Part shown: piece after piece, positions 1-64,000 of the stretch
How positions within the stretch are numbered: the stretch's first letter is position 1
Layout of the letters: each line of letters begins with the position of its first letter
Origin: a virus
Lineage: Duplodnaviria; Caudoviricetes
Virus record (IMG/VR): IMGVR_UViG_3300035208_008180
DNA length: 64,000 bases
Direction: 5' to 3' (one strand)
Program-made: the position numbers and the translations under genes
The notes under the pieces: generated by a model
Told to the model about the DNA's origin: nothing
The model's database searches: none
Seen by the model: the letters and a program-made list of their open reading frames with translations, nothing else

Positions 1-343
1 TGCATCCCCAGTGCCCGAAATGCCCGGCGTACAGATACGTCCTGAATATGCCTCGGCACAGCCTTTGTGTCATGATTGCATCCAGAAACTACATTCGATG
101 GATCATTGTCATAACAGTCTCTGTATTGGCTGGCCATGCCATGAAAAATACTATATTTATCTTCCTTTATATACAGCAAATAAGAAACATCATACAAAAG
201 AACAGCCTCATTAAATGTAAGAATTTCATCATAAAACTCCCAACATTCTTGCCAGTTTCCCTCGCCACAATAAGCATCAAACATTTTCTCCCACTTTGTC
301 CGATCCTTGCCAAAATATCCTGGCTTGGCTATGATTTCCATCA

Positions 344-1354
344 TCAGTCCTCATTTTTCTTGGGAATAAACCCAAATCCATCACTCTCGTCAGATTTGGG
401 ACGCTCTTCAATCATAATTCTCAATGTTTCCACGGCATCCTTGTATTCTTCTCCTAAAATGCACACCCCAATAAACAACTCTTTCAAATGTGCAATAGAA
501 AAACCACTCGTATCCTTTGTCCATTTGGCAATATCAATTTTAATGGTGGGGTTTTGTTTCGCTAAATGCTCGAAATACAATTGTCTGCATTTCTTATTGG
601 GATTGGGCATCATAAATCTTCTGTCAAATCTGGAAGGACGATTGATAATTCGATCCCCCAATTTCTCTGGATAGTTCGTGGTTGCTAAAAAAACCACCCG
701 TTCAATTTTCTCAACACCATCCAAAATATTGAGCACCTCCGACTCTCCGTACTCTTCCAACAAGGAATCAATGTCTTCCATCAATACCACAATCTTTGTG
801 TCAGGCTGCACTTCTCTGAATAATCGCACCCCCTCCAAAAACATATGAGGCACAGAATTAAACTTGAACACAACGCCGCCACGTTCAATTACATCGGCCA
901 TAACGATCTGAATGGTACAACTCTTGCCAGAACCCGCTGGACCCCACAGAATCAATCCACGGCGATAGGTGAGCCCAAAATCGGCATAGGTTTGCTCTTT
1001 TGTCCAGAAGTTCTGAATCTCTGCCACAACCTTTGCGGATTCGCTATCAGGAAACCGTAATAACCCTTCTGTTTTTACCTGCACCTTCTCAAAATAATAT
1101 CCCTTGGTGTTAGAAAATTTAATTTCATAAACACCTGGACATAGCAAAGGAAATGTCTTTCCAGCAGGAAAGAAACGAGTACCATCAGATGTGGTCCATT
1201 GTGTCATACGTCCAAATTTTTCTTCTTCTTCATCCATTATAGCATAGGGGTTTTGAGAATTTCTGGGCATCTTGGTCATAATAGCCCCCAAATTGATGGT
1301 GCTACCTTTTTTTTCCAAAATATCATTTAATATTCGCTGACTCTCAACTGACAT
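344..1354 (-). CDS. AAA+ ATPase
   Basis: Walker A GPAGSGKS, Walker B LMEDID, sensor ATTN, SRH-like NRPSRFD. Confidence 0.9.
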   Translation of the reverse strand: MSVESQRILNDILEKKGSTINLGAIMTKMPRNSQNPYAIMDEEEEKFGRMTQWTTSDGTRFFPAGKTFPLLCPGVYEIKFSNTKGYYFEKVQVKTEGLLRFPDSESAKVVAEIQNFWTKEQTYADFGLTYRRGLILWGPAGSGKSCTIQIVMADVIERGGVVFKFNSVPHMFLEGVRLFREVQPDTKIVVLMEDIDSLLEEYGESEVLNILDGVEKIERVVFLATTNYPEKLGDRIINRPSRFDRRFMMPNPNKKCRQLYFEHLAKQNPTIKIDIAKWTKDTSGFSIAHLKELFIGVCILGEEYKDAVETLRIMIEERPKSDESDGFGFIPKKNED

Positions 1355-1392
1355 CCTTTATCTCCTTGTTGAAGTTAAAATTCTACAGAGTT

Positions 1393-1421
1393 ATTATAAA
1401 AGAAATGATTGATAATGTCCA
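1393..1421 (-). promoter_or_regulatory. sigma70-like promoter for AAA ATPase gene
   Basis: TGGACA-17 nt-TATAAT on minus strand. Confidence 0.6.
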
Positions 1422-1446
1422 TATATAAAATCTGAGGTATTTAAAA

Positions 1447-1806
1447 ATGAAAACTTTTCAACAATTTATGGAAATGGCTAGAGTGGCAGCCATAAAACCA
1501 GCTATCAAGTCGCAAATGAATCGAGAGATCAATGCAATTGCCAAAGGGTTTCATGATAAAATACCCCTCTCGCCAATCTTTGCCGTTCTGGAAAAACTGG
1601 GCTACCAAGCCGTGCAAGAAGATGGCACCCCGTGGTCGGGAATGCTGGTCGGCGGGGGAGAGTGCGGCAGCGAACAATCTAGAAGCCAAGTGGCCAACAT
1701 TGACATTGTTCGCAAAGAAGATAATACCCCAATGAACAATGCCCTCTACCTATCCTGGTGTAAAATGCCATCAGGCCGATATGAAGTCGTTGCATACATT
1801 AGTTAA
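1447..1806 (+). CDS. hypothetical protein with capsid-targeting-like N-terminal tag (putative internal virion protein)
   Basis: Starts MKTFQQFME; upstream ATATATA box (1421-1427) and GAGG RBS. Confidence 0.7.
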   Translation: MKTFQQFMEMARVAAIKPAIKSQMNREINAIAKGFHDKIPLSPIFAVLEKLGYQAVQEDGTPWSGMLVGGGECGSEQSRSQVANIDIVRKEDNTPMNNALYLSWCKMPSGRYEVVAYIS

Positions 1807-1807
1807 T

Positions 1808-1844
1808 AAAAAAAGCCCCGCTCATCCGAAAATGAGCGGGGCTT
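1808..1844. terminator. intrinsic terminator between convergent genes
   Basis: 13-bp stem AAGCCCCGCTCAT/ATGAGCGGGGCTT with flanking A-tract (U-tract on minus strand). Confidence 0.8.
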
Positions 1845-1866
1845 GCCTTCGGCACCGACCCAGACG

Positions 1867-3159
1867 CTATTTCTTTTTAGTAGGCTGAACCATATTCGGG
1901 TCCAACGACAAATCCTTAGCGGTCTTCGCTGTCAACAGGGCGATCAAATCAGAAGCTCCATTTTGTGCTCCTGCGGTGCCAGTTGCTCCATTTCCCATAA
2001 CAATCGACGGCACCCAACTTCCCTCATGCTTCGCAATAGCTTCGGCATAAGCCTTGTTGATTTCAACCCAAGCGGCCAATTTCTTTTCCAAAGCACCGTC
2101 AGCCTCCATCACCAATGTGCGACGTTTGGCTTCACCTTCACCCAAGGCAATTTGCTCTTTCTTTGTCATTTCGGCTGCTTGTGCTGCCAACTCGGCCACC
2201 TTCAATTCCTGGGCAGCCTTGGTTTCGGCCACGGACTTTTCCTGCTTCGCCTTAGTTTCAGCCACAGTCTTGTCCTGGTCAGCCTTGGCAACTTCCTTAG
2301 CGGCAACTGTCTTTTGCTCCCACTCAGCCTTGGCAGCATTAGCTTCACCTTGCTTCTTGGTTGTAATACATTCCTGCTCGGCTTGTTTCGCAGTAGCCAT
2401 AGCGATCTGAACTTGCATAGTCAGTTTTTGCTGCTGGCTAATTTGTTCTTCAACCTGCGGATCGTATGCAACTTCATTGATACTAAGATTAAAAACCTTA
2501 ATCCCAAATTGCTTCAAAGGACTTTCTTCTGCTCTCTTTGGCTTTCCGTCCTTATCAGTAACTAACTCAACTTTGGCAATTGTCTTAATAGCACCTGTAA
2601 GAGGGTCAGTTGCCTGCTCTTGAGTAGTCTTGGTAAGATAAACACCATTCTGGATTTGATCCTCAATCAAATTAAGCAATTCATTCCGGCGTTCGGCATA
2701 AGATTCCTTTGAACTCATGGTCGGGCCAGTCATATAAATTGACTTCTCGATGATTGTGCGAATCAATTGCTGTTCGACCGCCAAATGGCTTCCATATTGC
2801 TGATGAATACGTGTTAGATGCTCTTCATCCAATGGCATCTCCCAACTAATACCGCCTGACAGTTGGGCATGCCCACCGTCATTGAATCGGATTTTGATAG
2901 AGTTGTCTGCGGCAGCAGCCCCTTGGTCATTCTTGGCAGAGAACCAAAACTGTGACCGTCTATCATAGCAAGTTACTTTGCCGAATCCTTGATACTTCAC
3001 GCCCTGTGATGTGTACCAATCTAGTTGGCCTTTGACCGGGCTCTGAATTACCATAAGTTGTTTGGCGTCCAAGTTCTCAAAAAATCCAAACAAACTAAAA
3101 CACACAACAACACACAAAATCACAGAAACCAACAACAACAACACTTTTCTCGGGTCCAT
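1867..3159 (-). CDS. SPFH/band 7 (flotillin/prohibitin-like) membrane protein
   Basis: N-terminal TM helix, SPFH-like domain, long Ala/Glu/Lys coiled coil; start MDPRK after GGAG. Confidence 0.8.
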   Translation of the reverse strand: MDPRKVLLLLVSVILCVVVCFSLFGFFENLDAKQLMVIQSPVKGQLDWYTSQGVKYQGFGKVTCYDRRSQFWFSAKNDQGAAAADNSIKIRFNDGGHAQLSGGISWEMPLDEEHLTRIHQQYGSHLAVEQQLIRTIIEKSIYMTGPTMSSKESYAERRNELLNLIEDQIQNGVYLTKTTQEQATDPLTGAIKTIAKVELVTDKDGKPKRAEESPLKQFGIKVFNLSINEVAYDPQVEEQISQQQKLTMQVQIAMATAKQAEQECITTKKQGEANAAKAEWEQKTVAAKEVAKADQDKTVAETKAKQEKSVAETKAAQELKVAELAAQAAEMTKKEQIALGEGEAKRRTLVMEADGALEKKLAAWVEINKAYAEAIAKHEGSWVPSIVMGNGATGTAGAQNGASDLIALLTAKTAKDLSLDPNMVQPTKKK

Positions 3160-3206
3160 TGAGTTCTCTCCTTGATACGAGGGTTCAGAATAAACACTAC
3201 TACGCT

Positions 3207-3446
3207 TCATTTCATTTGCCTTTCTTCAATTTCTATTTCTGCTTGCAATGCTTTCAATTGTCTTTTCTTTTTTGCCAAATCCACCTCCTCTTTGGCTGAT
3301 GCTAATGCGGCATCAACTGTTTTGTTTTTCCGCTTAAAAATAGGAAAAGTTGGTCGGCCCAAAAGAATAGGAGCGATTACTTGGGTTATGGTAAACCCAA
3401 CTATCAACACCACAATAATAAACTGGACAGCTTCTAAAAAGACCAT
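3207..3446 (-). CDS. small membrane protein with coiled coil
   Basis: TM helix then charged helix; GGAGG RBS; upstream of SPFH gene. Confidence 0.7.
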   Translation of the reverse strand: MVFLEAVQFIIVVLIVGFTITQVIAPILLGRPTFPIFKRKNKTVDAALASAKEEVDLAKKKRQLKALQAEIEIEERQMK

Positions 3447-3471
3447 ATATTACCCTCCATTGATTCCAAAG

Positions 3472-3500
3472 ATTATAACCAATTTAGGATTTCTTTGCAA
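3472..3500 (-). promoter_or_regulatory. sigma70-like promoter
   Basis: TTGCAA-17 nt-TATAAT. Confidence 0.65.
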
Positions 3501-3551
3501 GATAAAAACCCGGCTGCACTTGCGTGCAACCGGGCTCGAAAGGAGACGCCG

Positions 3552-3980
3552 TTATTTTTCATCTAAAGAACGCAATGCTGTAGTAAGAAGGAACAAATCT
3601 ATTCTGTCATCCTGAGACCAACCAGCATCGCCCGCACCACATACGCAAACAAATTGCTCGGCAGTTGCAGCGGCAATAATATCTGCTTTTTCCTCTTCTG
3701 ATAGTTTTCTCACGCAAAAAACATCATGCATATCAAGTCTGCAACATGCACACAGAGTTTGCAAAAGCCTTGAGTTAAATTCCCCATCCTCAAATTCAAC
3801 TTGATGAATTATTTTGGATAGAATTCCTTTTGGCAACCCAATATGTTCTTCTAGTGTCGCCAATTCAACATCTTCTTTGGCTCGCTTGCGAAAAGACTCT
3901 GCAACACCTTCGCAGATTCTTTTTTTTACTCCAGGCATACCGCCGTCAAAATATTCCCAAACGCATTTTTCATCAAACAT
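3552..3980 (-). CDS. hypothetical protein, possible XRE-like HTH
   Basis: LATLEEHIGLPKGILSKII resembles an HTH. Confidence 0.45.
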   Translation of the reverse strand: MFDEKCVWEYFDGGMPGVKKRICEGVAESFRKRAKEDVELATLEEHIGLPKGILSKIIHQVEFEDGEFNSRLLQTLCACCRLDMHDVFCVRKLSEEEKADIIAAATAEQFVCVCGAGDAGWSQDDRIDLFLLTTALRSLDEK

Positions 3981-3982
3981 GG

Positions 3983-4483
3983 TTAAACTTTCGGCAAAAT
4001 TCTTGCCTTGATGTCTGCGATGATTTTTTCTTTGTCATAATCAGGGGCATCTTCGTGGGATGTGTGACCTGGACCGTATAATTTATTCAGGTTCTTTACG
4101 TCATCATCTTCGGCATCTGGATTATCCCAATCTTGATCTGCATTGCCGTATGCTTGCTTTGTGTCTGTATTCCACGGATTGCCATCTGTAGGAATATAGG
4201 CTCGTAATTTTTTGCCATCCCAGTAGACCACAAAGAAGACTGGTATTTCCCAATCGCCGCCAGCACTGACACCAAAAAAAGTCATGCCGTTGTCTAATGT
4301 GTTGTAACCAAGCAATCCCTCTAATTCATAACAACAATTGCTGGTATCTGTGGTTACATTTTCAAAATCGAATTCGACCTTGAAATCACTTCGCACAAAA
4401 TTGTAATCATACACATTACGTTGGGATGCACCGATTTTCCCAGCCAATTCAACAGCTTCAATAGGGGCAAAAAATCTTGGCAT
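3983..4483 (-). CDS. hypothetical protein
   Basis: ORF, start MPRFF after AGGA. Confidence 0.6.
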   Translation of the reverse strand: MPRFFAPIEAVELAGKIGASQRNVYDYNFVRSDFKVEFDFENVTTDTSNCCYELEGLLGYNTLDNGMTFFGVSAGGDWEIPVFFVVYWDGKKLRAYIPTDGNPWNTDTKQAYGNADQDWDNPDAEDDDVKNLNKLYGPGHTSHEDAPDYDKEKIIADIKARILPKV

Positions 4484-4485
4484 TT

Positions 4486-4589
4486 TTATTTCCTGTGTTC
4501 TACAACAGCTTGGCAAAACTTAAACACATCTTCGCCAGACCATCCGTTTTTCGCATATTGTGCCATCAATGACACAAATTGAATATTAG
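4486..4589 (-). pseudogene. C-terminal remnant of an HNH-type endonuclease
   Basis: Frame reads NIQFVSLMAQYAKNGWSGEDVFKFCQAV*, resembling the GNxQFVxxxxNxAK...FC tail of phage HNH endonucleases; abuts the tmRNA 3' end. Confidence 0.45.
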
Positions 4590-4933
4590 TGGAGGTGCTG
4601 GGAATCGCACCCAGGTCACGCACGGCACGCCAATGAGTTTCTACATGTGTATCTTGCCGTTTATGTCGTCTGTATAAGCCACAGCAAGCAAAGGCTCATA
4701 CGACCTATCGGCGTTATCTTAGTTCAATTTACGCCATCTACATTGAACGCAGCCAAATTTTTGACGGGTTTTTGGACGCCTTGGCGAGCTTCCTCAACCC
4801 GTGGCCACTCACGCAGCCAGTGCAACGTAATCGTTAGCAACTAAATTTTTGACCAACTTTTTTACATGGCCTGTTGGTCAGCCATGACATGCAACTCAAG
4901 GGCTAAAACCGTCGTTCGATTCTATTCACCCCC
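4590..4933 (-). ncRNA. ssrA: tmRNA, tag (A)ANDYVALAA
   Basis: 5' GGGGGTG pairs with 3' CACCTCC-A including G3-U; T-arm CTGGG-TGCGATT-CCCAG; resume context TAGTT-GCT; tag ORF 4838-4809; 344 nt; encoded end is A-CTA, not A-CCA. Confidence 0.93.
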
Positions 4934-5050
4934 GTTTCGGCTTTTTGCCATCCACACACAGTTTACGAAGAAGCCGAAAACTCCCTCACTGTCTTTCAAA
5001 CGCATGAATGGGGCCTGTACGCTAAGCTTTCGCTTCGGTCAGGTAACGCC

Positions 5051-5078
5051 ATTATACTTCAGAAACTTAGTTTGTAAA
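5051..5078 (-). promoter_or_regulatory. sigma70-like promoter for tmRNA
   Basis: TTTACA-16 nt-TATAAT, about 115 nt before the tmRNA. Confidence 0.6.
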
Positions 5079-5083
5079 CCCCA

Positions 5084-5467
5084 TTAGCTCCAACCATTCT
5101 CTTCACTCCATCCGGGGGGATCATAATAAGGCTTTGGCTCCCACATCAAATCATGCTCTGTTTTTTCGAATTTCACATTGTATTTACGAACAACGGCGTC
5201 AAAGTCCAAATTCTTCAATATCTCCCACCACTTTTTCCACTCTCTGGCATCCTCTGGAGAGATTGGACCACCACGCACCGCATACAAGGTTTTTTTTATC
5301 AAAGAACTATCGTGCAAAAATTCGGCTGAACAAGTAAGCATGGCATCCCTCGCACCCTTTTGAGGGGAGGCAGGGCCATAAACACATTTAGAATATGGAA
5401 TGAGCCCCAAATCAAATGCTTCTTGAACAGTCATTCGAGCACAACCAGATTGTTTATCAAACCACAT
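5084..5467 (-). CDS. hypothetical protein
   Basis: ORF with GGAG RBS. Confidence 0.6.
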   Translation of the reverse strand: MWFDKQSGCARMTVQEAFDLGLIPYSKCVYGPASPQKGARDAMLTCSAEFLHDSSLIKKTLYAVRGGPISPEDAREWKKWWEILKNLDFDAVVRKYNVKFEKTEHDLMWEPKPYYDPPGWSEENGWS

Positions 5468-5499
5468 GTTATTTACTCCTATATTGCTATACGAACATC

Positions 5500-5763
5500 A
5501 TGAATAAAAAGAGTAAAAAACACCTGGATAAAAAATGCTGTTTCTGTGGGGAAACTGATTATTCTACATTAGATGTCCACCGCATCCTCCCCGGCAGCGA
5601 TGGTGGAAAATACACAGAATCTAACACCATCACTTGCTGCTGCAAGTGTCATAGAAGAATTCATGCAAAAGAAATTTCCATATTAGGAAAAAGATTCTGC
5701 ACAAATGGTCGATACTTGGTACATTTTATAGAGGGTGCAAAAGAACAGTTTAGAGAAATCTAG
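5500..5763 (+). CDS. HNH endonuclease
   Basis: CxxC...DVHRI.P...GG.Y...N....CxxCH motifs. Confidence 0.8.
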   Translation: MNKKSKKHLDKKCCFCGETDYSTLDVHRILPGSDGGKYTESNTITCCCKCHRRIHAKEISILGKRFCTNGRYLVHFIEGAKEQFREI

Positions 5764-5963
5764 CCACCCTTAAAGGCTTCCCCCAAGCCGTAGAGAAATG
5801 CACCAATCAATCCCATCCAATACCCCAAAGCAGGAAGTAGAAAAACTGCAATCATTTTCCAAATACTCGGGTCTGGTTTGGCTCCCATAATCAGGGCAAA
5901 CAACATTCCAACACCACCCACAAGGGCCAAAAAAAATCCGATTAAAACATAAACCCAGAACAT
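5760..5963 (-). CDS. small two-TM membrane protein
   Basis: two hydrophobic helices, AGGAGG RBS. Confidence 0.65.
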   Translation of the reverse strand: MFWVYVLIGFFLALVGGVGMLFALIMGAKPDPSIWKMIAVFLLPALGYWMGLIGAFLYGLGEAFKGG

Positions 5964-5972
5964 GTAGCCTCC

Positions 5973-6800
5973 TTAAATATATGCTGCAAATTTCCCTCGA
6001 ACTGCTGCCTGAACCACATCGGGTTTCACCCCCTTAGCCAGCAAATACTTTGCAAACTCCTCTGGGGTGTTTGGCTCTACTGGTTTAGTACGTAAACTTT
6101 TACGCATCTTCTCTTCTGCCACGTTCATAAGAATCTCCAAAAAACTCTTCCCTGATTCTATATCCAACCCCGATCCTCGACCCATTAGGTCCATCAATTT
6201 GAAAACAATCCATATTTTAATCTTGCGATCTGGGGCGAATTTGCCATCAATTCCAATTGATGCCTTAATGTGTCTACTAAGTCCCTTCTCACTAAACTCC
6301 ATATGTTTTGGAACTACAAACCACACAATTTCCTTATCTTCTGGTGATAGGTTGTCCAGAATAGACTGCCACTTATTGCCTAATTTTTTTATTTGCGGCT
6401 CATAATGCTCTGGGTCTTCGTGAGCATGGGCTGTCCATTTCCCTGGTCCGAAGTCAGGTGACATCATCTGTTTTACAGTGTGCCCAGGAAAATCAGACAA
6501 CGGTTTGATGGTATTATCGGGATATTTGTAGCCTGCGGTGGAGGCTTTGCCCACATCATGCAGCCAAGCAAGTATCCTCAAAAGCATTATATCCCCATCG
6601 CTGACCGATGGCAAGTTTGAAAAAGCCTCTTCTCCCCTAGCTTTCTCAAACATTTTCACAGCTACAGGCAGAGCTTTTCTAACAAGCCTTGTGTGTAAAA
6701 ACACAGACCCCTCTGGGTGCCATTGTGCGGACTGTGGCACATTTTTCAAAATATCCCGTAAGCTGCTCATTTCTAACCAATTTTTGAATTCCATTAACAT
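5973..6800 (-). CDS. HD-domain phosphohydrolase (CCA-enzyme-type HD), N-terminally tagged
   Basis: VPQ..WHPEGSVFLHT, LHDVGK, HAHE, KHM, MD motifs; starts MLMEFKNWLE. Confidence 0.8.
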   Translation of the reverse strand: MLMEFKNWLEMSSLRDILKNVPQSAQWHPEGSVFLHTRLVRKALPVAVKMFEKARGEEAFSNLPSVSDGDIMLLRILAWLHDVGKASTAGYKYPDNTIKPLSDFPGHTVKQMMSPDFGPGKWTAHAHEDPEHYEPQIKKLGNKWQSILDNLSPEDKEIVWFVVPKHMEFSEKGLSRHIKASIGIDGKFAPDRKIKIWIVFKLMDLMGRGSGLDIESGKSFLEILMNVAEEKMRKSLRTKPVEPNTPEEFAKYLLAKGVKPDVVQAAVRGKFAAYI

Positions 6801-6854
6801 ATCTATTGTAGAAAATTATAGTTTCTACACTAAATACAGACAAGAGGTAAAATT

Positions 6855-7043
6855 ATGGCCTTTCAATTAGACAAAGAGAATGCGATGATTGCAGGCGTAT
6901 GCAGTGGACTTGCCAAGGATTTTAGCTGTGACCCATTTATTATCAGGATATTATTTATAATATTCTTTTTAGCTGGCGGTAGCGGAATACTCCTTTACCT
7001 CATCCTTTGGCTTCTAATGGCGTTAAATACACAAGGAAAATAA
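6855..7043 (+). CDS. pspC: PspC domain protein
   Basis: MIAGVCSGLA...D..IIRILF...G.GILLYLILW. Confidence 0.85.
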   Translation: MAFQLDKENAMIAGVCSGLAKDFSCDPFIIRILFIIFFLAGGSGILLYLILWLLMALNTQGK

Positions 7044-7044
7044 T

Positions 7045-8271
7045 ATGAAATATCCCAAATTCAACAAGTTTCTCGAAAGAAAAGACCCAGAGTTGGTTCG
7101 CAAACCCAAAATTATCAAAACAGGCGACAAGCTAACTGGAGCCGATGATCTTTGCGGCGAACCCAATAAGCCACCCAAAGAAGCCAAGACACACAAAAAT
7201 ATAAAAAAAGTAGCCGATGAGCAACCTCAGGTCAAAGAAGGATTATGGGCTAAGTTTTTGGAAAAAAAGCAGGCAAGCTCTGTGGTAGAAAAACCAGCCA
7301 CGGAAATTATTGCTGACTATCCCTTCAAGCCACCCGTTGCTCCTCCCGAAGCCAAGACCAAGGGAAAAAATTGGGATACTAAGGCTCCCAAAGCCAGCAA
7401 ACCCGCTGCCTATAAGCAAGGCACAGATGCTAAGCCCAAAAATAGTGATGAAGGACTGGGTAACTTAGGGAGTATTCCCCGAGAAGAAATTAAACTCAAG
7501 GCAGGCGATTCACCACATATACCGGGCGGAAAAAGTGTTGGGGATTACACTACAAAAACAGAGACCTTCTTAAAGAAAACAAAAGGCATGCCCCTGAGCG
7601 AATTCACCCAATACATGATTAAAGAAGAGCGATCTGTTGAGGGCGTTCATCAAGCAGAAGTGCCACAAGCTATTAAATACATTGCTTCAGTAGCCAACAA
7701 TGAAAACATTTTGCGAGATTTGGTTGTGGCGTTGAGACAAAAAAAATTAATCGGCAGCCTGATGGAAATGTTGATGGAATATCCTGAGTCTTATCGATCC
7801 CTTACTAATCTTTTGGGAGAAGAACAAAAAGGCTCTATGCGTTGCAATGCATTAGTACGAGCCATGAATGAAATCGTTGGTCCTCCTATTGGAATAGACA
7901 ATATAGGAGACGATGAAGAAGTCACCCGTCGCATTGGTGATGATGGCGAACCAGAAGATTTTGAAGACGATGACGAAGATTATCCAGAGGATGATGATGA
8001 TTTTGAAGATGAGGATGAACTAGGTGACGAAGATGAATTAGGCGATGAGGATGAACTAGGTGACGAAGATGAATTAGGCGATGAGGATGAGCTAGGTGAC
8101 GAAGATGAGTTAGGCGATGAACTAGGTGGTGAAGATGAATTAGGCGGCGAAATGCCTGGAATGGGGAAACACATAATGGGCATGATGGGCAAACATATGG
8201 GAATGCATCGAGGAAAGTTTGCAATGGACCATCTTATTCATGCATTAAATCAATATATGAAAAGAGATTAA
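7045..8271 (+). CDS. basic/acidic low-complexity protein, tagged; possible prohead core/internal protein
   Basis: Starts MKYPKFNKFLE; Lys/Pro-rich N-half, DEDELG repeats near C-terminus. Confidence 0.65.
   Translation: MKYPKFNKFLERKDPELVRKPKIIKTGDKLTGADDLCGEPNKPPKEAKTHKNIKKVADEQPQVKEGLWAKFLEKKQASSVVEKPATEIIADYPFKPPVAPPEAKTKGKNWDTKAPKASKPAAYKQGTDAKPKNSDEGLGNLGSIPREEIKLKAGDSPHIPGGKSVGDYTTKTETFLKKTKGMPLSEFTQYMIKEERSVEGVHQAEVPQAIKYIASVANNENILRDLVVALRQKKLIGSLMEMLMEYPESYRSLTNLLGEEQKGSMRCNALVRAMNEIVGPPIGIDNIGDDEEVTRRIGDDGEPEDFEDDDEDYPEDDDDFEDEDELGDEDELGDEDELGDEDELGDEDELGDEDELGDELGGEDELGGEMPGMGKHIMGMMGKHMGMHRGKFAMDHLIHALNQYMKRD
8008..8145 (+). repeat. 18-bp coding tandem repeat (DEDELG), alternating A/B units
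   Basis: GATGAGGATGAACTAGGT / GACGAAGATGAATTAGGC alternate for six units plus two degenerate units. Confidence 0.95.
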
Positions 8272-8730
8272 ATGAACACATCATTCAATGAATGGCTGAA
8301 ACTTCATGAAAAGTGGGATATCATAGGCCCAAACACTCCCGTTCCTAAAGACACAGATGAAGACGACGATCCCTGGGAAGATTGGGGCGACGATGAGGAC
8401 TGGGAGGATGAAGAGCGACGAATGCGAAGAGGGCACGCATTAACTGGAGTTCGAACACCAGTAAGTGATTTGGGAACCACTCAAGGAAGAGCCTTGGGAA
8501 AAGATTCTCGACTTCCCCGTGGAATGCACATAGTAGACCCTGATAAAGAAGAGCTACAAAATGCTAAACAATACCTTGGGGCAGAATATTACAGGCTAAG
8601 AAACAAATTAGAAAAAGGTGTCGCCACCCCAGAAGAAAAACATCTACTGAGGACATTAGCCAGAAAACACATAGAAGGAATCTACCACCGTAAAAAACCT
8701 GCTACTGTGCGTAAATTCACATCCTTCTAA
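8272..8730 (+). CDS. hypothetical protein, tagged
   Basis: Starts MNTSFNEWLKLHE; acidic patch. Confidence 0.65.
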   Translation: MNTSFNEWLKLHEKWDIIGPNTPVPKDTDEDDDPWEDWGDDEDWEDEERRMRRGHALTGVRTPVSDLGTTQGRALGKDSRLPRGMHIVDPDKEELQNAKQYLGAEYYRLRNKLEKGVATPEEKHLLRTLARKHIEGIYHRKKPATVRKFTSF

Positions 8731-8891
8731 TCATCCTTATCTAGATGATGATACAACCATTCGATTGTATCATCATCATAGCCCAAATTTCTGAAACTTG
8801 CGTAATCCCCTGGAAAATCCCTTGTGGGCTCGCATGTAAACACTGTCTCTTTGAGCTTTTTGAAGAATGCCTCATCCATCGCCTTGTCCAT
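8727..8891 (-). CDS. small hypothetical protein
   Basis: TAATG coupling to upstream gene. Confidence 0.5.
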   Translation of the reverse strand: MDKAMDEAFFKKLKETVFTCEPTRDFPGDYASFRNLGYDDDTIEWLYHHLDKDD

Positions 8892-9475
8892 TAGTAGCTC
8901 TCCAACATTTCGTACCACCATCTGATGCTTTCAAGTCCCTCGGCAGCTAAATCTCTGCCGTCCAGAGCTAAATGGTTATCTTGGCCGGGCATAACAGTAT
9001 ATTTTGCCCTGATTCTACCAATGGCATACTTGACGTGTGCTAATACGCCTTCCTCTTCCAGAATTGATAACATCTCCTCTGGCATTTTCGATTTATACAC
9101 ATCCATCACCCTTTTAATTCTATTGGCAATCTCTGTGTATTGCTCGTCTGTAATTTCCAATGAAACAATTGGAGCACCGAGCATTGCAAAAACAAATTCT
9201 TTTCGCACCATGCTGTCACCTTTCTTGGTGTAATCTAACTTCTGTTCATTTTTTGGCATGTTAGTAGTAATTTGCATTGCCTGCTTCTCTTTGGCACTAA
9301 CAGCGGGAAACTCCACCACAACTGTCTTTTCTACCATATCAATAACCCGCATCATACCCCAAAAGAAGCCATCCTCATTTTTGCAAAACTGGACAGCTTG
9401 ATTTAAATAATCAAATTCCTGTCCATCGTATTTCCATCCTTCATCCTGTAGTCGGCTTTCTATTCTGTATCTCAT
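8891..9475 (-). CDS. hypothetical protein with C-terminal region resembling T4 gp13-like neck protein
   Basis: LGAPIVSLEITDEQ and K..IGRIRAKY..MPG....LDG..L..EG motifs. Confidence 0.45.
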   Translation of the reverse strand: MRYRIESRLQDEGWKYDGQEFDYLNQAVQFCKNEDGFFWGMMRVIDMVEKTVVVEFPAVSAKEKQAMQITTNMPKNEQKLDYTKKGDSMVRKEFVFAMLGAPIVSLEITDEQYTEIANRIKRVMDVYKSKMPEEMLSILEEEGVLAHVKYAIGRIRAKYTVMPGQDNHLALDGRDLAAEGLESIRWWYEMLESY

Positions 9476-9780
9476 TCAATTACCTTATAGCCCCATTCTT
9501 TGGCTTTTACCAATACTTCTTTATGGTAAGCGTCTTTAATTTCTTGCGAACAATGCGATGGATATGGCTTACAAGTCAATCGCCGTCCTATATCTGCCAT
9601 CAATTTCTCTCTGGTAGGAGTATCGTCTGCACCATATTTTGCCATATCCATCAATATATCCCACTCACCATCCATCAAACCACGGATTTCACTCTCTGTA
9701 AGATCAATGCTCAAACAATCCGCAATCATGTCATGGATATCAACAATATCATCAGGCTCTAATTCAATCGAACACTTCAT
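9472..9780 (-). CDS. hypothetical protein
   Basis: overlap-coupled ORF. Confidence 0.55.
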   Translation of the reverse strand: MKCSIELEPDDIVDIHDMIADCLSIDLTESEIRGLMDGEWDILMDMAKYGADDTPTREKLMADIGRRLTCKPYPSHCSQEIKDAYHKEVLVKAKEWGYKVIE

Positions 9781-10015
9781 CTCTTATCCACCCTACTATA
9801 TCTGTGGTTGTTTTATTGCCAAATTCTTTCTCGGTAGCTTCGACTACACTATGGTCGAACGTATGATAATGACCATATCGAAATGGATGATGATTATCGC
9901 TATCGTAGGCATCACACCATTCCCAGCCGAGTTGTTTTAACTTACCAACAACATCTAATTCCTGCAATCCATCGGGCACCTGTATTAACCATTCTCTATG
10001 CTCATAAACTATCAT
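9764..10015 (-). CDS. hypothetical protein
   Basis: overlap-coupled ORF. Confidence 0.5.
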   Translation of the reverse strand: MIVYEHREWLIQVPDGLQELDVVGKLKQLGWEWCDAYDSDNHHPFRYGHYHTFDHSVVEATEKEFGNKTTTDIVGWIRDEVFD

Positions 10016-10515
10016 TCTAAATCTTCTTCTTCAATTTCCTCGGTGGTATCTTCTTTGTCTTTCCTTGCATTGTCTACAAAATCTTGAATGCTGTCTCTCC
10101 ACATGCCATGTCGTTTGACGATACAAGCAAACTCTTCCATATCGTGCGGCTTACAAGATAATTTGAGCACCGGCTCTTCATCATCCTTTTCTTGATATTC
10201 TGCCGCCGTATGACACAATTCGTGGTCAACCAAAGCAATACGCTTATCTTCTGGAAGAACATCCCAAATTGGCTCAGAAATTGTAATAACAAAGAATGGA
10301 TCACCACCACTTTGTTTGTCAGCAGCCAAGTAGGCATTGAGATTGGTTATTTTTCGACATGTGCCCCAAACTTCCGAATCGCCCTTCATAGGAACCTTAT
10401 CTATGAATAAATAATCCACCCGCACATTGAAATCCACAATGTGTTGATGATATTTGGGAATCAACTCATCAGCAATTTTTTTAACTTCTGGAGCGTCTTT
10501 GTAAGTTGTTGTCAT
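10012..10515 (-). CDS. putative phage metallopeptidase
   Basis: ALVDHELCH (HExxH) and downstream PHD.EEF..IV.RHG.W. Confidence 0.8.
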   Translation of the reverse strand: MTTTYKDAPEVKKIADELIPKYHQHIVDFNVRVDYLFIDKVPMKGDSEVWGTCRKITNLNAYLAADKQSGGDPFFVITISEPIWDVLPEDKRIALVDHELCHTAAEYQEKDDEEPVLKLSCKPHDMEEFACIVKRHGMWRDSIQDFVDNARKDKEDTTEEIEEEDLE

Positions 10516-10811
10516 TTTTTATTCCTTTCGTTCATTATGTTGTAAATTAAGTCCCATAACTCGCATGGAACATTATCAGCTATTTCACCAGAATTTTCAT
10601 AATCCCAAATTATTTTACTGGCATTACTAAACAATTGTTTGGATGGTTTATATCCGCCCAGTTCATGTATAGCTCTACTTGCCACTATTTTACTTTTTTG
10701 TGACACATTTAACAATAGGATTTTATGGAGATATTCATCCAATATTTCTATCGGAGTGTTGCTTTTTGTCTCTGGGACAGTTGTGTAAGAGATTCTTTTT
10801 GGAAACTTCAT
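10512..10811 (-). CDS. hypothetical protein
   Basis: coupled ORF. Confidence 0.5.
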   Translation of the reverse strand: MKFPKRISYTTVPETKSNTPIEILDEYLHKILLLNVSQKSKIVASRAIHELGGYKPSKQLFSNASKIIWDYENSGEIADNVPCELWDLIYNIMNERNKK

Positions 10812-10814
10812 AAA

Positions 10815-11177
10815 TCACCAAACTGTTGCTGCTATTAGACCTGCACCGTCTGCCGCCCACTCAAAGGCAGTCTTTTTAATTACTGTAACCCCATCATCTT
10901 GTGTCACAGACAATTCTGTTTCAAGAGGAACTTCGTTGACTTCTATTTCGTCCACAGGACAATCAAGTAAATGATCTACCAACACTTTAGATAAATCACT
11001 TAAGTCAGTGCCTTCTGGAACCAATGGTTCTAAATATAATCGCAAAGCCTCATCTTTAGATTCGGCAGCGAACCACCATTGTTCTCCATCGTCAATTTCA
11101 TACACATTCATTATTCTCTCCTCTACTGGATGTTCATAATTTGGAAGAGAAGTCTCGTACTCATATCTGCTTGTCAT
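10815..11177 (-). CDS. hypothetical acidic protein
   Basis: ORF in gene run. Confidence 0.55.
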   Translation of the reverse strand: MTSRYEYETSLPNYEHPVEERIMNVYEIDDGEQWWFAAESKDEALRLYLEPLVPEGTDLSDLSKVLVDHLLDCPVDEIEVNEVPLETELSVTQDDGVTVIKKTAFEWAADGAGLIAATVW

Positions 11178-11403
11178 TTTTATCCTTTATGCCTAAAACT
11201 TTACTAGTATAATCGACTTTATTACGACTTCCAGAATACAAAGCAATTGAATTATCAATAATTTCAACTTCTATGTCTGCTGCACATAAGTCGTAATCTT
11301 CGAATGTTTTATCTTCGTTATAAATCCTAAAAAAATATTTCTTCACAAAAGGGCTATACAACAAAAATCCACGCACACCTTTGGCTGGCTTTTCTTCGTT
11401 CAT
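11161..11403 (-). CDS. hypothetical protein
   Basis: ATGA-coupled ORF. Confidence 0.55.
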   Translation of the reverse strand: MNEEKPAKGVRGFLLYSPFVKKYFFRIYNEDKTFEDYDLCAADIEVEIIDNSIALYSGSRNKVDYTSKVLGIKDKNDKQI

Positions 11404-11735
11404 TTTGATGCCTTTTTGCGAACTTTCCTAATCTTATGCGGACAAAAATTAGTACCCGTTGTTTCCGATACTTTTTCTTCCCCCATATAAATAAAAACTA
11501 TGGCTGATCCTGTTAGCACCGCTGATGGTCTTGGCTTATATGGCACAGCCAAGATACCATCTTGTGCTATATTGACATAAGAAAACAAGCCCCGCTGCCC
11601 CATCGCCAGCTTTTCCCCAGTTTGAGTAACATAATATGGACCACCAGAGCAACGAAATACATCCCCTGGATGTAGCGTGACCTTAGGGCTATACTTAAAA
11701 GGTTCGGCAGGTGGTTTAGGTTGCTTTTTTTTCAC
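11400..11735 (-). CDS. hypothetical basic protein
   Basis: ORF in gene run, GTG start. Confidence 0.55.
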   Translation of the reverse strand: MKKKQPKPPAEPFKYSPKVTLHPGDVFRCSGGPYYVTQTGEKLAMGQRGLFSYVNIAQDGILAVPYKPRPSAVLTGSAIVFIYMGEEKVSETTGTNFCPHKIRKVRKKASK

Positions 11736-11751
11736 TCAAACACGCTCTTTA

Positions 11752-13089
11752 TCATAATGGCTTGTCATCAAACCTGATTTTCATTTGCTTGCCACCACGA
11801 GCAGGGCTCAGGAACCTTGATGATAACAGATCATACTTCACCGGGTCAACATCAGTTATTCCCAAAAGATAATTTATCATAAACCCGGCACCAGAGCCTC
11901 TGCCCGGCCCTCTTGCCGTGCTTCCCGTGCCGCCGTATAACTCGATGCATTTCTGACGGGCAGCGTCAACCATCATTTTTTGAATAATAAAATACGAAGA
12001 AAACTCCTTCTCTTTCACCAAGGTGTATTCTTCCTGCATTCTGGACAAGTATTCTCTAGTCTTTGGTATGCCTCTTTTAGTCGCACCCTCTTGGATAAGT
12101 TTTTTCAACACTTCATCATCATTGGGAATTTTTGGCAATTTTACCGAGCGATCCAGTTGCACTCCCTTGCATTGTTCGCATATACGCACAGTATTTGCCT
12201 TGGCAGCATTAAACAAATCCTTATCGAGATAAGGGTCAGATGCCCATTTCTCATTGATCTCCTCTTCGGATTTCATCCAGAGATTAGTGTCTTGCAACTC
12301 AAAATATTCTTCAGCTTTACCTTCGGCAACGGCTTGCTCCATATCGGCTACCGTTCTCTTAGAGCCAGTCATAAGCATTAACCGTTGCATTTTGCTGTCT
12401 TCTTTTTTGCAATAATGACAGTCTTGTGTGAGCACTAACGGAATGCCTAATTTTGCATGTGCTTGAACAATGAATTGGTTGTAGGGCTTTTGTTTAACAA
12501 AATCCAACAACATGATTTCCAAATAATAATTTTCACCAAACAAGTTGTGATATTTCTTGATGGTCTCTATAGCCATTTCGGGACCGAAGTTTTTAAATGC
12601 TTGTCCCACTGGACTATTAAAACAACCGCTGCCAACCATCAACCCCTCTTTATGCTGCACTAATTGATCCCAATTAATGCGAGGCTTATAGTAGAAGCCG
12701 TGTAGCCATCCAAAAGAAGTTAAACGAACAAGATTTTTATATCCTGTCTCGTTTTTGGCCCACAAGGTCATGTGATATGACTTCTGCATCGCCTTGCGGG
12801 CTTCTGGTGGCATCTCTTTAAGATACTGCTGCATAGTCTCGCCCTTTTGCACACAGGGCTGTTTTGGTTGATAATAGATTTCTACGCCAAAAATTGGCTG
12901 CAAACCGTGTTTATCGCAGCAAGCGATTTGGTTAGGAACAGCACTCATCATGCCGTGATCGGTAATGCAAAGATATTGTTGATTTATTTCTTTGGAATAA
13001 ATCGCATACTCTTCAACTGTGCCGTATCCATCCAACAAAGAATAATGAGAATGGCGATGCAAATGCTCGAAACCAACTATGTCATTCAT
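11752..13089 (-). CDS. dnaE: DNA polymerase III alpha, N-terminal half only (PHP domain plus start of palm)
   Basis: HLHRHSHYSLLDG, ITDHG, FYYKPRI, TQDCHY, GPGRGSGAG..LGITDVDP; stops just before the expected PDIDxD motif. Confidence 0.9.
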   Translation of the reverse strand: MNDIVGFEHLHRHSHYSLLDGYGTVEEYAIYSKEINQQYLCITDHGMMSAVPNQIACCDKHGLQPIFGVEIYYQPKQPCVQKGETMQQYLKEMPPEARKAMQKSYHMTLWAKNETGYKNLVRLTSFGWLHGFYYKPRINWDQLVQHKEGLMVGSGCFNSPVGQAFKNFGPEMAIETIKKYHNLFGENYYLEIMLLDFVKQKPYNQFIVQAHAKLGIPLVLTQDCHYCKKEDSKMQRLMLMTGSKRTVADMEQAVAEGKAEEYFELQDTNLWMKSEEEINEKWASDPYLDKDLFNAAKANTVRICEQCKGVQLDRSVKLPKIPNDDEVLKKLIQEGATKRGIPKTREYLSRMQEEYTLVKEKEFSSYFIIQKMMVDAARQKCIELYGGTGSTARGPGRGSGAGFMINYLLGITDVDPVKYDLLSSRFLSPARGGKQMKIRFDDKPL

Positions 13090-13286
13090 ATGTGTTTTTT
13101 CAACTCTTCAGTAAAACGAGCAATGATTTCATCAACAGAAACCTCGCCAGCTTCTATGGCTTTCTCAATATCGCCCAAAACCAACTCTTCATCACCCTTC
13201 CTGTCATAATACAGGAAATTGGCAATTAAGTCACTAACATTTACCAAAATTAAATCACGTCTATTCATATTCACCTCCATCATCAT
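13086..13286 (-). CDS. hypothetical protein
   Basis: coupled ORF (FLYYDRKGDEEL). Confidence 0.55.
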   Translation of the reverse strand: MMMEVNMNRRDLILVNVSDLIANFLYYDRKGDEELVLGDIEKAIEAGEVSVDEIIARFTEELKKHI

Positions 13287-13446
13287 CTTCGTGCTCTAAT
13301 GCATTCATTTTACGATTGTTGCATTTAGAGCAGTGGAGTATTGCATACAACTCCCCATCGTCTAATCCTTCTGATTGCTTATGCAGTGTGGGCAGTTGGC
13401 ACTTATCACACCAACATGTTCGTTTATTGACATAGCCCATCTTCAT
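13261..13446 (-). CDS. small Zn-ribbon protein
   Basis: CDKC...CSKC. Confidence 0.5.
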   Translation of the reverse strand: MKMGYVNKRTCWCDKCQLPTLHKQSEGLDDGELYAILHCSKCNNRKMNALEHEDDDGGEYE

Positions 13447-13561
13447 CCTCTGCTATTAATTCTTGTGATCCACAACGAGGGCAATATTCACAGGGCGACT
13501 CTTGTCCATCATTGTCCCAAATCACTTCATACCGTAAGTCGCAATCTTGACATTTAAGCAT
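13424..13561 (-). CDS. small Zn-ribbon protein (45 aa, not in ORF track)
   Basis: MLKCQDC...YCPRCGS, AGGA RBS. Confidence 0.55.
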   Translation of the reverse strand: MLKCQDCDLRYEVIWDNDGQESPCEYCPRCGSQELIAEDEDGLCQ

Positions 13562-13569
13562 AATCGTTC

Positions 13570-13806
13570 CTATCCATCATCATAATTAAATTCATGTTCA
13601 CTTGGCCATTCGCTTTCCAACATGCCTATTTCTTCCTGCACAAGCTCTATTGCTTCAAGAATGTGCTCTATGGCGGCCCTTGGTGACAACTCTTCATTTC
13701 TTACATGCCTAATATTTCTTGCTATCTTTTCCCTTAGCTCATTTATTTTAGGCCAGTAAGGCTCCATTATTTCTTTGCTCCGTGGGATTGTTTCCATTCT
13801 TCCCAT
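13570..13806 (-). CDS. hypothetical protein
   Basis: ORF in gene run. Confidence 0.45.
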   Translation of the reverse strand: MGRMETIPRSKEIMEPYWPKINELREKIARNIRHVRNEELSPRAAIEHILEAIELVQEEIGMLESEWPSEHEFNYDDG

Positions 13807-13976
13807 TCATCTTGAGCTTCCTTGGCTTCTTTGTCCAACTCAGCCATTTCGTTCTTCCACGCTTCATGAACAGATTTGAACGATGCTGTCTTTTCCTTTT
13901 TTTCTGCATGTAGTTCTGCAATTTTTGCAGAAAACTTCACAAATTCATCACTCAATAATAATTCTACATTTTCCAT
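13767..13976 (-). CDS. coiled-coil hypothetical protein
   Basis: start MENVE; charged helical sequence. Confidence 0.55.
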   Translation of the reverse strand: MENVELLLSDEFVKFSAKIAELHAEKKEKTASFKSVHEAWKNEMAELDKEAKEAQDEWEEWKQSHGAKK

Positions 13977-13990
13977 TTTTTTTAACCTTT

Positions 13991-14209
13991 CTATGTAACC
14001 CGCACAGGGTAGTCCATTTCCCACTTTCCAACAACTTCCAGTGTTATATCAAGTGGCTCAACGCCATCGTCAGGATAGTGGTCGAAAACCAATCCATCCG
14101 TGGTTGAACCAATGCGATGGTCAATATAATACACTTCGTTATTCTCTGCTAAAACCAACACGGTTCCGCCATCTAAATAACTATTTTTAACCCAAGCTTT
14201 CATAAACAA
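13991..14209 (-). CDS. hypothetical protein
   Basis: ORF in gene run. Confidence 0.5.
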   Translation of the reverse strand: MFMKAWVKNSYLDGGTVLVLAENNEVYYIDHRIGSTTDGLVFDHYPDDGVEPLDITLEVVGKWEMDYPVRVT

Positions 14210-14622
14210 TTTTCTTCTAAATATTTTTCAATTCTGTCTATCAAAGGCTGATTGGGCATCCCACTATAAAGTGACTCCAAACATTCGCCCAACAATTCTT
14301 CGGCAGTGTCCCGTAACGCTTCGGGGGCTTCCAATGGCTGCTTTTGCCCCCATACAACTTGTTGAATACCAAGGGATTGCAAAAATTCTATCCCCTTACG
14401 GGTTTTTTGTCTTTTGCCCTCACGATATTCAAAATGAGATTCCATATCCTGTGAAAACCCATCGTTTTCACCGTCCCATTCTGGCAAGATTTTCCAAATT
14501 TCCTTGCCAAAGCTCACATCATTAATGTGTAGATTTTTTTTCCAAAAATCCTTTTCCACCAGCCAAATCCCACCCTCTTCGTCATGGTCGCCCAACATGT
14601 AATACAAGTCTGAAGTTTTCAT
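14200..14622 (-). CDS. hypothetical protein
   Basis: AGGA RBS, ORF in gene run. Confidence 0.55.
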   Translation of the reverse strand: MKTSDLYYMLGDHDEEGGIWLVEKDFWKKNLHINDVSFGKEIWKILPEWDGENDGFSQDMESHFEYREGKRQKTRKGIEFLQSLGIQQVVWGQKQPLEAPEALRDTAEELLGECLESLYSGMPNQPLIDRIEKYLEENCL

Positions 14623-14634
14623 TAGCAGATTCCT

Positions 14635-16233
14635 TTATCCAATGATTTTGTCATATTCCTGTCTGTTGACCGCAACAACAGTATCTGGTGATCTGGTGAC
14701 ATAGATCAATTCCTCGCCATCTTTGTCCCTGGTAGCCAATATGACTTCTCTGTTCAACCCCCACAATCTTCGCAGAGAAAGGATGGTATCCTTTGCATAG
14801 GAAGGATATAGCGGATATCCATCCCACTGATGCTGTAACAACATGTGCCCTCTATTTAAATGGTTGGGATCAGCCAGCCGAACATCTGGCAATCCGCCGT
14901 TCAAATAATCGCCAATTAATTTCTTTTTAATTTTCTTATAGTCACGACTCTTGATTACATACTCTCCATTAGGTCGATGTTCCCACTCAAAGAATTCATA
15001 TTTATTGCAAAAATCTTCTGTGAAGAATTCTGAAATAGCGGTGAAATCATTATAGAATTTTCTAACCTCTAATACTTTATCGTGCCCCAAGCCCAATTTT
15101 TCATCCCAATCTTCCCGCTGCTTGATATCTCGGCACTCATCATACAGGGGTCCAAACTGGCCCTTATTCCAACGTTCTTCAATATCTTGAAAAATACAGA
15201 ATCCTAATTTATAGGGATTCATCGAATACTTGCCGCCCAATACCCCCATTTTGTGAATAGCATACTCAACAATGCCATTATCGTGTTCTGACTGGCCCAG
15301 ACTAACGAAACCCTGTACTGCCATTAAGTTAAAATCAACAAAACTAGCCCAGCCTTCGTTGAGCATTTTGGTCGGTCGTTGAGGACTGAAATATATTTCT
15401 TCCTCATAAATCATAGCAACAATATCAGACTGCCAAGGCTGCAAAGGTGCATAATCTCGAATGTACCGCAAAATGTCTTTTGTTGGCTCTTTGAAAATGT
15501 TTAATTCTTCGGCCACCTCCCTTTTTTCCAACCTCTTCCTTTGCTCCTTCATCCATTCTTCTGGATTGAGCCAAGGTTCCATATAATCATGCCCCTCTTG
15601 AACCGGCAAATGTTTTGGATGATGATAATGCCTCACGTCCTGTTTGATCGGGTCTTTAAATTTTCTCTGCTCCCAAGCACTAGCTGGATCGACCAACGTG
15701 GTAATTCTTAGCACATGATCTAAAAATTCTGTGACTTTTTCTTTGCCCCATCGTTGCATGTATTTGCGAATTCGAGTACCATGATTCGCCAATTCATTCA
15801 TCATATTTTGACTAGTTGGCGAAAAGTAAACATTATTTTTGAAAAAGTCATTATGTCCTAAAGCATGAGCAACAACCGTAACATTATCCACCAACGTATT
15901 GGAATCGAGACAGTAAATATAACAAGGATTGCTATTTACAACCATTTCGTAAATGCGATGCAGCCCATGTTCATAACCTTGTTGCAATTCATTGTATTCC
16001 ATTCCCCAACGCCAATGCGGATAACGAACAGGGAATCCACCATAGGATGCTACTTCGCTAATTTCATCATAAGTCAGCATCTGCACGACTGTTGGATAAT
16101 ACACCAATCCAAAGTCGGTTGCTGCTTTCATAATATTGGGAATGACATTTTGCAATTCCTTAGGCAACACTACGCCAGGGATTGTGCTATCACCCATCAA
16201 GATCGGAGAACCACGCATCATTTTGCTTGCCAC
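14635..16233 (-). CDS. spoVR: SpoVR/YcgB family protein
   Basis: GGFPVRYPHWRWG, IYEMVVNSNPC, AHALGHNDFFKNN, TKMLNEGWAS, NPYKLG. Confidence 0.93.
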   Translation of the reverse strand: MASKMMRGSPILMGDSTIPGVVLPKELQNVIPNIMKAATDFGLVYYPTVVQMLTYDEISEVASYGGFPVRYPHWRWGMEYNELQQGYEHGLHRIYEMVVNSNPCYIYCLDSNTLVDNVTVVAHALGHNDFFKNNVYFSPTSQNMMNELANHGTRIRKYMQRWGKEKVTEFLDHVLRITTLVDPASAWEQRKFKDPIKQDVRHYHHPKHLPVQEGHDYMEPWLNPEEWMKEQRKRLEKREVAEELNIFKEPTKDILRYIRDYAPLQPWQSDIVAMIYEEEIYFSPQRPTKMLNEGWASFVDFNLMAVQGFVSLGQSEHDNGIVEYAIHKMGVLGGKYSMNPYKLGFCIFQDIEERWNKGQFGPLYDECRDIKQREDWDEKLGLGHDKVLEVRKFYNDFTAISEFFTEDFCNKYEFFEWEHRPNGEYVIKSRDYKKIKKKLIGDYLNGGLPDVRLADPNHLNRGHMLLQHQWDGYPLYPSYAKDTILSLRRLWGLNREVILATRDKDGEELIYVTRSPDTVVAVNRQEYDKIIG

Positions 16234-16245
16234 TATTTATTTCCT

Positions 16246-17514
16246 TTAATGTTGGTGCATTGTCATCGTATCATCTGCTGGATAGCCATCTTTTGTTTTG
16301 GCAGCACCCAACAAATCCAAAATAGCTTTGGTAATTTGATTATTTCTTTCTTCTTCCGTCAATTGAGGCGTACTATAATAACCAGCAGATATTTTCGTTC
16401 TGGCAGAGGCTTCGTTCATACCAATTCCCGTAGTTTTTAAATTAGGACAATCAGGAAGATTGGTATCAACATATTCCTTTAGGCTATTTTGACTACTCCA
16501 AGGCAAAATTTGAGTAATACCAATTAAATTAACGATGTGCCCTGGAAATTCATTTTTAATAGTATCACAAAAAACCTGATTATCCTCGCCCCAGTTTTCG
16601 CCATCCGTGAAATAAAACACATAAATATTCCATTTCTCAGGAGGATAACGAGCCTCAAACTGCTTGGAAATTAGTTTTAAAGCTGATGAACAAGTTGTTC
16701 CGCCACCATAACGATAACGATAAAATTTATGCTCATCTACTTCTTGAGCAATAGTATCATGCCAAATATAAACACGCTCAGTACGTTTGTAGAAATGTCG
16801 AATCCAAACATCAATCCACCAAGCCATATCGGATACAATATCACATTTATATTGATCCATGCTGCCAGAACCGTCACGGGCAAAAAAGATTACGGCATTA
16901 GAAGAAGGAACATTAAATTCCTTGTACTGCCGATATCGCTTATCACTGTTAATGGGCGTAATCAGTTGTATGGGATCAGGACAACCCGGCACTTCGTGTA
17001 GATTAAAAATCTCTCCAGAAGCACACATTCTCTTCAGTGCCTGTAACCAAGTGCGGCGATTATGTCGCAAAGATTCTGGACCTTGAAGAGCTATGTCATT
17101 ATATTTTATTTTCTTTTCTTCATAAATTTCCTGCGGCTTGGGCTTCATATTTGGAAGAGCCAACTCATCTTTCATAAGCTTCAAAACTTCTTCCATCGAT
17201 ATCTCGACGGTGACGCCTTCTGATTCTTCCTGCCCAGCATCATTGCCTTGCCCTGGCTCTGGGTCTTTGCCAATAACATCACCCTTTTTACCTGGACCTC
17301 TGCCGATGCCTTCCTCTTCTTGACCACGAACAATATGTGGTATATCAATGCGAGGCACAGTAATGCGAAGACGACCATTTTTTCCACGCAATCGCCAAAC
17401 ATTTCTATTTTTGATGTATTTGCTCAATTCTTTGCGAATTTTACCTGAATATACATCAATAAAATCTTGATAATCTTCATCAATGCGTCTTGTAGTCAAC
17501 AAATCATCTAACAT
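16246..17514 (-). CDS. yeaH: YeaH/YhbH (DUF444) vWA-like protein
   Basis: DELALPNMKPK, NAVIFFARDGSGSM, GGTTCSSA, WNIYVFYFTDGENW. Confidence 0.9.
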   Translation of the reverse strand: MLDDLLTTRRIDEDYQDFIDVYSGKIRKELSKYIKNRNVWRLRGKNGRLRITVPRIDIPHIVRGQEEEGIGRGPGKKGDVIGKDPEPGQGNDAGQEESEGVTVEISMEEVLKLMKDELALPNMKPKPQEIYEEKKIKYNDIALQGPESLRHNRRTWLQALKRMCASGEIFNLHEVPGCPDPIQLITPINSDKRYRQYKEFNVPSSNAVIFFARDGSGSMDQYKCDIVSDMAWWIDVWIRHFYKRTERVYIWHDTIAQEVDEHKFYRYRYGGGTTCSSALKLISKQFEARYPPEKWNIYVFYFTDGENWGEDNQVFCDTIKNEFPGHIVNLIGITQILPWSSQNSLKEYVDTNLPDCPNLKTTGIGMNEASARTKISAGYYSTPQLTEEERNNQITKAILDLLGAAKTKDGYPADDTMTMHQH

Positions 17515-17560
17515 AATTAGTTCCTTGATGATGCTATTGTATCAAAATCCCTGCACCTAA

Positions 17561-18595
17561 TCAATACATCAAAATTTTTAAATGCTTAAAAATCCACACG
17601 GCCTTTTTGACATTTTCAAACATCCAGGGCTCTGTTTTCTTGATTAAACCAGAACCACTACCAGTTGACGATCCTCCCAGCAATCCACAAAACAGTCCTG
17701 CCAAACCAAGTTTTTGTGCGGCAAGAGCGTTGACTGCAACTCCTTCTGCACCGCCCGCACCACCATATGTAGGACTTAATTTTGCGTGAGGAGAAACCAA
17801 ATTCACATAATTGGGAAACACACTCAAAAGAATAGATTTCAAGTTGAGAGACTTGTCCTTGTATATATCTTGAAACCCATCATTGCCAAATTGAAAATTG
17901 TCCCAATCCTTCCAATATGGAACTAAAAGAACCCAATTCTCACCACCTAACAACATGCGTTCTTTTAATACTCGCAACAATTCTTTTCGGCACCAATCTT
18001 CTCTGGTCAATCCTGATGTTACCCAATTATATGTGGCATTTATATCATACCACCAAGGGGAATCTTTTATGCCCATAAATTGATAAAAATAAGGCGATGG
18101 AAAAAAATATTCCCCCCAACAACCCAAGCTGCCAACAGTAATAGCATGTTTAAAAGTATTCTTTACTACCCCAATATAATTTTGCGTATAGCTCTCAGCC
18201 TGGGCATGCCAATAACTAAAAAACCTATTGACTAATCTCAGCCCCAATTCATTCCCCCAAGGGAAAAATTGCTCATTTAAATCTTTTAATGCAGGGTTAT
18301 AACTTGCCAACGCTTTCGAGAAATCATTGCCCTGTCCATATTGATTGAGCAAATACCAAGAAGGGTCTGCCCATAGAGGTGTGCCCACCGGAGTGTGGAC
18401 ATACATTTTAACACCATTAGCCCTGGCTAAGTCTTCTGCTTCTAACAATCTGTCAAAATTATATTTGCCAGGAAATGGCTCTGTTTCCCACCAATAATTA
18501 TAATACCACACTGCTTCGATTTCACATTCGGCAAACCTTGCAAAATCATCCTTGCCATAATCTGTGCTATTGTATCCTAAAACTATGACGCTCAT
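17561..18595 (-). CDS. putative glycoside hydrolase-like TIM-barrel protein
   Basis: WWETEPFPGKYNFDRL resembles GH42/GH14-type N-terminal motif; TAATG-coupled to GluRS-like gene. Confidence 0.45.
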   Translation of the reverse strand: MSVIVLGYNSTDYGKDDFARFAECEIEAVWYYNYWWETEPFPGKYNFDRLLEAEDLARANGVKMYVHTPVGTPLWADPSWYLLNQYGQGNDFSKALASYNPALKDLNEQFFPWGNELGLRLVNRFFSYWHAQAESYTQNYIGVVKNTFKHAITVGSLGCWGEYFFPSPYFYQFMGIKDSPWWYDINATYNWVTSGLTREDWCRKELLRVLKERMLLGGENWVLLVPYWKDWDNFQFGNDGFQDIYKDKSLNLKSILLSVFPNYVNLVSPHAKLSPTYGGAGGAEGVAVNALAAQKLGLAGLFCGLLGGSSTGSGSGLIKKTEPWMFENVKKAVWIFKHLKILMY

Positions 18596-19311
18596 TATTG
18601 TTCCCAGTAAGGCTTGTCTAAGACAGGGTTTTTCTTTGTGTTTTCCACATACCAACCCCCGTCAGACTTCTCCAAACAAGCCTCAGCCAATAAATTCAAA
18701 ACATCCTGGGGGGCATAGCCTCTTTCACGATAATCCTTAATCTTGAAATTGCCCCTGGTCTTCGACATATCGGAAAGGTCTTGACCATCTCGTTGAATTA
18801 ATTTAGGTATATAACATAGCTTTGGAGGAACAAACCCCAACAATCGACAGAAGTAATAATAAAGACTGGATTCCGATACTAAGTCCTCTCCACGAATAAT
18901 TATATTACATCCCTCACGATGATCTTGCACAACCTTGATGGCTGTGATTAGGGGAATAAATGGGTAGGGCCTATCCTCATTTCTGACAAAGGGGCGAGAC
19001 CATTTAATTCCATCATCCTTTTCCAACCCAGGAACACCAGACAAATATTGCAGATTTGTTTCATGCTCTTTAGCAGTATGAGAATACAAATCAACTTTCA
19101 TACCCATCCAAGAAAACTCTTCCTTTATGGTCTCACAAAATTCATTGACTTTATCTCTGCCCAAGGATTGCAACTCTGGAAAATCCAGATCATCAAACCT
19201 AACTATGAATCTGCCGCCCTCTCTGGCAGCGGTATGATAGTTTATCAATGCTAAATATAAATGCCCCAAGTGAAGTCTACCACTGGGGGTTGGACTAAAT
19301 CTTGTTGTCAT
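18595..19311 (-). CDS. truncated glutamyl-tRNA-synthetase-like catalytic domain (GluQ/YadB-like)
   Basis: RFSPTPSG.LHLGH (HIGH), RFDD.D, IIRGEDL, DMSKT (KMSKS-like); 238 aa, no anticodon-binding domain. Confidence 0.85.
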   Translation of the reverse strand: MTTRFSPTPSGRLHLGHLYLALINYHTAAREGGRFIVRFDDLDFPELQSLGRDKVNEFCETIKEEFSWMGMKVDLYSHTAKEHETNLQYLSGVPGLEKDDGIKWSRPFVRNEDRPYPFIPLITAIKVVQDHREGCNIIIRGEDLVSESSLYYYFCRLLGFVPPKLCYIPKLIQRDGQDLSDMSKTRGNFKIKDYRERGYAPQDVLNLLAEACLEKSDGGWYVENTKKNPVLDKPYWEQ

Positions 19312-19493
19312 TATTTTACGTGTTCACTAAAGTATGCAATCCACCAAATTTCCTCAATAATAATGGCAACAGGTATGCCCCACAACCACTCTGCATGTTT
19401 GCTAACAGCGGCCAAAACAATAAACAAAATTGTAGAAGGCACCCATAGCCACCAACACCACACAAAAAACATCATAAGCAATATAAACAGCAT
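19311..19493 (-). CDS. small membrane protein
   Basis: hydrophobic, Trp-rich, TAATG coupling. Confidence 0.55.
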   Translation of the reverse strand: MLFILLMMFFVWCWWLWVPSTILFIVLAAVSKHAEWLWGIPVAIIIEEIWWIAYFSEHVK

Positions 19494-19996
19494 TATTCGT
19501 CTTCCGTTGTATATGAAAAATGCGGCATTTCATCCATACTCATTAGCGACGTGAGCCGGTGCAAATATTCAAAACCAACTATCTCGTGTGCCACATGATT
19601 CATCACTTCTTTGCCACTGATAGACTTGCCGTAAATTTCCCTATATTCATCCAAATACTCATCAATCTTATTCACTATATACTCCATTTGATTCTGGGCA
19701 CGTTCATCGGCAAGTTCTTGGAGCAAACCACATATCGTGGCTTCATCTATCCATGTCTGCTGCCGAAGGGTTTTTACTTTGTCTTCCAACATCAAAATCA
19801 AACGCTTTTGATGTTTCACAGTATCTTTCGACACACACCGTTCCACAGATATTATTTCATCAACAATCTCCGCAAAAGCTGTTGCCAGAGTAGGGTCCAT
19901 CGCTTTCATTTCAGTTGCGGGCTTACACCACGCAGTAGCCGCTATTTCCAAAGCAAACTCGGAGGGGCGTTTAACTTCTATATTTTCATTGTCCAT
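19493..19996 (-). CDS. hypothetical protein
   Basis: coupled ORF. Confidence 0.55.
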   Translation of the reverse strand: MDNENIEVKRPSEFALEIAATAWCKPATEMKAMDPTLATAFAEIVDEIISVERCVSKDTVKHQKRLILMLEDKVKTLRQQTWIDEATICGLLQELADERAQNQMEYIVNKIDEYLDEYREIYGKSISGKEVMNHVAHEIVGFEYLHRLTSLMSMDEMPHFSYTTEDE

Positions 19997-20225
19997 TATT
20001 TTGTAGTCTTTTTTTAAAAATATTCCACAAAACTCTCTTTACAAAAACAACAATTTTATCTTTGTAAAAACCATATTTATCTTTGTAATACTGGCCAGCA
20101 GCAACAACATATTTTATCAAAACTTGTTGTAATATGCCAGTTTTCCACGCCACATATTTCACCAAAGTGGAAAACTCTGCCTTCAACCATCTATCCTGAT
20201 TGATGGTTAGCTTTTTACTCGTCAT
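19986..20225 (-). CDS. hypothetical basic protein
   Basis: overlaps PrkA stop. Confidence 0.45.
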   Translation of the reverse strand: MTSKKLTINQDRWLKAEFSTLVKYVAWKTGILQQVLIKYVVAAGQYYKDKYGFYKDKIVVFVKRVLWNIFKKRLQNNGQ

Positions 20226-22290
20226 CGCTCACATCTCCACGACTGAAGATGCTGCCGACGTGAGCCAGAACATCCGTTGCAGATTGTTCATTATATCCAT
20301 ACTGTTTGATAAGACGCTGTTTGATAGCGTCAATTTTTTGTTGAATGTCGGGGTCTACTACCGAACTGCCCCGAATGTCCAAGGCACTCAATTTAATATG
20401 GTCCTTGGTGTCTTCAAAGAGCTTCATTTCCAACGCCTTTTTCAGCTTGGCATTAGAGTCCCATCGGAAAACTTTTCCTTCAATGGAAAGACTGCCGATG
20501 AAAGCAGCAATACCACGGCGGAATTCATCCACTCCCGCTTCGGGAATGTCAATCTTTTCTTCGATGCTTCTCATGAGCCGTTCGTTGGGCTCCATATCTT
20601 CGCCGGTAATTTGATTGATAACTTTGACCTTATTGATATAAGCTCGCACATTATCAATATAATTTGTGCAAAGACGGATAATGGCATCTTCGTCGCCAAC
20701 AAGGGCTTTTTGGACTTCATTTTTCAAGATATCATCCAATTCCTTTCTGACGGCATCCACACATTTAATATATTTTGCCACATCCTCTTTGTTCGTGATA
20801 AGAGAGGATTGATCTAGCCCTTCCTTGATTTCATTCAAAACCATAAATTGGTTGATATAATCGTGTCGGGCAGCTAGGCAGTTGGAAATCTTATCTTGGG
20901 TATAACGGCAGGACACACCAGACATTCCTTCTGTAGGATATTTGTCCCGCAATTCCTTGACGGTATCTTCCGTATATCCAGGCAAGCTGCGGCCATCAAG
21001 CAATTTTGCTTTATCAACCAGCGATAGTTTACCCTCTTTATCATCCTGCAAGCGGGTTAGAATTGTCCACAATGCAGCGATTTCCAAAGTGTGAGGAGCA
21101 ACGTGTTGCTTGACTTTTCCCGTCCCATAATAATGCTCCAAGATTGCCAACTCTTCACCCCATCGAAGCAAATAAGGAACATCGATGCGAACAGTACGAT
21201 CTCTCAACGCTTCCATCGTATTATCAGATCGAAGTTTTTCAAATTCAGGATTATTAGTATGTCCAATCAAAACCGTATCAACAGAAATTTGAGCAAACTT
21301 CTTGGGCTTGATTTGTTGTTCTTGAGAGGCACCCAACAGGTCGTAGAGGAATTCTTTGGCCAACTTGAGAACTTCGATGAATTCCACTACGCCCCTGTTG
21401 CCGATGCAAAATTCGCCATCGAAATTGAACGCCCGAGGATCAGAATCTGAACCAAAATGCGGGAGTTTGGCATAATTAATGTCGCCGGTCAATTCCGTCG
21501 AATCTTGATTTTTTTCATCTTTGGGCTGGAAGGTAGCAATGCCCATACGGTCGGGCTCAGAATAAACCTTGCGAACAACACGAATGTGCTCCTTGATGAC
21601 TTTGCCCCAATCACCCTCATATTTTTGCAACAACTCATTCATAAACTTTTTGCAACGAGGGTCTAATTCATTGTCGCAGCGAAGTGTATAAAGCTGCGTG
21701 CGTTCATTTTCTGGAGTGTTGTTTTTCAACACTTCATTCAAATCATCCACCACTCGCTTTCGCAATTCTAGGGGAAGCAACTTAAGTGGCTCTTCATGCA
21801 TTGGGCAATCATCTTCGGGATGCGTATAAATACCATCTTTCCCCGTGGGCAAATTCACCCATTTGAAGGTATACCAAATGCCATCTTCGGTATTGCTGTA
21901 ATATTCCATACCACGTTTGATGCATCGGCAAATAGTGGATTTGGAAGAACCCACAGGACCATGCAAAAGCAACACACGCTTTTCTGTACCATATCCGCCA
22001 GCAGCACCACGGATGAATTTGACCAAACTCTCAAGAGTTTCATCCAATCCGAAAATAGGAATTTCAGTATTGTCGAAGAAACAATAATGAGTGTGAGTTT
22101 TTCTGTACCGCTTGAAAGTCTTTGTGCCTTCGCTCATTATCATATCATACAATCGTTGATAAGCGGTACGAATAAGTCTGGGGGTCTTATAGCACCTTTC
22201 CAGATATTCGGCAAAACTAATTTCCTCATGAAGCACTTTGAATTGCTTCCGATCAAACAAATTGGCGAGTTGTTCTAATTTGGTGTCCAT
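20215..22290 (-). CDS. prkA: PrkA/YeaG family AAA+ serine protein kinase
   Basis: LLHGPVGSSKST, CPMHEEPL, KNQDSTELTG, SDPRAFNFDG, NRGVVEFIE.LK, EALRDR. Confidence 0.95.
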   Translation of the reverse strand: MDTKLEQLANLFDRKQFKVLHEEISFAEYLERCYKTPRLIRTAYQRLYDMIMSEGTKTFKRYRKTHTHYCFFDNTEIPIFGLDETLESLVKFIRGAAGGYGTEKRVLLLHGPVGSSKSTICRCIKRGMEYYSNTEDGIWYTFKWVNLPTGKDGIYTHPEDDCPMHEEPLKLLPLELRKRVVDDLNEVLKNNTPENERTQLYTLRCDNELDPRCKKFMNELLQKYEGDWGKVIKEHIRVVRKVYSEPDRMGIATFQPKDEKNQDSTELTGDINYAKLPHFGSDSDPRAFNFDGEFCIGNRGVVEFIEVLKLAKEFLYDLLGASQEQQIKPKKFAQISVDTVLIGHTNNPEFEKLRSDNTMEALRDRTVRIDVPYLLRWGEELAILEHYYGTGKVKQHVAPHTLEIAALWTILTRLQDDKEGKLSLVDKAKLLDGRSLPGYTEDTVKELRDKYPTEGMSGVSCRYTQDKISNCLAARHDYINQFMVLNEIKEGLDQSSLITNKEDVAKYIKCVDAVRKELDDILKNEVQKALVGDEDAIIRLCTNYIDNVRAYINKVKVINQITGEDMEPNERLMRSIEEKIDIPEAGVDEFRRGIAAFIGSLSIEGKVFRWDSNAKLKKALEMKLFEDTKDHIKLSALDIRGSSVVDPDIQQKIDAIKQRLIKQYGYNEQSATDVLAHVGSIFSRGDVSDDE

Positions 22291-22435
22291 GCTTTGCTTT
22301 CACTTCCCTTTAAATAGGTTGTTTATGTTAGTATATTGTATTTCTTCACTCAAAACAAGCCCTGCTTGCAAATATTTTTTATTTGCATAAAGATAACATA
22401 AACCATTCAGAACAATATGTCAAGAAGAAAAAACA

Positions 22436-23449
22436 TTAAAGCTGAAAAAATGGTGCTTCGCCGTGATCTTTTTCAATTTCAAGAGGCACAAAATCGCTCC
22501 TAAGTTGCATTGGCTTCTCAGCTTGATCTACTGCCAAAAGAAATTCTACAACATATTTTGCTATGTTTTCCAACCCCTCATAATTTAATTTCTCTGGAGT
22601 ATCTGTAGGTTGGTGATAATTTTTATGTATGCCTGTGTGCAAATATGCCACTGGCACCCCTGCATTGCAAAAAGAGGCATTGTCAGTGGGGGCATTATCT
22701 CGATGAGTAATTGTGCTGGCAAATGGATATTTTTTAGATAAATTCTCAATCAATGTTTTTACATCGGGAGTTGGGTCATTTGGCATCAGCAAATTAAAAC
22801 GCACCATTCTTTGCCAATAACCAACCATATCCATATTCAACATAAAAACATGCTTCTTTATGTCGGGATTTCCTTTGGGGAAAAGAGGATGTTGGCAATA
22901 ATAATTCGATCCAATTAGCCCATACTCTTCGGCAGAATATAATTGAAAAACAACAGTGCGATTTAATTCGCTGTTTAAAAGAGTGAATGCTTTGGCAACA
23001 GCCAAAACTACCGACGTACCTGAGGCGTTATCATCAGCACTGGGGTGGTTTGGTCCTTGCCCATCGTAATGGGCACCAACAACTACCACTTCATCGTCAT
23101 TTTTGCCTTTGATCGATGCCATAATATTGTTGGTTTGACGATCACCAAAAGTAAATTGTTGCAATTCAACCTCATACCCCCAAGATGTAAATATATCAGA
23201 AATATACTTACATGCTGCATCGTTCCCAGGTGTTCCAGCACCTCTGCCATCAAATTTGTTTAAATCAGACAATGTTTCAACATATTCTTTAATTTGACCT
23301 ACTGTGATTGTTTGCAAAGCAACATCCACAGGTGTAGTTGGCACTGGTGGTGGTAAAGGAACAACTGTTGTGTGCCGAGTGTGATAAAAAGCATAGACAG
23401 TAGCCAAGACCAACATCAAAATCATAATGCTAAGTATTGTTCTGTCCAT
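22436..23449 (-). CDS. M28 family aminopeptidase, membrane-anchored or secreted
   Basis: N-terminal TM; GAHYD, ADDNASG, AEEYGLIGS, NMDMVG, YHQPTD. Confidence 0.92.
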   Translation of the reverse strand: MDRTILSIMILMLVLATVYAFYHTRHTTVVPLPPPVPTTPVDVALQTITVGQIKEYVETLSDLNKFDGRGAGTPGNDAACKYISDIFTSWGYEVELQQFTFGDRQTNNIMASIKGKNDDEVVVVGAHYDGQGPNHPSADDNASGTSVVLAVAKAFTLLNSELNRTVVFQLYSAEEYGLIGSNYYCQHPLFPKGNPDIKKHVFMLNMDMVGYWQRMVRFNLLMPNDPTPDVKTLIENLSKKYPFASTITHRDNAPTDNASFCNAGVPVAYLHTGIHKNYHQPTDTPEKLNYEGLENIAKYVVEFLLAVDQAEKPMQLRSDFVPLEIEKDHGEAPFFQL

Positions 23450-23452
23450 ATT

Positions 23453-23800
23453 TTACCAATTATTAGGATTGAAATTTTTCCCAGAAGAAATGTCATCATG
23501 ATGTATGTAAACATCTTTGCCCATATGCGACATTTTCTCTGCATTTTCCCGCTCTTGTTTTACTTTAGGCTGCATGTGCTTAAAACGATAATCATGTCCC
23601 ATTTGACCATCGTTCCATTTCCTGGTGCCTTCGGGATTCACAAAAATAGCCTCTGCTCTCACTCCCGTGAATAATTTTTCTTTTTTATGTGAACCACATG
23701 TGGGACAAACTACATCTGGATATTCGTTACTTTTATTCCAAGGAGCGAATTCCTCATAATCACAATCACAATCTATACAATGAAAATCATAAAGGGGCAT
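23453..23800 (-). CDS. FmdB-family zinc ribbon protein
   Basis: MPLYDFHCIDC...CPTCGS. Confidence 0.8.
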   Translation of the reverse strand: MPLYDFHCIDCDCDYEEFAPWNKSNEYPDVVCPTCGSHKKEKLFTGVRAEAIFVNPEGTRKWNDGQMGHDYRFKHMQPKVKQERENAEKMSHMGKDVYIHHDDISSGKNFNPNNW

Positions 23801-23829
23801 TTTTTTCTTTCTATTTTGAATTAATGATT

Positions 23830-24099
23830 TTAATCATCTTTTGCTTCTACAACCAGCTTGTTTAAATGTCGATAAACAGTGGTAATTTTTTTTAATCTAT
23901 ATTCTTGCGAACGGAATCGCCACCAAAAATCTCTGGCGGCCAGTGTAATCGCTGTATTGAGCAATTGGTGATGTAAATTAGTGTTTATCAAATCCACATG
24001 AGCCATACCAATATACTCGCCAGCACTTTGATCTTGTTCCATATCAAAATAACCTTCTAAATCTCTTTCGTCTTCAAACTCGTGTCCAAAATCCATCAT
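23830..24099 (-). CDS. hypothetical protein
   Basis: ATGA coupling. Confidence 0.55.
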   Translation of the reverse strand: MMDFGHEFEDERDLEGYFDMEQDQSAGEYIGMAHVDLINTNLHHQLLNTAITLAARDFWWRFRSQEYRLKKITTVYRHLNKLVVEAKDD

Positions 24100-24620
24100 T
24101 TGATACCCCCTTCCAAGTTTGCATATAGCTGATAGGACTTTTCCCAAAGGTTCAATAATTTCATCTCATTGATTGACATTTCAGAGGACGCAAATTTTGA
24201 CACATCTTGAATTAGTCCCACTTCTCTATTTATCCACTCCGACATAACAAACTTGCCACAACCACCCGAATAATCTATAAATGTTGCCAAAACATCACTC
24301 TTTGCATCCACTGGCCCTAGTAACTGCGGATCATATTCCCGCAACACTACAACATGTGAATTGATTTTAATAACAATCTTCTTGTCAGTTTTCAAATTGT
24401 ATGAATTTTCATAAAAAAAGAATTGAATATTTGCTCGTCTTGCCCATGTAAAACACTCTTTAGATGGTTCATCTTTACTTCTTTTGCAAACAACAATTAC
24501 CTCTGCATTTGGCAAATTTTTTACAACAGAATACCAAGAAACAAAACCCATCCAGCTATAAATGGGTTTATTTTCACATTCTATTACAACGCACAAATCA
24601 TTCCCGGTAATATCTGTCAT
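24096..24620 (-). CDS. hypothetical protein
   Basis: coupled ORF. Confidence 0.55.
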   Translation of the reverse strand: MTDITGNDLCVVIECENKPIYSWMGFVSWYSVVKNLPNAEVIVVCKRSKDEPSKECFTWARRANIQFFFYENSYNLKTDKKIVIKINSHVVVLREYDPQLLGPVDAKSDVLATFIDYSGGCGKFVMSEWINREVGLIQDVSKFASSEMSINEMKLLNLWEKSYQLYANLEGGIK

Positions 24621-24811
24621 ATTTCTGCTTTGGTCTCCGCATCGACAATAACAAAATCATTAACTATATTCTGTAATCCTTGATATGTTAGATATTTTTT
24701 ACAGTCCTCTAACATGTCTTTCGCCTCCTGTAGATCGTTAGTTGCCCACAATCCCACTACAGGATGAATAAGACACCTGTTGTTTCCTTTGTTAAATAAT
24801 GCGTAAAACAT
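24617..24811 (-). CDS. hypothetical protein
   Basis: start MFYAL downstream of an ATAAATA box. Confidence 0.5.
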   Translation of the reverse strand: MFYALFNKGNNRCLIHPVVGLWATNDLQEAKDMLEDCKKYLTYQGLQNIVNDFVIVDAETKAEI

Positions 24812-24828
24812 ATACACTAAGAGAGTAT

Positions 24829-25137
24829 TTATTTGCCCATTATGCCAGCACCACGTAATTTCCATTTATTATTTGCAGAAAATGGACTATGATCGGGCTG
24901 TTTATATTTGGTGCCTAAAGATAAAGGACTAGAATCTGGAAGTTTCCATTTTCCACCACCGGAGAAACCGGGTTTGGGGGGCTCTAATGGAACACCGAGA
25001 CCACGGGGAGACATGGGGCTTGTCGGCACTTTATTTTTAGTGCCTTTGACACCAGCATCTTGTTTTACCTGAGCCACATCGGCTGCTACTCCTTGTGGCA
25101 ATGCCATATCAGCTTCTAACCAAGACCTGAAGCTCAT
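24829..25137 (-). CDS. Pro/Gly/Lys-rich protein, tagged
   Basis: Starts MSFRSWLE. Confidence 0.6.
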   Translation of the reverse strand: MSFRSWLEADMALPQGVAADVAQVKQDAGVKGTKNKVPTSPMSPRGLGVPLEPPKPGFSGGGKWKLPDSSPLSLGTKYKQPDHSPFSANNKWKLRGAGIMGK

Positions 25138-25376
25138 TTCTTTTTCATCTTTTTGCCATTGGCATTTTGATTAAATTTAGTAGCTGCATTTGCCACCTTA
25201 GCCGCCGCATCAGAATCACCTGTGGATTGGGCAGCTATAGATTTTTGAGCTAATATTTTCTTTGCGTCTGCCTCTGGATTTGTGCCTTGCTTAAGAGCAT
25301 TCTGCGTAGCTAATGCCAAATCATTGGCTAAATCATCTTTTCCAGTCTGTTCACACCATTGTTTATATGTTTTCAT
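25134..25376 (-). CDS. small Ala/Lys-rich protein, tagged
   Basis: Starts MKTYKQWCE; CTACATA 8 nt upstream. Confidence 0.6.
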   Translation of the reverse strand: MKTYKQWCEQTGKDDLANDLALATQNALKQGTNPEADAKKILAQKSIAAQSTGDSDAAAKVANAATKFNQNANGKKMKKK

Positions 25377-25383
25377 ATCTTAT

Positions 25384-26787
25384 CTATGTAGATTTTTTAA
25401 TTTTTTCCACTATATTTGTTGTTGCATAACCTTCCACTCTTGGAAAAACAACCACTTCTTTAGCCACATCCGATCCCACAATATAGGGCCAAGTATTGTC
25501 CTTTACCAAAACATCGGGTTTAATTTGAGCATAAATATCATGTAGCTCATCATTACTATTAAAAGGCATCACAAAATCTACGCATTCCAATGCTGCCAGC
25601 ATTCGCATCCTGGCTTGCAAATCATTTACAGGTCTGCCTTCGCCCTTAAATCTCTTTACTTGCTCATCCGTATCCACAAGCACAAGCAATTTATCTCCTT
25701 TCGATTTGGCAAATTTAAGAATTTCCATATGTCCAAAATGCAAAATATCAAAACACCCATTAGTAACCGCCAGTTTGTATGGCCTATTGTTTAAACACTG
25801 TATATCGATCATTTTGCTGCCTACAGGATCAATACGTGCATATACCTCTTGTAAACAAATGGGTTCATTATATTTCTTGCCAACATAGACTGCTCCTGCC
25901 TCGTAAGCTATTTGCACAGCATCCACAATATCTAAAGCATGGGCCATCGCTAATCCAAGAACAGAAATAAAACAATCACCAGCCCCAATAACAGATGCAC
26001 AGTCCGAGCTATATGGAGAATGATAATCAAAATATTTTTCCATTACTTTGCCATAAACGCCATCACCACCATGAGTAATAACAACCGCCATACAACCCAA
26101 TTGCCGCTGAAAGAAATCGCATTGATTTTGCCAATGCACAGAAGGAATATGACTTAATTCTTCTGCTTCTTTAGCATTGGGCTTAAATATTGTGCAACCA
26201 TTCCAAAGGCAAAGCGGTCCTTTTTTCGGATCAATTATGCTAATTGTGTCTCGTTCTTTTTTGAACCATTGAGTTTTATTAGCCCCTGATAAGACTCCCT
26301 TGTTGTAATCAGCATATATTGTCACAGCAACATCGGATACTTCATCATAGGCTGCAAGTAAATCCTTTTGATATTCCACAATATCTTGCAATCCATAATT
26401 TGGCACCTCGATATCCCAACGACTAAGGGGGAAATTATCTTGATAGAATCTTCTTTTACGTGGAATAAAAGAAGGCGAAGATAAAGTCTCACATCCACTA
26501 ATATCAACACCAATGGATTGATAAAGTGGACGACTTTCTATATCCAAAAATCCAAAGAGTTTAACATCCGTGTTAAAATATTTAAATTGATTTGCTAGAT
26601 TTCCAGCACCACCAGGAACAACTACATCTGGTCTTTCATTAGTGCCCAGCATCCTTACAATAGGAAACTCGGGAGAGAGTTTATCTGCAACGACGTTGTA
26701 GTATTCGTCAAGGAGACAATCACCTATGACAACAATTGTTGGTCGATATTTATTGACCCTTCTAATTAGTGTTTTTAATGCTTCCAT
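25384..26787 (-). CDS. hldE: bifunctional heptose-7-phosphate kinase / heptose-1-phosphate adenylyltransferase
   Basis: GDCLLDEY, LSPE.P, PGGAGN, DYNKG, GAGD (PfkB) plus TNGCFDILHFGH, KG.GRP.N, PDVLVK. Confidence 0.9.
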   Translation of the reverse strand: MEALKTLIRRVNKYRPTIVVIGDCLLDEYYNVVADKLSPEFPIVRMLGTNERPDVVVPGGAGNLANQFKYFNTDVKLFGFLDIESRPLYQSIGVDISGCETLSSPSFIPRKRRFYQDNFPLSRWDIEVPNYGLQDIVEYQKDLLAAYDEVSDVAVTIYADYNKGVLSGANKTQWFKKERDTISIIDPKKGPLCLWNGCTIFKPNAKEAEELSHIPSVHWQNQCDFFQRQLGCMAVVITHGGDGVYGKVMEKYFDYHSPYSSDCASVIGAGDCFISVLGLAMAHALDIVDAVQIAYEAGAVYVGKKYNEPICLQEVYARIDPVGSKMIDIQCLNNRPYKLAVTNGCFDILHFGHMEILKFAKSKGDKLLVLVDTDEQVKRFKGEGRPVNDLQARMRMLAALECVDFVMPFNSNDELHDIYAQIKPDVLVKDNTWPYIVGSDVAKEVVVFPRVEGYATTNIVEKIKKST

Positions 26788-26937
26788 GCATTAAAAGAGT
26801 TTCATCATAAAAAATTCTAAGGCACACACCGATTTTTACGAGCGGCCAAAATTTTCTTGAGTCGCCGCATCAAAAGCTTGGCTTTCTTTGGTGGCATATA
26901 ACCAATGTCAATGTAAAAAATACGTTTTTGTTGCATA

Positions 26938-27396
26938 TTAAATTCCAGTGCAAAGAACAGCCTCGGCAATGTGAATACCTTCATCCAAAGTATGAACATG
27001 AAACCCAATACACTCTTGAATAATAGGATGTTCGTGAACATTCCCCTCTTTTTCCATCACGAGAACAATAGGTTTTCGCAACATATCAGCCCAGGCAATT
27101 TCCATACAAGTGCCGATGGAAACCTTTGTGGCACCCAATAGATTGACAAAAAGCATGTCACAAGCCATTACTGAGTAACGGTCTCGGCAAGTAATTCCCT
27201 TGCGGCAACTCAATGGAATTCCCTCATAAGATAGGCCAATTACCTTTTCCTTTTCTAGGTATTGTTTTCCACGCATTGGTGAAACAGCAACAATATACTC
27301 AGGCAATTGATCTGAAACATATTCCCGCCAACCAACAGAATCGCCATAAGTCAATCCAGTAATCGGCCCCGCCAAATAGAGCTTACGTCTGTTCAT
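26938..27396 (-). CDS. nucleoside 2-deoxyribosyltransferase-like protein
   Basis: LYLAGPI, SP.R, D...V..CD, SIGT.ME..WA. Confidence 0.8.
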   Translation of the reverse strand: MNRRKLYLAGPITGLTYGDSVGWREYVSDQLPEYIVAVSPMRGKQYLEKEKVIGLSYEGIPLSCRKGITCRDRYSVMACDMLFVNLLGATKVSIGTCMEIAWADMLRKPIVLVMEKEGNVHEHPIIQECIGFHVHTLDEGIHIAEAVLCTGI

Positions 27397-27398
27397 TT

Positions 27399-27923
27399 TT
27401 AATCCTTCACTAACTGTCCATCGGGTTTAATTCTTTTCCATCCATCTTCAAACTTATGAAAAAACTTAACATAATTCAGGGGCAGAGCTAAAAACAATTC
27501 ATTTTGGGTTCGTTGTCCATTTACCTTGTTGAAAGTAGCCTTGCGACGTGTGTGGTTTCTTTCCTTGGCATGTCTTAAATCCTCTCCCTGAATTACAGCG
27601 ATTGTATCTTGGTGATGATTTGACATAATAAAAACATCACACTGAGTATCGGCTTTTCTTCCTCCAACGTCCACAGTCGTGTAACTCAACCAAGCCCCAG
27701 AAACATTCCACACATCTTTGACCTCGGCTTCCACCTTTAACAGCTTGCCACTTTCCATACAATAACTATTGTCAAATTCTTTAAATCTTTCCGGTTGTTC
27801 TTCCAGTGGAATTGTGGGATGTGCCAGCCCTGTGCTGGTCAAAAAGTCTAAAGCCACCATTTTTCCTTGTTTGTCATAAATTTGTTTTAATATAGCAGCA
27901 TACGGTTTACTATTATCACTCAT
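27399..27923 (-). CDS. hypothetical protein, possible PD-(D/E)xK nuclease
   Basis: D...VEAEVK motif only. Confidence 0.4.
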   Translation of the reverse strand: MSDNSKPYAAILKQIYDKQGKMVALDFLTSTGLAHPTIPLEEQPERFKEFDNSYCMESGKLLKVEAEVKDVWNVSGAWLSYTTVDVGGRKADTQCDVFIMSNHHQDTIAVIQGEDLRHAKERNHTRRKATFNKVNGQRTQNELFLALPLNYVKFFHKFEDGWKRIKPDGQLVKD

Positions 27924-27944
27924 AAATTTTCCTTTCTATAAATT

Positions 27945-28352
27945 TTATTCAGATTGGAGATAAACTCTCCTTCCAAAATCTGATTCTTCTTTCACTTTCC
28001 AATCCTGATGCCAATACGGCTTGAACGGATCAGGCACAACTAATAATCTTATGGGAGCGTCTCCCCACACAGGGTTCCAACTAGTATAGCCCATAAAATC
28101 ATCAAATAGTATATCAATTTTTAATTCTTTTAACAATACAGCTTTGCACAACTCTCCATATTTTGCATAATCTGCACAGTAGATGTGGTCAGAAGCTACC
28201 GATATATCATTCATTTGCAGCATTTCTTCCACATAAGCCTTATCATGCATATCTGTGATGATGAAGACTTCGCATGTTGTGTTATTTATCAGTTCTTTGA
28301 ATTGATCTGGGTATTTGCTAATTACACCACCGATATCAAGGGCAAGTTTCAT
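27945..28352 (-). CDS. HAD-superfamily hydrolase-like protein
   Basis: LALDIGGVI, IIT, K, ILFDD. Confidence 0.65.
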   Translation of the reverse strand: MKLALDIGGVISKYPDQFKELINNTTCEVFIITDMHDKAYVEEMLQMNDISVASDHIYCADYAKYGELCKAVLLKELKIDILFDDFMGYTSWNPVWGDAPIRLLVVPDPFKPYWHQDWKVKEESDFGRRVYLQSE

Positions 28353-28464
28353 TTTCTTTGAACAATGTGTGGAAATTTTCTTCTACAAGCTTTCGAGCCT
28401 CTTCTGTCCATGTTCTTTTTCTAACCACCTTTCGTCCATTCTATATTCTAAACTATTTAACATA

Positions 28465-28941
28465 TTAATCCTTCCATTCATAAAGTCTTATTTTTGCAAA
28501 ACCTTCTTCTATCGTAGGTTTTTGCCAATCTTTTATGTGTCGCTCTGCAACCCATAACCAATATGCGTAATCATGCCCTCTATTATCGCTATTGGTTCTA
28601 AGGGCGGCGTGTTCCTCGGGACTCCACAAAGGAAACTCTATGGCCCAAATGGGAACATCCAAACAACTGGCTAAGGCGACCCATCTCTTCCTGCTTCTAA
28701 TTGTGACATTGACACCACGATCAACAATCACATTGCGGCCCATAGCAACGGCAATGTGCAGAATATGATCCTCCACAGATTTATACAAAGGCTTCAGAGC
28801 CTCTTCATAAAGTTTATAATTGCCGCCATGTACTGCATCGACTATAGCATCGTCACTAACAACAACCCAACCTTCCTTGGCTCGTTGATTAGTGTATGTG
28901 CTTTTACCAGACGCTATTGTACCCACTAATACTTCTATCAT
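28465..28941 (-). CDS. P-loop kinase (AAA_33, polynucleotide-kinase-like)
   Basis: GTIASGKST, VSDD, VIVD..N....R..W, P...EGF. Confidence 0.8.
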   Translation of the reverse strand: MIEVLVGTIASGKSTYTNQRAKEGWVVVSDDAIVDAVHGGNYKLYEEALKPLYKSVEDHILHIAVAMGRNVIVDRGVNVTIRSRKRWVALASCLDVPIWAIEFPLWSPEEHAALRTNSDNRGHDYAYWLWVAERHIKDWQKPTIEEGFAKIRLYEWKD

Positions 28942-29903
28942 TTCTCCTCCCATGTCGCATGTGCCCTAAATTCATCTAAATTCTTGGCATTAAAATAACT
29001 CATTGAGCTACGCAGCCCATCAGAGAAACGAGTAACCAAATCTTCCAAAGACTCGCCTTCATACTCCAAAAATCTAACCCTGCCTTCAATATATTTCGGA
29101 TTATTGCGGTATTCTTTTTGAATTTCAAAAGACGCTGAGCCATGATAAACTTTTACAAACTTGCCGTCTTGTTTTACAAGCTCAGCGGGGCTATCAGAAG
29201 TAGCCGCAATGCAACTGCCCAACATTACCATATCTGCCCCTACCGCTATGGCCTTACACATATCTCGGGGCTCTTGAATGCCGCCATCAGCTATCAATAA
29301 TGCATTCTTCTTGACAGAAGCACATTCCATAATACTGGATACCATTCCATAAGAAATACCTGTTGCATTTTTGGTAGTACAAGCTGCCCCGCCCGCAATA
29401 CCTACTCGAATAGCTATAACATGTGGCAAAGAATCCAGCCATTGATAGCATTCCTTGGAAGCAACATTACCCACAATAAAACCTATTTCATCAACCGACA
29501 TTCCATGCCCAAGCGACTCTATGACTTTGGCTAGTTTGGCATTTGCTCCATTGGCAGTATCAATACAAAATATTTTACAACCCACCTCACGTAATGCATG
29601 AAACCTTTCTACAGAATCCCCATTAATACCTATGGCACACGCAGAGCCATGCATATTATCTGATTGTCTTGAGTGTTTCCAACACTCAATTTGTTCATTG
29701 ATTGGCATGAAACGATGAATAATTCCCATGCCACCTAATCTTTCCATTCTAAAAGCAACCGTCCCGTCACAAACATCTTTCATTGGAGCAGCAACAATAG
29801 GCACAGACATAGCCCGAACCTTGGTGCTTATATCATCTCTTGATTCAATATTAGATACCACTCTCGGCACTAATGTAATATCATCAAATCCTAAACTTCT
29901 CAT
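28938..29903 (-). CDS. GMP reductase / IMP dehydrogenase family (no CBS domains)
   Basis: FDDITLVP, GIIHRF, IDTANG, GNVAS, GIAGGAACTT, IADGGI, Y.GSAS, GLRSSMSY. Confidence 0.9.
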   Translation of the reverse strand: MRSLGFDDITLVPRVVSNIESRDDISTKVRAMSVPIVAAPMKDVCDGTVAFRMERLGGMGIIHRFMPINEQIECWKHSRQSDNMHGSACAIGINGDSVERFHALREVGCKIFCIDTANGANAKLAKVIESLGHGMSVDEIGFIVGNVASKECYQWLDSLPHVIAIRVGIAGGAACTTKNATGISYGMVSSIMECASVKKNALLIADGGIQEPRDMCKAIAVGADMVMLGSCIAATSDSPAELVKQDGKFVKVYHGSASFEIQKEYRNNPKYIEGRVRFLEYEGESLEDLVTRFSDGLRSSMSYFNAKNLDEFRAHATWEEK

Positions 29904-30154
29904 ATAATTCTTCTTTTCTTTTCGACAACACAACCTTGAATAGGATATCTAAAAGCCCATTGCATCGGGCGACAATTGCTACATGCGGCGTAGGCAGGTA
30001 TCAATCTCAAACAAATAAATTGATTATTGTCAAATTCACTGCCTATTTGCCAACCAAAACATCTAAGAATTGGATTAAATAATACCTTCAACAAACTGCG
30101 ATGATTGATTACTTTGTCATCTTTCCAAATAATACCGAGATTAAGCTGCTGCAT
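29900..30154 (-). CDS. hypothetical protein
   Basis: coupled ORF. Confidence 0.45.
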   Translation of the reverse strand: MQQLNLGIIWKDDKVINHRSLLKVLFNPILRCFGWQIGSEFDNNQFICLRLIPAYAACSNCRPMQWAFRYPIQGCVVEKKRRII

Positions 30155-30794
30155 TTTTTACACAATCCCAAAGCACCCACTTGTCATCAATGAGCTTAAA
30201 TGTTGTTAAATCCTTGCCAAAAGTAGATGAAAGAGGCGGTATAAACATGGATACCTTTGGCGATCTATCTCTATCATCTGGGAACTTTGTAATCTGAACA
30301 CCCCATTCTTTAGGAAGATTTTCAGGAAACACAGTCCATCTTTCTTTCTTCTTTTGAATCCATTCTAATTTAGTTTGTATGTTTTCCAAATATTCTAAGC
30401 ACCTACAATAGGAATACCATATAATCTCAAACTTAATTAAATGTATCCAAGGCCCAGTTTGATAAGCATGCCAATCATACTTGTGGGTAAAATCTCTGCC
30501 TTTTTTAATTTTATCAAGATCAAGCAAATCCAAAAACCTATACACACCTTGTGAAAGAACCTGATGTATATCTGTGCCATCCTGCCTATTGTGAATAGAA
30601 ATCCATTGATCTACAACACCTCGATACACAGCATCTAATTTATCTTTTCTATCCACCAACGGTGTTGCTAGCTCTGCCTTACCATTAAATTGAAAATCAT
30701 TAATCACACCAAATAAAATATCTTGATAAGGTTTTGTCGCATTAAACGCCTCTCCCGATGATATCTCATTTAAATGCACTATTCTTTTATTCAT
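30141..30794 (-). CDS. hypothetical protein
   Basis: GGAGG RBS, ATGA coupling. Confidence 0.55.
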   Translation of the reverse strand: MNKRIVHLNEISSGEAFNATKPYQDILFGVINDFQFNGKAELATPLVDRKDKLDAVYRGVVDQWISIHNRQDGTDIHQVLSQGVYRFLDLLDLDKIKKGRDFTHKYDWHAYQTGPWIHLIKFEIIWYSYCRCLEYLENIQTKLEWIQKKKERWTVFPENLPKEWGVQITKFPDDRDRSPKVSMFIPPLSSTFGKDLTTFKLIDDKWVLWDCVKNAAA

Positions 30795-30976
30795 CCTGTT
30801 TCCTCCCATAAACAACCACAAACACTACAACGATATTGTGGGTAATTATTACCATTCATATAGTCCAGTATGGAGATTTTTGCCTCCCTGATGGACCTGC
30901 CGACAGTTTTGCACTTCGGGCATTCCCTGTTTTTCCAGCCTACATCTATTATTTTTACTTTGTTTCCTTTGTCCAT
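30791..30976 (-). CDS. small Zn-ribbon protein
   Basis: CPKC...YRCSVCG. Confidence 0.55.
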   Translation of the reverse strand: MDKGNKVKIIDVGWKNRECPKCKTVGRSIREAKISILDYMNGNNYPQYRCSVCGCLWEETG

Positions 30977-31524
30977 CGCTCCACCACAAATCCTTCATAT
31001 TCCTCTATAATTTCTCTGTCCCACATATGTGGAAATTCTGGAAAGAAAGTGTCGCCTTCATATTTGCCAGGAATTTGGCTCACCAGCATTTCGTCCACTA
31101 AATCTAGCTCCAGAGCTTGTTTATAAATACTTGCTCCACCGCAAATAAAAATCCCTCTCTCTGGATAGTTCTGACGTGCAAAATCAACAGCTTCTTTCAC
31201 ACCAGCAATAAACACTACCTGGGTGCCAAACATTTCGTTCACCTTGCCCAACTTTACTCGCCTCAAACACTGTTCGCCATCAATCGAGCAAGAATATTTG
31301 GTGTATCCTGATTCGCCCTCAGGGGCGACAACAATATTGACTCGATATAAAAGTGGCTTGAAAGGCAAATTCTCATAGGTGGTCAAACCAAAGATTACTG
31401 TCTGCCCACTGGTTCTTTCCTTAAACAATTTAAGGTCTCTTGGAACTTTCCAAGGCAACCCATTCTTGCTGCCAATTAAACGATTTGATTCTTCTGCCCA
31501 AGCTACTAATAATGTCGTTTTCAT
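30955..31524 (-). CDS. folA: dihydrofolate reductase
   Basis: IG..NGLPW..P.DL..FK, KPL..R.NIV, ICGGASIY, GDTFFP. Confidence 0.92.
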   Translation of the reverse strand: MKTTLLVAWAEESNRLIGSKNGLPWKVPRDLKLFKERTSGQTVIFGLTTYENLPFKPLLYRVNIVVAPEGESGYTKYSCSIDGEQCLRRVKLGKVNEMFGTQVVFIAGVKEAVDFARQNYPERGIFICGGASIYKQALELDLVDEMLVSQIPGKYEGDTFFPEFPHMWDREIIEEYEGFVVERWTKETK

Positions 31525-32291
31525 GTAAATAATAGTAATTGTTGTAATCTATGTGGTCTGTTTTTGAATTTTTTATAATACTCTTTGTCGGCCTCTATGG
31601 CAAAGAAATGCCGATTGGTTTGCCGAGCCGCCAATGCTGACGTACCACTTCCGGCGAATAGATCGCAAATCAAATCGCCTTCATTCGTGGTGAGTTGAAT
31701 GATCTGCCGAGCCAGAGCCAGAGGTTTCTGCGTGGGGAATCCTTCCTTCTCTTTGTCGCTAAGTTTGAACTCCCAATCTGGCCCTATTTCCTCAATTCTC
31801 TTACGAATGACATCGCCGCCATTCCTTTTCACCACTATTGGATTGAGAGCGGCCTTGCCCTTGGAGAAATATAGGATAGGCTCCCAGGATCGTTTCATTG
31901 CCCCTTTTAAATCTCCACCAACGGAAAATAGCTTTCGCCAAGCAATTGTGCCTTTGTAGGTAAACCCACAATCTTCAAAGCAATGAGCATGCTTCATTAC
32001 AACATGCTCCATATCCCCATGTATGAACATAAATGAATTTGGCTTTAAAACACGATAACACTCGGCGGCCAAAACATTCCAATCAATACCCTTGCCATCA
32101 TCCCCCAGAATGTGTTTATCAAACTTAGACTTGCTAACACCGGCTTTGTTCCATTTTTTATCCCCAGGAATATTGCTTTTATAACTACATCCATAGGGTG
32201 GATCAAAATACATTAAATTAAATGCATCAGAGGGCACTTCTTTTATTATATCTTCCCAACGACCTAATACAAATTGATCTATAATTTTCAT
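31521..32291 (-). CDS. DNA N4-C/N6-A methyltransferase (beta class)
   Basis: DPPY near N-terminus, FPTQKP, DLFAGSGT near C-terminus. Confidence 0.9.
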   Translation of the reverse strand: MKIIDQFVLGRWEDIIKEVPSDAFNLMYFDPPYGCSYKSNIPGDKKWNKAGVSKSKFDKHILGDDGKGIDWNVLAAECYRVLKPNSFMFIHGDMEHVVMKHAHCFEDCGFTYKGTIAWRKLFSVGGDLKGAMKRSWEPILYFSKGKAALNPIVVKRNGGDVIRKRIEEIGPDWEFKLSDKEKEGFPTQKPLALARQIIQLTTNEGDLICDLFAGSGTSALAARQTNRHFFAIEADKEYYKKFKNRPHRLQQLLLFT

Positions 32292-32298
32292 AACCATA

Positions 32299-32327
32299 AT
32301 AATATCATAATTAGTAAAATAATTCAA
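32299..32327 (-). promoter_or_regulatory. sigma70-like promoter, copy 1 of a duplicated element
   Basis: TTGAAT-17-TATTAT with TGn extension; ATG 7 nt after the -10. Confidence 0.65.
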
Positions 32328-32340
32328 TAGCAAAGAAAAA

Positions 32341-32368
32341 GGACTCACACCCTTGCGAATGTGAGTCC
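32341..32368 (-). terminator. intrinsic terminator
   Basis: GGACTCACA/TGTGAGTCC stem with U-tract on minus strand. Confidence 0.65.
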
Positions 32369-32400
32369 CCACTTTTACAAAAGACCACGCTTTTGTTTCT

Positions 32401-32712
32401 TTACACGCCTTTCTTCACCAAATCCAAAAGGTCTTCTCTTTGGTAGGTGGTGGAAACAAGCATATGCTCGGGCATACGCTTGCGAAGGCGACGACCACAT
32501 TGTTTAATCTGGGCGATCTTGTCCTTGCGGAACGACTTGATGGGGGCTTCCTTGTAATCACGCACATCTATGCCAGAGCGTAATTCATAACCCTTGACAA
32601 CATCTGTAGTGTCATCAATAACCAACACTGTTCTGCGGACGGGGTGCGAGTGATTACCTTTGTAATAAAACCTCGCAACAGGCAAATCTTTTACGACATC
32701 GTATTCTTGCAT
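32401..32712 (-). CDS. hypothetical protein, WYL-like
   Basis: F.Y......RRTV...IKSFRKDKI pattern; GAGG RBS. Confidence 0.45.
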   Translation of the reverse strand: MQEYDVVKDLPVARFYYKGNHSHPVRRTVLVIDDTTDVVKGYELRSGIDVRDYKEAPIKSFRKDKIAQIKQCGRRLRKRMPEHMLVSTTYQREDLLDLVKKGV

Positions 32713-32779
32713 AACACACCTCAAATAAAAAAGGATCAATTGATTGATTTACTTAACTTATCAAATTGAATAACAATTG

Positions 32780-33799
32780 TCAAGATGATTTTGGTGGCGG
32801 GCAATAGAAAATAATTTCATGCGACTCCTTCACAAAATCTGCATCTCCTCTCTCTATTCTATTTTTGCCCATGCGAGTTTCTCCCTGACCCATCGTGTAT
32901 TGCCAAACAGGACAGCTACTATCATATCCTTTGTATAATTCTCTTATTTTTGGACAATCATTATAAGATAACACAAAGCCTCCCTTGTGATTTTTTAAAC
33001 ATTCGGCTAATAGGTCATGTTTAAATCCCTCATGATGTATTGGAATATTACGCATTGGATAAATTCCCTTAAACATTTTGGAGTCCTCTCCAATGTAATA
33101 TGGAGGATCACAATAAAAGAAATCATTTGGATGCTTTTTAAATACATCTGCAAAATCTGCACACTCAACCCTCAATTTTCCTGGGCTGAATTCTTGCACC
33201 ATCTTAAGCATTGATGTATATTTCTTTTCATTTAGATAAATTTTACCTGACCAGCCCAAAAACCCTGGCCCGTAAGATAAATTAAAATTAAAGAAATAAT
33301 GAACAGCTAAATCAATCCCCTCTAATTTTTGTTTTCTATCCCACTCTTTTTGCATATTTTCTTCTGCCAATGATTTATATCGCTTAAATCTATGACAAGC
33401 CTTACTCCAGCTTTCAAAATTCTTGGTTGTCTTGTCCCAATGATCTTCTAATCTGTCCTTAACCTCATCATATGTTTTTTGATCGGGTTTTAACTTTTTG
33501 AGTTCTTGATACATAGCCTCGGGCTGCTCTATTTGATACTTCCAATAATTGACCAATATATCAAAAATATCATACCCAATTACTTCTACGCCTACATCCT
33601 TGCTCATTGCTATTTCAACAGAGCCGCCTCCAAAGAAAGGCGACACCACTCGTTCCACTCCTTCTGGCACTAATTCAAGCACATGTCCAACACCCAAACT
33701 TTTGCCGCCTGCATATCTGATGGGCGAATTTACCACTCGTTTGTATTTTTGGTTTGTAATACTTTTTAAGAAATTAATTCTACGCTCTGTTGTATTCAT
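32780..33799 (-). CDS. D12/Dam-class DNA adenine methyltransferase
   Basis: SPIRYAGGKS, SPFFGGGSV, YCDPPY, LSYND. Confidence 0.92.
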   Translation of the reverse strand: MNTTERRINFLKSITNQKYKRVVNSPIRYAGGKSLGVGHVLELVPEGVERVVSPFFGGGSVEIAMSKDVGVEVIGYDIFDILVNYWKYQIEQPEAMYQELKKLKPDQKTYDEVKDRLEDHWDKTTKNFESWSKACHRFKRYKSLAEENMQKEWDRKQKLEGIDLAVHYFFNFNLSYGPGFLGWSGKIYLNEKKYTSMLKMVQEFSPGKLRVECADFADVFKKHPNDFFYCDPPYYIGEDSKMFKGIYPMRNIPIHHEGFKHDLLAECLKNHKGGFVLSYNDCPKIRELYKGYDSSCPVWQYTMGQGETRMGKNRIERGDADFVKESHEIIFYCPPPKSS

Positions 33800-33801
33800 T
33801 A

Positions 33802-34554
33802 TTATATTTCTCCATTATTTATTTTTGTTTTATCAGTCAATGGCTTTGTAATTAAATCATGAAACTTTTCACGAATATTGGTAGGCCATGCTTTGTGTCT
33901 TTCTTGAAAATTCCATTCTGGATAGTCGCCCTCTATTTCTTTAAACTGACATTTGCACTTATCTTCCATTTCCTTATAGGCATGTATCTCTTGGCTTTCC
34001 TCAGAATAAAGACCTTTTACAGGTGCCATTACGCCATCGGCAGTAATTGTGTAAATTTCTACTTTTTTCCCTTCTGTCAAGCATTCCTTAATCAAATATG
34101 CTACACCAAACGACCTAATACTCGGCTTGCCCTGCATGCCTGCTTTTTGATAAAAAGAGAGAGTAAACTTTATTCCACCCTTGCATTGAGACCCACCTAT
34201 TTTTACAATTCTTCCATCAACAACAATCAAATACACTCTTGCATTATCTCTGGTGTCTAAATTTTCGTTATAAATAAATTTTGGGAAGCCATCTGTGTCC
34301 AAAATCGCATTAGCAATCTTTGTTGCATTTGTTGCTTCTTGTATGTTAAATGTCCTAAAAACTACATTCACCAATTTTTTTTGTTCTTTTTTTACCTGCT
34401 TCGGTTGCGATGATTTTGTATAAAACACATGCCCACACTTACAAGATGAGCATTTGCTTCCTATGATTTCCTCACAACTCGGGCATCTCTTTTGCCCCCT
34501 TCCCGGCCTTTTATATCCTTGATTAAAATCAAATTCTATTTGTGCTACATTCAT
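33802..34554 (-). CDS. GIY-YIG type II restriction endonuclease-like (Hpy188I-like) with N-terminal Zn ribbon
   Basis: RVYLIVVDGRIVKIGGS variant GIY-YIG, downstream E (KEME), P.WN; directly upstream of the MTase. Confidence 0.6.
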   Translation of the reverse strand: MNVAQIEFDFNQGYKRPGRGQKRCPSCEEIIGSKCSSCKCGHVFYTKSSQPKQVKKEQKKLVNVVFRTFNIQEATNATKIANAILDTDGFPKFIYNENLDTRDNARVYLIVVDGRIVKIGGSQCKGGIKFTLSFYQKAGMQGKPSIRSFGVAYLIKECLTEGKKVEIYTITADGVMAPVKGLYSEESQEIHAYKEMEDKCKCQFKEIEGDYPEWNFQERHKAWPTNIREKFHDLITKPLTDKTKINNGEI

Positions 34555-34627
34555 GTTTTCCTCAGGGTTTATGGGATTTATATTAAACACCATAATACAC
34601 AAAAGAAAACAAATAGTCAAATGCAAT

Positions 34628-34798
34628 TTAATTATGATTTCCCTCCATTAAATTCTTTATCTCCGAAATGCGGAACCTCCTGTGATTTCCGGGTGTCCGC
34701 ACGCAGTTTATTTTTTTGTCCTTCTCCCAATTTCTTAATGTCATGACAGAAACTCCCAACATCTTCGCTGCCTGCCTCGGGCTAATTAGTTTGTCCAT
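34628..34798 (-). CDS. MerR/BldC/Xis-like HTH protein (56 aa, not in ORF track)
   Basis: MDKLISPRQAAKMLGVSVMTLRNWEKDKKINCVRTPGNHRRF. Confidence 0.85.
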   Translation of the reverse strand: MDKLISPRQAAKMLGVSVMTLRNWEKDKKINCVRTPGNHRRFRISEIKNLMEGNHN

Positions 34799-34935
34799 AG
34801 TTCTATCCTTATATAGTAGGTTTTTATATAATTTTACAAATATTTTAGAAAAAATGTGAAAAAATCTATAAAAATCAATTTATTCACACTATATAAGTAT
34901 AGTGAAAATCATTCACTATTACAAGGAGAAACAAA

Positions 34936-35085
34936 ATGAAATACACAATCAACCAAGTAGCCACCTGTGGTTGTGAAATTTTAAATGAAAAGAGAGAGGT
35001 CTTCGCATGGGCAGTAGACCGCATTTCCGCCGAGATCATTGCGAAGGCATTGGAAATATATGCAAAAACACAGGAGGAGAAATGA
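34936..35085 (+). CDS. small hypothetical protein (49 aa)
   Basis: AAGGAG RBS; ATGA-coupled to the GIY-YIG gene. Confidence 0.55.
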   Translation: MKYTINQVATCGCEILNEKREVFAWAVDRISAEIIAKALEIYAKTQEEK

Positions 35086-35816
35086 ATTACATAATTTATA
35101 GAATAACCAATAAAATAAATGACAAAAAATATATTGGATTTTCAAGCAAGTCATTGGAGGAAAGATGGAACAAACATTTGCGAGACGCCAAGGCAGGAAG
35201 AGACACGTATTTGTGCCGAGCTATTAGAAAATATGGCGGTGATAATTTTGACAGAGAAGTAATTTACACTGGCGACGATATATCCTATACCAAATATGTA
35301 ATGGAAAATAAATTTATTATAGAAAACGAAGCACATTGCACTACTGGCAAGGGCTACAATATGACAATGGGTGGAGATGGAACGCTGGATCATACTCATT
35401 CTGAAAGCACTCGCCGTCAAATGAGCATATCTCACACTGGCATGAGATTGTCAGAGTCGGCAAAACAAAAATTAAGTGAGCAAAGAAAAGGGGTGGGCAA
35501 TCCTAATTTTGGGAAACCGCCTTCTTTGGAAACAAGGAAGAAAATAAGCCAAGCTAATATGGGTCGCAACCACTCCGAAGAAGCAAAGAACAAAATGAGC
35601 GAACAAAAGAAAGGGGATAATAATCCAAATTTTGACAAACCCCCATCCCAAGAAACCAGAGAAAAAATAAGTGCATCACTTAAAAGAAGATATGCAATGA
35701 ATGGCAATCCCAATTTTGGCAAATCACCATCCAAAGAAACAAGAGAAAAAATAAGTGTATCACTTAAAAAAAGATATGCAATGAATAAAACTACGGATAC
35801 CACAACTCTCCATTAA
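35082..35816 (+). CDS. free-standing GIY-YIG homing endonuclease with NUMOD3 repeats
   Basis: IIYRITN..N.KKYIG, R...H, GYNMT.GG, repeated GNPNFGK..S.ETR.KIS. Confidence 0.92.
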   Translation: MNYIIYRITNKINDKKYIGFSSKSLEERWNKHLRDAKAGRDTYLCRAIRKYGGDNFDREVIYTGDDISYTKYVMENKFIIENEAHCTTGKGYNMTMGGDGTLDHTHSESTRRQMSISHTGMRLSESAKQKLSEQRKGVGNPNFGKPPSLETRKKISQANMGRNHSEEAKNKMSEQKKGDNNPNFDKPPSQETREKISASLKRRYAMNGNPNFGKSPSKETREKISVSLKKRYAMNKTTDTTTLH

Positions 35817-36330
35817 CGAGAATTGGATTACAGCCAATTTTTCCACTATAAAACTCCAACTCCACGCCGCAGTCTCTCAACAATTGCAGCCCAGCATCCA
35901 CAGATGCTTTCCAGCGGTCGGGCGTCATATCCATTCGTTCTTTGTGTCCAATGACTTTCTTAATGCCCATCAATGCTATTGCTCTCGCACAGTCCGAACA
36001 AGCCAGCCACTGGCATATCATTGTTAATCCTTCCGTCGATCTTCGCCTTGCCAGAGAGAAAAGGGCATTACGCTCCGCATGCTCAATATAAAACAATTTC
36101 TTTTCACGGTCAGTAATCATGTCCTCCGTCACGGTTATTTGAGAAGGAAATTCATTACGACCTTCTGACAATATCTCCCACCTATCATCGAGTGGCGTAT
36201 CAGCATAATCTTTGCCAATAATGGTTATATTGCCAACTATTATCGCCCCATTTTGATTGGAACGATCAGGACTACCGGCAGCTAATTCATAACATCTAGC
36301 CAAATGTTTTTTTATATTTTCTTCATTCAT
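35791..36330 (-). CDS. dCMP deaminase family protein
   Basis: HAERNA and WLACSDCA zinc motifs. Confidence 0.88.
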   Translation of the reverse strand: MNEENIKKHLARCYELAAGSPDRSNQNGAIIVGNITIIGKDYADTPLDDRWEILSEGRNEFPSQITVTEDMITDREKKLFYIEHAERNALFSLARRRSTEGLTMICQWLACSDCARAIALMGIKKVIGHKERMDMTPDRWKASVDAGLQLLRDCGVELEFYSGKIGCNPILVNGELWYP

Positions 36331-36337
36331 ATCATAA

Positions 36338-36366
36338 ATAATATCATAATTGGTAAAACAATTCAA
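36338..36366 (-). promoter_or_regulatory. sigma70-like promoter, copy 2 of the duplicated element
   Basis: TTGAAT-17-TATTAT, 27/29 identical to 32299-32327; ATG 7 nt after the -10. Confidence 0.65.
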
Positions 36367-37034
36367 TGGCAAAAATGCAATTCAAACAATGGTTATTACA
36401 TGAGCGTTACGGTCAATACAACACTAACAACACCATCATTGTTGATGTTCAGCCCATGTATGCACAGCACATGAATTTTGGCATTAAAAACTTCGCTGAA
36501 TTTTTAAAACAAACCTTAAAAAATCGAAAAGTAATATATTTTTTTAACGGAGATTCTATTGGTTCCAATGATAACAAAGAGGAAATTTCCAATTGGCTTG
36601 CAGAATCAGCCAGAGAAAATACGCCATATCCAGAAGACGACGATGAAGAAATATACTGGCAAGATCACGAAGACACCTACTCATTGTTCCATAACCGATG
36701 CCTATGGTATGATAAAGGTTATGGCTTCTTTAGGTCATGGATGGATCATGGAGTCAGTGATGCCACTATTATTAAAACAATTAGATATATGATAATGAAA
36801 CGCATCAATGACTCTAGAGACTTGGGAGAGGAAGAGCTTCAACTTATTACAAATGGAGAAGACATCCCATTGCACGACCCTTTGTTTATACCCTCCATTC
36901 CTCTGAATATTTTAAAACAATTCAGTGGAGCATTCCTTTGTGGAGGTGGTAAAAATGAATGCTTAAAAGAAGTGACACTTCTCATGAATGCTCTAAATAT
37001 AAAATATACAATTCTTTCAGAATTTACATATTAA
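36366..37034 (+). CDS. isochorismatase/cysteine-hydrolase-like protein, tagged
   Basis: IIVDVQP, DKGYG, LCGGGKNECL resemble the Asp-Lys-Cys triad; MQFKQWLLHE start. Confidence 0.6.
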   Translation: MAKMQFKQWLLHERYGQYNTNNTIIVDVQPMYAQHMNFGIKNFAEFLKQTLKNRKVIYFFNGDSIGSNDNKEEISNWLAESARENTPYPEDDDEEIYWQDHEDTYSLFHNRCLWYDKGYGFFRSWMDHGVSDATIIKTIRYMIMKRINDSRDLGEEELQLITNGEDIPLHDPLFIPSIPLNILKQFSGAFLCGGGKNECLKEVTLLMNALNIKYTILSEFTY

Positions 37035-37924
37035 ACCGCTACCGGAATTTTAATGGCCGCTTGCGGGTTGTAATCTACAATCTCAAAATCACTCATCTGA
37101 TACGAATAAATATCATCAGCCTTGTGCAAAATTAGCTTTGGAGAATCAGGTTTCGGTCTAGCCAGATATTCCTCAACGGCTGGTATTTGATCCTCGTAAA
37201 TATGAGAATCCGCTGTGCTGTGAATAAATTCATAAGGCTCCAAATCGCATTGCTGAGCCAACATATAAATTAAAGCACTGTAAAATTGAATGTTTGCTGG
37301 AATTCCCACAGGGAAGTCACAACTGCGTTGGGTCAACATCCCACTCAATTTACCATCATGCACAAAACACTGGAAAGTATAATGGCAAGGCGGCAGCCGC
37401 ATTTTCCATGTATCTAACGGATTCCACAACGAGAATAGATTTCGTCGGTCATCGGGATTTTCTTTTAAGGTTTTGACCATGTTGGCAAGTTGGTCAAAAC
37501 CACCCGCTCCATATTTCACCTTAAAATCCTGATCGCATTCAGTGACGGTGAATTCCTTGTCTCCGTCTCCATATTCGCCGCCAAAATGCCGTAGCTGGAA
37601 GCCGTATACAGGACCAAAGCTGCCCGGTATGAATCCATGTTTCTTTTCAAAATCATGATCTACCCACGGGGTCCATATCCCAGACCCTAATGCAATTAGA
37701 TCATTGTTGTTGGTAGAGCCTGAGAGAAACCACAACAATTCTCCAAAGATAGCCTTGGGCCACACTTTTCTCCCAGTTAGAAGGGGAAAATGCTCATTGA
37801 TTCTGTATCGGCTTTGGATGCCAAAAACAGCAACAGTTCTTACCCCCGTCCTGTTTTCCTTCCAAACTCCATTCTTAATAATGTTGCGTAAAGCATCGTC
37901 ATACGCCTGTAGGATGTATGTCAT
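37031..37924 (-). CDS. thyA: thymidylate synthase
   Basis: NRTG, ELLWFLSG, GPVYGFQ.R, DRR, LPPCH, QRSCD...G.P.N, HIY. Confidence 0.96.
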   Translation of the reverse strand: MTYILQAYDDALRNIIKNGVWKENRTGVRTVAVFGIQSRYRINEHFPLLTGRKVWPKAIFGELLWFLSGSTNNNDLIALGSGIWTPWVDHDFEKKHGFIPGSFGPVYGFQLRHFGGEYGDGDKEFTVTECDQDFKVKYGAGGFDQLANMVKTLKENPDDRRNLFSLWNPLDTWKMRLPPCHYTFQCFVHDGKLSGMLTQRSCDFPVGIPANIQFYSALIYMLAQQCDLEPYEFIHSTADSHIYEDQIPAVEEYLARPKPDSPKLILHKADDIYSYQMSDFEIVDYNPQAAIKIPVAV

Positions 37925-38087
37925 CTTTATTTCCCCATGCAGCTTTTGCAAATCTCGTCTTTAGTTTTTCGAGAACTTGGTGCAACCGCCCCAAATCCTC
38001 CGTGGTCCAGCCATCTTCGTCAACCAGACTCTCAATAGCATCCAATAATTCATCTTTAGAAATCAAGCATGTAAATCGTGCGTTCAT
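37899..38087 (-). CDS. hypothetical protein
   Basis: short ORF upstream of thyA. Confidence 0.45.
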   Translation of the reverse strand: MNARFTCLISKDELLDAIESLVDEDGWTTEDLGRLHQVLEKLKTRFAKAAWGNKDDIHPTGV

Positions 38088-38136
38088 AATAAAGCTATTT
38101 TATAACAAAACACAAATAAAGGCAATATATAAATTT

Positions 38137-38364
38137 ATGAAAACCTTTGCCCAATGGCTGGAGCATAATTACAACAACTCTGGCAATAAAATGGTACAGA
38201 AATTATGGAAATTCCAGGCAGAAAACCCGAACTCCTCATTTAGAGAATTCTGGCTGTTGCACGGCAATAACGACAAGAACGACCGTGAATTATGTCAGCA
38301 AGAATTCTATGGAATGAAAAACACACATGGGCAGCATGTTTCGGCAGCCGACTTGTTGAGGTAA
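38137..38364 (+). CDS. small hypothetical protein, tagged
   Basis: Starts MKTFAQWLE; ATATATA 5 nt upstream. Confidence 0.65.
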   Translation: MKTFAQWLEHNYNNSGNKMVQKLWKFQAENPNSSFREFWLLHGNNDKNDRELCQQEFYGMKNTHGQHVSAADLLR

Positions 38365-38365
38365 T

Positions 38366-39115
38366 ATGAATTTTAAATTGTGGATAGAGAATGACGAAGA
38401 ATACGATACCTTTGGCGATCCCAAAGAATGGCATATCGGACAACTAGGCATCCTTGACGAATTTGGGCTAAAAGATTTCGCCGTCATTCAAGTTATCCGA
38501 TTTGAAGATGTTCCACAGGCTGATCCTGAATATTATAAAATGAAAGACCGCAATACTGTCATCTCTCTCAATAAATTTGGTGGCTCAACCTACAAAAGAG
38601 GTGAAAGTGTTCCTGTTAAAATTATTCAAGCATTCGGAAGTATATCAAAAAGTCACAAAGTTCATTTCTATGTCGGTGCCCAAAACCTCTATCGCACCAT
38701 TGATGACCTTATAAAAAAAGAAATGAAAGTGCTTTACCCAGACCTACTTATACAATTTTGGAACTCTCCACAATATCGGGCACTTATTACTGAATTTCCA
38801 CAACTAAAAATAAAAAACCAATCCCCTCTGGATCAGATTCAATACCAAGTCTACGACATTCAGGGATATACAGTCTATGTGATACCAGAGCCCCGAGTTC
38901 TAAAAAGACAAGCAGAATATCGAGCGTCTGGATATCCCCACCCTTTGCACGCCTACTACTTTGCCATTCCTGAGTTGAAGACTAGATCGCAAGACGAAAA
39001 AACAAGCCAATGGCTAAGGACGCAAAAAATGGGTGAAAATGGCATGTTCACCAGCGAACGAGAAGCACTAACTGGGGCGGAAAAATATATTAACTATTTA
39101 TTTTATGGAGAATGA
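38366..39115 (+). CDS. hypothetical protein, tagged
   Basis: Starts MNFKLWIE; GAGG RBS. Confidence 0.7.
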   Translation: MNFKLWIENDEEYDTFGDPKEWHIGQLGILDEFGLKDFAVIQVIRFEDVPQADPEYYKMKDRNTVISLNKFGGSTYKRGESVPVKIIQAFGSISKSHKVHFYVGAQNLYRTIDDLIKKEMKVLYPDLLIQFWNSPQYRALITEFPQLKIKNQSPLDQIQYQVYDIQGYTVYVIPEPRVLKRQAEYRASGYPHPLHAYYFAIPELKTRSQDEKTSQWLRTQKMGENGMFTSEREALTGAEKYINYLFYGE

Positions 39116-39660
39116 ATTTCATTTCCCCAAGAAGTCCAACCCTCTCTACACACCCTCGCATACATATCTAACCTTGGGTCGGGCGAAAGCTTTTCCACTA
39201 ACTGATAGAACTCATCGGGCTTTTCGCTGTGTTTACCCCTGGGCCATTCGAAACAAGTCCCATCCGTCGCCTGAGCATGTCTGCCGCCTTGCCCAAATGG
39301 ATTGCCATGCCTCGATCCTACTCTGGCAACCAAAATATATTCTGTATTGCAACGAAACCTACCGACGCCCAACCCAGGCTTCTTCCATGTCCACAGAATT
39401 ATTGGCTGGGCTCCCCAAGTCTTTGCCACCTTATAGCCCCAATCCACATGCTGAGCAATGCACCAAATGTATAAATGGGCCTGTGTGGCTATCGGCGGCT
39501 TCATATAGCATATTTCTTCCAAGCTCATGGTTGGATAGAAATTTGTGGGATAAGCCTTGCTTTTTGCGTTCTTAAACCCACTATTCAATGTCGGTGTCCA
39601 CGGGGGATCAACTACAACAGTTTTGAATTCTGTGTCGAATTCTAATTCTCTATATACCAT
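39103..39660 (-). CDS. MT-A70 family adenine methyltransferase
   Basis: VVDPPW, YPTMS, W.K...G.G.FR.NTE, HSEKP, RLDMYAR...GW..WGNE. Confidence 0.9.
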   Translation of the reverse strand: MVYRELEFDTEFKTVVVDPPWTPTLNSGFKNAKSKAYPTNFYPTMSLEEICYMKPPIATQAHLYIWCIAQHVDWGYKVAKTWGAQPIILWTWKKPGLGVGRFRCNTEYILVARVGSRHGNPFGQGGRHAQATDGTCFEWPRGKHSEKPDEFYQLVEKLSPDPRLDMYARVCREGWTSWGNEIHSP

Positions 39661-40408
39661 TTAATCGCTCACAAGCAATATTAAAATATTTTTCTTCTTT
39701 TTCTATACCAATAAATTGACGACCAGTATCTGCACAAGCCACCAATGTGCTGCCAGAGCCTGCTGTGTTATCCAAAACTACCTCGAAATCCTTAGTGTAG
39801 GTGTAAATTAAATATTCCATTAATGCCACCGGCTTCTCTGTTGGATGATATTTACATTGCGACGAATGCTTAGGACAATATAATATACTTTTAGGGTATT
39901 TCATCCCACTTAAATCATCTTCCACTCTTTCTGAAATCAATCTGGTTTCCGAGACGTTCTTTTTTGATGCCCCTTGTTTGTGGTTAGGCTTACCCGGAAT
40001 TTTAATAGGATAATATGGTGATTTGCCTTTGCTGAAAACTACAATATTTTCATGTTGTTTTAAAGGCTGGTGCTTGGCGTTAGCAAAATTGGTGGGATTT
40101 TCTTTGTTCCAAATCCATTCGTATTTAAACCAATCCATGTTGCTCTGTATAAGTATAGTCGTAAAAGGTTGACTAGCTGTAAAGACAAAAGCACCATTAC
40201 CGATAATAATTCTCTTGTATTGTTCCCACAATTTATCTAAGGGAATGACCGAATCCCATTTGCAATAAGTCGTTCCGTAAGGAAGGTCGCAGATTACAGC
40301 ATGAACACTGTTATCTGGGATGAGCCGCATAACCTCTAAGCAATCCCCTAAAATCAAGGAATTCGGCTCTACCTTCCCTATGTCTTTGTAGTCCTTAATG
40401 AATTTCAT
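39650..40408 (-). CDS. DNA N4-C/N6-A methyltransferase (beta class)
   Basis: GDCLE, DLPYG, HPTEKPV, VLDNTAGSGST. Confidence 0.92.
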   Translation of the reverse strand: MKFIKDYKDIGKVEPNSLILGDCLEVMRLIPDNSVHAVICDLPYGTTYCKWDSVIPLDKLWEQYKRIIIGNGAFVFTASQPFTTILIQSNMDWFKYEWIWNKENPTNFANAKHQPLKQHENIVVFSKGKSPYYPIKIPGKPNHKQGASKKNVSETRLISERVEDDLSGMKYPKSILYCPKHSSQCKYHPTEKPVALMEYLIYTYTKDFEVVLDNTAGSGSTLVACADTGRQFIGIEKEEKYFNIACERLNGI

Positions 40409-40418
40409 TTTTTACACT

Positions 40419-40793
40419 TCACAACAATTCTTCTCTAACGGCATTCCACCCAGGGAACCCTCCCAGATTACGATCATCAATAACGCATTGACAATGTGGC
40501 TTCCTTTTTAATACGCCATAAGGACGAGGCTCATCCTCTGGCAAGGTCTCATTTATACCATCAAATTCTATTCCATTTCTACGACAAAATTCTATGGCTT
40601 GTGTAAGAAAATTGCCCTTAGGCTCATCTTCTCTGCAAGTCCATAAAACAAGCTTATATCCCGCTGCCTTTAAATCTTGCATTGTTTCAAAAGCACCGGG
40701 CAATGGCTTGCCAATATCTGGCCATGCGAACTCAACAATAGTGCCATCAAAATCTATAAACAGTGTATGATATACATTCATTGCTGCATCCAT
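40419..40793 (-). CDS. HAD-superfamily phosphatase
   Basis: DFDGT, WTCR, K, IDDRN. Confidence 0.8.
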   Translation of the reverse strand: MDAAMNVYHTLFIDFDGTIVEFAWPDIGKPLPGAFETMQDLKAAGYKLVLWTCREDEPKGNFLTQAIEFCRRNGIEFDGINETLPEDEPRPYGVLKRKPHCQCVIDDRNLGGFPGWNAVREELL

Positions 40794-40981
40794 AATTCTG
40801 TTGCTTTAGCACGTCGATCTGCTTTTAATTTATCTTTAGCATCACACTCATCGAAATGATCCTGAATCTCATCCACTTTTTTACCACAACGCAAACAAAC
40901 TCTTCTTTGTAGAAATTTGCCACAAGAAAGATGCGATTCTAAAATCTCCCAATCATGAAATCCAAAACTGCAAAGATTCAT
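40778..40981 (-). CDS. small Cys/His protein
   Basis: C..GFHDW...C.RCG. Confidence 0.55.
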   Translation of the reverse strand: MNLCSFGFHDWEILESHLSCGKFLQRRVCLRCGKKVDEIQDHFDECDAKDKLKADRRAKATELWMQQ

Positions 40982-42393
40982 ATTGCCTCCAAAAATGACT
41001 TATCAAATTCCTTGGGAATGCCAAAATAAAACCTTTGGCAGGTTTTCTTTAAGTTTTTATACCATGCCGAACGGGATATATGCAAGATGTATTCAAAAAC
41101 ATACTTGTAATCCAAGTCCGTATTGGCCCTCCACCACACCTTAAAATCATCCTGTAAATTATCTTCTACTCCATCTATGGGCACAGTACGATTCGCACCA
41201 GGGCTTGAATTACGATTTACATCAAACTCGCAGTACCCAAAGTAGTCGGTTGATCCCTTGTTGGGATTGCCAGGGAAGTAGAATGATGGGCAGGGGTCTC
41301 TGTTTAACTCATAAACAAATGACCCCTTTTTTAAGAATGGATGCCTGAAATACCATCGATTTTCATTGCGATGCTGGATAGGCTTATAATTATCAATATC
41401 ACTTATGACATCTAAACTAAACCCTGGTAGTGTCTTGATTTCCTTTACATAATTGGCCACCACTTTTCGCTTATCTGCCTTGCCCAGGGACACCAGATGC
41501 AAATGTCCCTCATAGGTCAAATAATCCAACATGCTCCATGTTTCTGGATTTGCTGTAAACAAAAGACAAAGCCTCTGTTGAAAATGTTCTAATGGCTCAT
41601 CTTTAATCGAGAGGAAAATGGACTCACATGGCACGCTTCCGAGGTTGGTCTTTTTAAATATTTTTTGAAAAGGGATGTAATCCAGTTCATGGTAGAAATC
41701 AGCCACTTTTGCGAGCTTGCCATTGTGAAAATAATACTCACCGGGCTCTGTTCCTACCTCAAAAGAAACATACACCAAGTCTCTATTCACACCAGGAAAT
41801 TCCTTGGGTAAATCCCAAACACTAATCAGCGTTGCGTATTGCTTCAAGAACTTCTTGAAAGAAAGATAAGCCTTAGAATTATTGTCGAATATGGCTTTGG
41901 GCAGTATGTAATGGATGTAGCCCTTTTTCCCAGTAAGCAAAATAAGGTCTACGGTATGCACTAAAAAAATTACCGACTCTTCCCGCATATTGGTGATGCC
42001 ATATTTCTTCATCAAATTCTTGACAAAGGGCTTGCGTTCAGAGAGCGAATAGGCTGGGGAACGGAATGGCGGGTTGCCAATAAAGGTTACGCTGGTGCCG
42101 TCATCCGTAGGTGGGTCAATAAAATCATAGAAATTACCTGTCATTATAAATTCTTTGCCATGATATTGTTTAACAATATCTGAGTCTATTTCTATGCCCA
42201 AAATATCAGCATCTGGAAATTTCTTCTTGATTTTATCAACAAACACACCTACACCGCAACTCGGTTCAATTATGTATTCTGTCTTGATTTCTGTGCGAGC
42301 CAAACAAAAATCAGCTATTGAATCAGGTGTTGGAAATTGACCTAAAAGAATTTCTTTACTTGAAATATCTTTGTTTATTGAAGAATTAGCCAT
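40978..42393 (-). CDS. N6-adenine DNA methyltransferase (gamma class) with long C-terminal region
   Basis: GQFPTP, IEPSCGVG, IEID, GNPPF. Confidence 0.8.
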   Translation of the reverse strand: MANSSINKDISSKEILLGQFPTPDSIADFCLARTEIKTEYIIEPSCGVGVFVDKIKKKFPDADILGIEIDSDIVKQYHGKEFIMTGNFYDFIDPPTDDGTSVTFIGNPPFRSPAYSLSERKPFVKNLMKKYGITNMREESVIFLVHTVDLILLTGKKGYIHYILPKAIFDNNSKAYLSFKKFLKQYATLISVWDLPKEFPGVNRDLVYVSFEVGTEPGEYYFHNGKLAKVADFYHELDYIPFQKIFKKTNLGSVPCESIFLSIKDEPLEHFQQRLCLLFTANPETWSMLDYLTYEGHLHLVSLGKADKRKVVANYVKEIKTLPGFSLDVISDIDNYKPIQHRNENRWYFRHPFLKKGSFVYELNRDPCPSFYFPGNPNKGSTDYFGYCEFDVNRNSSPGANRTVPIDGVEDNLQDDFKVWWRANTDLDYKYVFEYILHISRSAWYKNLKKTCQRFYFGIPKEFDKSFLEAI

Positions 42394-42395
42394 AA

Positions 42396-42430
42396 TAAAA
42401 CAGCCCTGTTAAACATTTCAACAAGGCTGT
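42396..42430 (-). terminator. intrinsic terminator-like hairpin
   Basis: ACAGCCTTGTTGAA/TTTAACAGGGCTGT stem followed by TTTATT. Confidence 0.65.
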
Positions 42431-42636
42431 CCCTAAGACGGGATAAGACGGGATAAGACGGGATAAGACGGTCACTGGGATTCGAACCCTTTAGCCCCAA
42501 TAGCAGACCGTTGTTTCCAAGATCATCGGCTTTTGCCAGTTGGTTCTCGGAACACCACTGAGTTTGTGGCTCAAGTTGGCCATTTAATAAATTTTAAAAC
42601 GTTAAATAAATATTGGGCTTTCGCCCTATTAGTATT
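42400..42636 (-). ncRNA. putative structured RNA with a tRNA-like T-arm
   Basis: Lies between a promoter and a terminator; GGGC-GAAA-GCCC hairpin, TTCCGAGA/TCTTGGAA stem, ACGGTC/GACCGT stem enclosing GGG-TTCGAAT-CCC. Confidence 0.5.
42434..42471. repeat. 10-bp tandem repeat, about 3.8 copies
   Basis: (TAAGACGGGA)x3 plus TAAGACGG. Confidence 0.95.
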
Positions 42637-42642
42637 AAATAT

Positions 42643-42671
42643 ATAATATCACATATAAATTACTTTGTCAA
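42643..42671 (-). promoter_or_regulatory. near-consensus sigma70-like promoter
   Basis: TTGACA-17-TATTAT with TGn extension. Confidence 0.75.
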
Positions 42672-42848
42672 CTTCTTTTTCTTTTTCTTTTTGAAAAAAT
42701 CATCTTCATCAGTGTTAAACATCTGCGGGAATTTTCTTTGTATCATTGGCAAAGAAGGTCTAGCAAAAACAGCTATGCAACTCGTGCCAGTTGCATTTTC
42801 TTTTATAATTTCTTTTTCAATCCAATTTTTAAAGTTTATAGAGAGCAT
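42660..42848 (-). CDS. small basic protein, tagged
   Basis: Starts MLSINFKNWIE; poly-Lys tail. Confidence 0.6.
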   Translation of the reverse strand: MLSINFKNWIEKEIIKENATGTSCIAVFARPSLPMIQRKFPQMFNTDEDDFFKKKKKKKLTK

Positions 42849-43248
42849 ATCCAGGGGCTACCTCCGAAGTAGTTATGTTTACCGCCTGGAAAAATTTCTT
42901 ACTTGTTTTGTTCCACGGACACACACGCAAATATCTGCCTCTCCGATTGGCTATCTCTCTAGCCTTCTGCATCAATCGACTGCCATAGCCCTTTCTGCGA
43001 TACTGCCGCTTCACATAAACATAAGTGCGAAGACACTTGCTGTTTTTAGATAGTCGGAAATCACACATCGCCCAACCCAAGAGATTATTGCCAGAGTACA
43101 GAGCGATGGCTAAATAATCACCCTTCCTGGGGTCTGATTCATTGGCAGCCGCATGCATGTAATCCTCTTTGTCGTCAGGCGTTGCATCACGCAAATACCT
43201 GCGGCTTGCTGGATTGATGCGAGCGTAATCTTTAATCAACCATCTCAT
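42829..43248 (-). CDS. GNAT acetyltransferase
   Basis: VYVKRQYRRKGYGSRLM motif A; N..S..FF. Confidence 0.85.
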   Translation of the reverse strand: MRWLIKDYARINPASRRYLRDATPDDKEDYMHAAANESDPRKGDYLAIALYSGNNLLGWAMCDFRLSKNSKCLRTYVYVKRQYRRKGYGSRLMQKAREIANRRGRYLRVCPWNKTSKKFFQAVNITTSEVAPGYALYKL

Positions 43249-43538
43249 CTTCCTAAAACCCTCATTTTTTGAGCAATATACCACTTTCCACCTTGTCCAG
43301 CAGGCCGTTTGAATTCATAATAATCCTTGAACTCAACCTTATACCACAGCCTGCCCTTCATGGAAAGATGGGGACAAGGGGCACAAGCGATGTGCCAACC
43401 AGGACGAAATGAATACCCCTTAGTTGGGTACTCTTTGGCATCTATCCACTGACCTATGGGAATAATGGCTTTTCTATTAATGAAAAGAGAGCCAAGAGTG
43501 CCATTCTTACGCATTCGAAATAATTTATAGCCAATCAT
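43245..43538 (-). CDS. hypothetical protein
   Basis: YKLFR...GSLFIN...RPGWH...PHLS. Confidence 0.6.
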   Translation of the reverse strand: MIGYKLFRMRKNGTLGSLFINRKAIIPIGQWIDAKEYPTKGYSFRPGWHIACAPCPHLSMKGRLWYKVEFKDYYEFKRPAGQGGKWYIAQKMRVLGR

Positions 43539-43574
43539 ATTGTTGTTGTAATATAATTAGCCATAAATGTCAAG

Positions 43575-44117
43575 CTATTGTATAGGGGTTGCTTGAGGGA
43601 TGCCGCCTGGACCGGGTAGACTTCCAGGTATTCCACCACCGGCACCAGGACCAGTTGCCTTATCTTGGAACATGACTTTTTTGAACCAGTCATAATCAAC
43701 ATACTGCGGTATTCGTTTAGTGGCTCGGGCACCTTGGGGAACAATTTTCCACTTCATTCCTTGCCTGCCTGTTAAATCTCGTAGTCCTTTAGTTCCCGCT
43801 TTTGTAGTGGGCAAGAAATCAATTTTCATTCCCTTAATTTCTTCTCCGTCATTATCAACAGCTTTTACGGTAAAAGCTCGCAAGTTAGAAAGATTTCCGC
43901 CAGAGGGACCGATCCATGATCCAACGAACGTCTGCCCTCTTAGATCGTTAGGCTCAATACCTAATTCATAAGCTAAATTATTCCAGTCGGGCATTGGTTG
44001 GCCTCCACCCGGCATTCCTCCCGGCATTCCTCCCATAGGCGGTGCTCCTTGCATCCCTCCCATTCCAGGTGGCGGGGGTGGTCCTTGTTCCATAAATTGT
44101 CGAAAAGATAATGTCAT
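43575..44117 (-). CDS. Pro/Gly/Met-rich protein, tagged
   Basis: Likely true start MTLSFRQFME at 44117; low-complexity termini. Confidence 0.7.
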   Translation of the reverse strand: MTLSFRQFMEQGPPPPPGMGGMQGAPPMGGMPGGMPGGGQPMPDWNNLAYELGIEPNDLRGQTFVGSWIGPSGGNLSNLRAFTVKAVDNDGEEIKGMKIDFLPTTKAGTKGLRDLTGRQGMKWKIVPQGARATKRIPQYVDYDWFKKVMFQDKATGPGAGGGIPGSLPGPGGIPQATPIQ

Positions 44118-44136
44118 TATAAAGATATATACCTCT
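44118..44136. promoter_or_regulatory. 19-bp divergent spacer with central TATATA box
   Basis: TATAAAGATATATACCTCT between two back-to-back ATGs of tagged genes. Confidence 0.55.
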
Positions 44137-44574
44137 ATGAACACAACATTTGAACATTTTGTCGAAGAAAAAGCCCAAAACAACAAAGAGCAAATAAAAG
44201 CTATGTTAGGCTCCAATGATTTTGTTTTCTTCTTTGAAAAAAACAAAGAAATTTTTGGTGCCCCCGAAGAGAGCCGACTTATGTTTGCCCGCATGAAAAA
44301 CCCAGACCCCGAAGATAATGACTGGGTTAAAGAAGCTAATTTCAGCGGATTAAACCTCAATAGAGCCCTAAAGGGAGAGAAAACAGAAAGTCTATTTTCC
44401 CATACTGATTTGACCAAAATCAAAATATTGGACCAAGAAGAAGCATATGATAAATTGTCCAGATTAACTTCGGATACAGATAAGATAAAAACCGTTCTTT
44501 CTGACGATGATAATCCGCACCCAGAAGCTCCTGATGCGGCTCCAGGCATCCAACAATTAAAAGACAAAAAATGA
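44137..44574 (+). CDS. hypothetical protein, tagged
   Basis: Starts MNTTFEHFVEE. Confidence 0.65.
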   Translation: MNTTFEHFVEEKAQNNKEQIKAMLGSNDFVFFFEKNKEIFGAPEESRLMFARMKNPDPEDNDWVKEANFSGLNLNRALKGEKTESLFSHTDLTKIKILDQEEAYDKLSRLTSDTDKIKTVLSDDDNPHPEAPDAAPGIQQLKDKK

Positions 44575-45377
44575 ACTTTAGGCTATTTTTAGAGCGAGAA
44601 GAGGGTGCTATAGAATGGGATACATATTATCCCAAGTGGACTCCACGACAACTTGGCGATAGGGGCATGATATCCGCATACGTTTCTAATAAACATATCA
44701 GCATTGACCAAAGCCCCTATCATCCGATGTTGAAAAAAGCCCTAAGGATATTGCTGCGACAAAAGCCACATTTAGCAAACAAGCCCTTGGATTTTGATGG
44801 TTGGTCACCAGGAACATTACAACAATTCTTATATAGCTCAGAACCTATTGCCCCTAAAGATACACTCCCACAATTTATGTATCACGGCACATCCCTCCAT
44901 CGCTGGGAACACATTAAAGAAGATGGCTTAAAACCCCTAATTGCGAGTGGTGGAGAATATGGGGCAGAGCCAATGAGTGCTCCACTTACCAACCCTAATA
45001 ATGTTTACTTATCTGCAACTTTTGGAGCAGCTACCAGATTGGCCGCTTACGACGCTTCCAAAAAAGGAACAGGCGATGTTCCTGTTGTGTTGAAAATTAA
45101 CACCAAACAACTTGATCCTCAAAAAATCAGACCTGATGAAGAGTCTCGTGCTACAACATGGCAAAAAAGTCTGCATGGCTTAAACACTATCGCCTACGAA
45201 GGCGAGATACCACCACAATCCATAGAACTCTATAAAGCTTGGAATCAACAAACGGATAAGTGGGAAAACCCAGGACAGTGGCTAGAGCCAACTGATTTTA
45301 TAGCTCAACAAATGCTTCACAGGACAGGATATAAAGACATTCCCAACAGCACCGGCAAATATAAGTGGGCTAAATAG
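44571..45377 (+). CDS. ADP-ribosyltransferase-fold protein (H-Y type, Tpt1/PARP-like), tagged
   Basis: MYHGTS...I...GL.P, VYLS, VVLKI, IPP..I; starts MNFRLFLE. Confidence 0.7.
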   Translation: MNFRLFLEREEGAIEWDTYYPKWTPRQLGDRGMISAYVSNKHISIDQSPYHPMLKKALRILLRQKPHLANKPLDFDGWSPGTLQQFLYSSEPIAPKDTLPQFMYHGTSLHRWEHIKEDGLKPLIASGGEYGAEPMSAPLTNPNNVYLSATFGAATRLAAYDASKKGTGDVPVVLKINTKQLDPQKIRPDEESRATTWQKSLHGLNTIAYEGEIPPQSIELYKAWNQQTDKWENPGQWLEPTDFIAQQMLHRTGYKDIPNSTGKYKWAK

Positions 45378-45543
45378 CAAAAAACGCTATCGGCCCCAAA
45401 GCCAAACAAAGTAAAAAACAAAATAAAAAAGAAACCCATTCTGTCAAACTCTTCGGCACACCACATTGCCAACTCACTCTACAAAATTGCATAAATCCAA
45501 GTAACATCCATATCAACAACACAATTAAAAGAAAATATGCCAT
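45370..45543 (-). CDS. small membrane protein (57 aa, not in ORF track)
   Basis: GGAGG RBS; MAYFLLIVLLIWMLLG..., two TM segments. Confidence 0.55.
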   Translation of the reverse strand: MAYFLLIVLLIWMLLGFMQFCRVSWQCGVPKSLTEWVSFLFCFLLCLALGPIAFFAI

Positions 45544-45572
45544 TTCGGCCTCCTTTTAATATATATATCAAT

Positions 45573-46229
45573 ATGACATTGCCATTTGAAAACAATAAAG
45601 ACGTAAGAAAGTACCAGTGTTTTGTCTGTGGAGTGCAGTTCTTAGAACTCAACGAAATGACAGAGCACATCAAAGAAAAACACCAAGAAGGCAGAGATTA
45701 TGTGCTTTGTCCTTTGCTCTATTGCAAATGTTGCGTTAGGGATTTAGTTCATCATTTTAAAGCACGTCACCCTTCTCAGCCCCTGCCCAAAAACAGACAA
45801 ATGAAAGCTATTGTATGGAAAGATTTTACCGCCCAAGGAACGGCAAAAAAGAAAAAACAAAGATTTAAAGAGGGTTGGTATGTTTCTACAAAAATGAATA
45901 AGCAATTTTATTTTAGAAGCGGTTGGGAAGAAACTGTATTCGAATGTCTGGACCAAATGAATGAAGTAGCCGCTTATGAAGCAGAGCCTTTTAAAGTTCC
46001 CTACATCTGGGAAGGCACTCAGCACGAATACAATCCCGACATTCTGGTGGTGTTTAATGATGGGCGTAAAGAGGTTTGGGAAATAAAACCATCAGATCAA
46101 ACCTCTTTACAACAAAATAAAAATAAATGGCATGCAGCTAATGAAATGTGTAAAGCTAGAGGATGGGAATTTATTGTAATGACAGAGAAGGGAATCAATC
46201 AATTAAAGAAAAGGGTTGGAAAGAAATGA
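45573..46229 (+). CDS. C2H2 zinc finger plus TnsA-N/T4 gp4-like PD-(D/E)xK endonuclease
   Basis: CFVC..F.....M..H...KH; RSGWE, Y.PD, WEIKP, K..AA...C...GW.F...TE. Confidence 0.8.
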   Translation: MTLPFENNKDVRKYQCFVCGVQFLELNEMTEHIKEKHQEGRDYVLCPLLYCKCCVRDLVHHFKARHPSQPLPKNRQMKAIVWKDFTAQGTAKKKKQRFKEGWYVSTKMNKQFYFRSGWEETVFECLDQMNEVAAYEAEPFKVPYIWEGTQHEYNPDILVVFNDGRKEVWEIKPSDQTSLQQNKNKWHAANEMCKARGWEFIVMTEKGINQLKKRVGKK

Positions 46230-46804
46230 CTTTTCGCATCTGGTTGGAACAGAATCGTCCACAAGTTGAGCCGAATTTTTCAATGCAAGTCTGGGATGCC
46301 TGCATTAAGCACGTTCCTGTTGGTACTACTATTTACCGAGGGTTTAGAATCCATAAAGATTTGCGAAAAATGACCATTCGACAAATTCTCTCACAATCTT
46401 TTAAAAGCAATGCAAAACCCTTCGATCCGTGGACTTTGGATTTTGCCGTAGCTCAAAGATTTGCTGCCGGGGCTCACAGCAATGCTGATGGAACATCAGG
46501 AAGAATGGAAGACACAGCCAGAGTAATTGTATCAGCTAAAATTGTCCAACATAGAAATGTAATAGATTTGAAACAATTTGGCGACAAAATAATGGGCCAC
46601 AACGTAAGCAAAGGCAGTGGCATTAACACCTATTGGCAACCTAGAATGATTGGCAAAGCAACAATCGATGATCGTGATGTGGAAAATGAAATACCCATTT
46701 TAAGAACCGCCTATGCTAACCCTCAACTATTTCCTTTAACTGGATATTGGACAGAAGAAAACGGACAATGGGTGCAAGGAAACAAACCAGCAGCCTTATC
46801 TTAA
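46226..46804 (+). CDS. ADP-ribosyltransferase-like protein (R-S-E type), tagged
   Basis: IYRG, PWT....A..FA, ENEI; starts MTFRIWLE. Confidence 0.55.
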   Translation: MTFRIWLEQNRPQVEPNFSMQVWDACIKHVPVGTTIYRGFRIHKDLRKMTIRQILSQSFKSNAKPFDPWTLDFAVAQRFAAGAHSNADGTSGRMEDTARVIVSAKIVQHRNVIDLKQFGDKIMGHNVSKGSGINTYWQPRMIGKATIDDRDVENEIPILRTAYANPQLFPLTGYWTEENGQWVQGNKPAALS

Positions 46805-47115
46805 AACCCATCAATAAAAATAACAGTCTCTACACCTTCTTTGCTTTCTAAATATACTGTATCTGGCTCTATTGTGTTATCTATCACAAGCTCCAATCGC
46901 CGTTCTCCAAATCCTGTTTCTAATTGCTCCTCAAAACTTGGCATACAATAAAAAGTAGAGGCAATATCACTGGTAGTTCTGAGTTTGGTGGTGCTGAAAC
47001 CACAACGCCCTTTGATGAAATAATGCAATGCATTAATTTTTTCAACTTCAGTGGCGGGTGGATGGTCAACAACTATATTAAAGTCATAAGTTAAAGCGTT
47101 CATGATCTTAGCCAT
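46801..47115 (-). CDS. hypothetical protein
   Basis: overlaps the end of the nucleotidyltransferase gene. Confidence 0.5.
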   Translation of the reverse strand: MAKIMNALTYDFNIVVDHPPATEVEKINALHYFIKGRCGFSTTKLRTTSDIASTFYCMPSFEEQLETGFGERRLELVIDNTIEPDTVYLESKEGVETVIFIDGF

Positions 47116-48317
47116 TCCCTAAATCCCATCTTACGCAACATTTCCTTGGTGTTATGTTGCATAATATGTTGCCCAATTTCTTTGCCTTGTAATTCGGCTG
47201 CCCCTGGAACTTCATCCCTGTTCATCAATTGGTGTGTTCGCAACTGTTGAATAGCACGAGTATCCAGACCATGCAACTGACTCCATGCTTCCAAATCCTC
47301 AGGTGACATATCCCGCTGCCCTTTTCTCAGACTCCACAAGAAGGCAGGATGCTCTTTTAGCTTATCTTGAATATTGGGCAAATGAAGCAAATTGACCAAA
47401 TACACCACATTGTCCACTTCATCATTAGTGTATTTTAATTGATTTAATTTTCTTCTGATCTTTTCCACATCATTGAGCCGCAACAGATGGGCAACCAATA
47501 TAACAGGATTCTTGGTCTCCACATAATCATGGCTGACCACTAACCCTGGAAATACATATTTTTGCAACAATCCTAATTGATGATAGAGACTTACATAACC
47601 CACAACTGATTTAGCAGATTTTAAACCCTTAATAAATTCGTCTCTGACCCGCTCGGGTGCCACAGCCACGCCATTATCGCTTGCCAGCCCATTATTGACT
47701 CGTTTTTCAATAGCCGCACGAGTTGCTTCATCAATGCCTCTGATGTCGCCATGATTTACACGGCAATAGAACCGCACATATCTTAAAACTCTCAGAGCAT
47801 CCTCGCCAAACCGTTGGTCGGGATCACCCACAGTTTTAACACGTCGCTCTTTCAAGTCTTGTAATCCGCCAACCAAATCAACCACTTCATGACTGTCTAA
47901 ATCATAATAAAGAGCGTTGATTGTTAAATCTCTTCTTTCGGCATCGTCTTGGATATGGGAAAATTTATCAGCTACTTGACGACTGCCAGAATCCTTGCGA
48001 AAAGTGGCAATTTCATAATCTTCATTACCAATTGAGGCTATAACCACCCCGAATTGATTTCCTACAGCACCTTTGGTATGGTTAATGCCACCAGCTTTAA
48101 GAATTTCCATTACTTCTGTGGGCTGTGCATTCGTGGCTAAATCGAAATCTTTGGGCTGTTTTCCCAATACTGCATCTCGTACTGCACCTCCCACCAAATA
48201 TAGATGTTTGCCCGATTTTTTAAATACTCTATGAATAACATGAATATCCTCTGGCAAATTGATTGACAGGTGCATTCGCACTTCTTTACTTTCTAAAAAT
48301 TGCATAAAACTAACCAT
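47100..48317 (-). CDS. cca: class II tRNA nucleotidyltransferase (CCA-adding-like), tagged, no HD domain
   Basis: VGGAVRD, DFD, EIATFR, RRDLTINA, EDALR.LR, ER...E; starts MVSFMQFLE. Confidence 0.88.
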   Translation of the reverse strand: MVSFMQFLESKEVRMHLSINLPEDIHVIHRVFKKSGKHLYLVGGAVRDAVLGKQPKDFDLATNAQPTEVMEILKAGGINHTKGAVGNQFGVVIASIGNEDYEIATFRKDSGSRQVADKFSHIQDDAERRDLTINALYYDLDSHEVVDLVGGLQDLKERRVKTVGDPDQRFGEDALRVLRYVRFYCRVNHGDIRGIDEATRAAIEKRVNNGLASDNGVAVAPERVRDEFIKGLKSAKSVVGYVSLYHQLGLLQKYVFPGLVVSHDYVETKNPVILVAHLLRLNDVEKIRRKLNQLKYTNDEVDNVVYLVNLLHLPNIQDKLKEHPAFLWSLRKGQRDMSPEDLEAWSQLHGLDTRAIQQLRTHQLMNRDEVPGAAELQGKEIGQHIMQHNTKEMLRKMGFREWLRS

Positions 48318-48336
48318 ACCTTATATATAATATAAA
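48318..48336. promoter_or_regulatory. 19-bp divergent spacer with central TATATATA box
   Basis: ACCTTATATATAATATAAA between two back-to-back ATGs of tagged genes. Confidence 0.55.
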
Positions 48337-48981
48337 ATGAACTTTAGAAATTGGATAGAGCACAAATGGTACGAATTTAAAGATACCGTGGAATTATATC
48401 ACGGCACCTCTAGTGCCTTGCTTCCAATTATTAAAACGAATGGATTGGTGCCACCTGATGAGTGTTTAGAGTCATATGCTATTAAAATAATCAAATCATA
48501 TGGAGTTGCCGCAAGCCCGCAATTAATGGAATGGATTCACAAATACGCAATTTCATCAAGAGCTAATGAACCAAACAACAAAATAGCTAACGTAATTTAT
48601 TTAACTCCCAAATTCGAGAATGCAAAAAACTACGCAAAATCCACCCATAAATTTGGGGGAGAAATGGCGGCTGACATTTGGCGAGCTATCAATGTAATTG
48701 AAAGCAAAAAAAGAGGTTTGCCAAAAATGCAGGAAATTATACCTCCCATTTACAAAGAATCTCATCCTGTAGTATTAGAAGTAGAAATCCCATCTAAATG
48801 GATGAATACATATCATGATTTAGCACAACGATATAAAGATGCATTAGACTACTGGGCAACCTTGAAATCTAAGCCAGATGTTCACGATTTTATGGAGAAA
48901 GAATTTGGTCGCTTTGAAATAAGAGTAGAAGAGACTATTCCTGCGTCAATGATAAGAAAAATTCACGCAATAATGTCCTGA
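48337..48981 (+). CDS. ADP-ribosyltransferase-fold protein (H-Y-E type), tagged
   Basis: LYHGTS...I...GL.P, IYLT....A..YA, VVLEV, FEIRV...IP; starts MNFRNWIE. Confidence 0.7.
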   Translation: MNFRNWIEHKWYEFKDTVELYHGTSSALLPIIKTNGLVPPDECLESYAIKIIKSYGVAASPQLMEWIHKYAISSRANEPNNKIANVIYLTPKFENAKNYAKSTHKFGGEMAADIWRAINVIESKKRGLPKMQEIIPPIYKESHPVVLEVEIPSKWMNTYHDLAQRYKDALDYWATLKSKPDVHDFMEKEFGRFEIRVEETIPASMIRKIHAIMS

Positions 48982-49613
48982 AATATCTTGTGATTCTCTG
49001 AATCTTTCCCTGGGATGGCAAACACTACGTTTTCAAACACTTTGTCAAATTCACCACCCTTCAAAAACACCTTAAATGTAGTAGCAATCATGGCGGGAGA
49101 ATTATTAAATATTCCACATCCCCATGCTCCAAGAATTAAATGTTTGTGGTTGTGAACAGCGGCAATTTCAAGAATGCGACGAATACGATTCACAATCAGC
49201 AAAGTGTCTTTTGGCTCGGGATTAACCACCGCTGGCATGGAAATTACAGCTACCGAATAAGGATCAACAGGGTCTAATTGCTTGTCTTTATTCACCACCA
49301 CATTAGAGCAATATATAGCATCTAGTCCATTGCGAGGAAGAGGATAGTATTTATGAATCTCAGGAATATCTAACAATTCTGGCAAATTGGAACGACGAAA
49401 AAGGTCTTCTTCTTGAGTGCGAATCGGCATACGCAAATTGCGAACTGATTCGTAGCCCCCACCAGGACGCTTATGAGAAGCAAAATTTAAACAACAAGCG
49501 TGGTCAAACTCAGCGGCTGTTGTGAATGTGTCATTATCAACAACTGAGAATTGTGTCTGCTCCACCACAGGAGATGGCACAAATGAGAACCCCTCTGAAT
49601 ATAATTGAATCAT
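48963..49613 (-). CDS. bacterial-type PARG macrodomain (TIGR02452/DUF2263)
   Basis: LNFAS...PGGG...QEE.L.R.S.L, LILGAWGCG.F.N, VFAI. Confidence 0.9.
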   Translation of the reverse strand: MIQLYSEGFSFVPSPVVEQTQFSVVDNDTFTTAAEFDHACCLNFASHKRPGGGYESVRNLRMPIRTQEEDLFRRSNLPELLDIPEIHKYYPLPRNGLDAIYCSNVVVNKDKQLDPVDPYSVAVISMPAVVNPEPKDTLLIVNRIRRILEIAAVHNHKHLILGAWGCGIFNNSPAMIATTFKVFLKGGEFDKVFENVVFAIPGKDSENHKIFQDIIA

Positions 49614-49616
49614 AAT

Positions 49617-49895
49617 CTACCAATGTTCTTTGGTGTTTAATGTATGAATAAAATTTCCAATCTCCTGCAATACCTTTTCAGCATCATTACCTTCTGCCTC
49701 AAAAATTATTTCGCTGCCTGATTGAATGCCCATAGAAAGCATTTCCAACACAGAGCTAACATGTGCTCTTTCGCCATTATGTACAAGTATTACTTTAGCT
49801 GAAAATGGCTTAATTAACGCTGCCAACGCTGTGCATGGTCGAGCATGTAAGCCGCAAGGATATGTTAAAATAAGGGTTTTTGTCACTCTGTCCAC
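49617..49895 (-). CDS. ptsH: PTS phosphocarrier HPr
   Basis: GLHARP (His15 site), SSVLEMLSMG (Ser46 region), AEG.DAE. Confidence 0.92.
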   Translation of the reverse strand: MDRVTKTLILTYPCGLHARPCTALAALIKPFSAKVILVHNGERAHVSSVLEMLSMGIQSGSEIIFEAEGNDAEKVLQEIGNFIHTLNTKEHW

Positions 49896-50161
49896 CTATT
49901 ATTTTGAGAATGATCTTCTTCTATCCACCTTTGGGCCTGTAAACAATCTCTTCTATAAGGACAATGCAAAGCACAATAACAAGCCCGATAGCCAGCATTA
50001 AATCCTGATGCGTATAGCTTTAGAAAATGCTCTTCGGCAAATTCCCACCCCACATCCTTGTGTTGCTCTTCAGATAAATACCATTTATCCTCCTCAATTG
50101 CATGTTGCATTATTTTAGCCTGGAGGATAAAAAAATCTTTGTTAGTACAAACTTGCTGCAT
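49883..50161 (-). CDS. DUF4032-like protein
   Basis: I...KWYLSE....DVG...A; GGAGG RBS. Confidence 0.6.
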   Translation of the reverse strand: MQQVCTNKDFFILQAKIMQHAIEEDKWYLSEEQHKDVGWEFAEEHFLKLYASGFNAGYRACYCALHCPYRRDCLQAQRWIEEDHSQNNRWTE

Positions 50162-50190
50162 GGCACCTCCTTGCAGATTATTTATACTTG

Positions 50191-50724
50191 TTATGCTGGT
50201 GTTTCCAGCCACAAATCCCCAGATTTTTCTATTGCCAAATCTTCATAGGGTGCAGTTCTTCTTCTATACATTTCGTCAATTACATCTGTAAAAACGCCAA
50301 GAAAGAAAATGCACTCTTCTGGGGTGTAAAATTCTCGCTGACTCATCACCGCTCGCCACAATGCTCCCTTTATAAAAGATCGCATACAATATCTCGCCGG
50401 GGGTCTACCTGGAGCATCACCTGTTAGTCCCCAACACAAACTGGATAGGCTATAATTCAAGTCACCAGCCATATCCTCTTTGTTGGCTGGAAGGGTTCTT
50501 GCTAATTCAGTGGCATATTCTTTTAGCTTTGCTCCCATTCCAGTTATAGTGGTATTAGGAAACTTCGGGTCAGCCAATCTTTTTATTTCACGTACTAAAC
50601 TGCTTGAAAAAGTGGCAACCAAAGTGGCTTGTATCATTGGTGATTCATTACTGGGAATTAGCCCCATCACCTTTGCAATTATTGCATCGTACTTCGATCT
50701 ATTTTCGTTCTTGATGTATGGCAT
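50191..50724 (-). CDS. hypothetical phage protein
   Basis: MPYIK..., GDLNY, E.YRR..APYED.AI...GD. Confidence 0.7.
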   Translation of the reverse strand: MPYIKNENRSKYDAIIAKVMGLIPSNESPMIQATLVATFSSSLVREIKRLADPKFPNTTITGMGAKLKEYATELARTLPANKEDMAGDLNYSLSSLCWGLTGDAPGRPPARYCMRSFIKGALWRAVMSQREFYTPEECIFFLGVFTDVIDEMYRRRTAPYEDLAIEKSGDLWLETPA

Positions 50725-50733
50725 TTTTATTCC

Positions 50734-51339
50734 TTATGTTTTACTTGCGATTATAGACTGCACTTTTTCTTGTTGTGCGTTTTTTACGACTTCCCGCTCT
50801 TCCATTCTTTGTTCTAAAATATCACCCATTATGGCACTATTGCGTATATATTCCGAAGCTCTTTGTAGAGTTTGATAATCCTCAGCGAAATAAGAAAGAC
50901 CAAAATTACACCTAAAGCACAACAGCCCTCTAATTTTTCCACAGTTATGATCGTGATCTACATGTAATCGCTTGCCTTCCTTAGGCGGCTTACCACAAAT
51001 AGCACACCCACCGCCTTGTTGCTCAAGCATAAAACTATAATCATCTATAGTCAACCCATACTGTCTGAGTTTTTTGATATGGTTGTAGTCTTTGTCTTTT
51101 TTGGCTACCCACTCTTTTTGAACTTGCTTCTTGCGTTGCTTGTTTTTTTTGGTCCACTCTACACAATTATCCTTCTGTTTCTTTAAATACTCTGGATTAT
51201 TTTGCTTAAGCCATTTGTCATAACAACTCTTGCACAACCCTCTTGCCCAAACTGGCCTATCGCTATGCACAGAACACATTTTACTGGCTTTTATATCTTG
51301 CTTCAATCCACCCTGTTTGTTTTTAATTTTCTTTAACAC
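50734..51339 (-). CDS. endonuclease VII-like protein
   Basis: YGLT..DY..M...Q.G.CAIC, VDHDH..G..RGLLC..CN..L. Confidence 0.88.
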   Translation of the reverse strand: MLKKIKNKQGGLKQDIKASKMCSVHSDRPVWARGLCKSCYDKWLKQNNPEYLKKQKDNCVEWTKKNKQRKKQVQKEWVAKKDKDYNHIKKLRQYGLTIDDYSFMLEQQGGGCAICGKPPKEGKRLHVDHDHNCGKIRGLLCFRCNFGLSYFAEDYQTLQRASEYIRNSAIMGDILEQRMEEREVVKNAQQEKVQSIIASKT

Positions 51340-51400
51340 AACTTCCCTTCTGCCAATTGTTTGCCTTATGTATTATATAGTAATTGGCAGAAATATTTTT

Positions 51401-51787
51401 TCATCTATTTTTCAAAATATTTGGAAGATTGTCTAGTTCTTTTGGCAAAATGCCCGCATTTATCATCTCTTGAGTTTCTAATAAACAGCAAGCGTTCCAA
51501 ATCACCGCACTCAGGTGATCTTCGTCTTGTAGTCCTGCTGTAAATTTAAATGCGTGCCGAAGCATAGAATCCAAATACCTGCTCAGGGGAATACCCTTTG
51601 CCCAATTTGAATCTCCATATTTCCTAGCCCCGTTTTCAAAATGTTGTGCCAGTCGGGTAATCGCATAATATGGCAACAAATCAAACCTTCCCTTGCCATC
51701 TTGGGTGTCCCTAACAGCCCCGGTGCCAAACTCTTGTCTAGCCCCTGAATCCATTACCTTGTCGAATTTAGTTGGTGTCTCGCTCAT
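51401..51787 (-). CDS. dATP/dGTP diphosphohydrolase (DUF5664)
   Basis: GAVRD...GK.RFDLLP, GA.KY...NW.KG, RH, EDHL....WN. Confidence 0.85.
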   Translation of the reverse strand: MSETPTKFDKVMDSGARQEFGTGAVRDTQDGKGRFDLLPYYAITRLAQHFENGARKYGDSNWAKGIPLSRYLDSMLRHAFKFTAGLQDEDHLSAVIWNACCLLETQEMINAGILPKELDNLPNILKNR

Positions 51788-51844
51788 GTTAAACCTCACT
51801 TGTAATCTCTACATACTATACTATAATGTGATGCAGAGGTCAAT

Positions 51845-52180
51845 ATGTTAAAAAAGAAAAAATTAAAACCAATTTGTAAAAATTGTAGTTTATTTGATCG
51901 AAACAACAGCATATGCAGAGTGGTTATTTTATCCGAAGGTGAACGCATCAACATTCCTGTTGACCCCGATGATAAGTGTTTTTTCAACAATAAGTTTACT
52001 GCTCTTGAAGAAAAAGCAGGGAAAATTGTTGAAGAACAATTTAAGCCAGAAATTGAACAAGTCCGATGGTGGGTAGAAGACCCAGAAACTGGACAACAAA
52101 CTAAGGGAAACGGCGTTGTAAAAATGCAATATCCAAAAAACTTTTTCTCTCCCGAGGATAAAGATGTTCGAAAAAATTAA
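51845..52180 (+). CDS. hypothetical protein with Cys cluster
   Basis: GAGG RBS; CKNC...C...C. Confidence 0.6.
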   Translation: MLKKKKLKPICKNCSLFDRNNSICRVVILSEGERINIPVDPDDKCFFNNKFTALEEKAGKIVEEQFKPEIEQVRWWVEDPETGQQTKGNGVVKMQYPKNFFSPEDKDVRKN

Positions 52181-52802
52181 ATACAAATACTGGGAAATAG
52201 TGCCGTATGATTGGCGACCTTGGCAAATGTGGTATCGCTTCAAGTCCTTTATTTGGACTCGCCCCACAGTTATCAAGCCTCGCTATTTACCTTATACTTG
52301 GTGCGACAGAATGGAAATGCTGCCCCATATGATGTTTGAGATATTATCTCAATTCATTGAACAAGAGTGCTCGCCTGGGCATGTGGATTGGGAAGCTTCC
52401 GATCACAAGATTCGTGTGGTAAAAGACGATTCTATTGATCCCGGTAGCGGCCTTCCATTGGACCCCGGCAAAATGGTCAATGTTCGTGACGAAATGCAGG
52501 AACTTTATGATTGGTGGCATAATGTTTATATGAAAGAATATAAAGAGGTAGAAGAAATTCTTTGGGCAGAAGCCAGAAAACACGAGCCAATTGACCGATG
52601 GGAAGAAGACGATGATAAAAAAATGGCTGGACTCTACGGCGAAACCCTTTATAAATGGGAGCAAAATTTTAAAACCACCGAAGATGAAGAAATTTATCAC
52701 GATTGTTTAATGGCACTCAACAAATTAGAAGCCAATCAACACAAAGCATTATTAGCAAGGATGCACAGAATAGTCAATCTGACTGGTTATTTGTGGACGT
52801 AA
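52164..52802 (+). CDS. hypothetical Trp-rich protein
   Basis: ORF, GAGGA RBS. Confidence 0.65.
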   Translation: MFEKIKYKYWEIVPYDWRPWQMWYRFKSFIWTRPTVIKPRYLPYTWCDRMEMLPHMMFEILSQFIEQECSPGHVDWEASDHKIRVVKDDSIDPGSGLPLDPGKMVNVRDEMQELYDWWHNVYMKEYKEVEEILWAEARKHEPIDRWEEDDDKKMAGLYGETLYKWEQNFKTTEDEEIYHDCLMALNKLEANQHKALLARMHRIVNLTGYLWT

Positions 52803-52817
52803 TATCTATATACTTCT

Positions 52818-53171
52818 ATGAGTTTTAGACAATTTGTAGAAGATGCTGCGGCTTGGGATGCTTTTCAAGACGTTTTCTTTGTTGGAGAATACGAAGGGCA
52901 AGCAAGTGATTTCTATTGCTGGCTTCGCCAACGCTGGAGTGCCAATCAATCCCCTCAAGATTATGATTACAAAGGATTGGAAAGATTGTTTGCTGATTGG
53001 AAAAAAAGCACAGTTCGTGGTGCATGGTGTGCAAAAATGGATCGAAGTCGAGATCGCAAACGAAGAAAAGACTTCGGCCCAGGCAAATATTGGGCACCTA
53101 CATCAGCAGGTGTCTTCCTAAATAAAAACTTTGTAAAAGGATGGAGAGGTATCAATCCAGCAAACCCATGA
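52818..53171 (+). CDS. hypothetical protein, tagged
   Basis: Starts MSFRQFVE; CTATATA 5 nt upstream. Confidence 0.65.
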   Translation: MSFRQFVEDAAAWDAFQDVFFVGEYEGQASDFYCWLRQRWSANQSPQDYDYKGLERLFADWKKSTVRGAWCAKMDRSRDRKRRKDFGPGKYWAPTSAGVFLNKNFVKGWRGINPANP

Positions 53172-53584
53172 AATTCAAACAATGGCTTGAATCCATATAC
53201 TATCACGGCACCACACCCGAAAACGCCGAATCTATCCTAAAAAATGGCATCGACCCAGATCGCTATAAAAGCGGGATGTTCAGAGGATTCTACCTTACAC
53301 CAAACCCAACTTACTTCAATGGCTTTAGCGGGCCAAAGAAAACAATTTTGGCCATAGAAATTGATGACTCGCAAATACTCGATGTAGAAAGCGTCAAGGA
53401 TGAGGATTTGCTGCCAATTGATCCTCACTTCAAAATGATGAGCCCAATGTATAAAAATACTATGATTATGAAGTTGGCTCTTGAAAAAGGATATTCTGGC
53501 GTCAAAAACGGAAAAGAAGTTGTTCTTTTTACTGACAGAGCAATCCGCTCTATTCGACCCATAAATTCCAGTCATTCAAAGTAG
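53168..53584 (+). CDS. ADP-ribosyltransferase-fold protein (PARP-like H-Y-E), tagged
   Basis: YYHGT...A.SI...GI, GFYLT, GY.GV....EVVLF; starts MKFKQWLE. Confidence 0.7.
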   Translation: MKFKQWLESIYYHGTTPENAESILKNGIDPDRYKSGMFRGFYLTPNPTYFNGFSGPKKTILAIEIDDSQILDVESVKDEDLLPIDPHFKMMSPMYKNTMIMKLALEKGYSGVKNGKEVVLFTDRAIRSIRPINSSHSK

Positions 53585-53801
53585 TCCGCATTTCACGGGC
53601 ATGTTTCATGCACAAAAAATTTGAAGTGCTGCGGCTACCACTTCCAGTTTCTATCTTTAAAACCGTGGTGCCCTTAGGCAAAGCAGATTCCTTTACTCCC
53701 TTCTCATGCTTTTTGACAGAATAAGGTGGAGTATTAATTTCATCATAACACATCGGGCAATAAGCATTATTGCCTTTAACAACCGTTAGTTCATATTTCA
53801 T
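53550..53801 (-). CDS. small Zn-binding protein
   Basis: CPMC...CMKH. Confidence 0.5.
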   Translation of the reverse strand: MKYELTVVKGNNAYCPMCYDEINTPPYSVKKHEKGVKESALPKGTTVLKIETGSGSRSTSNFLCMKHAREMRTTLNDWNLWVE

Positions 53802-55852
53802 TTTAGCCCCATTGACATTAATCTAGCTTGATTACATATCGATTCAATATTGGCTCGGCTCATCTTCAAAATTGCCTGAACCCTGTCAACATCACGAGAA
53901 ACGTCATTATAATTTCTAAATCCAGCCTGCCATAATTTCTCTGCTCTGACCTTACCGACATTATTCAACTCACAGAATGGAACCAAATGAGCAGCCACAC
54001 CATATTGCATCCTTTTCTGTAATGCGTTTAGGCAACCTTGTTTTCCCCATTTGCCAGACATTTGATCGATCATTTGAATCACTGTTGACAATCGAGGGAA
54101 ATCAAACTGCAAATTACGAGCAGTTCCAGTGAACACCCCCAGCGGCAGTCCATTCATCAAACAAAAATAGCAATACGCCCCTTTCCAGACCGTATCTTGA
54201 AATTGCTTTCCAAATATCTTCTCAGCAATTTTTGCTTTGTTCATCCAGACTGCCATTTCATCTTTTTCAGCCCGACTCACAATACCCATCCGAATAGAGT
54301 CAACATTACCCAATGCTACAGCCATCGCTATGTCATTGTCTTCTGCGTTTGTTGCAAATAAAGTATTGAAATTACTGCGAAGGTCGGCCACATCGAATGG
54401 TGAATAATAGAACATGGAGGAAACCATGCCAATAGAAGTGCATTTGTATTCTCCATCTACTTCTTTAATTGCTCCAAATTTCAACAACAAATTCAAAGTA
54501 GACTCTATAATCTTTTCATCCAAACCATGCGTCTGAAAATTGGCCAAACTCCTCTTGTACCAAAGAGTTACATCATCCTTTGTTTTAATGCCACCGTGAT
54601 GAATCTCCGATACCAAATGAAAAGCCAAGGTTTTATAATGAGGATCAGTAGGCGTTCCTACATAATCCAATAGTCTAGAAACCACCTTGTAATTTTTGGT
54701 AAGCCGATTCATATGATATTGGCATTCAGAATGTTCTGAGGGGAGCAAAATGTAACAATCCCCACGATCATCATATCCTGGCCTTCCGCTTCTTCCTGCC
54801 ATTTGCCAAATATCATAAGGCTGAACCTCATCCAACCCTCGATGCACCCCAACAATAATTACTCGACGTGCCGGTGTATTACATCCCCAAGCAAGAGTTG
54901 AAGTCGCAATCAGAATTTGAAAATCTTTGTTTGTTTTAAATTCATTCTCAAACTTATGTCTATCCTCCATAAGTAAATCAGCGTTATGAAACTGAACAGG
55001 AAATCCCGACTTCTCTAGGGCGGTTTTCATCAACTGTCCGGTTCGCTTTGTGTGTGTAAAAATTAAAAATTTGTCATCAGGATGAGTTTCAACAATTTCC
55101 AGTGCTGCATTAACCTTCTCCTCCTCTGTTGACTCATATCTTCTTGTTTTTTCATAAGTTGTATAATGCACACCCAAAGGGATGGGTCGATAATCAGATT
55201 CAATCAAATATGTTTCTTTGCCAGTGAGAATATATGAAATCCATTCAGCCACTTGGATGGCATTAGGAATCGTAGCAGACAAAGCAACTATTCTTGCATC
55301 TGGATTTATCTCGCAAAACTTCATTAAACCAACTTCAAGATGATCTCCTCGGCCAGGAACCGTGAGCAGGTGTGCTTCGTCAAGAATTAGCACCTTAATA
55401 GACTTCAACCACTCATTATGCTCAGAGGCATAATTGCGGATTCGACTATTCATCATTTCTGGTGTTAAAATAATGATATCGGCTTCGTCTAATTCCTTTT
55501 TTCGTTGCGGGGTCAGTCGATAATCCCCAGTACAGATACTTACCTTTAAGTCAGCAAAATGATGGTCTGCATCTCCCCAGTCGTCCGTCTTTTCTTTAGC
55601 CAAAGCTTTCATGGGTGCCAAATAGGCAATCTTACCACCATGCTTTCTGATTTCATAAGAAGCAATAATTTCCGCACAAACAGTTTTGCCACTAGCGGTT
55701 GTGGATGCAACCACTACGTTGGCTTGTTTGTCGTAAATCTCATAGATTCTTGATTGAACAGGGTTGAACTTATCAAAAGGAAACTTGCCATATAGGAAGT
55801 CCTTTGGATTTACTAATTCATTTTGATCGCTCAGTTTAATTACAGGTGGCAT
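53798..55852 (-). CDS. Ski2-like SF2 helicase (Hel308/Hjm-like)
   Basis: Q motif, TASGKT, AP.KALA, DEAH, LSAT, TSTLAWG.N.PA, QMAGRSGRPG.D, C-terminal HhH VGKVRA. Confidence 0.9.
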   Translation of the reverse strand: MPPVIKLSDQNELVNPKDFLYGKFPFDKFNPVQSRIYEIYDKQANVVVASTTASGKTVCAEIIASYEIRKHGGKIAYLAPMKALAKEKTDDWGDADHHFADLKVSICTGDYRLTPQRKKELDEADIIILTPEMMNSRIRNYASEHNEWLKSIKVLILDEAHLLTVPGRGDHLEVGLMKFCEINPDARIVALSATIPNAIQVAEWISYILTGKETYLIESDYRPIPLGVHYTTYEKTRRYESTEEEKVNAALEIVETHPDDKFLIFTHTKRTGQLMKTALEKSGFPVQFHNADLLMEDRHKFENEFKTNKDFQILIATSTLAWGCNTPARRVIIVGVHRGLDEVQPYDIWQMAGRSGRPGYDDRGDCYILLPSEHSECQYHMNRLTKNYKVVSRLLDYVGTPTDPHYKTLAFHLVSEIHHGGIKTKDDVTLWYKRSLANFQTHGLDEKIIESTLNLLLKFGAIKEVDGEYKCTSIGMVSSMFYYSPFDVADLRSNFNTLFATNAEDNDIAMAVALGNVDSIRMGIVSRAEKDEMAVWMNKAKIAEKIFGKQFQDTVWKGAYCYFCLMNGLPLGVFTGTARNLQFDFPRLSTVIQMIDQMSGKWGKQGCLNALQKRMQYGVAAHLVPFCELNNVGKVRAEKLWQAGFRNYNDVSRDVDRVQAILKMSRANIESICNQARLMSMGLK

Positions 55853-55920
55853 TAAATCTCTTTATCTATTGATTGTAGTTGTGGCAAGAAATCATTCTAC
55901 CACGATATATAACTTTGTCA

Positions 55921-56277
55921 ATGAGAACATTCTTCGAATCCATTCAAAAACGTGTGCATCTTCGCTTTGTGGCTACCACTGGTCCTGAGCATGCTCAGGG
56001 CCTAATGCACCAAGAGCCATTAAAACATAACGAAGGTGCCCTTTTTGTTTATGAAGCCCCGTCAAAATCAAAATTTTGGAACAAGAACGTAAACTTTCCC
56101 ATAGAAATTGGTTTCTTTGATATCAATAAAAAATTAGTTGATATTCGACAATTACAAGCCAATCAAACACAAGAAATTGGCTGCAAACAAGAGTTTGTTT
56201 ATGCTTTGGAAGTTTCTACCGGATTTTTTTCACAAAAAGATATTGGCAAATCATTGGATGACTTCATACTAAGCTAA
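55921..56277 (+). CDS. DUF192 family protein
   Basis: A......QGLM....L....G.LF, FW.KN..FP..I.F.D, YALEV..G; ATATATA upstream. Confidence 0.8.
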   Translation: MRTFFESIQKRVHLRFVATTGPEHAQGLMHQEPLKHNEGALFVYEAPSKSKFWNKNVNFPIEIGFFDINKKLVDIRQLQANQTQEIGCKQEFVYALEVSTGFFSQKDIGKSLDDFILS

Positions 56278-56342
56278 AGTATGCTACATTTATCCCAGCT
56301 TTTTGACCCAAGCATAAGAGCAAAAGCAATAGAGGCATTAAA

Positions 56343-57407
56343 TTACATTGCTACCCAATAAAGAATTTCCTGAGCCCTAGAGGCAGCAGTATAAGCCCAC
56401 CTAACGTGATCCCACTGTCCACCCCGTTGTTCAAAAACCATAACTGAAGGCCATTCTGAGCCTTGGGCTTTGTGTGCTGTAACAGCATTGCAAAAATCAA
56501 ATGGATCAGGATCGTCTTTGTTGCCTTGAAGTTCATATTTTTCCACATTGAAATTCGAAGGATCAAAAATCACATCAAAAAGCGTGCCTTCATCACTTCT
56601 AAAATGCATCCGATTTTTCTTTGTATAAAGAAACTTACAATCACCCTGCATGCCGTTAAATAATCCAATTTTTCGATTATTGCGAAGACACATTACTCGA
56701 TCACCAACCAGTGGATAATCTCCAGTAAATCCCTTTAACCCTCTTGTCTTTTTATTTAATTGCACTCTGGTTTTATTGAATGCACAAATAATTTGATCCA
56801 CTTTTGTAAGGTATGCATCAGCTTGAAAACGACTAAGAAACCGCACTTTGCCTTCAAACGATGGTCGGAATGCAGCAGGTCGATAACCATTTCTGATGAA
56901 TTCGCAGAAGCGAGCAATCTCACCAGCATTACGATGAATAGTTTCTAACACAAAATCGGGCTTGGCCATAAGGTTGATATCCTTGCCCACTGGCTCCAAT
57001 TGCCCGTGGTCGCCCACAAAAATAATAGGAATATGGAAGCTTACCAAATCTTCATATAAATCCCTACTAATCATAGATGCTTCATCTACAATAATACCAG
57101 AAGCATCTAAAGAAGGCACTCTGGCAAAGATTGGATTGCCGTGATGGTCACGCATCAAATGCCCTTCATCATCTACCATTGGATGGTAAATAAGGCTGTG
57201 AATTGTGCTGGCTGGAACTCCTTTTTGCCTCAAAACACTGGCTGCTTTGCCGGTAAAAGCACACACGGCAAAATGAGGCAGTGTTTTGACCAATTGAGAA
57301 ATAAGTGTCGTTTTGCCAGTTCCAGCATACCCGCCCAATGTTTGAACAGGCTTCTTAAATTGTATGAGATTGGCGATAATATTTTTTTGTTCTTGTGTTA
57401 AATTCAA
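56343..57407 (-). CDS. SF1B helicase (Dda/RecD-like)
   Basis: GYAGTGKT, TIHS, VDEASM, GD..QL.PV, T.HKAQGSEW, YTA.SRA. Confidence 0.92.
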   Translation of the reverse strand: MNLTQEQKNIIANLIQFKKPVQTLGGYAGTGKTTLISQLVKTLPHFAVCAFTGKAASVLRQKGVPASTIHSLIYHPMVDDEGHLMRDHHGNPIFARVPSLDASGIIVDEASMISRDLYEDLVSFHIPIIFVGDHGQLEPVGKDINLMAKPDFVLETIHRNAGEIARFCEFIRNGYRPAAFRPSFEGKVRFLSRFQADAYLTKVDQIICAFNKTRVQLNKKTRGLKGFTGDYPLVGDRVMCLRNNRKIGLFNGMQGDCKFLYTKKNRMHFRSDEGTLFDVIFDPSNFNVEKYELQGNKDDPDPFDFCNAVTAHKAQGSEWPSVMVFEQRGGQWDHVRWAYTAASRAQEILYWVAM

Positions 57408-57410
57408 TTT

Positions 57411-57578
57411 TTACCCCTTCGTTGATAGCCACAGCACACAAATAACATATGGCCAAAGTGCTGCGATGTATACCTTTTCTTTAAAGGTCATATGCTGCTC
57501 GCTTGCGGCAAAAACCAACAGCCCCGCAAAACCCAGAAACCATATTCCAAACACAATTGCCAAAATTGTCCAAAGCAT
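57411..57578 (-). CDS. small membrane protein (55 aa, not in ORF track)
   Basis: MLWTILAIVFGIWFLGFAG..., GAGG RBS. Confidence 0.55.
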   Translation of the reverse strand: MLWTILAIVFGIWFLGFAGLLVFAASEQHMTFKEKVYIAALWPYVICVLWLSTKG

Positions 57579-57691
57579 ACCTCTTCTCCTTCAAAAAAAA
57601 CAGGGCGAGGAAAATGCCTCCCCACCCTATCTATACCCAATAGTGGTCATTACAGTTGGGTATCACACAATTTATTCTTAGCATCCTGCTC

Positions 57692-57952
57692 TTATCTTCT
57701 TCTGGGCTTTTCTTGGTCTCTTCGACCATACTCTCTCATAACTGCCTCTTCGACCTGATCCATCATTTCATAAAAATCCTCAGCATTAGTTGCTTTAAGC
57801 AACCAACGATCTACTTCTTTGTCTTGAGCCAGAATATTGCATACTGCGGCTTTGTCGCCCTCCAAATCTTGTCGTATACGGTTTCGCAACTCAAACAAAG
57901 TATCATCGGAAAGTCGTCGCACATACTCTGATACTACATTAGATTTCATCAA
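57692..57952 (-). CDS. hypothetical helical protein
   Basis: GAGG RBS. Confidence 0.6.
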   Translation of the reverse strand: MMKSNVVSEYVRRLSDDTLFELRNRIRQDLEGDKAAVCNILAQDKEVDRWLLKATNAEDFYEMMDQVEEAVMREYGRRDQEKPRRR

Positions 57953-57960
57953 ACCACCTC

Positions 57961-58245
57961 ATGAAAATAGATAAACAAAATTTTGAAAAATTGGGAATAA
58001 AAAATTGGTCTTCATTTATTGATCCCAGACAACTATTCGCTCATCTTGCAATACTTGCTGATGAGCAACTAAGCATAAAAGGAAAAGTAACATCTATCCG
58101 CATCACCCGTTTTGAACTTTCATTAAAGGGTATTATCATCTGGATAGAGTATATTGTAAATTATAATGCGGCTTCTGTCAATATAATTAGTGAATTTTTA
58201 TTGGTAAATGATGAACTAATTCATCAGACAACAGCAAAAATGTGA
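57961..58245 (+). CDS. hypothetical protein
   Basis: ORF filling an intergenic gap. Confidence 0.45.
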   Translation: MKIDKQNFEKLGIKNWSSFIDPRQLFAHLAILADEQLSIKGKVTSIRITRFELSLKGIIIWIEYIVNYNAASVNIISEFLLVNDELIHQTTAKM

Positions 58246-58502
58246 TTGTCTGCATTTTCATCATCAAAAAACACACGATTTCTACCAAATTGTAACTCCA
58301 TGTTATAGTCATCCATCGACATAACCCTATCATCTTGGGAGGCAACCACGTAGCAATAATCATCGGTTTTTTGTATGCCATGTTTGTTTTCTTTGGTGAT
58401 GCCTACTTCTAATTTCACTCCGCTCGGCAAGGTAAATTCAACTTGCCCCTCTTTTAACAGATACGTGATTAAAAGGTGCTGAAGTTTGTCTTTCTTTGTC
58501 AT
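58224..58502 (-). CDS. hypothetical protein
   Basis: GGAGG RBS before MTKKD. Confidence 0.6.
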   Translation of the reverse strand: MTKKDKLQHLLITYLLKEGQVEFTLPSGVKLEVGITKENKHGIQKTDDYCYVVASQDDRVMSMDDYNMELQFGRNRVFFDDENADNHIFAVV

Positions 58503-58563
58503 TTTGTACCTCCCTTTTGGTATACAGTATTTACACATAATACCAATCAAGAAAGGTTATTAA

Positions 58564-58731
58564 TTACAAAATTTGGTAATTAAAAGCGTGTCCGATCATT
58601 CCTAAGCCACCAGCACCAACTATTATAGCGATTATTGGCTCAACTCCCCAAAAATGCCAGCCAGCCACGGCAGCACCGACAATAATAAATCCTACAATCG
58701 CCTCTAAAACTTTTAAAACTATATTGTGCAT
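58564..58731 (-). CDS. small membrane protein (55 aa, not in ORF track)
   Basis: MHNIVLKVLEAIVGFIIVG..., two TM segments. Confidence 0.5.
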   Translation of the reverse strand: MHNIVLKVLEAIVGFIIVGAAVAGWHFWGVEPIIAIIVGAGGLGMIGHAFNYQIL

Positions 58732-58735
58732 GATA

Positions 58736-59185
58736 TTAGTGGAAGTCCACTTCTCCAGGTTTTACGAATTGAAACTCAAAACCATTATATTCCCGAGAAT
58801 GCGTTTTCATGGGATGCATCCAAGGCATCGGGCGACCAGTGCCATCTGTACAAATGGCCCAACACCAATACATTTTTCCCCTAATGGCTTGCTCAATCAA
58901 TGATAAATGGCTGGACCCTAAAAATTTCTGGCCTATTTTTGCCACAACAGGGAATGGTAAAAAAGGAATGTTTTCACCACTCATTTGACAAGTCTCAACA
59001 AAGTGGGTGTCATAGTCCATTTTATTGAAATGTACCCTGACCGTGTAGCCATCGACCTCTGTTAAAATAGTTTTAAATAAACCAATATAATCCTCAAGTG
59101 CAGGGTCATTCTTTGGATAATTATATGGGATCAAATGATCTCCCATCATTCTCAGCGTATCTATGGCGTCATCTAGCTTCTTCAT
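58736..59185 (-). CDS. hypothetical protein
   Basis: ORF in gene run. Confidence 0.6.
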   Translation of the reverse strand: MKKLDDAIDTLRMMGDHLIPYNYPKNDPALEDYIGLFKTILTEVDGYTVRVHFNKMDYDTHFVETCQMSGENIPFLPFPVVAKIGQKFLGSSHLSLIEQAIRGKMYWCWAICTDGTGRPMPWMHPMKTHSREYNGFEFQFVKPGEVDFH

Positions 59186-59188
59186 ACA

Positions 59189-60151
59189 CTATATATCCAG
59201 CCGTAATTCTGAAATAATATCCTGCACCTGTTTTGCAGCAAATCCCCTGCTTTCCATATTCCAAAATCCTGTACCTTTGCCGATTCGAAGCTTTAGATTC
59301 TTTAAAAACCACCTTCGTACACTGATTAAATCTTCTGACAATTCGTAGTCGCCCATGAACCCCAAAAGCTCCATTACTTGCCGAGGATCATCCCACAATA
59401 AACCAGACCACAAATTAGCATAGTTATTGAATAATTGCTTCTTCTTGGCCATCTCCACAAAATGCATTACTAAAATAATCCAATTTCTACCTATCTCTGT
59501 GCATCGGCAGCCCTCATTGCCCATAATTCTAAATTCAATTGTTGGCCTATTATTCTTCATCTTGTGATAAGTATTGATGGTCATATACTTGTGCGTGCCT
59601 AACAACCGTTCTAAAACATCGCCAGATTCCAGCATCGGCCCAATCAAATTGCTGGCACCAATGCATTGAAAATAACGACTCTTTTTACGATAAGCAGGAA
59701 GAGCATCAATGAAAACAGGCTCGGCTTTAATCCAACATCCTAAAATAGAGGCTATCTCTCGACGGCTGCAATCGGAGACATTTACATGAACATGTAACGA
59801 ACAACGATGATCTATGGGAATTCTATCATCGTGATTTAACACATCTAATACATCACAAATTTTATTGAGTCCATATCTGCCATTGCTTACAGGCGAACAA
59901 ATCTCAATGCCACAACTTCTATCTGACTTTAAAACCCATTGATTGTTATTGTGAGTATAATGCCATGTCTTAATGGCAACCGGCTCTTTTAACAATCTTG
60001 ACATACTTTCGCCTATATAATCGATACCCTCAGGGATTTCTCCGTCAGATAATGGATAATTGATAAAATCTCTGCTGTCTAAAGCATTGACCTCAATTTC
60101 CACACCGAATCTTCGATGGCAATTTTCGAATGACAAATGTGTAGTATCCAT
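59189..60151 (-). CDS. putative amidoligase (Amidoligase_2 family)
   Basis: RFGVEIE, D.S.G.E..SP, C.LHVHV, KY..IN, TIEFR. Confidence 0.82.
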   Translation of the reverse strand: MDTTHLSFENCHRRFGVEIEVNALDSRDFINYPLSDGEIPEGIDYIGESMSRLLKEPVAIKTWHYTHNNNQWVLKSDRSCGIEICSPVSNGRYGLNKICDVLDVLNHDDRIPIDHRCSLHVHVNVSDCSRREIASILGCWIKAEPVFIDALPAYRKKSRYFQCIGASNLIGPMLESGDVLERLLGTHKYMTINTYHKMKNNRPTIEFRIMGNEGCRCTEIGRNWIILVMHFVEMAKKKQLFNNYANLWSGLLWDDPRQVMELLGFMGDYELSEDLISVRRWFLKNLKLRIGKGTGFWNMESRGFAAKQVQDIISELRLDI

Positions 60152-60198
60152 ATCTTTACTTTACCATTATTTTCTAAAAAAATCAATCTAAATAATGT

Positions 60199-60975
60199 AT
60201 GAATATAGTCACCATTATTAACGTACATACAGACCCAGAATTAGTACAACACACAATTGGATCAGTAAAAAAATGGGTTACAGATAAAATTGTAGTAGTA
60301 GTAGACCAAAGAAACTGGGATGCGTTTAAAAATTTTCCATTTCAAAACATTGATCTTATCAAAGGGGCTTTCAATGCACCCCCTTATAAAAACATTGCCA
60401 TTGGCATGAACTATGCTTATGCTAAATACCCAAATGCAGATTGGTACAATTATATTGAATATGATGTTTTGTATTTAAATGATTTTTTTAAAGAAGATTT
60501 GATAAAAAGGTCCAATTGTGCCAATTTAGGATTTTGTCATTGTATTGCTGGTTGTCAAACTGATGGCGATCTTCCGAGAAAAATTCTCAACAAACCAGAA
60601 TTACAAGCTGAATATATGCTGGGTGCGGTTAATTTTTATTCTAATAATTGTGTTCAACAATTGATGAGTTTTGATTTTTTTAACGAAGTATTAAATCAAA
60701 CAAACAATGGTTATAACTTTCCAAATTTTGGACATGTTACAGTAGAAGAAATCATTTACCCAACAGCGGCTGGTGCTTTTGGTCCGGTAGACAACCTCAC
60801 TGATTATGCAAATCCATTAAAAATATCAGGTTATGGAAGCACCTGTGAACGGTACGCAGTTCGTTATATACCGAATATAGAATTAGATGATGTTACCCCC
60901 TTGACTAGTATTATACACCCTTCCAAAAATCTAAATTGCCCAATAAGACAGCAGCATATTGATTTCTTGTGTTAA
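60199..60975 (+). CDS. putative glycosyltransferase (GT-A-like)
   Basis: N-terminal beta-alpha pattern, EYD (DxD-like), EE, IIHP.K; CTAAATA 4 nt upstream. Confidence 0.5.
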   Translation: MNIVTIINVHTDPELVQHTIGSVKKWVTDKIVVVVDQRNWDAFKNFPFQNIDLIKGAFNAPPYKNIAIGMNYAYAKYPNADWYNYIEYDVLYLNDFFKEDLIKRSNCANLGFCHCIAGCQTDGDLPRKILNKPELQAEYMLGAVNFYSNNCVQQLMSFDFFNEVLNQTNNGYNFPNFGHVTVEEIIYPTAAGAFGPVDNLTDYANPLKISGYGSTCERYAVRYIPNIELDDVTPLTSIIHPSKNLNCPIRQQHIDFLC

Positions 60976-61007
60976 TTTGATATAATTAAATAAACAGGAG
61001 ACATACT

Positions 61008-61481
61008 ATGTTTAAAGATTGTTTATTAATTACCACCAGTGATAATCGTAACCTATTTACACAAAAGCGTTATTTAAATCAATTGGTAGAATTTTCCAAA
61101 GTATTCGGAGCAGAAATAGCCATAGCAAAGGCAGATAACCCAGAAATTCTATCATTAGAAGCCTTGGCACCTGCCCTTTGCGATTCTGGTTATAATTCAA
61201 CCGCACCATTTGAAATACTTGAATACAAACTGCCAAAAATTGCAATCAAACAACGGTTTATTAAAATAGCCTCTCAAATTAAACAACATATACGAGAAGC
61301 TCTGCTAAGAGGCGAAACAGTAGAATTACAAAACATTATGCAACAGTTTCATAAATTCAAATTAACTACCGCATGTTTCTGTAACCATTTTTCTAAAGTA
61401 CGCCAAGAACTTGTGGCCGAAGGACATGTTATAGAAAAAATTGGTGGCGGCAAGTATAAAATAAAAAATGAACACGAATAA
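61008..61481 (+). CDS. hypothetical protein with C-terminal winged-helix-like segment
   Basis: AGGAG RBS; V...L...G..IEK.G.G.Y. Confidence 0.6.
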   Translation: MFKDCLLITTSDNRNLFTQKRYLNQLVEFSKVFGAEIAIAKADNPEILSLEALAPALCDSGYNSTAPFEILEYKLPKIAIKQRFIKIASQIKQHIREALLRGETVELQNIMQQFHKFKLTTACFCNHFSKVRQELVAEGHVIEKIGGGKYKIKNEHE

Positions 61482-61502
61482 AAATACTCGTGTTCATTTT
61501 TT
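61464..61502. terminator. bidirectional terminator
   Basis: AAAAATGAACACGA/TCGTGTTCATTTTT inverted repeat between convergent genes. Confidence 0.7.
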
Positions 61503-61514
61503 AATACATTCCTT

Positions 61515-62711
61515 CTATTCGTCGTCTTCGTCTTTATGACCAATCACTGCATTCAAGATATCCTCTTGATCGGTTGGCTCTTCTTCAATTGAATCTCCAT
61601 TGCTGATTTGCAAAGCGGATTCAAAATGGCTCAAATATTCCTTTACTTCTTCGGTGCTTGTCGCATCCACTAAAGCTGGACAATCCATCAGCAAGCTAAT
61701 AGGAACATCGTTTCTTACCTTACTGGCCTTGAAGGTGACTGTGTTGCCACCAGCCCAAGGCTCACATACTTTGTAAGTGCCTTTGCCAGACATTTCAACA
61801 CGACCCGCACCTATCAAAATTGTCAGTAAACCGCCAACAGGGTTAATGCCACCATCAAAGTAAATTTGAATACCTTCGGTCGATAGGAACGGTCTATGAG
61901 TTCGGTTCTTCTCATTCCTAACCGTTAAATTAACTCCTATCACCACCTTGGTTTTCTTTTGCACAATCTTCTTTCTGGCGGCTAAGGCCAATCGGCAACT
62001 AGCATAATATTTCAATGCTTCGCCACCACCAGCCTGAGTTTTGGAAGGACCGTACATCACACCAATCTTTGACCGCTCTTGATTGACAACATACATAGTT
62101 GCATTGTTGTCATCAATAAATGGGCAAAGTTGTCGCAACACTTTTCCTGATGCTTTGGCTCTTTCACCAGGACGCTCATTACCGCCCGCTTCCTTGACCT
62201 GTTCTTTAGTGGGTTTATCGGGCAAATTAATTTCATTCCATTCTCGATCCGTCATGGCCACACCGATTGAGTCCCACACATAAAGAATTGGTTCATCGGG
62301 GCGTGCTTTACGAATCACTCTGGTAGTCTTTAATACATTTCTGCCGAATTCTTCAATCGTTGGCGGATAATGTGTAACCATTTGACTGGAGTCTAAATGT
62401 CCGCATGATTCAGCGAATTCAGCATTTCCTGCACGCTCTGCATCTTCGTAAATGCCAATTCCGCCTAAGCGTTGAACACCACCTAAGCAACAAAAACCCA
62501 CAAGAGATTTGGCCGCTGCTTCTGGTCCGTAGACTTCAATGATTTTCCCGCCAGGAATACCACCAGTAATAAATTTGCCAGAACAAATATAATTTAATGC
62601 AAAGTTGCCTGTATCGATGTAATAATTGACTTTGCCGGAATCTTTGAACACTTCGCCACCTGTTGCGGTAGCTAACATACTAAAAAAATCTTCTGCTTTC
62701 TTTTTTGCCAT
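61515..62711 (-). CDS. recA: RecA/UvsX recombinase
   Basis: IDTG..ALN, GG.P.G.I.E.YGPE...KS, DAE, WDS, NQ.R, GG.ALKYYAS.R, KN. Confidence 0.92.
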   Translation of the reverse strand: MAKKKAEDFFSMLATATGGEVFKDSGKVNYYIDTGNFALNYICSGKFITGGIPGGKIIEVYGPEAAAKSLVGFCCLGGVQRLGGIGIYEDAERAGNAEFAESCGHLDSSQMVTHYPPTIEEFGRNVLKTTRVIRKARPDEPILYVWDSIGVAMTDREWNEINLPDKPTKEQVKEAGGNERPGERAKASGKVLRQLCPFIDDNNATMYVVNQERSKIGVMYGPSKTQAGGGEALKYYASCRLALAARKKIVQKKTKVVIGVNLTVRNEKNRTHRPFLSTEGIQIYFDGGINPVGGLLTILIGAGRVEMSGKGTYKVCEPWAGGNTVTFKASKVRNDVPISLLMDCPALVDATSTEEVKEYLSHFESALQISNGDSIEEEPTDQEDILNAVIGHKDEDDE

Positions 62712-62764
62712 AATTTTTACCTTTATATATATTTTCAGACTAAGCTGATATGAATAATGAAAAA

Positions 62765-62798
62765 TAGCTCAAGCATCATTCGTTGATGCTTGAGCTAT
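62765..62798 (-). terminator. intrinsic terminator
   Basis: ATAGCTCAAGCATCA/TGATGCTTGAGCTAT 15-bp stem with U-tract on minus strand. Confidence 0.8.
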
Positions 62799-62810
62799 AA
62801 AGATTACCGA

Positions 62811-63719
62811 TTAGAGGTTTTCCAAACCAGCAGCAAATTCGTCGTCAGCAAGCTGTTGATCGCCGCCACCGACAGTTACAGGCATCTCAGGCTCTTCAGT
62901 CGTTACAGTTGGTTTGGCAACGGCTGTAGTTCCTACAGTAGTGGTTGCGGTTGCATTAGCAAATTCTCTAACGTCGAAACCAACCGAATTGTCCTTTTCC
63001 ATTCCGAAATGGACTCTCAAATTGAAAAGCAACTCTTCGTAAGGCAATAGCTTACGCAAATCACAGAGATTGTGCAACGATGCAGCCCATTTTGCAACCT
63101 CTTCAGGAGTTCCTGCCACGGATGGTTCCTCGAATTTGCTCTTCACATAATCCGGGTATTCTCCGTCCGGTCCCTTTTTGATGTTTTTGACCACACGGAA
63201 ATCCATGCCATTTTGTGGGTCTGTAACATCGCATGATTCTGAGAGTTTCTCAATGATGATCTCATGTAATGTCTTGCCACAACCAAAAATCTTGGGGCCA
63301 ACATTGGTGAGCATCGCACCAGTTTCTTGATCTTGCTCTTGTCGAACGATTACGTTGTAGTAATAGCGTTCAATAGGCTTAATCGCACGGGCAACAGCTT
63401 TGTCATGCTCTTGCTCTTCGGGTGACTTGTTTTTCAAAGTCTTCCAAAGTAGTGAGTAATACTCACAAATTGGGCAAGGACCACGCCAATAACCATCATC
63501 ACCCAATTCTCTCGGGCAATGAATGTTTTTGCCGTTTATCATGTGAATGCGTGTGCGAACGAAAACGCCACCGCTGACTGCATTGAATTTGGGGTTAGAC
63601 AACAGTCTCAAGACTAGAACCCCTTTACCATCGGGCATTTTTACCAGATTTTGCCCAAATCCACCACCACTCGCAAGCCTCCCTGCCTCTTTCTTGATTC
63701 CTGAAAAATCCATAGCCAT
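62811..63719 (-). CDS. T4 gp32-like single-stranded DNA-binding protein
   Basis: H...CP...CPICE Zn site, YYNV.V, K.F..GK, G.DF..K, Y..S.F, acidic tail. Confidence 0.82.
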   Translation of the reverse strand: MAMDFSGIKKEAGRLASGGGFGQNLVKMPDGKGVLVLRLLSNPKFNAVSGGVFVRTRIHMINGKNIHCPRELGDDGYWRGPCPICEYYSLLWKTLKNKSPEEQEHDKAVARAIKPIERYYYNVIVRQEQDQETGAMLTNVGPKIFGCGKTLHEIIIEKLSESCDVTDPQNGMDFRVVKNIKKGPDGEYPDYVKSKFEEPSVAGTPEEVAKWAASLHNLCDLRKLLPYEELLFNLRVHFGMEKDNSVGFDVREFANATATTTVGTTAVAKPTVTTEEPEMPVTVGGGDQQLADDEFAAGLENL

Positions 63720-63730
63720 AGTTACACCTC

Positions 63731-63776
63731 GTTAAAAAAGTTAAAAAAGTTAAAAAAGTTAGAAAGTAAAAAGTTA
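63731..63776 (-). repeat. 9-bp AU-rich tandem repeat in the gp32 leader
   Basis: (GTTAAAAAA)x3 plus degenerate copies directly 5' of the GAGG RBS. Confidence 0.85.
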
Positions 63777-64000
63777 CAACGTAGTAAAGTTTTAATCGTT
63801 CTTCCTTATATATGAGTTATACGATAAATAATTCATAAAGTCAATACAATTTTTACAAATTATTTTCATCTTTTTTTGGGGCTATATTTATGTCCACCTG
63901 ATTATATTCATCTTCTATTTGAATCCCATTCATAGCCTCAAGTGTTTGTTTTGTTTTCTCAATTAATGACATGCCCCCCGCTGCTTTTGTGGCTTTCTCT

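Follow-up and report, generated by a model that had tools for sequence, protein, structure and literature searches.

An N-terminal peptide resembling the T4 capsid targeting sequence, shared by unrelated proteins of an uncultured megaphage, suggests a large and varied head cargo

Some 65 proteins of an uncultured T4-related megaphage of ~590 kb, as counted with a position weight matrix, begin with the same 8-10-residue peptide, of consensus M-x(1-2)-F-[KR]-x-[WF]-[LIMV]-E, and 18 of these are encoded in the window, that is, the whole 64,000-nucleotide stretch of this genome analysed here (Table 1). An earlier note on the window had listed 18 such N-termini, and all were recovered, with their coordinates and strands. 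We consider it reasonably likely that the peptide is the form which the T4 capsid targeting sequence (CTS) takes in this phage clade, loading cargo into the head. Because the tag matches the key residues of the T4 head-loading signal, a very large and varied set of proteins is, judging from sequence, probably pre-packed for injection. We found no published account of such an expanded tag in the literature.

Table 1. Tagged genes, the spacers between divergent tagged genes and a possible variant in the window, with position weight matrix scores.
Positions	Strand	Feature	Score	Remarks
1447..1806	+	MKTFQQFME..., 119 aa	17.1	no Pfam family
5973..6794	-	MEFKNWLE..., 273 aa, HD-domain lead	21.4	no Pfam/PHROG family; second start at 6800 (MLMEFKNWLE) equally possible
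7045..8271	+	MKYPKFNKFLE..., 408 aa	15.4	no Pfam/PHROG family
8272..8730	+	MNTSFNEWLKLHE..., 152 aa	14.9	no family
24829..25137	-	MSFRSWLE..., 102 aa	19.7	no family
25134..25376	-	MKTYKQWCE..., 80 aa	16.7	directly upstream of 24829..25137 gene; CATAGATAAG box immediately before ATG
36375..37034	+	MQFKQWLLHE..., 219 aa	21.6	sole Pfam match sub-threshold
38137..38364	+	MKTFAQWLE..., 75 aa	18.1	start within a longer mechanical ORF; missed by gene caller
38366..39115	+	MNFKLWIE..., 249 aa	19.5	no family
42660..42848	-	MLSINFKNWIE..., 62 aa	21.8	
43575..44117	-	MTLSFRQFME, then Pro/Gly-rich linker, 180 aa	14.5	start within a longer mechanical ORF; missed by gene caller
44118..44136	.	19-nt spacer between two divergent tagged genes		overlapping A/T boxes (TATAAAGATATATACCTCT); read directly
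44137..44574	+	MNTTFEHFVEE..., 145 aa	9.2	weakest tag
44571..45377	+	MNFRLFLE..., 268 aa, Tpt1/KptA-like (ART superfamily)		Pfam PF01885; PHROG 13493
46226..46804	+	MTFRIWLE..., 192 aa	21.5	no family; start within a longer mechanical ORF, overlapping end of TnsA-like endonuclease gene; missed by gene caller
47100..48317	-	MVSFMQFLE..., 405 aa, CCA-adding enzyme/poly(A) polymerase family nucleotidyltransferase		Pfam PolyA_pol
48318..48336	.	19-nt spacer (ACCTTATATATAATATAAA)		TATATA box 3-5 nt before each ATG; read directly
48337..48981	+	MNFRNWIE..., 214 aa, probable ART-superfamily enzyme		LYHGTSS ... Y ... FEIRVEE
52818..53171	+	MSFRQFVE..., 117 aa	16.1	CTATATAC box 4 nt before ATG
53168..53584	+	MKFKQWLESIYYHGT..., 138 aa	20.9	no family; within operon, no own box
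55921..56277	+	possible variant tag MRTFFESIQ..., 118 aa, DUF192	below threshold	Pfam DUF192 E = 2e-17; ATATATAAC box 6 nt before ATG

The pattern given in the earlier note fits 45 of the 1022 called proteins on the megaphage contigs, whereas the rate at internal positions predicts ~2.2 and shuffled N-termini give 2.0 +/- 1.4 (maximum 8 in 500 shuffles), and a stricter pattern gives 36 matches against 0.3 expected; the claimed N-terminal enrichment thus holds. None of the 399 proteins on two further low-GC contigs binned with the megaphage, which are phage-like and without an S77 protease, fits the first of these patterns. At a score of at least 9, the matrix retrieves 66 distinct ORF starts, while only 5 of 3098 Met residues inside proteins score as high. 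When no Met is required, 24 internal sites turn up among 162,695 positions; since at least 5 of them are starts called wrongly, ~19 true internal sites stand against ~60 at the N-terminus. The N-terminal enrichment is 20- to 120-fold. Of 65 tags, 54 have their first aromatic residue at position 3 or 4; among the 45 pattern matches this residue is F in 44 and Y in one, followed three residues on by W (31) or F (14). An aliphatic residue is always present. Glu is its immediate neighbour (W-L-E) in 57% of tags, stands one residue further on in ~15% (the T4 spacing, L-x-E) and two further on in 12%; the remaining 15% have no Glu within three residues.

Codons within the tag match genome usage (F TTT/TTC 42:20, with 44:18 expected) apart from a slight A-rich bias, all six Leu codons are in use and W interchanges with F, which together indicate selection on the peptide; the amino-acid exchanges are conservative (W/F, L/I/M/V, K/R). 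The sequences behind the tag are unrelated, as the earlier note had it: with the first 14 residues cut off, the 66 proteins fall into 63 BLAST clusters. Residues 11-46 contain more Gly, Pro and disorder-prone residues than those of other proteins (p about 1e-3), the net charge is slightly more basic and no tagged protein has a membrane-like segment. The reported plus-strand excess (12 of 18 in the window) extends over contig C200, where 28 of 49 tagged genes lie on the + strand compared with 115 of 603 genes overall (p = 5e-10). The T4-core replication homologues (UvsX, gp41, gp46/47, Dda) are untagged, also as the note had said.

The tag is not exclusive to this phage. Relatives of 440-570 kb carry it (a complete 511-kb genome has 23-26 tags, LR756511 has 32), and their orthologues retain the aromatic core. 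For example, the LR756511 orthologue of the CCA-type enzyme (47100-48317) starts MRTTFLEFMGLKE and keeps the core at 32% identity, the homologue of the 7045-8271 gene in the same phage begins MDLKSFSEFL, and the G003 homologue of the 44571-45377 gene is tagged too (MNFKVWLE). Some homologues of tagged proteins in relatives are without the tag, among them those of the 44137-44574 gene in G003 (E = 5e-13) and LR756511 (E = 3e-20). Distant homologues of the ART-like cargo begin with a short peptide of another kind (MKLVELFE, MRLIDLTE), which would fit a tag that goes with the phage and not with its cargo. Judged from this natural diversity, with 63 body clusters and homologues with and without it, the tag appears to be portable. 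A DNA pattern for the tag matched more than 116 IMG/VR loci; CheckV estimates put all 10 of the matching contigs that were checked at 440-520 kb, matches also fell on contigs of 572 and 459 kb, and the three largest proved to encode an S77 protease.

The megaphage has head genes of T4 type, encoding capsid protein, portal, terminase and a gp21-family (S77) prohead protease, with homologues of gp23, gp20, gp17 and gp18. The protease, which the earlier note had suggested looking for, is present on contig C242 (PF03420, 89.5 bits), which shares a 127-nt overlap with the end of the window's contig, and its His and Ser motifs align to T4 gp21. At the position aligned to the T4 gp23 Glu65 cleavage site, the gp23-type capsid protein reads LLE|N (LME|N in G003). 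Between the protease and capsid genes is encoded an acidic, scaffold-like protein of 307 aa, read as helical and kept in G003 (42% identity), with no Pfam family and no BLAST match to gp22; it contains 14 [LI]-x-E sites against 6.7 expected (z = 3.4), L-E being without enrichment. The tag is absent from all head-module proteins, and no repeat resembling it occurs in the scaffold-like protein, which speaks against head loading, as does the predominance of W-L-E in tags beside a scaffold-like protein enriched in L-x-E.

Mutational mapping in T4 IPIII has shown residues 4 and 7 to be needed for targeting and residues 8 and 10 for processing (PMC9026906), and the F and W/F of the tag are the counterparts of the first pair, its aliphatic residue and Glu the probable counterparts of the second. 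The N-termini of T4 IPII/III, Alt and gp24 show the same spacing. Like the tag, the T4 CTS comprises ~10 residues at the extreme N-terminus of otherwise unrelated proteins, with aromatic or hydrophobic residues three apart and then an aliphatic residue and Glu; a gp21-family protease and a capsid protein of gp23 type are common to T4 and the megaphage. In addition, one putative megaphage cargo protein (1447-1806) resembles IPII, with 14 of 37 residues identical (38%) over residues 1-37 and a BLASTP E of 7e-6 in a single pairwise comparison, not database-corrected. On the other hand, the megaphage has ~65 carriers per genome, including enzymes of 200-440 residues, whereas T4 has three proven CTS-bearing internal proteins, beyond which Alt and gp24 have propeptides of similar spacing. 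The tag also prefers Trp at the second aromatic position, its Glu usually comes one residue earlier, and many tagged genes look leaderless behind an A/T box, unlike the T4 ip genes with their ordinary leaders and Shine-Dalgarno (SD) sites. The T4 CTS is experimentally proven in internal proteins, whereas the megaphage tag is known here from sequence. By our matrix, T4's proven tags score just 7.4, and the tag-like N-termini of gp61.1 (16.5) and UvsW.1 (12.3) rank above them; to our knowledge neither is known as a head protein, so that the motif alone is no proof of packaging. The CTS-type head loading put forward in the earlier note is borne out in its likeness to T4 (head genes, mapped residues, IPII-like protein) and partly supported as a whole.

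In such a scheme, the tag would form a short amphipathic N-terminal helix, joined to its cargo by a flexible linker, that docks the protein on a T4-type prohead's scaffolding core. Cleavage after the tag's Glu by the gp21-family protease would follow, and the mature cargo would remain in the head with the DNA and enter the host at infection; docking, cleavage, packaging and injection are what we infer. A box directly upstream of many tagged genes may add a second layer by starting the mRNA at or next to the AUG, promoter and tag together making a portable cassette of ~40 bp. Of 63 tagged genes, 14 have an A/T box (TATATA/ATAAATA) whose end lies 3-7 nt ahead of the ATG, compared with 18 of 959 others (p = 5e-10), and SD-like sites precede 31% of tagged genes versus 60% of others. 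Given a box this close to the ATG, about a fifth of the tagged genes are probably leaderless, which is a new observation; a phmmer search revealed no late sigma factor of gp55 type, so calling the box late-promoter-like rests on analogy. The two spacers between divergent tagged genes in the window have identical 19-nt geometry.

The tag might instead dock its proteins on a different common partner, for example a chaperone or hub, an assembly factor of the tail or baseplate, an enzyme that modifies them or a protease that times their lifetime; the tag's likeness to the T4 signal would then be mere amphipathic-helix shape. The N-termini of gp61.1 and UvsW.1, the different Glu spacing of most tags and the position of four consecutive tagged genes, which share the orientation of the baseplate and tail genes and lie in the baseplate/tail operon and not the head operon, all agree with this, and the ranking of gp61.1 and UvsW.1 together with the untagged homologues counts against head loading. 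That these four genes run in the direction of the baseplate and tail genes speaks for head loading as well. We nevertheless think a different partner unlikely, because the conserved positions are exactly those of targeting and, probably, processing in T4, the similarity to IPII runs past the tag, and the tag occurs in genomes with an S77 protease and is absent from the two phage-like contigs without one. Moreover, no partner gene consistently adjoins the tagged genes, which are scattered over more than 400 kb.

A role of the conserved first codons in translating leaderless late mRNAs, with a signal in the RNA or in the nascent peptide at the ribosome and not in sorting, could account for the boxes before tagged ATGs, for the lower frequency of SD-like sites, for the recurrence of the arrangement in G003 and the IMG/VR matches, and for the A-rich bias. 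It is very unlikely, since about three quarters of the tagged genes have no box and many keep the tag inside operons or behind SD sites, leaderless-looking genes without the tag also exist, T4 IP genes have normal SD leaders, and codon choice is otherwise genome-like while exchanges are conservative at the amino-acid level. The shared start could also be a historical remnant without present function, left by new genes recombining into a few ancestral internal-protein genes with the 5' end kept. In T-even phages recombination is indeed known to concentrate at the internal-protein loci, whose 5' end is conserved (PMC9026906), and 39 of the 66 tagged genes adjoin another tagged gene. This we regard as extremely improbable, as it is the peptide that is conserved and not the nucleotide sequence, and as the core persists in orthologues at 30-50% identity, across phages with no more than a fifth to a quarter of their proteins in common.

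The function of the presumed head cargo is only partly resolved, and most tagged proteins have no Pfam or PHROG family match. Of the enzymes named in the earlier note, the tRNA nucleotidyltransferase is solid (PF01743/PolyA_pol, 123 bits with a cut-off of 23, E = 1e-35; E = 1e-30 to solved CCA enzymes). Its similarity to these enzymes sets in at residue 23-29, opposite residue 3-11 of the bacterial chains, which marks the tag as an add-on in front of the catalytic domain. The Tpt1/KptA-like protein stands at the Pfam threshold (26.8 bits, cut-off 26). The product of 48337-48981, without a Pfam match, is a probable ART-superfamily enzyme with an H-Y-E pattern: an alignment of 7 homologues shows a conserved YHGT motif and invariant Y88, E194 and R196, and the top Foldseek rows for its AF2 model (pLDDT 76) are all ADP-ribosyltransferases (Tpt1/KptA, pertussis toxin S1, DarT), as weak matches with E about 0.008 and TM about 0.3. 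In this model the tag is a detached helix (residues 3-10, pLDDT below 50). The proposed HD phosphohydrolase (5973-6794) is a lead from ESM Atlas feature matches to HD-domain clusters (0.92-0.93), and the 'cysteine hydrolase' was not located; a NUDIX protein is among the tagged cargo.

Comparable cargo is known or has been proposed in other systems. T4 Alt is a head-packaged ADP-ribosyltransferase with the N-terminal propeptide MELITELFDE, loaded into the core and injected. The tagged ART-like proteins would share with it the NAD-using ART superfamily and have a short N-terminal peptide of equal hydrophobic spacing, but are small (138-268 aa), putative enzymes of H-Y-E/Tpt1-DarT-like and not Alt/VIP2 kind. 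In the phiKZ-like phage SPN3US, many internal head proteins are cut after Glu by a gp21-related protease, and the propeptides of its ejection proteins are thought to target them to the prohead; these have 80-130 residues and belong to another phage lineage, in contrast to the shared 10-residue peptide here (PMC5694885). MuF- or portal-fused effectors and polyvalent proteins, for which head delivery of ART, Nudix, 2H phosphoesterase and Tpt1/KptA domains has been proposed (Iyer et al. 2022, PMC9503650), involve the same kinds of cargo, but do so through fusion to a folded structural domain or a giant polyprotein, whereas the megaphage has separate genes, each with its own short tag.

Calling genes with a simple scorer of coding potential and ribosome sites that is blind to the motif, we found the pattern put forward in the earlier note, [FY]-x-x-[WF]-[LIMVC]-(x0-3)-E, at the N-termini of 45 of 1022 proteins on the phage contigs and of none of 399 on the control contigs C44 and C137, which are other elements, circular and low in GC. 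The rate inside proteins predicts 2.2 matches among the 1022, and shuffling residues 2-16 gave 2.0 +/- 1.4 (maximum 8), in agreement with the proposed N-terminal enrichment; a stricter pattern was observed 36 times against 0.3 expected. A weight matrix built from the pattern matches recovered 66 distinct ORF starts, among them all 18 that had been listed in the window, three of which the gene caller had missed because it picked a longer upstream start. The tag has the consensus M-x-F-[KR]-[QE]-[WF]-[LIMV]-E, with position 3 or 4 holding the first aromatic residue in 54 of 65 tags. The proteins behind it are as unrelated as had been claimed, the 66 bodies falling into 63 BLAST clusters once the first 14 residues were cut, and the plus-strand excess against the dominant flow extends to the whole of C200, the contig that holds the window, where 28 of 49 tagged genes lie on this minority strand (p = 5e-10). 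Overall, 39 of the 66 tagged genes adjoin another tagged gene. Codon usage within the tag is near expectation (Phe TTT/TTC 42:20 observed versus 44:18 expected; Glu GAA/GAG 30:7 versus 26:11; all six Leu codons in use), and Trp alternates with Phe, a swap two base changes apart; therefore, selection acts on the peptide. The preference for A-rich codons in the tag is only mild and of a kind common at gene starts. A purely translational role of the first codons is unlikely.

The window spans bases 128001-192000 of C200 (340 kb, 40% GC), in a bin the rest of whose DNA has 65% GC. This assembly, G000, is a mixed bin: besides the megaphage contigs, it contains a bacterium of 65% GC as well as C44 (76 kb) and C137 (145 kb), two contigs low in GC whose ends self-overlap and which are therefore circular. 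Contig C242 (97 kb) is joined to the end of C200 by a 127-nt overlap; this overlap falls within a collagen-like Gly-Tyr-Ser-repeat gene, and C200 opens with AGTTCA hexamers in tandem. In tetranucleotide signature, C226 (r = 0.98) and C102 (r = 0.95) match C200. Their ends connect with those of C63, C179, and C184; these three have weaker signatures of their own (r = 0.55-0.82), and it is through this linkage that they were placed in the same phage, to which they probably belong. The phage contigs total roughly 590 kb. A BLAST comparison with all T4 ORFs identified homologues of the portal, large terminase, tail sheath, gp25-like protein, UvsX, gp41, gp46/47, and Dda. The closest record is LR756511, an uncultured phage of 595 kb with 75% identity in the capsid protein, as against about 30% at most for cultured phages.

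The T4 capsid signal is textbook knowledge: a 10-residue address, now an engineering tool, loads a handful of proteins into the head. In the T4 record, the internal proteins IPII and IPIII start with MKTYQEFIAE and IPI with MKTFKEFTST. Amber-suppressor mapping of this capsid targeting sequence (CTS) by Mullaney and Black assigned targeting mainly to residues 4 and 7 and processing to residues 8 and 10 (reviewed by Kuhn and Thomas, PMC9026906), which correspond to the conserved aromatic, aromatic, aliphatic, and Glu positions of the tag. The same spacing is seen in T4 Alt (MELITELFDE) and gp24 (MAKINELLRE), both of which lose N-terminal propeptides, and one tagged window protein is 38% identical to IPII over its first 37 residues (E = 7e-6 in a single pairwise comparison). 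The gp21-like protease that the earlier note had advised looking for is present as a Pfam S77 prohead protease on C242, with His and Ser motifs retained in the alignment, together with a gp23-type major capsid gene; the Glu65 cleavage site of T4 gp23 aligns with LLE↓N in the phage capsid protein and with LME↓N in G003, a complete 511-kb relative, and a 307-residue acidic protein encoded between the protease and capsid genes is enriched twofold over expectation in [LI]-x-E sites (z = 3.4). Within this scaffold-like protein, at C242 19620-20543, no repeat resembling the tag was seen, the highest matrix score being 1.8. The reading of the tag as a T4-type CTS agrees with the mapped positions, the IPII likeness, and the head genes, but not with the spacing of the Glu, since, unlike the L-x-E of T4, 57% of the tags are W-L-E with Glu directly after the aliphatic residue, nor with the matrix score of the proven T4 tags, which is only 7.4. 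The tag is probably a capsid targeting sequence specific to this clade and deployed much more widely than in T4; in the main rival, which we regard as less likely, the tag docks its carriers to another shared partner. Higher scores within T4 were obtained for gp61.1 (16.5) and for the 76-residue C-terminal part of the uvsW-annotated ORF (12.3), which we take to be the separate protein UvsW.1; neither is known as a T4 head protein. These scores come from a whole-sequence matrix scan; scanning T4 with a loose DNA pattern was uninformative (202 matches versus 129 in the control).

The cargo of enzymes that the earlier note had envisaged is borne out to differing degrees. The CCA-type nucleotidyltransferase is solid; its similarity to solved enzymes starts only at residue 23-29, and the tag is therefore an extension. 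The other candidates in the window are a Tpt1/KptA-like protein, a probable ADP-ribosyltransferase-like (ART-like) protein, and an HD domain that is a lead only, and the cysteine hydrolase was not identified. The ART-like assignment draws on a conserved YHGT...Y...E-x-R pattern and on an AF2 model (pLDDT 76) whose top fold matches, although weak, are all ADP-ribosyltransferases; in this model, the tag forms a detached helix of low confidence over residues 3-10, with residue 17 as the first of the domain. Outside the window, tags were found on a NUDIX protein, a D12 DNA methyltransferase (weak tag), and two sub-threshold J-domain proteins, and variant tags on another protein of PolyA_pol type and on an Acb1-like 2H phosphoesterase, the tag of the latter having Trp and Tyr as its aromatic residues. 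Most tagged proteins had no family match in Pfam, and a PHROG search with ten from the window matched one family, of unknown function. As a group, they are slightly more basic, with Gly, Pro, and disorder-prone residues enriched right after the tag, and contain no membrane-like segments. A small paralogous family carries the tag followed by a conserved LYP-x-SYG/LYPxxY motif, and its homologues in LR756511 keep both.

Coordinates of tagged, CTS-like, and associated features in the focal phage, T4, and LR756511
Feature	Sequence	Position	Strand	Remark
IPII-like protein	window	1447-1806		starts MKTFQQFMEMARVAAIK...
HD domain	window	5973-6794		lead only
Tpt1/KptA-like protein	window	44571-45377		Pfam match at threshold
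Zinc-finger and TnsA-like/endonuclease I-like protein	window	45573-46229	+	tagless; TATATATA box 4 nt before ATG
CCA-adding/poly(A)-polymerase-type nucleotidyltransferase	window	47100-48317		Pfam E = 1e-35; solid
ART-like protein	window	48337-48981		probable
LYP-x-SYG family	C200	7639-8046	-
LYP-x-SYG family	C200	15342-15530	+
LYP-x-SYG family	C200	59475-59729	-
Acb1-like 2H phosphoesterase (anti-CBASS family)	C242	28428-28961	-	Pfam E = 5e-11; starts MLTWQQYLE
T4 gp61.1	NC_000866	18966-19130	-	N-terminus MKTFKEFIKED, CTS-like
Last 76 codons of uvsW-annotated ORF	NC_000866	114210-114440	+	N-terminus MLLEFKQFLYE, CTS-like
Second diverged S77 protease-like ORF	LR756511	242621-242989	-	34.8 bits; besides main protease

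The tag is not exclusive to this phage. In IMG/VR, more than 116 loci, a lower bound, matched a degenerate nucleotide pattern encoding M-[KN]-F-[KR]-x-W-[LIMV]-E, and 64 of the 108 unique matches among those listed are plausible ORF starts. For ten matched contigs, CheckV completeness points to genome sizes between 440 and 520 kb, and an S77 protease is encoded on each of the three longest contigs. G003 carries 23-26 tags and LR756511 32, and just 9 and 17 of the 66 tagged proteins, respectively, have a homologue in them, a share about as for other proteins. Turnover of tagged genes was not significantly faster than that of others (G003 p = 0.31; LR756511 p = 0.43), in a comparison limited by the distance of these relatives, which hold homologues of only 19-25% of all proteins. 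Most homologues have the aromatic core, even where the matrix misses them, as in the CCA-type enzyme orthologue starting MRTTFLEFMGLKE; a few have no tag or begin at the very residue that would follow it. Two distant homologues of the ART-like protein start with a different short peptide of similar spacing (MKLVELFE, MRLIDLTE); one distant homologue with a different N-terminal peptide, P0006, is recorded on an 853,705-bp contig. Two S77-like ORFs were seen in LR756511, as against one in the focal phage.

A late-promoter-like A/T box (TATATAA or CTATATA; ATAAATA in relatives) ends 3-7 nt before the ATG of 14 of 63 tagged genes versus 18 of 959 others (p = 5e-10), and Shine-Dalgarno-like sites are half as frequent in tagged genes as in others. 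The box also precedes 6 of 23 tagged genes versus 31 of 882 others in G003 and 17 of the 64 plausible starts among the IMG/VR matches listed. Its spacing presumably fits the TATAAATA-type -10 element of T4 late promoters, and by analogy transcription would begin on the A of the ATG or right beside it, whereas the T4 ip genes have ordinary leaders. Boxes of the same type, lying farther upstream, precede the portal-protease-capsid operon and other structural operons; no late sigma factor emerged from phmmer searches of the three megaphages in which T4 gp55 and its neighbours served as queries. In the divergent tagged pairs 44117/44137 and 48317/48337, exactly 19 nt (44118-44136 and 48318-48336) separate the genes and hold boxes for both directions. 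Another divergent pair, at C242 94614-94647, has ATGs 34 nt apart and A/T boxes facing both ways, and all three spacers resemble short two-way promoters serving leaderless mRNAs. The tagless zinc-finger gene of the window also has such a box, and its 3' end overlaps the tagged gene that begins at 46226.

Taken together, an A/T box acting as a late-type promoter, an AUG without a leader, and the eight codons of the tag would form a cassette of ~40 bp. We suggest, tentatively, that in a T4-core megaphage clade with genomes of roughly 450-600 kb this cassette may convert whatever gene is acquired into an effector that is made late, packaged in the head, and injected, each phage pre-loading 25-65 different proteins, tRNA-repair, NAD/ADP-ribose, and nucleotide enzymes included, with little detectable sharing among relatives. 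If dozens of enzymes in huge phages do bear the T4 address, some of the genes that burden these phages without explanation would make up a first-strike toolkit arriving with the DNA, the tag would provide a simple sequence rule to predict virion cargo in metagenomic phages, and the tight promoter-plus-tag layout would account for the gain and loss of cargo sets. This reading predicts that mature proteins would begin just behind the Glu, that the transcripts would be late and leaderless, and that tag and T4 signal could replace each other. Delivery of ART, Nudix, and 2H enzymes from the head has already been proposed in print (PMC9503650). Literature searches on the tag, on capsid targeting in huge phages, and on late genes without leaders turned up no earlier account of so short a tag on dozens of huge-phage genes, and the leaderless arrangement of the tagged genes, of which we found no published account, is new here.

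Two other upstream motifs are enriched on the megaphage contigs, TTTCCTGTACATTGG, which precedes 56 genes, none of them tagged, and a sigma-70-like GTTTACAA ... TGAAGTATAATG. The motif seen before genes in G003 is a different one, TTAGTTATCCATAAG, with about 100 occurrences.

Follow-up and report, generated by a model that had tools for sequence, protein, structure and literature searches.

A probable T4-like huge phage carries four leader-tagged ADP-ribosyltransferase-type genes and an untagged PARG gene within 9 kb

The capsid-targeting sequence of phage T4 reads MKTYQEFIAE. Such a sequence is the only thing that the T4 internal proteins have in common (PMC3012670), and head-packaged ADP-ribosyltransferases (ARTs) are, by prediction, widespread among myoviruses (PMC9503650). 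Bacterial PARGs reverse both the 2'-OH ADP-ribosylation of RNA and the phosphate-end ADP-ribosylation made by Tpt1/KptA (PMC11833690). Injected phage ADP-ribosyltransferases are a known idea, of which the set described here would represent a new, multiplied form.

The window, the whole stretch of 64,000 nucleotides that was analysed, belongs to the variable accessory region of a huge phage related to T4. This phage, with a genome of probably about 580 kb, carries four tagged ART-type genes (A to D) and an untagged PARG gene within 9 kb. The motifs, coordinates, strands and tail-to-tail overlap of 19 bp described in the first-pass annotation were all found again:

44137..44574, plus strand: tagged ORF of 145 aa (MNTTFEHFVEE), first gene of the operon with A; ATATATA box just 5' of the ATG
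44571-45377, plus strand: A, tagged putative ART-fold protein of 268 aa, predicted to derive from Tpt1/KptA, with the candidate set H105/Y146/E210
45537..46229, plus strand: untagged protein with a zinc finger and a TnsA-like endonuclease domain, between A and B (Pfam Tn7_TnsA-like_N, 5e-16)
46226-46804, plus strand: B, tagged predicted ADP-ribosyltransferase of the R-S-E type, 192 aa, with Y37-R38-G39, W69-T70 and E153-x-E155
47100..48317, minus strand: tagged (MVSFMQFLE) class II nucleotidyltransferase of the CCA-adding/poly(A) polymerase family, divergent from C (Pfam PolyA_pol, 1.1e-35; NCBIfam matches)
48318..48336, no strand: divergent spacer of 19 bp with a late-promoter-like TATATA box shared by C and the CCA enzyme gene
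48337-48981, plus strand: C, tagged predicted ART-fold protein of 214 aa; the core resembles the KptA/Tpt1 NAD lobe, carries helical inserts and lacks the RNA-binding lobe
48963-49613, minus strand: untagged bacterial-type PARG macrodomain (TIGR02452, PF10021, 3SIG), last gene of a minus-strand run
52818..53171, plus strand: tagged ORF of 117 aa (MSFRQFVED) that heads the operon containing D; CTATATA box
53168-53584, plus strand: D, tagged candidate minimal ART of 138 aa, with H12/Y42/E116 assigned at the motif level

The ORF that heads the first operon overlaps A by 4 nt and has no match in Pfam or PHROG; the ORF preceding D likewise lacks a family match in these two collections. In neither B nor D does the start coincide with the first ATG of the open frame; both starts are nevertheless sensible, as they overlap the preceding stop codon by 4 nt and place the tag at residue 1. 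The TnsA-like endonuclease family has a member at the same position in a syntenic 23-kb contig. A T4-type major capsid protein, portal, scaffold and prohead protease are encoded on contig C242, whose start overlaps the end of contig C200, the contig of the window (tetranucleotide correlation, 0.987); this join is based on end overlaps of a length that is unusual for this assembly. The capsid protein and the PARG both have homologues in a single genome of 595 kb (LR756511.1). From the T4-type head genes, we infer that the phage is of the myovirus type.

The predicted products of A to D are small ART-fold proteins that use NAD+. They fall into three lineages: B forms one, A and C another, and D, if it is an ART, the third. 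In B, the motifs YRG (37-39), WT (69-70) and ENE (153-155) correspond to Y-R-G, W-[ST] and E-x-E, which are invariant in an alignment of six sequences (A1). Almost all of the best 50 structural matches of its AlphaFold2 model (pLDDT 70.6) are ART or ART-like folds, with low Z scores of up to 5.6, and the leads from the ESM Atlas are NarE, EspN and RES. The model thus shows an ART fold, and B reads as an arginine-type R-S-E enzyme. No sequence similarity was detectable between B and any phage protein in GenBank, T4 Alt, ModA and ModB included.

An ART fold is also shown by the model of C, which is confident (pLDDT 81) except for the disordered tag (residues 1-12). Its top Foldseek matches are Tpt1 proteins (probability 0.97-0.99), all of the best 50 VIA rows are ART or ART-like, and the best match is the NAD lobe of KptA (9ld3_A; Z 11.2). 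C carries HGT at residues 22-24 and YLT at 88-90; within its family, the Glu is invariant, HGT is present in seven of seven full-length members and the Tyr in seven of eight. The family matches that of A at 92.7% in hhalign. In A, which has HGT at residues 105-107 and YLS at 146-148, the ART fold is supported by profile matches to Tpt1: A lies barely above the cut-off of Pfam PTS_2-RNA (Tpt1/KptA; 26.8 bits vs 26), its homologue P0005 scores 33.1 bits, and the family profile matches the Tpt1 structure 6E3A (E 0.0027). A also matches phrog_13493 (1.3e-9). The H, Y and E proposed from the alignment (A2) are invariant within the family.

Both A and C probably derive from the NAD lobe of Tpt1/KptA (PF01885; 9LD3, 8TG4, 6E3A, 7KW8), with which they share HGT and a C-terminal I-P-x-x-x-I, and A has also kept a remnant of the N-terminal lobe. 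The earlier caveat that the H-type proteins might be Tpt1-like was well placed, yet neither protein falls within the catalytic definition of Tpt1. Of the four catalytic residues of Tpt1, A lacks three; it has K/R-Q in place of R-H (Gln replacing the catalytic His), no counterparts of the other two Arg, and a Tyr in place of the second-motif His together with the invariant Glu. C lacks the N-terminal lobe and has large helical inserts.

These differences bear on the possibility that A and C are KptA-like RNA-end enzymes that, together with the CCA enzyme, RtcB, an RNA ligase and a PARG cleaning ADP-ribose off RNA ends, mend tRNAs that host defences have cut or modified, and do not attack the host. 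Tpt1/KptA are the best relatives of both proteins, a tagged CCA-type nucleotidyltransferase lies between A and C, and another tagged PolyA_pol gene (406 aa) is located near the B homologue on the related contig L015 of another phage. RtcB, RNA ligase and tmRNA are also encoded by the phage, KptA for tRNA repair has been reported in jumbo phages (PMC9503650), and the PARG of Deinococcus radiodurans, which removes phosphate-end ADP-ribose, is encoded in an RNA/DNA repair operon (PMC11833690). We nevertheless consider this explanation unlikely: A has a Gln for an essential His and lacks counterparts of two of the three essential Arg of Runella Tpt1 (PMC6097658), and C begins at the HGT motif, without the RNA-binding lobe. 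Moreover, after ligation by RtcB or Rnl2-type enzymes there is no 2'-phosphate for a Tpt1 to remove, the genes for RtcB and the ligase are more than 100 kb distant, and B and D would be left unexplained.

D may be a minimal enzyme resembling diphtheria toxin and exotoxin A. Residues 10-56, which include HGT (12-14) and YLT (42-44), align with exotoxin A around H440 and Y470 in a non-significant motif match of 46 residues (E 0.14-0.25). Exotoxin A accounts for 11 of the 12 matches listed for D, Pfam Exotox-A_cataly gives a value of 0.018, and the ESM Atlas provides a lead to ART-PolyVal, although ART-PolyVal signals are weak and sub-threshold in the present set. In hhalign, D reaches only 12-18% against the families of A and C. 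The first-pass annotation had proposed an ART fold for all four proteins and modelling with a structure search as the test; the fold is present in the models of B and C and is indicated by the Tpt1 profiles for A, whereas D shows a weak motif match.

Some or all of the H-type proteins might instead be NAD+ glycohydrolases or inactive ART-fold binders, and D might not be an ART. The short match of D is compatible with this view, as is the occurrence of NADases such as RES among ART folds; RES-like clusters are neighbours of B in the ESM Atlas, and its top structural row is IcmQ, a non-enzymatic ART-like fold. However, the candidate catalytic residues do not vary within the families (His, Tyr and Glu in A; Glu in C; R, S/T and E-x-E in B), and several ART lineages have been kept under a common regime of expression and tagging, which argues for active effectors and renders glycohydrolases or inactive binders quite improbable.

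What A, B, C and D share is their N-terminus, M-x-F-[RK]-x-[FW]-[LI]-E. The tag in its strict form opens 17 ORFs on the 340-kb contig (none in five shuffles); about 30 genes are tagged on this contig and 11 further ones on C242. It is a real and selected peptide: codons vary synonymously across the tags, so that conservation is at the peptide level, and the tag is retained in homologues from other phages. It is also modular, since P0004, P0005 and the paralogue C2 have extra sequence after the tag or lack it altogether. The strict form ends in [FW]-[LIVM]-E and differs in this respect from the [LI]-x-E of T4, but members with a relaxed tag do end in L/I-x-E. The tag resembles the capsid-targeting sequence of T4, and the phage has a T4-type head module, both of which are in line with the earlier analogy with T4 Alt.

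The tag co-occurs with a late-promoter-like box just 5' of the ATG, which is enriched in front of tagged genes (11/31 vs 28/713; p 8e-8) and resembles the late promoter of phage Aeh1 (CTAAATA at -12 to -6; PMC1524935). Contig L015 has 16 tagged genes. About a dozen of them, among which is a series of adjacent plus-strand genes, are preceded by a (C)TAAATA-type box at a distance of 4-5 nt from the ATG, whereas untagged genes have Shine-Dalgarno leaders. With the box this close to the ATG, the mRNA is expected to be nearly leaderless. On C242, the genes for head structural proteins also have Shine-Dalgarno leaders and no box abutting the ATG, so the tagged class is not simply "the late genes".

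The tight link to a promoter box would also fit a leader that is not a packaging signal but serves, for example, the efficient translation of leaderless mRNA, localisation in the infected cell or turnover, with the ARTs acting in the producing cell like T4 ModA and ModB. The CCA enzyme, which has no obvious need for injection, is tagged as well, the strict motif departs from that of T4, and a cargo of about 30 different proteins would be far above the known T4 load. This alternative appears improbable, because A, B and D are tagged even though they lie inside operons and lack a box of their own, the tag is conserved as a peptide, it closely resembles an experimentally defined T4 sequence, and a T4-type scaffold and protease are present.

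The PARG is untagged, as its ORF begins with MIQLYSEG; the same is true of the other eraser, NADAR. Its identification as a true bacterial-type PARG is borne out by matches to TIGR02452 (107.8 bits; cut-off 50) and PF10021 (48.6 bits) and by an almost full-length macrodomain match to Thermomonospora curvata PARG (3SIG; E 9e-23), with GGG, QEE and the diphosphate loop GAWGCGIF aligned. It differs from the bacterial proteins (3SIG; D. radiodurans 5ZDA) in being phage-encoded, in having six additional residues between GGG and QEE, and in an N-terminus shorter by about 50 model positions. Its 3' end overlaps that of C (48963-48981). The nearest sequenced relative, LR756511.1, retains the PARG (48% identity) but has no homologue of A or B, and the neighbours of a distant C homologue include no PARG, which makes a dedicated partnership of the PARG with these writers improbable. 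Among 20 GenBank records of phage homologues, 19 are from huge phages (the Lak phages, phage G and two of about 600 kb that are uncultured) and one is from a 23-kb faecal phage. A general function in huge phages is more likely than a dedicated role beside the four genes. The idea that a newly made eraser resets the marks of injected writers is thus weakened, and the specific link between the four ARTs and the PARG is weak. The same applies to the proposed countering of DarTG: the published nucleic-acid substrates of PARGs are 2'-OH-linked and phosphate-linked ADP-ribose (PMC11833690). The absence of a leader and the location on the replication-gene strand argue that the PARG is made inside the cell, where its probable substrates are RNA or DNA bearing ribose- or phosphate-linked ADP-ribose, or else poly-ADP-ribose; their removal could guard against host ART toxins or limit damage by the phage's own writers. 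To our knowledge, DarT marks are not PARG substrates.

The first interpretation of the locus is thus partly supported, and the reading that we favour, if by a modest degree, is that of tagged late ARTs that are packaged, trimmed and injected, with an untagged PARG of general function. Tagged proteins, many of them encoded directly behind an Aeh1/T4-type late promoter box, would be made late in infection; their leader of about 8-10 residues would take them into the prohead core, where a gp21-type protease would cut after the Glu. Injected with the DNA like T4 Alt, they would ADP-ribosylate host targets at entry, B acting on proteins, and A and C more likely on nucleic-acid ends or riboses.

The closest precedents are T4 Alt and the internal proteins IPI-III, with which the locus shares a T4-type head system, a short N-terminal leader that ends in hydrophobic-x-Glu and is the sole feature common to unrelated proteins, an R-S-E ART among the presumed cargo, and a presumed role on host targets at entry. 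By contrast, B has no detectable similarity to the T4 enzymes, the ARTs belong to several lineages, the tagged genes number about 30 on the 340-kb contig alone as against a handful in T4, packaging is here presumed from resemblance, and a late-type box of their own adjoins the ATG of many tagged genes. The head-packaged and polyvalent-protein ARTs of Iyer, Burroughs, Anantharaman and Aravind (PMC9503650) likewise occur in phages of the myovirus type, are expected to enter the head and to be injected, and are accompanied by ADP-ribose-processing enzymes in the same genome, but in place of a MuF, portal or polyvalent fusion, the present phage is proposed to load small stand-alone proteins by means of a short leader that can be cleaved off.

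The first-pass annotation had described four tagged plus-strand genes with the motifs of ADP-ribosyltransferases (ARTs), each starting with M-x-F-[RK]-x-[FW]-[LI]-E, and an untagged minus-strand gene for PARG, a macrodomain ADP-ribose eraser, that overlaps the 3' end of one of them (C) by 19 bp. All of these features were found as claimed. The four ART-fold genes (the fold of D being a candidate) stem from three lineages and lie inside 9 kb; confidence is high that A and C, and probably also B, adopt the ART fold and that the eraser is a PARG. The genes of the locus are:

44571-45377 (+): A, tagged, with an ART lobe derived from Tpt1
45537-46229 (+): untagged C2H2 zinc-finger and TnsA-like endonuclease, between the tagged ART genes A and B
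46226-46804 (+): B, tagged, putative R-S-E ART
48337-48981 (+): C, tagged, with an ART lobe derived from Tpt1
48963-49613 (-): PARG, untagged
49617-49895 (-): homologue of the PTS phosphocarrier HPr (Pfam E 1e-18), immediately upstream of PARG
50734-51799 (-): endonuclease VII homologue and N-terminal domain of a MazZ-like dATP/dGTP diphosphohydrolase, in the same minus-strand run as PARG
53168-53584 (+): D, tagged, candidate minimal ART

The zinc-finger/TnsA-like gene may be a mobile nuclease marking cassette exchange. An HPr-family gene is present at the same place also in a relative.

Among the proteins with an HGT motif, the proposed ART fold was borne out for A by Pfam and profile matches and for C by its model. 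Their alternative description as Tpt1-like proved apt for the NAD-binding ART lobes of A and C, which are of the Tpt1 type, though neither protein has the Tpt1 catalytic set. The model of C, built with eight homologues (pLDDT 81), matches best the NAD lobe of KptA (9ld3_A, residues 86-180; Z 11.2, 22% identity), followed by TreX, mouse TRPT1, and PARP16, and all 50 of 50 rows are ART or ART-like; the best Foldseek rows are archaeal Tpt1 (probability 0.97-0.99). Because C begins at its HGT motif, it lacks the RNA-binding lobe (N-lobe) of Tpt1; its helical inserts are long. All seven full-length members of the C family conserve the HGT motif and seven of eight the tyrosine; the invariant residues are GGE 107-109, E194, and R196. 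The same contig also encodes a paralogue of C without the tag (C200:47233-47841, minus strand). A pattern scan of IMG/VR found no relatives of C, and tblastn of A and C against GenBank phages gave no match.

In the case of A, the score against Pfam PTS_2-RNA (PF01885) barely exceeds the cut-off (26.8 versus 26 bits), and its homologue P0005 reaches 33.1 bits. The profile of the A family finds the Tpt1 structure 6E3A (E 0.0027) and aligns with the C family at 92.7% in hhalign; a single-sequence search of the PDB with A returned only noise and weak Tpt1 matches. In Runella Tpt1, R16, H17, R64, and R119 are all essential, and alanine mutants at His17, Arg64, and Arg119 build up an ADP-ribosylated RNA intermediate (PMC6097658). 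The short N-terminal piece of A aligns to the Arg-His helix of Tpt1 and reads K/R-Gln in all five family members; in these low-scoring alignments, K/R63-Q64 lie opposite Runella R16-H17, the segment holding R64 is missing, and R119 faces Ala or Glu. A, with invariant H105, Y146, and E210 instead of the Arg-His-Arg-Arg tetrad, is thus derived from Tpt1 yet is not a Tpt1.

Protein B has no match in Pfam, PHROG, or NCBIfam. When 1.8 billion representatives were searched exhaustively with HMMER, only five relatives were recovered, one of these five being a domain within a bacterial protein of 4061 residues; a word-indexed search added a sixth. Y37-R38-G39, W69, and E153-x-E155 are invariant in the six-sequence alignment, residue 70 is Ser or Thr in all six, and the signature is of the R-S-E (cholera-toxin-like) type, with W-[ST]-[LIV] in place of the usual S-T-S. 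The AlphaFold model (pLDDT 70.6) gave no significant row in Foldseek. When the model was compared with 48,161 chains by VIA-align, almost all of the best 50 rows were ART or ART-like, with matches to TreX, diphtheria toxin, PltA, pertussis toxin, Tpt1, Arr, Scabin, LT, PARPs, DarT, and RES; the best Z, 5.6, is too low to be decisive by itself. Structure prediction, as suggested in the first-pass annotation, thus yielded a confident ART model for C and ART-like rows of low Z (<=5.6) for B. The ESM Atlas neighbours of B are NarE, EspN, and RES, and the B-family profile found nothing meaningful among PDB sequences. A tblastn search with B against 50,697 GenBank phage records gave no match of any kind at E 0.01, so that homology to the T4-group ARTs (Alt/ModA/ModB family) was detected neither in this way nor through Pfam and PHROG. 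B is taken as a probable R-S-E ART that represents a new subfamily with few members.

The ART fold claimed for D stands at the level of a motif. Residues 10-56 align to exotoxin A around H440 and Y470 (H12 and Y42 in D; E 0.14-0.25), exotoxin A accounts for 11 of the 12 PDB matches listed, and Pfam Exotox-A_cataly matches at E 0.018; E116 is a candidate catalytic Glu by position. D aligns with the A and C families at only 12-18% in hhalign, and no homologues were found by tblastn against GenBank phages or by pattern scans of IMG/VR and JGI metagenomes. Membership in ART-PolyVal, the lead given by the ESM Atlas, has no HMM support. On this thin evidence, it is plausible that D is a minimal ART with an H-Y-E triad like that of diphtheria toxin and exotoxin A. 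At least three further ART candidates, all tagged, lie outside the window, on the same contig (C200) or on its presumed continuation (C242):

C200:260381-261373 (+): HGT protein in phrog_11974 with weak PARP/Tpt1 matches
C200:306158-307198 (-): protein with a weak ART-PolyVal match
C242:92773-93468 (-): HGT protein

The identification of the eraser as a TIGR02452-type PARG was confirmed by scores far above the cut-offs (TIGR02452, 107.8 versus 50 bits; PF10021, 48.6 versus 23.5 bits) and by a match to the PARG structure of T. curvata (3SIG; E 9e-23), in which GGG, QEE, and GAWGCGIF are aligned. Both the catalytic loop (GGG...QEE) and the diphosphate-binding loop (G-x-W-G-C-G-x-F) are present. 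The spacer between GGG and QEE comprises 13 residues versus 7 in 3SIG, a six-residue insertion that makes the catalytic loop a variant, and about 50 N-terminal model positions are missing. A 92-aa ORF upstream was rejected as the lost N-terminus, because it is the HPr homologue and the PARG of a close relative is also short (217 aa). A pattern scan of IMG/VR found no relatives of the PARG; its homologues among GenBank phages belong almost only to huge phages (Lak phages, phage G gp114, and two uncultured phages of ~600 kb), and this near-confinement to genomes of ~500 kb and larger is noteworthy.

The window has a gene content typical of a huge phage, with tmRNA, PrkA, DUF444, SpoVR, a PHP/Pol III alpha fragment, a RecA-like protein, and a DEAD-box helicase. 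The contig that carries it at bases 128001-192000, C200 (340,072 bp, 40.5% GC), was probably binned wrongly, since the bin is a bacterial genome of 66% GC. A T4-type major capsid protein, portal, and gp21-type prohead protease are absent from C200 but present on C242 (97 kb, 39% GC; PF03420 89.5 bits, Gp23 289 bits, Portal_T4 258 bits), as is a T4-type scaffold. The terminal bases of C200 overlap the initial bases of C242, its initial bases overlap the end of C226, and the tetranucleotide correlation with C200 is 0.987 for C242 and 0.982 for C226. From these overlaps and compositions we infer that C226, C200, and C242 belong together, with the head genes on C242. The end overlaps give the chain C63-C102-C226-C200-C242, whose lengths sum to ~579 kb, suggesting that the phage is probably ~580 kb rather than 340 kb in size. 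The closest GenBank phage, the uncultured LR756511.1 (595 kb), has both a capsid protein (72% identical) and a PARG (48% identity), which fits a single genome of that size; the 10-kb stretch itself has no megablast match among GenBank phages. Other features of this genome are:

window 4589-4933 (-): phage-encoded tmRNA with the tag peptide ANDYVALAA
window 14635-22290 (-): stress-response trio PrkA, DUF444/YeaH, and SpoVR
window 25384-26787 (-): PfkB kinase fused to a cytidylyltransferase-like protein, an HldE-like architecture
C200:62452-63558 (-): RtcB
C226:42938-43399 (-): Rnl2-type RNA ligase
C242:24773-27283 (-) (L008:8774-11284): T4-type portal, 836 aa, with a seemingly intein-like insertion (Cys...His-Asn-Cys boundaries by eye)
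C200:328300-328704 (-) (L021:1489-1944): NADAR ADP-ribosylhydrolase (80.6 bits)

Together with a tagged CCA-type enzyme and the tmRNA, RtcB and the RNA ligase form a substantial set for RNA repair and translation rescue.

The tag, a leader of ~10 residues common to unrelated proteins, resembles the capsid-targeting sequence of phage T4 (MKTYQEFIAE). Among the diverse internal proteins of T-even phages, the shared targeting sequence is the only common feature (PMC3012670). The strict motif occurs at 17 ORF starts on C200 and at none in shuffled sequences, and the relaxed motif at ~30 on C200 and 11 on C242. Such a leader is carried by ~40 unrelated ORFs (window 1447-53584, and C200 and C242 generally) and found also in a related contig of 142 kb (L015:41-12830). 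Homologues from other metagenomic phages retain it, although some have lost it and one has an inserted domain behind it; in the model of C it is disordered. Its codons vary synonymously, which identifies it as a peptide signal and led to the rejection of a DNA- or RNA-level element.

The tagged genes also differ from others in what precedes them. A CTA[TA]ATA-type box is located 3-7 nt before the ATG in 11 of 31 tagged versus 28 of 713 untagged genes (p 8e-8). The related contig, which encodes a homologue of B, has 16 tagged genes, ~12 of them with a (C)TAAATA-type box 4-5 nt 5' of the ATG, and their untagged neighbours have Shine-Dalgarno leaders. The T4-like phage Aeh1 has CTAAATA, at positions -12 to -6, as its late promoter (PMC1524935). 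The spacing of the box implies that transcription would start at or beside the ATG, and its enrichment there and likeness to the Aeh1 promoter suggest that the tagged genes are co-regulated, late, and nearly leaderless. Such a class is consistent with loading into proheads, though no proof of it; the head genes have ordinary leaders. Generic sigma-70 promoter and terminator scans performed no better than shuffles. We predict with moderate confidence, from sequence features, that the tagged proteins are packaged and injected.

Both ADP-ribose hydrolases of the phage, PARG and NADAR, are untagged. In an 87%-identical relative, the genes again follow one another as A, TnsA-like gene, CCA enzyme, C, PARG. 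LR756511.1 has retained the PARG but has neither A nor B, and no homologue of C adjoins its PARG; a distant homologue of C adjoins an unrelated gene. This weakens the C-PARG pairing as a sign of coupling, which holds only in the 87%-identical relative and not in distant ones, and suggests that the ARTs are swappable cargo and the PARG a more stable function of huge phages. Overall, the interpretation is borne out in part: A and C, and probably B, have the ART fold and the eraser is a PARG, whereas confidence in a dedicated writer-eraser pair is low.

Bacterial PARGs remove ADP-ribose linked to the 2'-OH of RNA and also the phosphate-end ADP-ribose made by Tpt1/KptA enzymes, and can protect cells against an RNA-targeting ART toxin; the marks of DarT are not among the reported substrates (PMC11833690). 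By analogy with this biochemistry, nucleic-acid de-ADP-ribosylation is most likely the task of the phage PARG, and the marks erased could be of host or of phage origin. It seems rather unlikely that the phage runs a reversible ADP-ribosylation cycle of its own on nucleic acids. In such a cycle, A and C, derived from Tpt1 but having lost the residues that its second step requires, would be natural "step-arrest" variants and would leave stable ADP-ribose on the phosphates or riboses of RNA or DNA. Injected from the capsid, they would put host RNA out of action at entry; the PARG, made by the phage, and NADAR would remove the same marks from RNAs needed by the phage. The cycle would belong to a larger capsid payload, comprising dozens of enzymes with the leader.

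The locus is compact and testable, with unrelated ART lineages side by side, two of them on an RNA-directed Tpt1 scaffold, one shared leader, and two untagged hydrolases. Should the leader be a loading signal, one could read from sequence alone which proteins a clade of huge phages injects, and the leader would serve as a portable tag for packaging. A and C, if they act on nucleic acids, would represent in phages the recently described ADP-ribosylation of RNA/DNA that is reversed by bacterial PARGs.

Alt of phage T4 is the classical example of an injected ADP-ribosyltransferase. Comparative work based on gene context has predicted that ARTs packaged in heads are common and not confined to T4, and that jumbo phages carry KptA genes (PMC9503650). 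Unlike those predictions, the present case involves four ART-fold genes of three lineages within 9 kb, including two Tpt1-derived proteins without the Tpt1 catalytic set, in a genome that also holds a PARG, a NADAR, and at least three further ART candidates. The proposed loading device also differs, being a short cleavable leader on stand-alone proteins.

Follow-up and report, generated by a model that had tools for sequence, protein, structure and literature searches.

The window, the whole 64,000-nucleotide stretch of DNA analysed here, is part of a 340-kb, 40% GC contig (C200) of a T4-like huge phage. It encodes a class II tRNA nucleotidyltransferase (NTase) and, 40 kb away, a stand-alone HD protein, each of which begins with a short peptide, hereafter the tag, that recurs at the N-terminus of unrelated proteins of the same phage (Table 1). 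A second contig, C242, probably belongs to the same phage genome, to judge from the GC content and the tag that it shares with C200. The phage contig had been wrongly binned with a bacterium of 65–70% GC. A megablast search with 5 kb around the NTase gene found no match among 50,697 GenBank phage records.

Table 1. Features of the window that are discussed in the text, with the evidence for each
Feature	Position	Strand	Basis
tmRNA gene without encoded CCA, likely substrate	4587..4933	-	ARAGORN; Rfam RF00023, 119.6 bits
Stand-alone HD phosphoesterase (predicted), CCA-enzyme type	5973..6800	-	Invariant HD residues, fold, hhalign, fusions in relatives
N-terminal tag of the HD protein, M-E-F-K-N-W-L-E	6771..6794	-	Untagged orthologs begin at the Met that comes next
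Untagged 162-aa P-loop kinase (AAA_33, PNK-like), possible 5′-end healing partner	28465..28953	-	PF13671, 1.3e-12
Class II tRNA NTase, 405 aa, predicted CCA-adding, without HD domain	47100..48317	-	Pfam, PDB sequence match, fold, motifs
C-terminal tag-like peptide of the NTase (last 9 residues), G-F-R-E-W-L core without closing Glu	47103..47129	-	Conserved
N-terminal tag of the NTase (residues 1–9), one-residue-longer variant M-x-x-F-x-x-F-L-E	48291..48317	-	Kept in clade homologs
19-bp divergent spacer with TATATAAT-type box, common to the NTase gene and the tagged ART-like gene 48337–48981(+)	48318..48336	.	

The NTase matches the Pfam PolyA_pol head domain (PF01743, 1.1e-35) and PolyA_pol_RNAbd (1.3e-4), and a Pfam scan of its 405 residues returned no HD match, in agreement with a preliminary description of this DNA that had called it a class II enzyme without an HD domain. 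Among PDB sequences it matches the human mitochondrial CCA enzyme best (110 bits, residues 23–334), with an alignment that extends through the neck and body, whereas that with the E. coli poly(A) polymerase (PAP) reaches only residue 187, covering the head and part of the neck. The AF2 model (pLDDT 89.1) has the head-neck-body-tail architecture, residues ~11–396 superposing on complete CCA enzymes of this build (4x4w, Z 26.6 over 344 residues; 1miv, Z 24.6). Motif A (GGAVRD..DFD), motif B (RRD) and motif D (EDALR) are invariant in an alignment of 23 sequences, as is the loop residue Arg113; the downstream motif E222-R223-x3-E227 has the form E-R-x3-E, with both glutamates invariant and Arg223 present in at least 90% of the sequences. 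GenBank phage NTases share 27–40% identity with the enzyme, and its closest GenBank relatives sit in unannotated metagenomic phages of 595–642 kb.

By published sequence rules the 405-aa protein is classed as a CCA-adding enzyme, and not as a PAP, a CC-only or an A-only enzyme. These rules place the PAP signature [LIV][LIV]G[RK][RK]Fx[LIV]h[HQL][LIV] between motif A and the loop, assign E-R-x3-E-x3-h-h to the CC/CCA type and small-R-x3-E to PAPs and A-adding enzymes, and hold that the flexible loop between motifs A and B is needed for addition of A76, a loop of 10–12 residues that is deleted in CC-adding enzymes (PMC2910056). A regular expression for the signature matches neither the phage enzyme nor any other member of its clade, and the corresponding stretch of the enzyme lacks both basic residues; a PAP, the identity that the preliminary description had itself set against its proposal, is disfavoured by the absence of the signature. 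Eight control rows are positive for the signature, among them Erwinia, Pantoea, Pseudomonas, Zhongshania and Orrella loci; six of the eight, namely those in which the downstream motif was located, read A-R-x3-E, and the PAP controls form a separate clade in the tree (97*). The segment between TFR and RRD does measure 20 aa, as had been counted, compared with 23 in the human and 23 in the Agrobacterium CCA enzymes. A loop that is just three residues shorter falls short of the deletion typical of CC-adding enzymes and, taken with the invariant arginine and the E-R-x3-E motif, argues against the CC-only or A-only specificity to which the preliminary description had given room.

An opposing view is that the enzyme falls short of full CCA synthesis, being either a PAP or a CC- or A-adding enzyme paired with the product of a second class II NTase gene at 87752–89167 on C242. 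The broader searches leave some space for it. All NCBIfam models score below their cut-offs with the phage protein (for pcnB, TIGR01942 at 170.7 against 305.65 and NF008634 at 117.8 against 702), the highest being the broad pcnB subfamily model (171 against 151 bits for CCA); these scores do not separate a CCA enzyme from PcnB, nor does the fold search tell CCA enzymes from PAPs (Z 26.6 against 25.0), the E. coli PAP being nearly tied in both sequence and fold scores. The loop, too, is somewhat shorter than that of the human enzyme. However, the PAP controls pass both the signature and the motif tests, which the phage enzyme does not, and the loop is kept together with its invariant arginine. 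Moreover, the second NTase is unlikely to be an active partner, because its DxD metal ligands have become E-x-H and its RRD has become G-R-D. We therefore regard a PAP or a partial enzyme as improbable, and treat the protein as a predicted CCA-adding enzyme.

Not one of the 66 tRNA and tmRNA genes of the phage (65 tRNAs and the tmRNA) encodes CCA; position 74 is C in 65 of them and position 75 is T in 63. The tmRNA gene ends in acceptor-A-C-T, so that its lack of an encoded CCA, which had been noticed earlier, is confirmed and extends to 65 of 65 tRNAs. Since none encodes CCA, these RNAs are the obvious substrates of the 405-aa enzyme, and the phage provides a clear example in which all 66 tRNA-like genes depend on CCA addition.

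The stand-alone HD protein has 275 aa if read from position 6800 and 273 aa from the ATG at 6794; this second ATG is most likely the start, and it is the one that yields the canonical tag. The sequence VPQ..WHPEG.V..HT is followed by the HD dyad, and H28, H36, H81-D82, H127-E128, H166 and D204 are invariant across 14 homologs, H36, H81-D82 and D204 making up the H...HD...D metal-ligand pattern of the HD superfamily. Pfam gives no match at E ≤ 0.01 (HDIG reaches E 0.049), searches of PDB sequences with the single sequence and with a profile HMM returned chance-level matches only (EF-hand, 5′-nucleotidase), Foldseek alone gave E 0.02 or worse, and tblastn against the 50,697 GenBank phage records found no match; the identity of the protein emerged only from exhaustive structure alignment and profile–profile comparison. 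The best fold match of its AF2 model (pLDDT 84.6) is the C-terminal half of the class II NTase 3wfo (Z 11.3, 173 aligned residues, rmsd 3.5), followed by phosphodiesterases (PDEs) and GppA at Z ~8.6, HD and PDE proteins spanning Z 7–11. With hhalign, the HD domains of NTase-HD proteins align at 99.5% (E 2e-22, 139 columns), and NF008137, ‘multifunctional CCA addition/repair protein’, is the best NCBIfam match in three of the four NTase-HD proteins scanned. On this profile evidence the protein is a homolog of the HD domain found in multifunctional CCA enzymes of the E. coli type, which bears out the preliminary description, where PQ...WHPEG.V..HT had been read as typical of HD domains fused to such enzymes. 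Missed by Pfam, the family was previously unannotated, and the profile search brought together 427 cluster representatives. Co-transcription of the HD gene with the tmRNA gene 1 kb downstream was considered and is disfavoured: each has a sigma-70-like promoter of its own, and an HNH gene on the other strand lies between them.

A functional connection between the two enzymes is supported by recurrent gene fusion in their relatives. The best 150 of the 427 cluster representatives include 11 HD-NTase fusions, three kinase-HD fusions of PNK type and one HD-Rnl1 fusion, and the NTase halves of the 11 score 98–316 bits against the profile of the phage NTase family. The IMG/VR loci L025 and L027 are HD-NTase fusions, while L032 and L054 encode polyproteins with NMNAT-like, NTase and HD modules, to which L032 adds DUF5661 and an AAA_33 kinase; NTase, kinase and HD are strung together in some viral polyproteins. 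Because the relatives fuse the HD family to NTases, kinases and a ligase, the link has support that is independent of the tag, and these repeated fusions mark the family as an RNA end-healing module. The preliminary description had spoken of one function split into two genes. Separate genes and a functional link both stand, but the direction of a split is not given by the tree, in which stand-alone and fused HD forms are separate, well supported sister clades. An NTase is present on one of five IMG/VR fragments with a stand-alone HD gene, these fragments being only 16–44% complete, and no RNA-repair gene was conserved in the surroundings of two HD relatives. Further RNA-repair genes of the phage, for RtcB, a T4-type Pnkp and the AAA_33 kinase of Table 1, are untagged. 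A search of the bin for the Rnl1 family gave no match, as did the same search of the control genomes.

The NTase and the HD protein might instead act independently, the former maturing tRNAs and tmRNA that lack CCA and the latter hydrolysing small signalling nucleotides or modified ends of tRNA, such as 2′,3′-cNMPs, cyclic oligonucleotide defence signals, alarmones or the 3′-pyrophosphate that toxSAS/CapRel-type toxins leave on tRNA CCA ends. HD enzymes are catalytically promiscuous, the fold matches that follow 3wfo are cyclic-nucleotide PDEs, GppA/PPX and HD-GYP proteins, and a survey of jumbo phages gives most phage HD enzymes counter-nucleotide roles (PMC7824862); moreover, the distance between the genes is matched by promoters of different types, and 66 CCA-less RNAs are an obvious housekeeping load for the NTase by itself. 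Yet it is HD domains built into CCA enzymes that are the closest profile homologs, and all the partners to which the HD family is repeatedly fused act on RNA ends. In the ten fusion proteins that were scanned with Pfam (about 27 further longer representatives lay outside the scan), no fusion to signalling or nucleotide-metabolism domains was found. Wholly separate roles are accordingly unlikely, and the fusions favour a shared role at RNA ends.

The tag has the consensus M-x-F-[RK]-x-[WF]-[LIV]-E. In its strict form it stands at the N-terminus of 18 ORFs on C200, nine on C242 and one on a further contig, C224, a total of 28 against ~0.2 expected by chance; the pattern occurs internally at a frequency of 8e-5 per residue, and ~5 Mb of high-GC contigs contain no N-terminal occurrence of the strict form. 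That both genes are tagged, as the preliminary description had reported, is correct, the HD protein carrying the canonical form and the NTase the longer variant, which has pLDDT <50 and lies outside the fold. The codons of the tag vary synonymously while its residues stay fixed, so selection acts on its protein sequence. Five of the 14 HD homologs begin at the Met directly after the tag position, and the DNA upstream of one untagged ortholog encodes no tag. A tag-like peptide also stands at the module junction in 11 of 12 fusions examined (HD-NTase fusions and HD-Rnl1), which offers a simple rule for how giant phages shuffle cargo modules. The tag is real and detachable. Nevertheless, sharing it says nothing specific about the NTase and the HD protein as a pair, because at least 26 other unrelated proteins are tagged as well.

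The second tag-like copy that had been noted at the end of the NTase is likewise genuine as a conserved element: G-F-[RK]-E-W-L is kept in 15 members of the clade, down to 41% identity, and several HD-NTase fusions have S-F-Q-D-[YF]-[LM] as its counterpart. In the model it is a short, low-pLDDT helix at the terminus that stays clear of the fold, and it may simply be the last helix of the family. We considered whether it might be what is left of a disrupted tagged gene further downstream, and rejected this: the ORF that follows, which overlaps by ATGA, is in a different frame and has no tag, and conservation of the peptide spans the clade.

The start regions of tagged genes are also unusual. 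A TATATAAT-type box lies no more than 22 nt from the ATG in 21 of 459 ORFs of at least 100 aa on C200 and in 8 of 113 on C242, compared with 0.8% of random windows; about half of the box-bearing ORFs are tagged, and in many tagged genes the box is placed 4–9 nt before the ATG and there is no Shine-Dalgarno sequence. The NTase gene shares its box-containing spacer with an adjoining tagged gene (Table 1), for whose product Atlas neighbours point to a PARP/DarT-like ART. Assignment of this product as a KptA/Tpt1 RNA 2′-phosphotransferase was rejected, its sole support having been a 22-residue NCBIfam match at E 0.16. ART-fold proteins are among those tagged.

The destination of the tagged proteins may be the capsid. 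In the T4 capsid targeting sequence (CTS), targeting depends on residues 4 and 7 and cleavage on residues 8 and 10, and the Alt protein of T4 carries a propeptide at each end (PMC9026906). C242 encodes a T4-type prohead protease (Peptidase_S77, 5.9e-25), a scaffold and a gp23-type capsid protein (Gp23, 7.6e-86), the last with an I-N-E site near residue 46. The tag ends in aromatic-[LIV]-E, which fits hydrophobic-x-E only if an aromatic P3 is accepted, and does not fit strict [LI]-x-E. From the likeness of the tag to the T4 CTS, together with the T4-type prohead protease, we infer that the NTase and the HD protein could be virion cargo.

The peptide could also serve another purpose, for instance as a signal for degradation or timing, as a means of docking to some other phage assembly or compartment, or as a translation aid for near-leaderless mRNAs, in which case neither enzyme would be virion cargo. 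The spacing of the tag, which departs from the I-x-E cleavage rule of T4, is in keeping with this, as are the box close to the ATG and the missing Shine-Dalgarno sequence in many tagged genes, and a look-alike peptide at the C-terminus of the NTase would not be expected of a T4-style N-terminal signal. However, the residues are fixed despite synonymous codon variation, and the peptide behaves as a module, being missing from orthologs that begin at the next Met and recurring at the junctions of fusion proteins. The genome has the protease, scaffold and capsid module of a T4-type head; the aromatic i/i+3 pair and closing Glu match the functional map of the T4 CTS; the propeptides of Alt provide a precedent for both ends; and ART-fold proteins are tagged here as in T4. 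A role other than capsid targeting is possible on this evidence, although capsid loading is the explanation that we prefer.

Taken together, the best explanation is that the phage has a CCA enzyme and a detached HD module, both tagged for loading into a T4-like capsid, a reading to which we give a probability of a little over one half. The 405-aa NTase would build or complete C-C-A on the 65 tRNAs and the tmRNA, whose genes end in discriminator-C-T, and could also restore trimmed or damaged CCA ends. The HD protein most likely removes 2′,3′-cyclic, 3′- or 2′-phosphates from RNA 3′ ends and would leave the 3′-OH needed by the NTase or by an ATP-dependent ligase. The 8–9-residue tag most likely acts like the T4 CTS, its two aromatic or hydrophobic residues, three apart, docking the protein to the prohead core, after which the T4-type prohead protease would cut behind the closing Glu. 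Both enzymes would then be carried inside the capsid and delivered together with the DNA to the next cell. The domain identities, the motif-based class of the NTase, the homology of the HD protein, the fusions in relatives, the statistics and modularity of the tag and the lack of encoded CCA are observed; the substrates and the cooperation of the two enzymes are proposed, as are, by analogy with T4, packaging and cleavage of the tag.

A more elaborate version is tentative, and we consider it doubtful. According to this, the two enzymes form a capsid-loaded kit for the rescue of tRNA 3′ ends that is injected with the DNA, and that clears and rebuilds ends blocked or clipped by toxins before phage genes are expressed; sister lineages would produce it as a single tag-HD-tag-NTase chain, or within longer polyproteins, cut at the tags by the prohead protease. 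The damage envisaged is that inflicted by host abortive-infection toxins, comprising cyclic-phosphate ends, trimmed CCA and possibly 3′-pyrophosphorylated CCA. As a primary role, maturing the CCA-less tRNAs of the phage itself is simpler than repairing toxin damage. To our knowledge, there has so far been no demonstration of a pre-made counter-defence against tRNA-targeting immunity.

Phage CCA enzymes, end healing by HD domains and the capsid targeting sequences of T4 are each known already. The E. coli multifunctional CCA enzyme Cca is described as a class II NTase with a C-terminal HD domain (Yakunin et al., 2004, PMID 15210699, as cited in PMC2190708). Both of its catalytic modules are found in the phage, the NTase with motifs A–E and E-R-x3-E and the HD protein as a homolog of the Cca-type HD domain, and the logic proposed is the same, that is, clearance of a phosphate from the 3′ end followed by rebuilding of CCA. 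In the phage, however, the modules are two genes 40 kb apart, each with a phage tag; the NTase, as is true of the Bacillus and human enzymes, possesses a non-HD body and tail of its own; an insertion of ~25 residues is present in the HD protein, which escapes Pfam; and the fused relatives of the phage proteins have the reverse order, with HD first.

Stand-alone class II tRNA NTases are known from large, tRNA-rich phages, including jumbo phages, and are predicted to restore CCA (survey in PMC7824862); they are annotated in Aeromonas phage 65, Brevundimonas and Caulobacter jumbo phages and Mycobacterium phage ScoobyDoobyDoo. The present NTase is of the same stand-alone kind, and in the published accounts of phage NTases none was found with a tag of capsid-targeting type, a conserved C-terminal look-alike peptide or a partner HD gene. 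HD-Pnk, which is likened here by description, uses an HD domain as a 2′,3′-phosphoesterase in the healing of RNA and DNA ends, joined to a 5′-OH polynucleotide kinase, and some relatives of the phage HD protein are fused to P-loop kinases of PNK type. In contrast to HD-Pnk, the relatives found here have the kinase first and HD second, and the phage HD protein stands alone.

The T4 CTS (Mullaney & Black, 1996; PMC3012670; PMC9026906) resembles the tag in being a short, removable N-terminal peptide of unrelated proteins, in its closing Glu and its hydrophobic or aromatic residues at a distance of three, and in the company of a T4-type prohead protease. The cargo is alike as well, since ART-fold enzymes are included, and the processing of Alt at both ends has a parallel in an NTase with peptides at both termini. 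The tag differs from the T4 sequence, which ends in F-I-A-E, in having one residue fewer from the aromatic pair to the Glu, in its presence on about 28 proteins where that of T4 is on a handful, and in its attachment to RNA-end enzymes. If the tag does load heads, RNA-repair enzymes would be shipped with the DNA, and the cargo of phage capsids would extend beyond anti-restriction proteins and ADP-ribosyltransferases.

The tRNA nucleotidyltransferase of the window (NTase, 405 residues) is resolved by Pfam into a PolyA_pol head (1.1e-35) and an adjoining RNA-binding domain with no HD match, and an HD protein is encoded separately. The HD reading frame spans 275 codons and more likely starts at its second ATG, giving the 273-residue form held in a public protein collection. 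This protein, which has no Pfam match, contains a PQ..WHPEG.V..HT block and an HD dyad, with H28, H36, H81-D82, H127-E128, H166 and D204 invariant among 14 close homologs (40-100% identity). When its AF2 model (pLDDT 84.6) was aligned to 48,161 PDB representatives, the top fold match (Z 11.3, rmsd 3.5 over 173 residues) was to the C-terminal half of 3wfo, at residues 225-448; 3wfo is the Aquifex aeolicus CC-adding enzyme, a class II NTase of 525 residues. PDEs and GppA came next (about 8.6), and two other class II NTases scored Z 7.5 and 6.1; a phage NTase-HD protein aligns with 3wfo all through its HD region. The family profile found 427 matches among 1.84 billion cluster representatives, the remote ones including NTase-HD proteins with the HD block at about residues 245-315. 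Comparison by hhalign with the aligned HD parts of ten viral NTase-HD proteins gave 99.5% (E 2e-22, 139 columns) with all catalytic blocks in register, and the NCBIfam model 'multifunctional CCA addition/repair protein' was the best match of three of the four such proteins scanned. The HD protein is therefore assigned to the HD type of multifunctional CCA enzymes, as the preliminary description had supposed.

The NTase and the HD protein each begin with the same kind of N-terminal tag, as had been noticed, but this is no evidence of a link between them, because at least 26 other proteins bear it; gene fusion is such evidence. Among the best 150 of the 427 profile matches, 11 are proteins of about 450-760 residues with HD N-terminal and NTase C-terminal, whose NTase halves reach 98-316 bits with the family profile of the window NTase, three join a PNK-type kinase (AAA_33) to HD and one joins HD to an Rnl1 ligase. 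Two further HD-NTase fusions come from IMG/VR (L025, L027), and locus L032 encodes a polyprotein with an NTase module scoring 404 bits against the same profile. Giant frames with subsets of the L032 modules also occur in L036 and L042, and those of L032, L054, L049, L036 and L042 run from 1,300 to 5,200 codons; in giant IMG/VR frames the NTase module is preceded by an F-x-x-[FY]-[IL]-x-E peptide. In the NTase tree the stand-alone tagged clade with the window enzyme (support 99) and the HD-NTase fusion clade (100) fall together in a phage superclade (98), and this sister placement implies one fusion or one fission, in either direction. The HD domain of the E. coli CCA enzyme has 2',3'-cyclic phosphodiesterase, 2'-nucleotidase and phosphatase activities, according to the account of Yakunin et al. 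(2004) given in PMC2190708; an HD domain serves as an end-healing phosphoesterase in Runella HD-Pnk (PMC6097658), and 'HD-like' phosphatases are recorded in a few jumbo phages (PMC7824862). Since all the fusion partners seen act on RNA ends, the HD protein is best understood as an RNA 3'-end healing enzyme, with a probability of roughly 0.6; it may instead act on free nucleotide signals, or on CCA ends that carry a pyrophosphate.

Neither sequence nor fold scores of the NTase tell a CCA enzyme from a bacterial poly(A) polymerase (PAP): NCBIfam gives 171 bits to the pcnB subfamily model and 151 to the CCA equivalog, each under its cut-off, the PDB sequence search gives 110 bits to the human mitochondrial CCA enzyme and 104 to E. 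coli PAP, and the fold search gives them Z 26.6 and 25.0, respectively. Published sequence rules were therefore applied (PMC2910056). The signature of PAPs between motif A and the loop, [LIV][LIV]G[RK][RK]Fx[LIV]h[HQL][LIV], is absent by pattern check from the phage NTase and its entire clade, and the downstream motif is E222-R223-x3-E227, of the CC/CCA type (PAPs and A-adding enzymes have small-R-x3-E), with both glutamates invariant and Arg223 kept in at least 90% of 23 homologs. All PAP control loci (Erwinia, Pantoea, Pseudomonas, Zhongshania and Orrella) carry the signature, those where the downstream motif was detected by pattern have A-R-x3-E, and they form a separate clade (97) in the maximum-likelihood tree. 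CC-adding enzymes have lost a flexible loop of 10-12 residues (PMC2910056); the spacer between motifs A and B is 20 residues in the NTase and 23 in both the human and an Agrobacterium enzyme, and one loop arginine is invariant. With the PAP signature absent, E-R-x3-E present and the loop kept, the NTase is best read as a full CCA-adding enzyme, which it probably is. The PAP identity that was the foreseen objection is thus not supported. The earlier interpretation holds in part: the HD type stands, and CC-only or A-only specificity is not supported. Judging from its motifs, a second class II NTase on contig C242 is a paralog that probably binds tRNA but is inactive or has been put to another use: the DxD metal ligands of motif A are E-x-H and RRD is G-R-D, with EDxxR intact. 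It starts with a tag-like M-x-x-S-F-x-x-Y-V.

The parent contig C200 (340,072 bp), of which bases 128001-192000 form the window, was placed in a 6.25-Mb bin, but its 40.5% GC against 65-70% for the bulk identifies it as a mis-binned huge phage; the closest GenBank relatives of the NTase lie in unannotated metagenomic phages of 595-642 kb (31-40% identity). A T4-type prohead protease, a scaffold and a gp23-type capsid gene are found on another low-GC contig, C242 (97 kb); because the tag is common to both contigs, C200 and C242 presumably belong to one phage and are treated as such. Rnl2-type ligases are encoded on low-GC contigs outside this pair (C226, C144, C137). C200 encodes RtcB, a T4-type Pnkp, 65 tRNAs and a tmRNA (Rfam 119.6 bits, found by ARAGORN) whose 3' end reads acceptor-A-C-T, so the tmRNA indeed lacks an encoded CCA. 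The same is true of all 66 tRNA/tmRNA genes; the bases that follow the discriminator are C at position 74 (65 genes) and T at position 75 (63 genes). All these RNAs therefore need CCA addition, or C-A if C74 outlasts 3' processing, which gives the NTase an obvious housekeeping role. Compared with repair of toxin damage, such maturation is the simpler role, and the two are fully compatible; a repair role for jumbo-phage CCA enzymes has already been proposed (PMC7824862). The fixed C-U trailer could be a 3'-processing determinant, and could mimic the pairing of C74-C75 with the L15 loop of RNase P RNA (C-G plus a U-G wobble).

Coordinates of the features discussed (window positions unless a contig or locus is named)
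Feature	Position	Strand	Remarks
NTase	47100-48317	-	405 aa
HD protein	5973-6800	-	275 aa
tmRNA	4587-4933
tRNA arrays	C200:13-76 kb; C200:231-241 kb
RtcB ligase	C200:62452-63558	-	8e-87; untagged
T4-type Pnkp	C200:244826-245764	-	P-loop kinase + DxDxT phosphatase, 312 aa; untagged
AAA_33 kinase	28465-28953	-	162 aa; untagged
Second class II NTase	G000:C242:87752-89167	+	471 aa; outside window, on co-tagged contig
L032 polyprotein	2246-7168		NMNAT-like, NTase, DUF5661, AAA_33 (PNK-type) kinase, HD in one chain
L054 polyprotein	2-4552		NMNAT-like, NTase, HD modules
L049 giant ORF	1-3978		subset of L032 modules
Spacer, 19 bp	48318-48336		one palindromic (C)TATATAAT-type box; between NTase gene and divergent ART-like gene
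Zn-finger + TnsA-like endonuclease	45537-46229	+	about 0.9 kb from NTase
TnsA-like homolog	L024:8996-9658		50% identity, E 5e-77
Tagged Y-H-G-T-block proteins around NTase	44571-45377; 46226-46804; 48337-48981; 53168-53584	+
Gene listed with Y-H-G-T-block/macrodomain set	48963-49613	-	near NTase
Small proteins, T4-internal-protein-like leader	1447-1806	+	M-K-T-aromatic-Q-x-F-hydrophobic-... (first ten residues)
	C242:84676-84990	-	the same leader

In its strict form (M, 1-3 residues, F-x-x-[WF]-[LIVM]-E at the N-terminus) the tag occurs in 18 ORFs on C200, nine on C242 and one on contig C224, and in none on roughly 5 Mb of high-GC contigs; the core pattern occurs inside proteins at 8e-5 per residue, so that about 0.2 N-terminal matches are expected by chance. 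Synonymous variation among its codons (TTT/TTC, four Leu codons, AGA/AGG/CGC) places the constraint on the peptide. The tag is a separable module: of 14 HD orthologs, five begin exactly at the Met after its Glu, and in the one ortholog checked that starts at the next Met the upstream DNA does not encode it. Of the 12 HD-NTase and HD-Rnl1 fusions examined, 11 have a tag-like F-[RK]-x-[FY]-[LMFV]-E where their two modules meet, so the fusions look like tag-HD-tag-NTase. In the NTase model, pLDDT is <50 for residues 1-9 and 401-405, and the aligned fold covers only residues from about 11 to about 396. The T4 capsid targeting sequence has ten residues, of which 4 and 7 serve targeting and 8 and 10 cleavage by gp21 (PMC9026906); the phage tag shares with it an aromatic pair at that three-residue spacing and a closing Glu, but is one residue shorter. 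Given the T4-type protease, scaffold and capsid module, and the ART-fold proteins among those tagged, capsid targeting with proteolytic removal is, by analogy, marginally favoured as the function of the tag. Should the tag signify packaging, the virion would carry the 3'-end pair but not the untagged RtcB, Pnkp-like enzyme and AAA_33 kinase. Two small proteins, one in the window and one on C242, are candidate internal proteins, with leaders very like that of T4 internal proteins.

The second tag-like copy described at the NTase C-terminus is present, the last nine residues resembling the tag without the closing Glu. As G-F-[RK]-E-W-L is kept there across a 15-member NTase clade, and S-F-Q-D-[YF]-[LM] ends several fused enzymes, the peptide is not accidental, nor is it left over from a disrupted downstream gene. 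By analogy with T4 Alt it may serve as a second docking peptide; Alt is processed at both ends (PMC9026906). Alternatively, the peptide may simply be the last helix of the NTase family.

Many tagged genes have a (C)TATATAAT-type box ending 4-9 nt before the ATG and no Shine-Dalgarno sequence, an arrangement that suggests nearly leaderless transcripts. On C200 and C242, 29 ORFs of at least 100 residues have such a box no more than 22 nt from the start, about half of them tagged. The Y-H-G-T set was earlier read from sequence as ADP-ribosyltransferase-fold; one member (48337-48981) has a weak PARP/DarT-like neighbour in Atlas, and one gene of the set overlaps tail to tail with an untagged macrodomain of the microbial PARG type (Pfam 1.5e-12). 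The TnsA-like gene has its homolog in L024 about 350 bp upstream of a stand-alone HD gene, and in the same position in the distant IMG/VR phages L020-L023 and L028; it may be a mobile endonuclease travelling with these cargo genes.

Collectively, all elements of the two-gene observation are confirmed. Phage CCA enzymes, end healing by HD domains and T4-type capsid tags are each known separately. What is new is their combination: a detached CCA-type HD family, missed by Pfam and repeatedly fused to the family of the window NTase with a tag where the two meet, in a phage that has capsid-type tags on both proteins and encodes CCA in none of its 66 tRNA-like genes.
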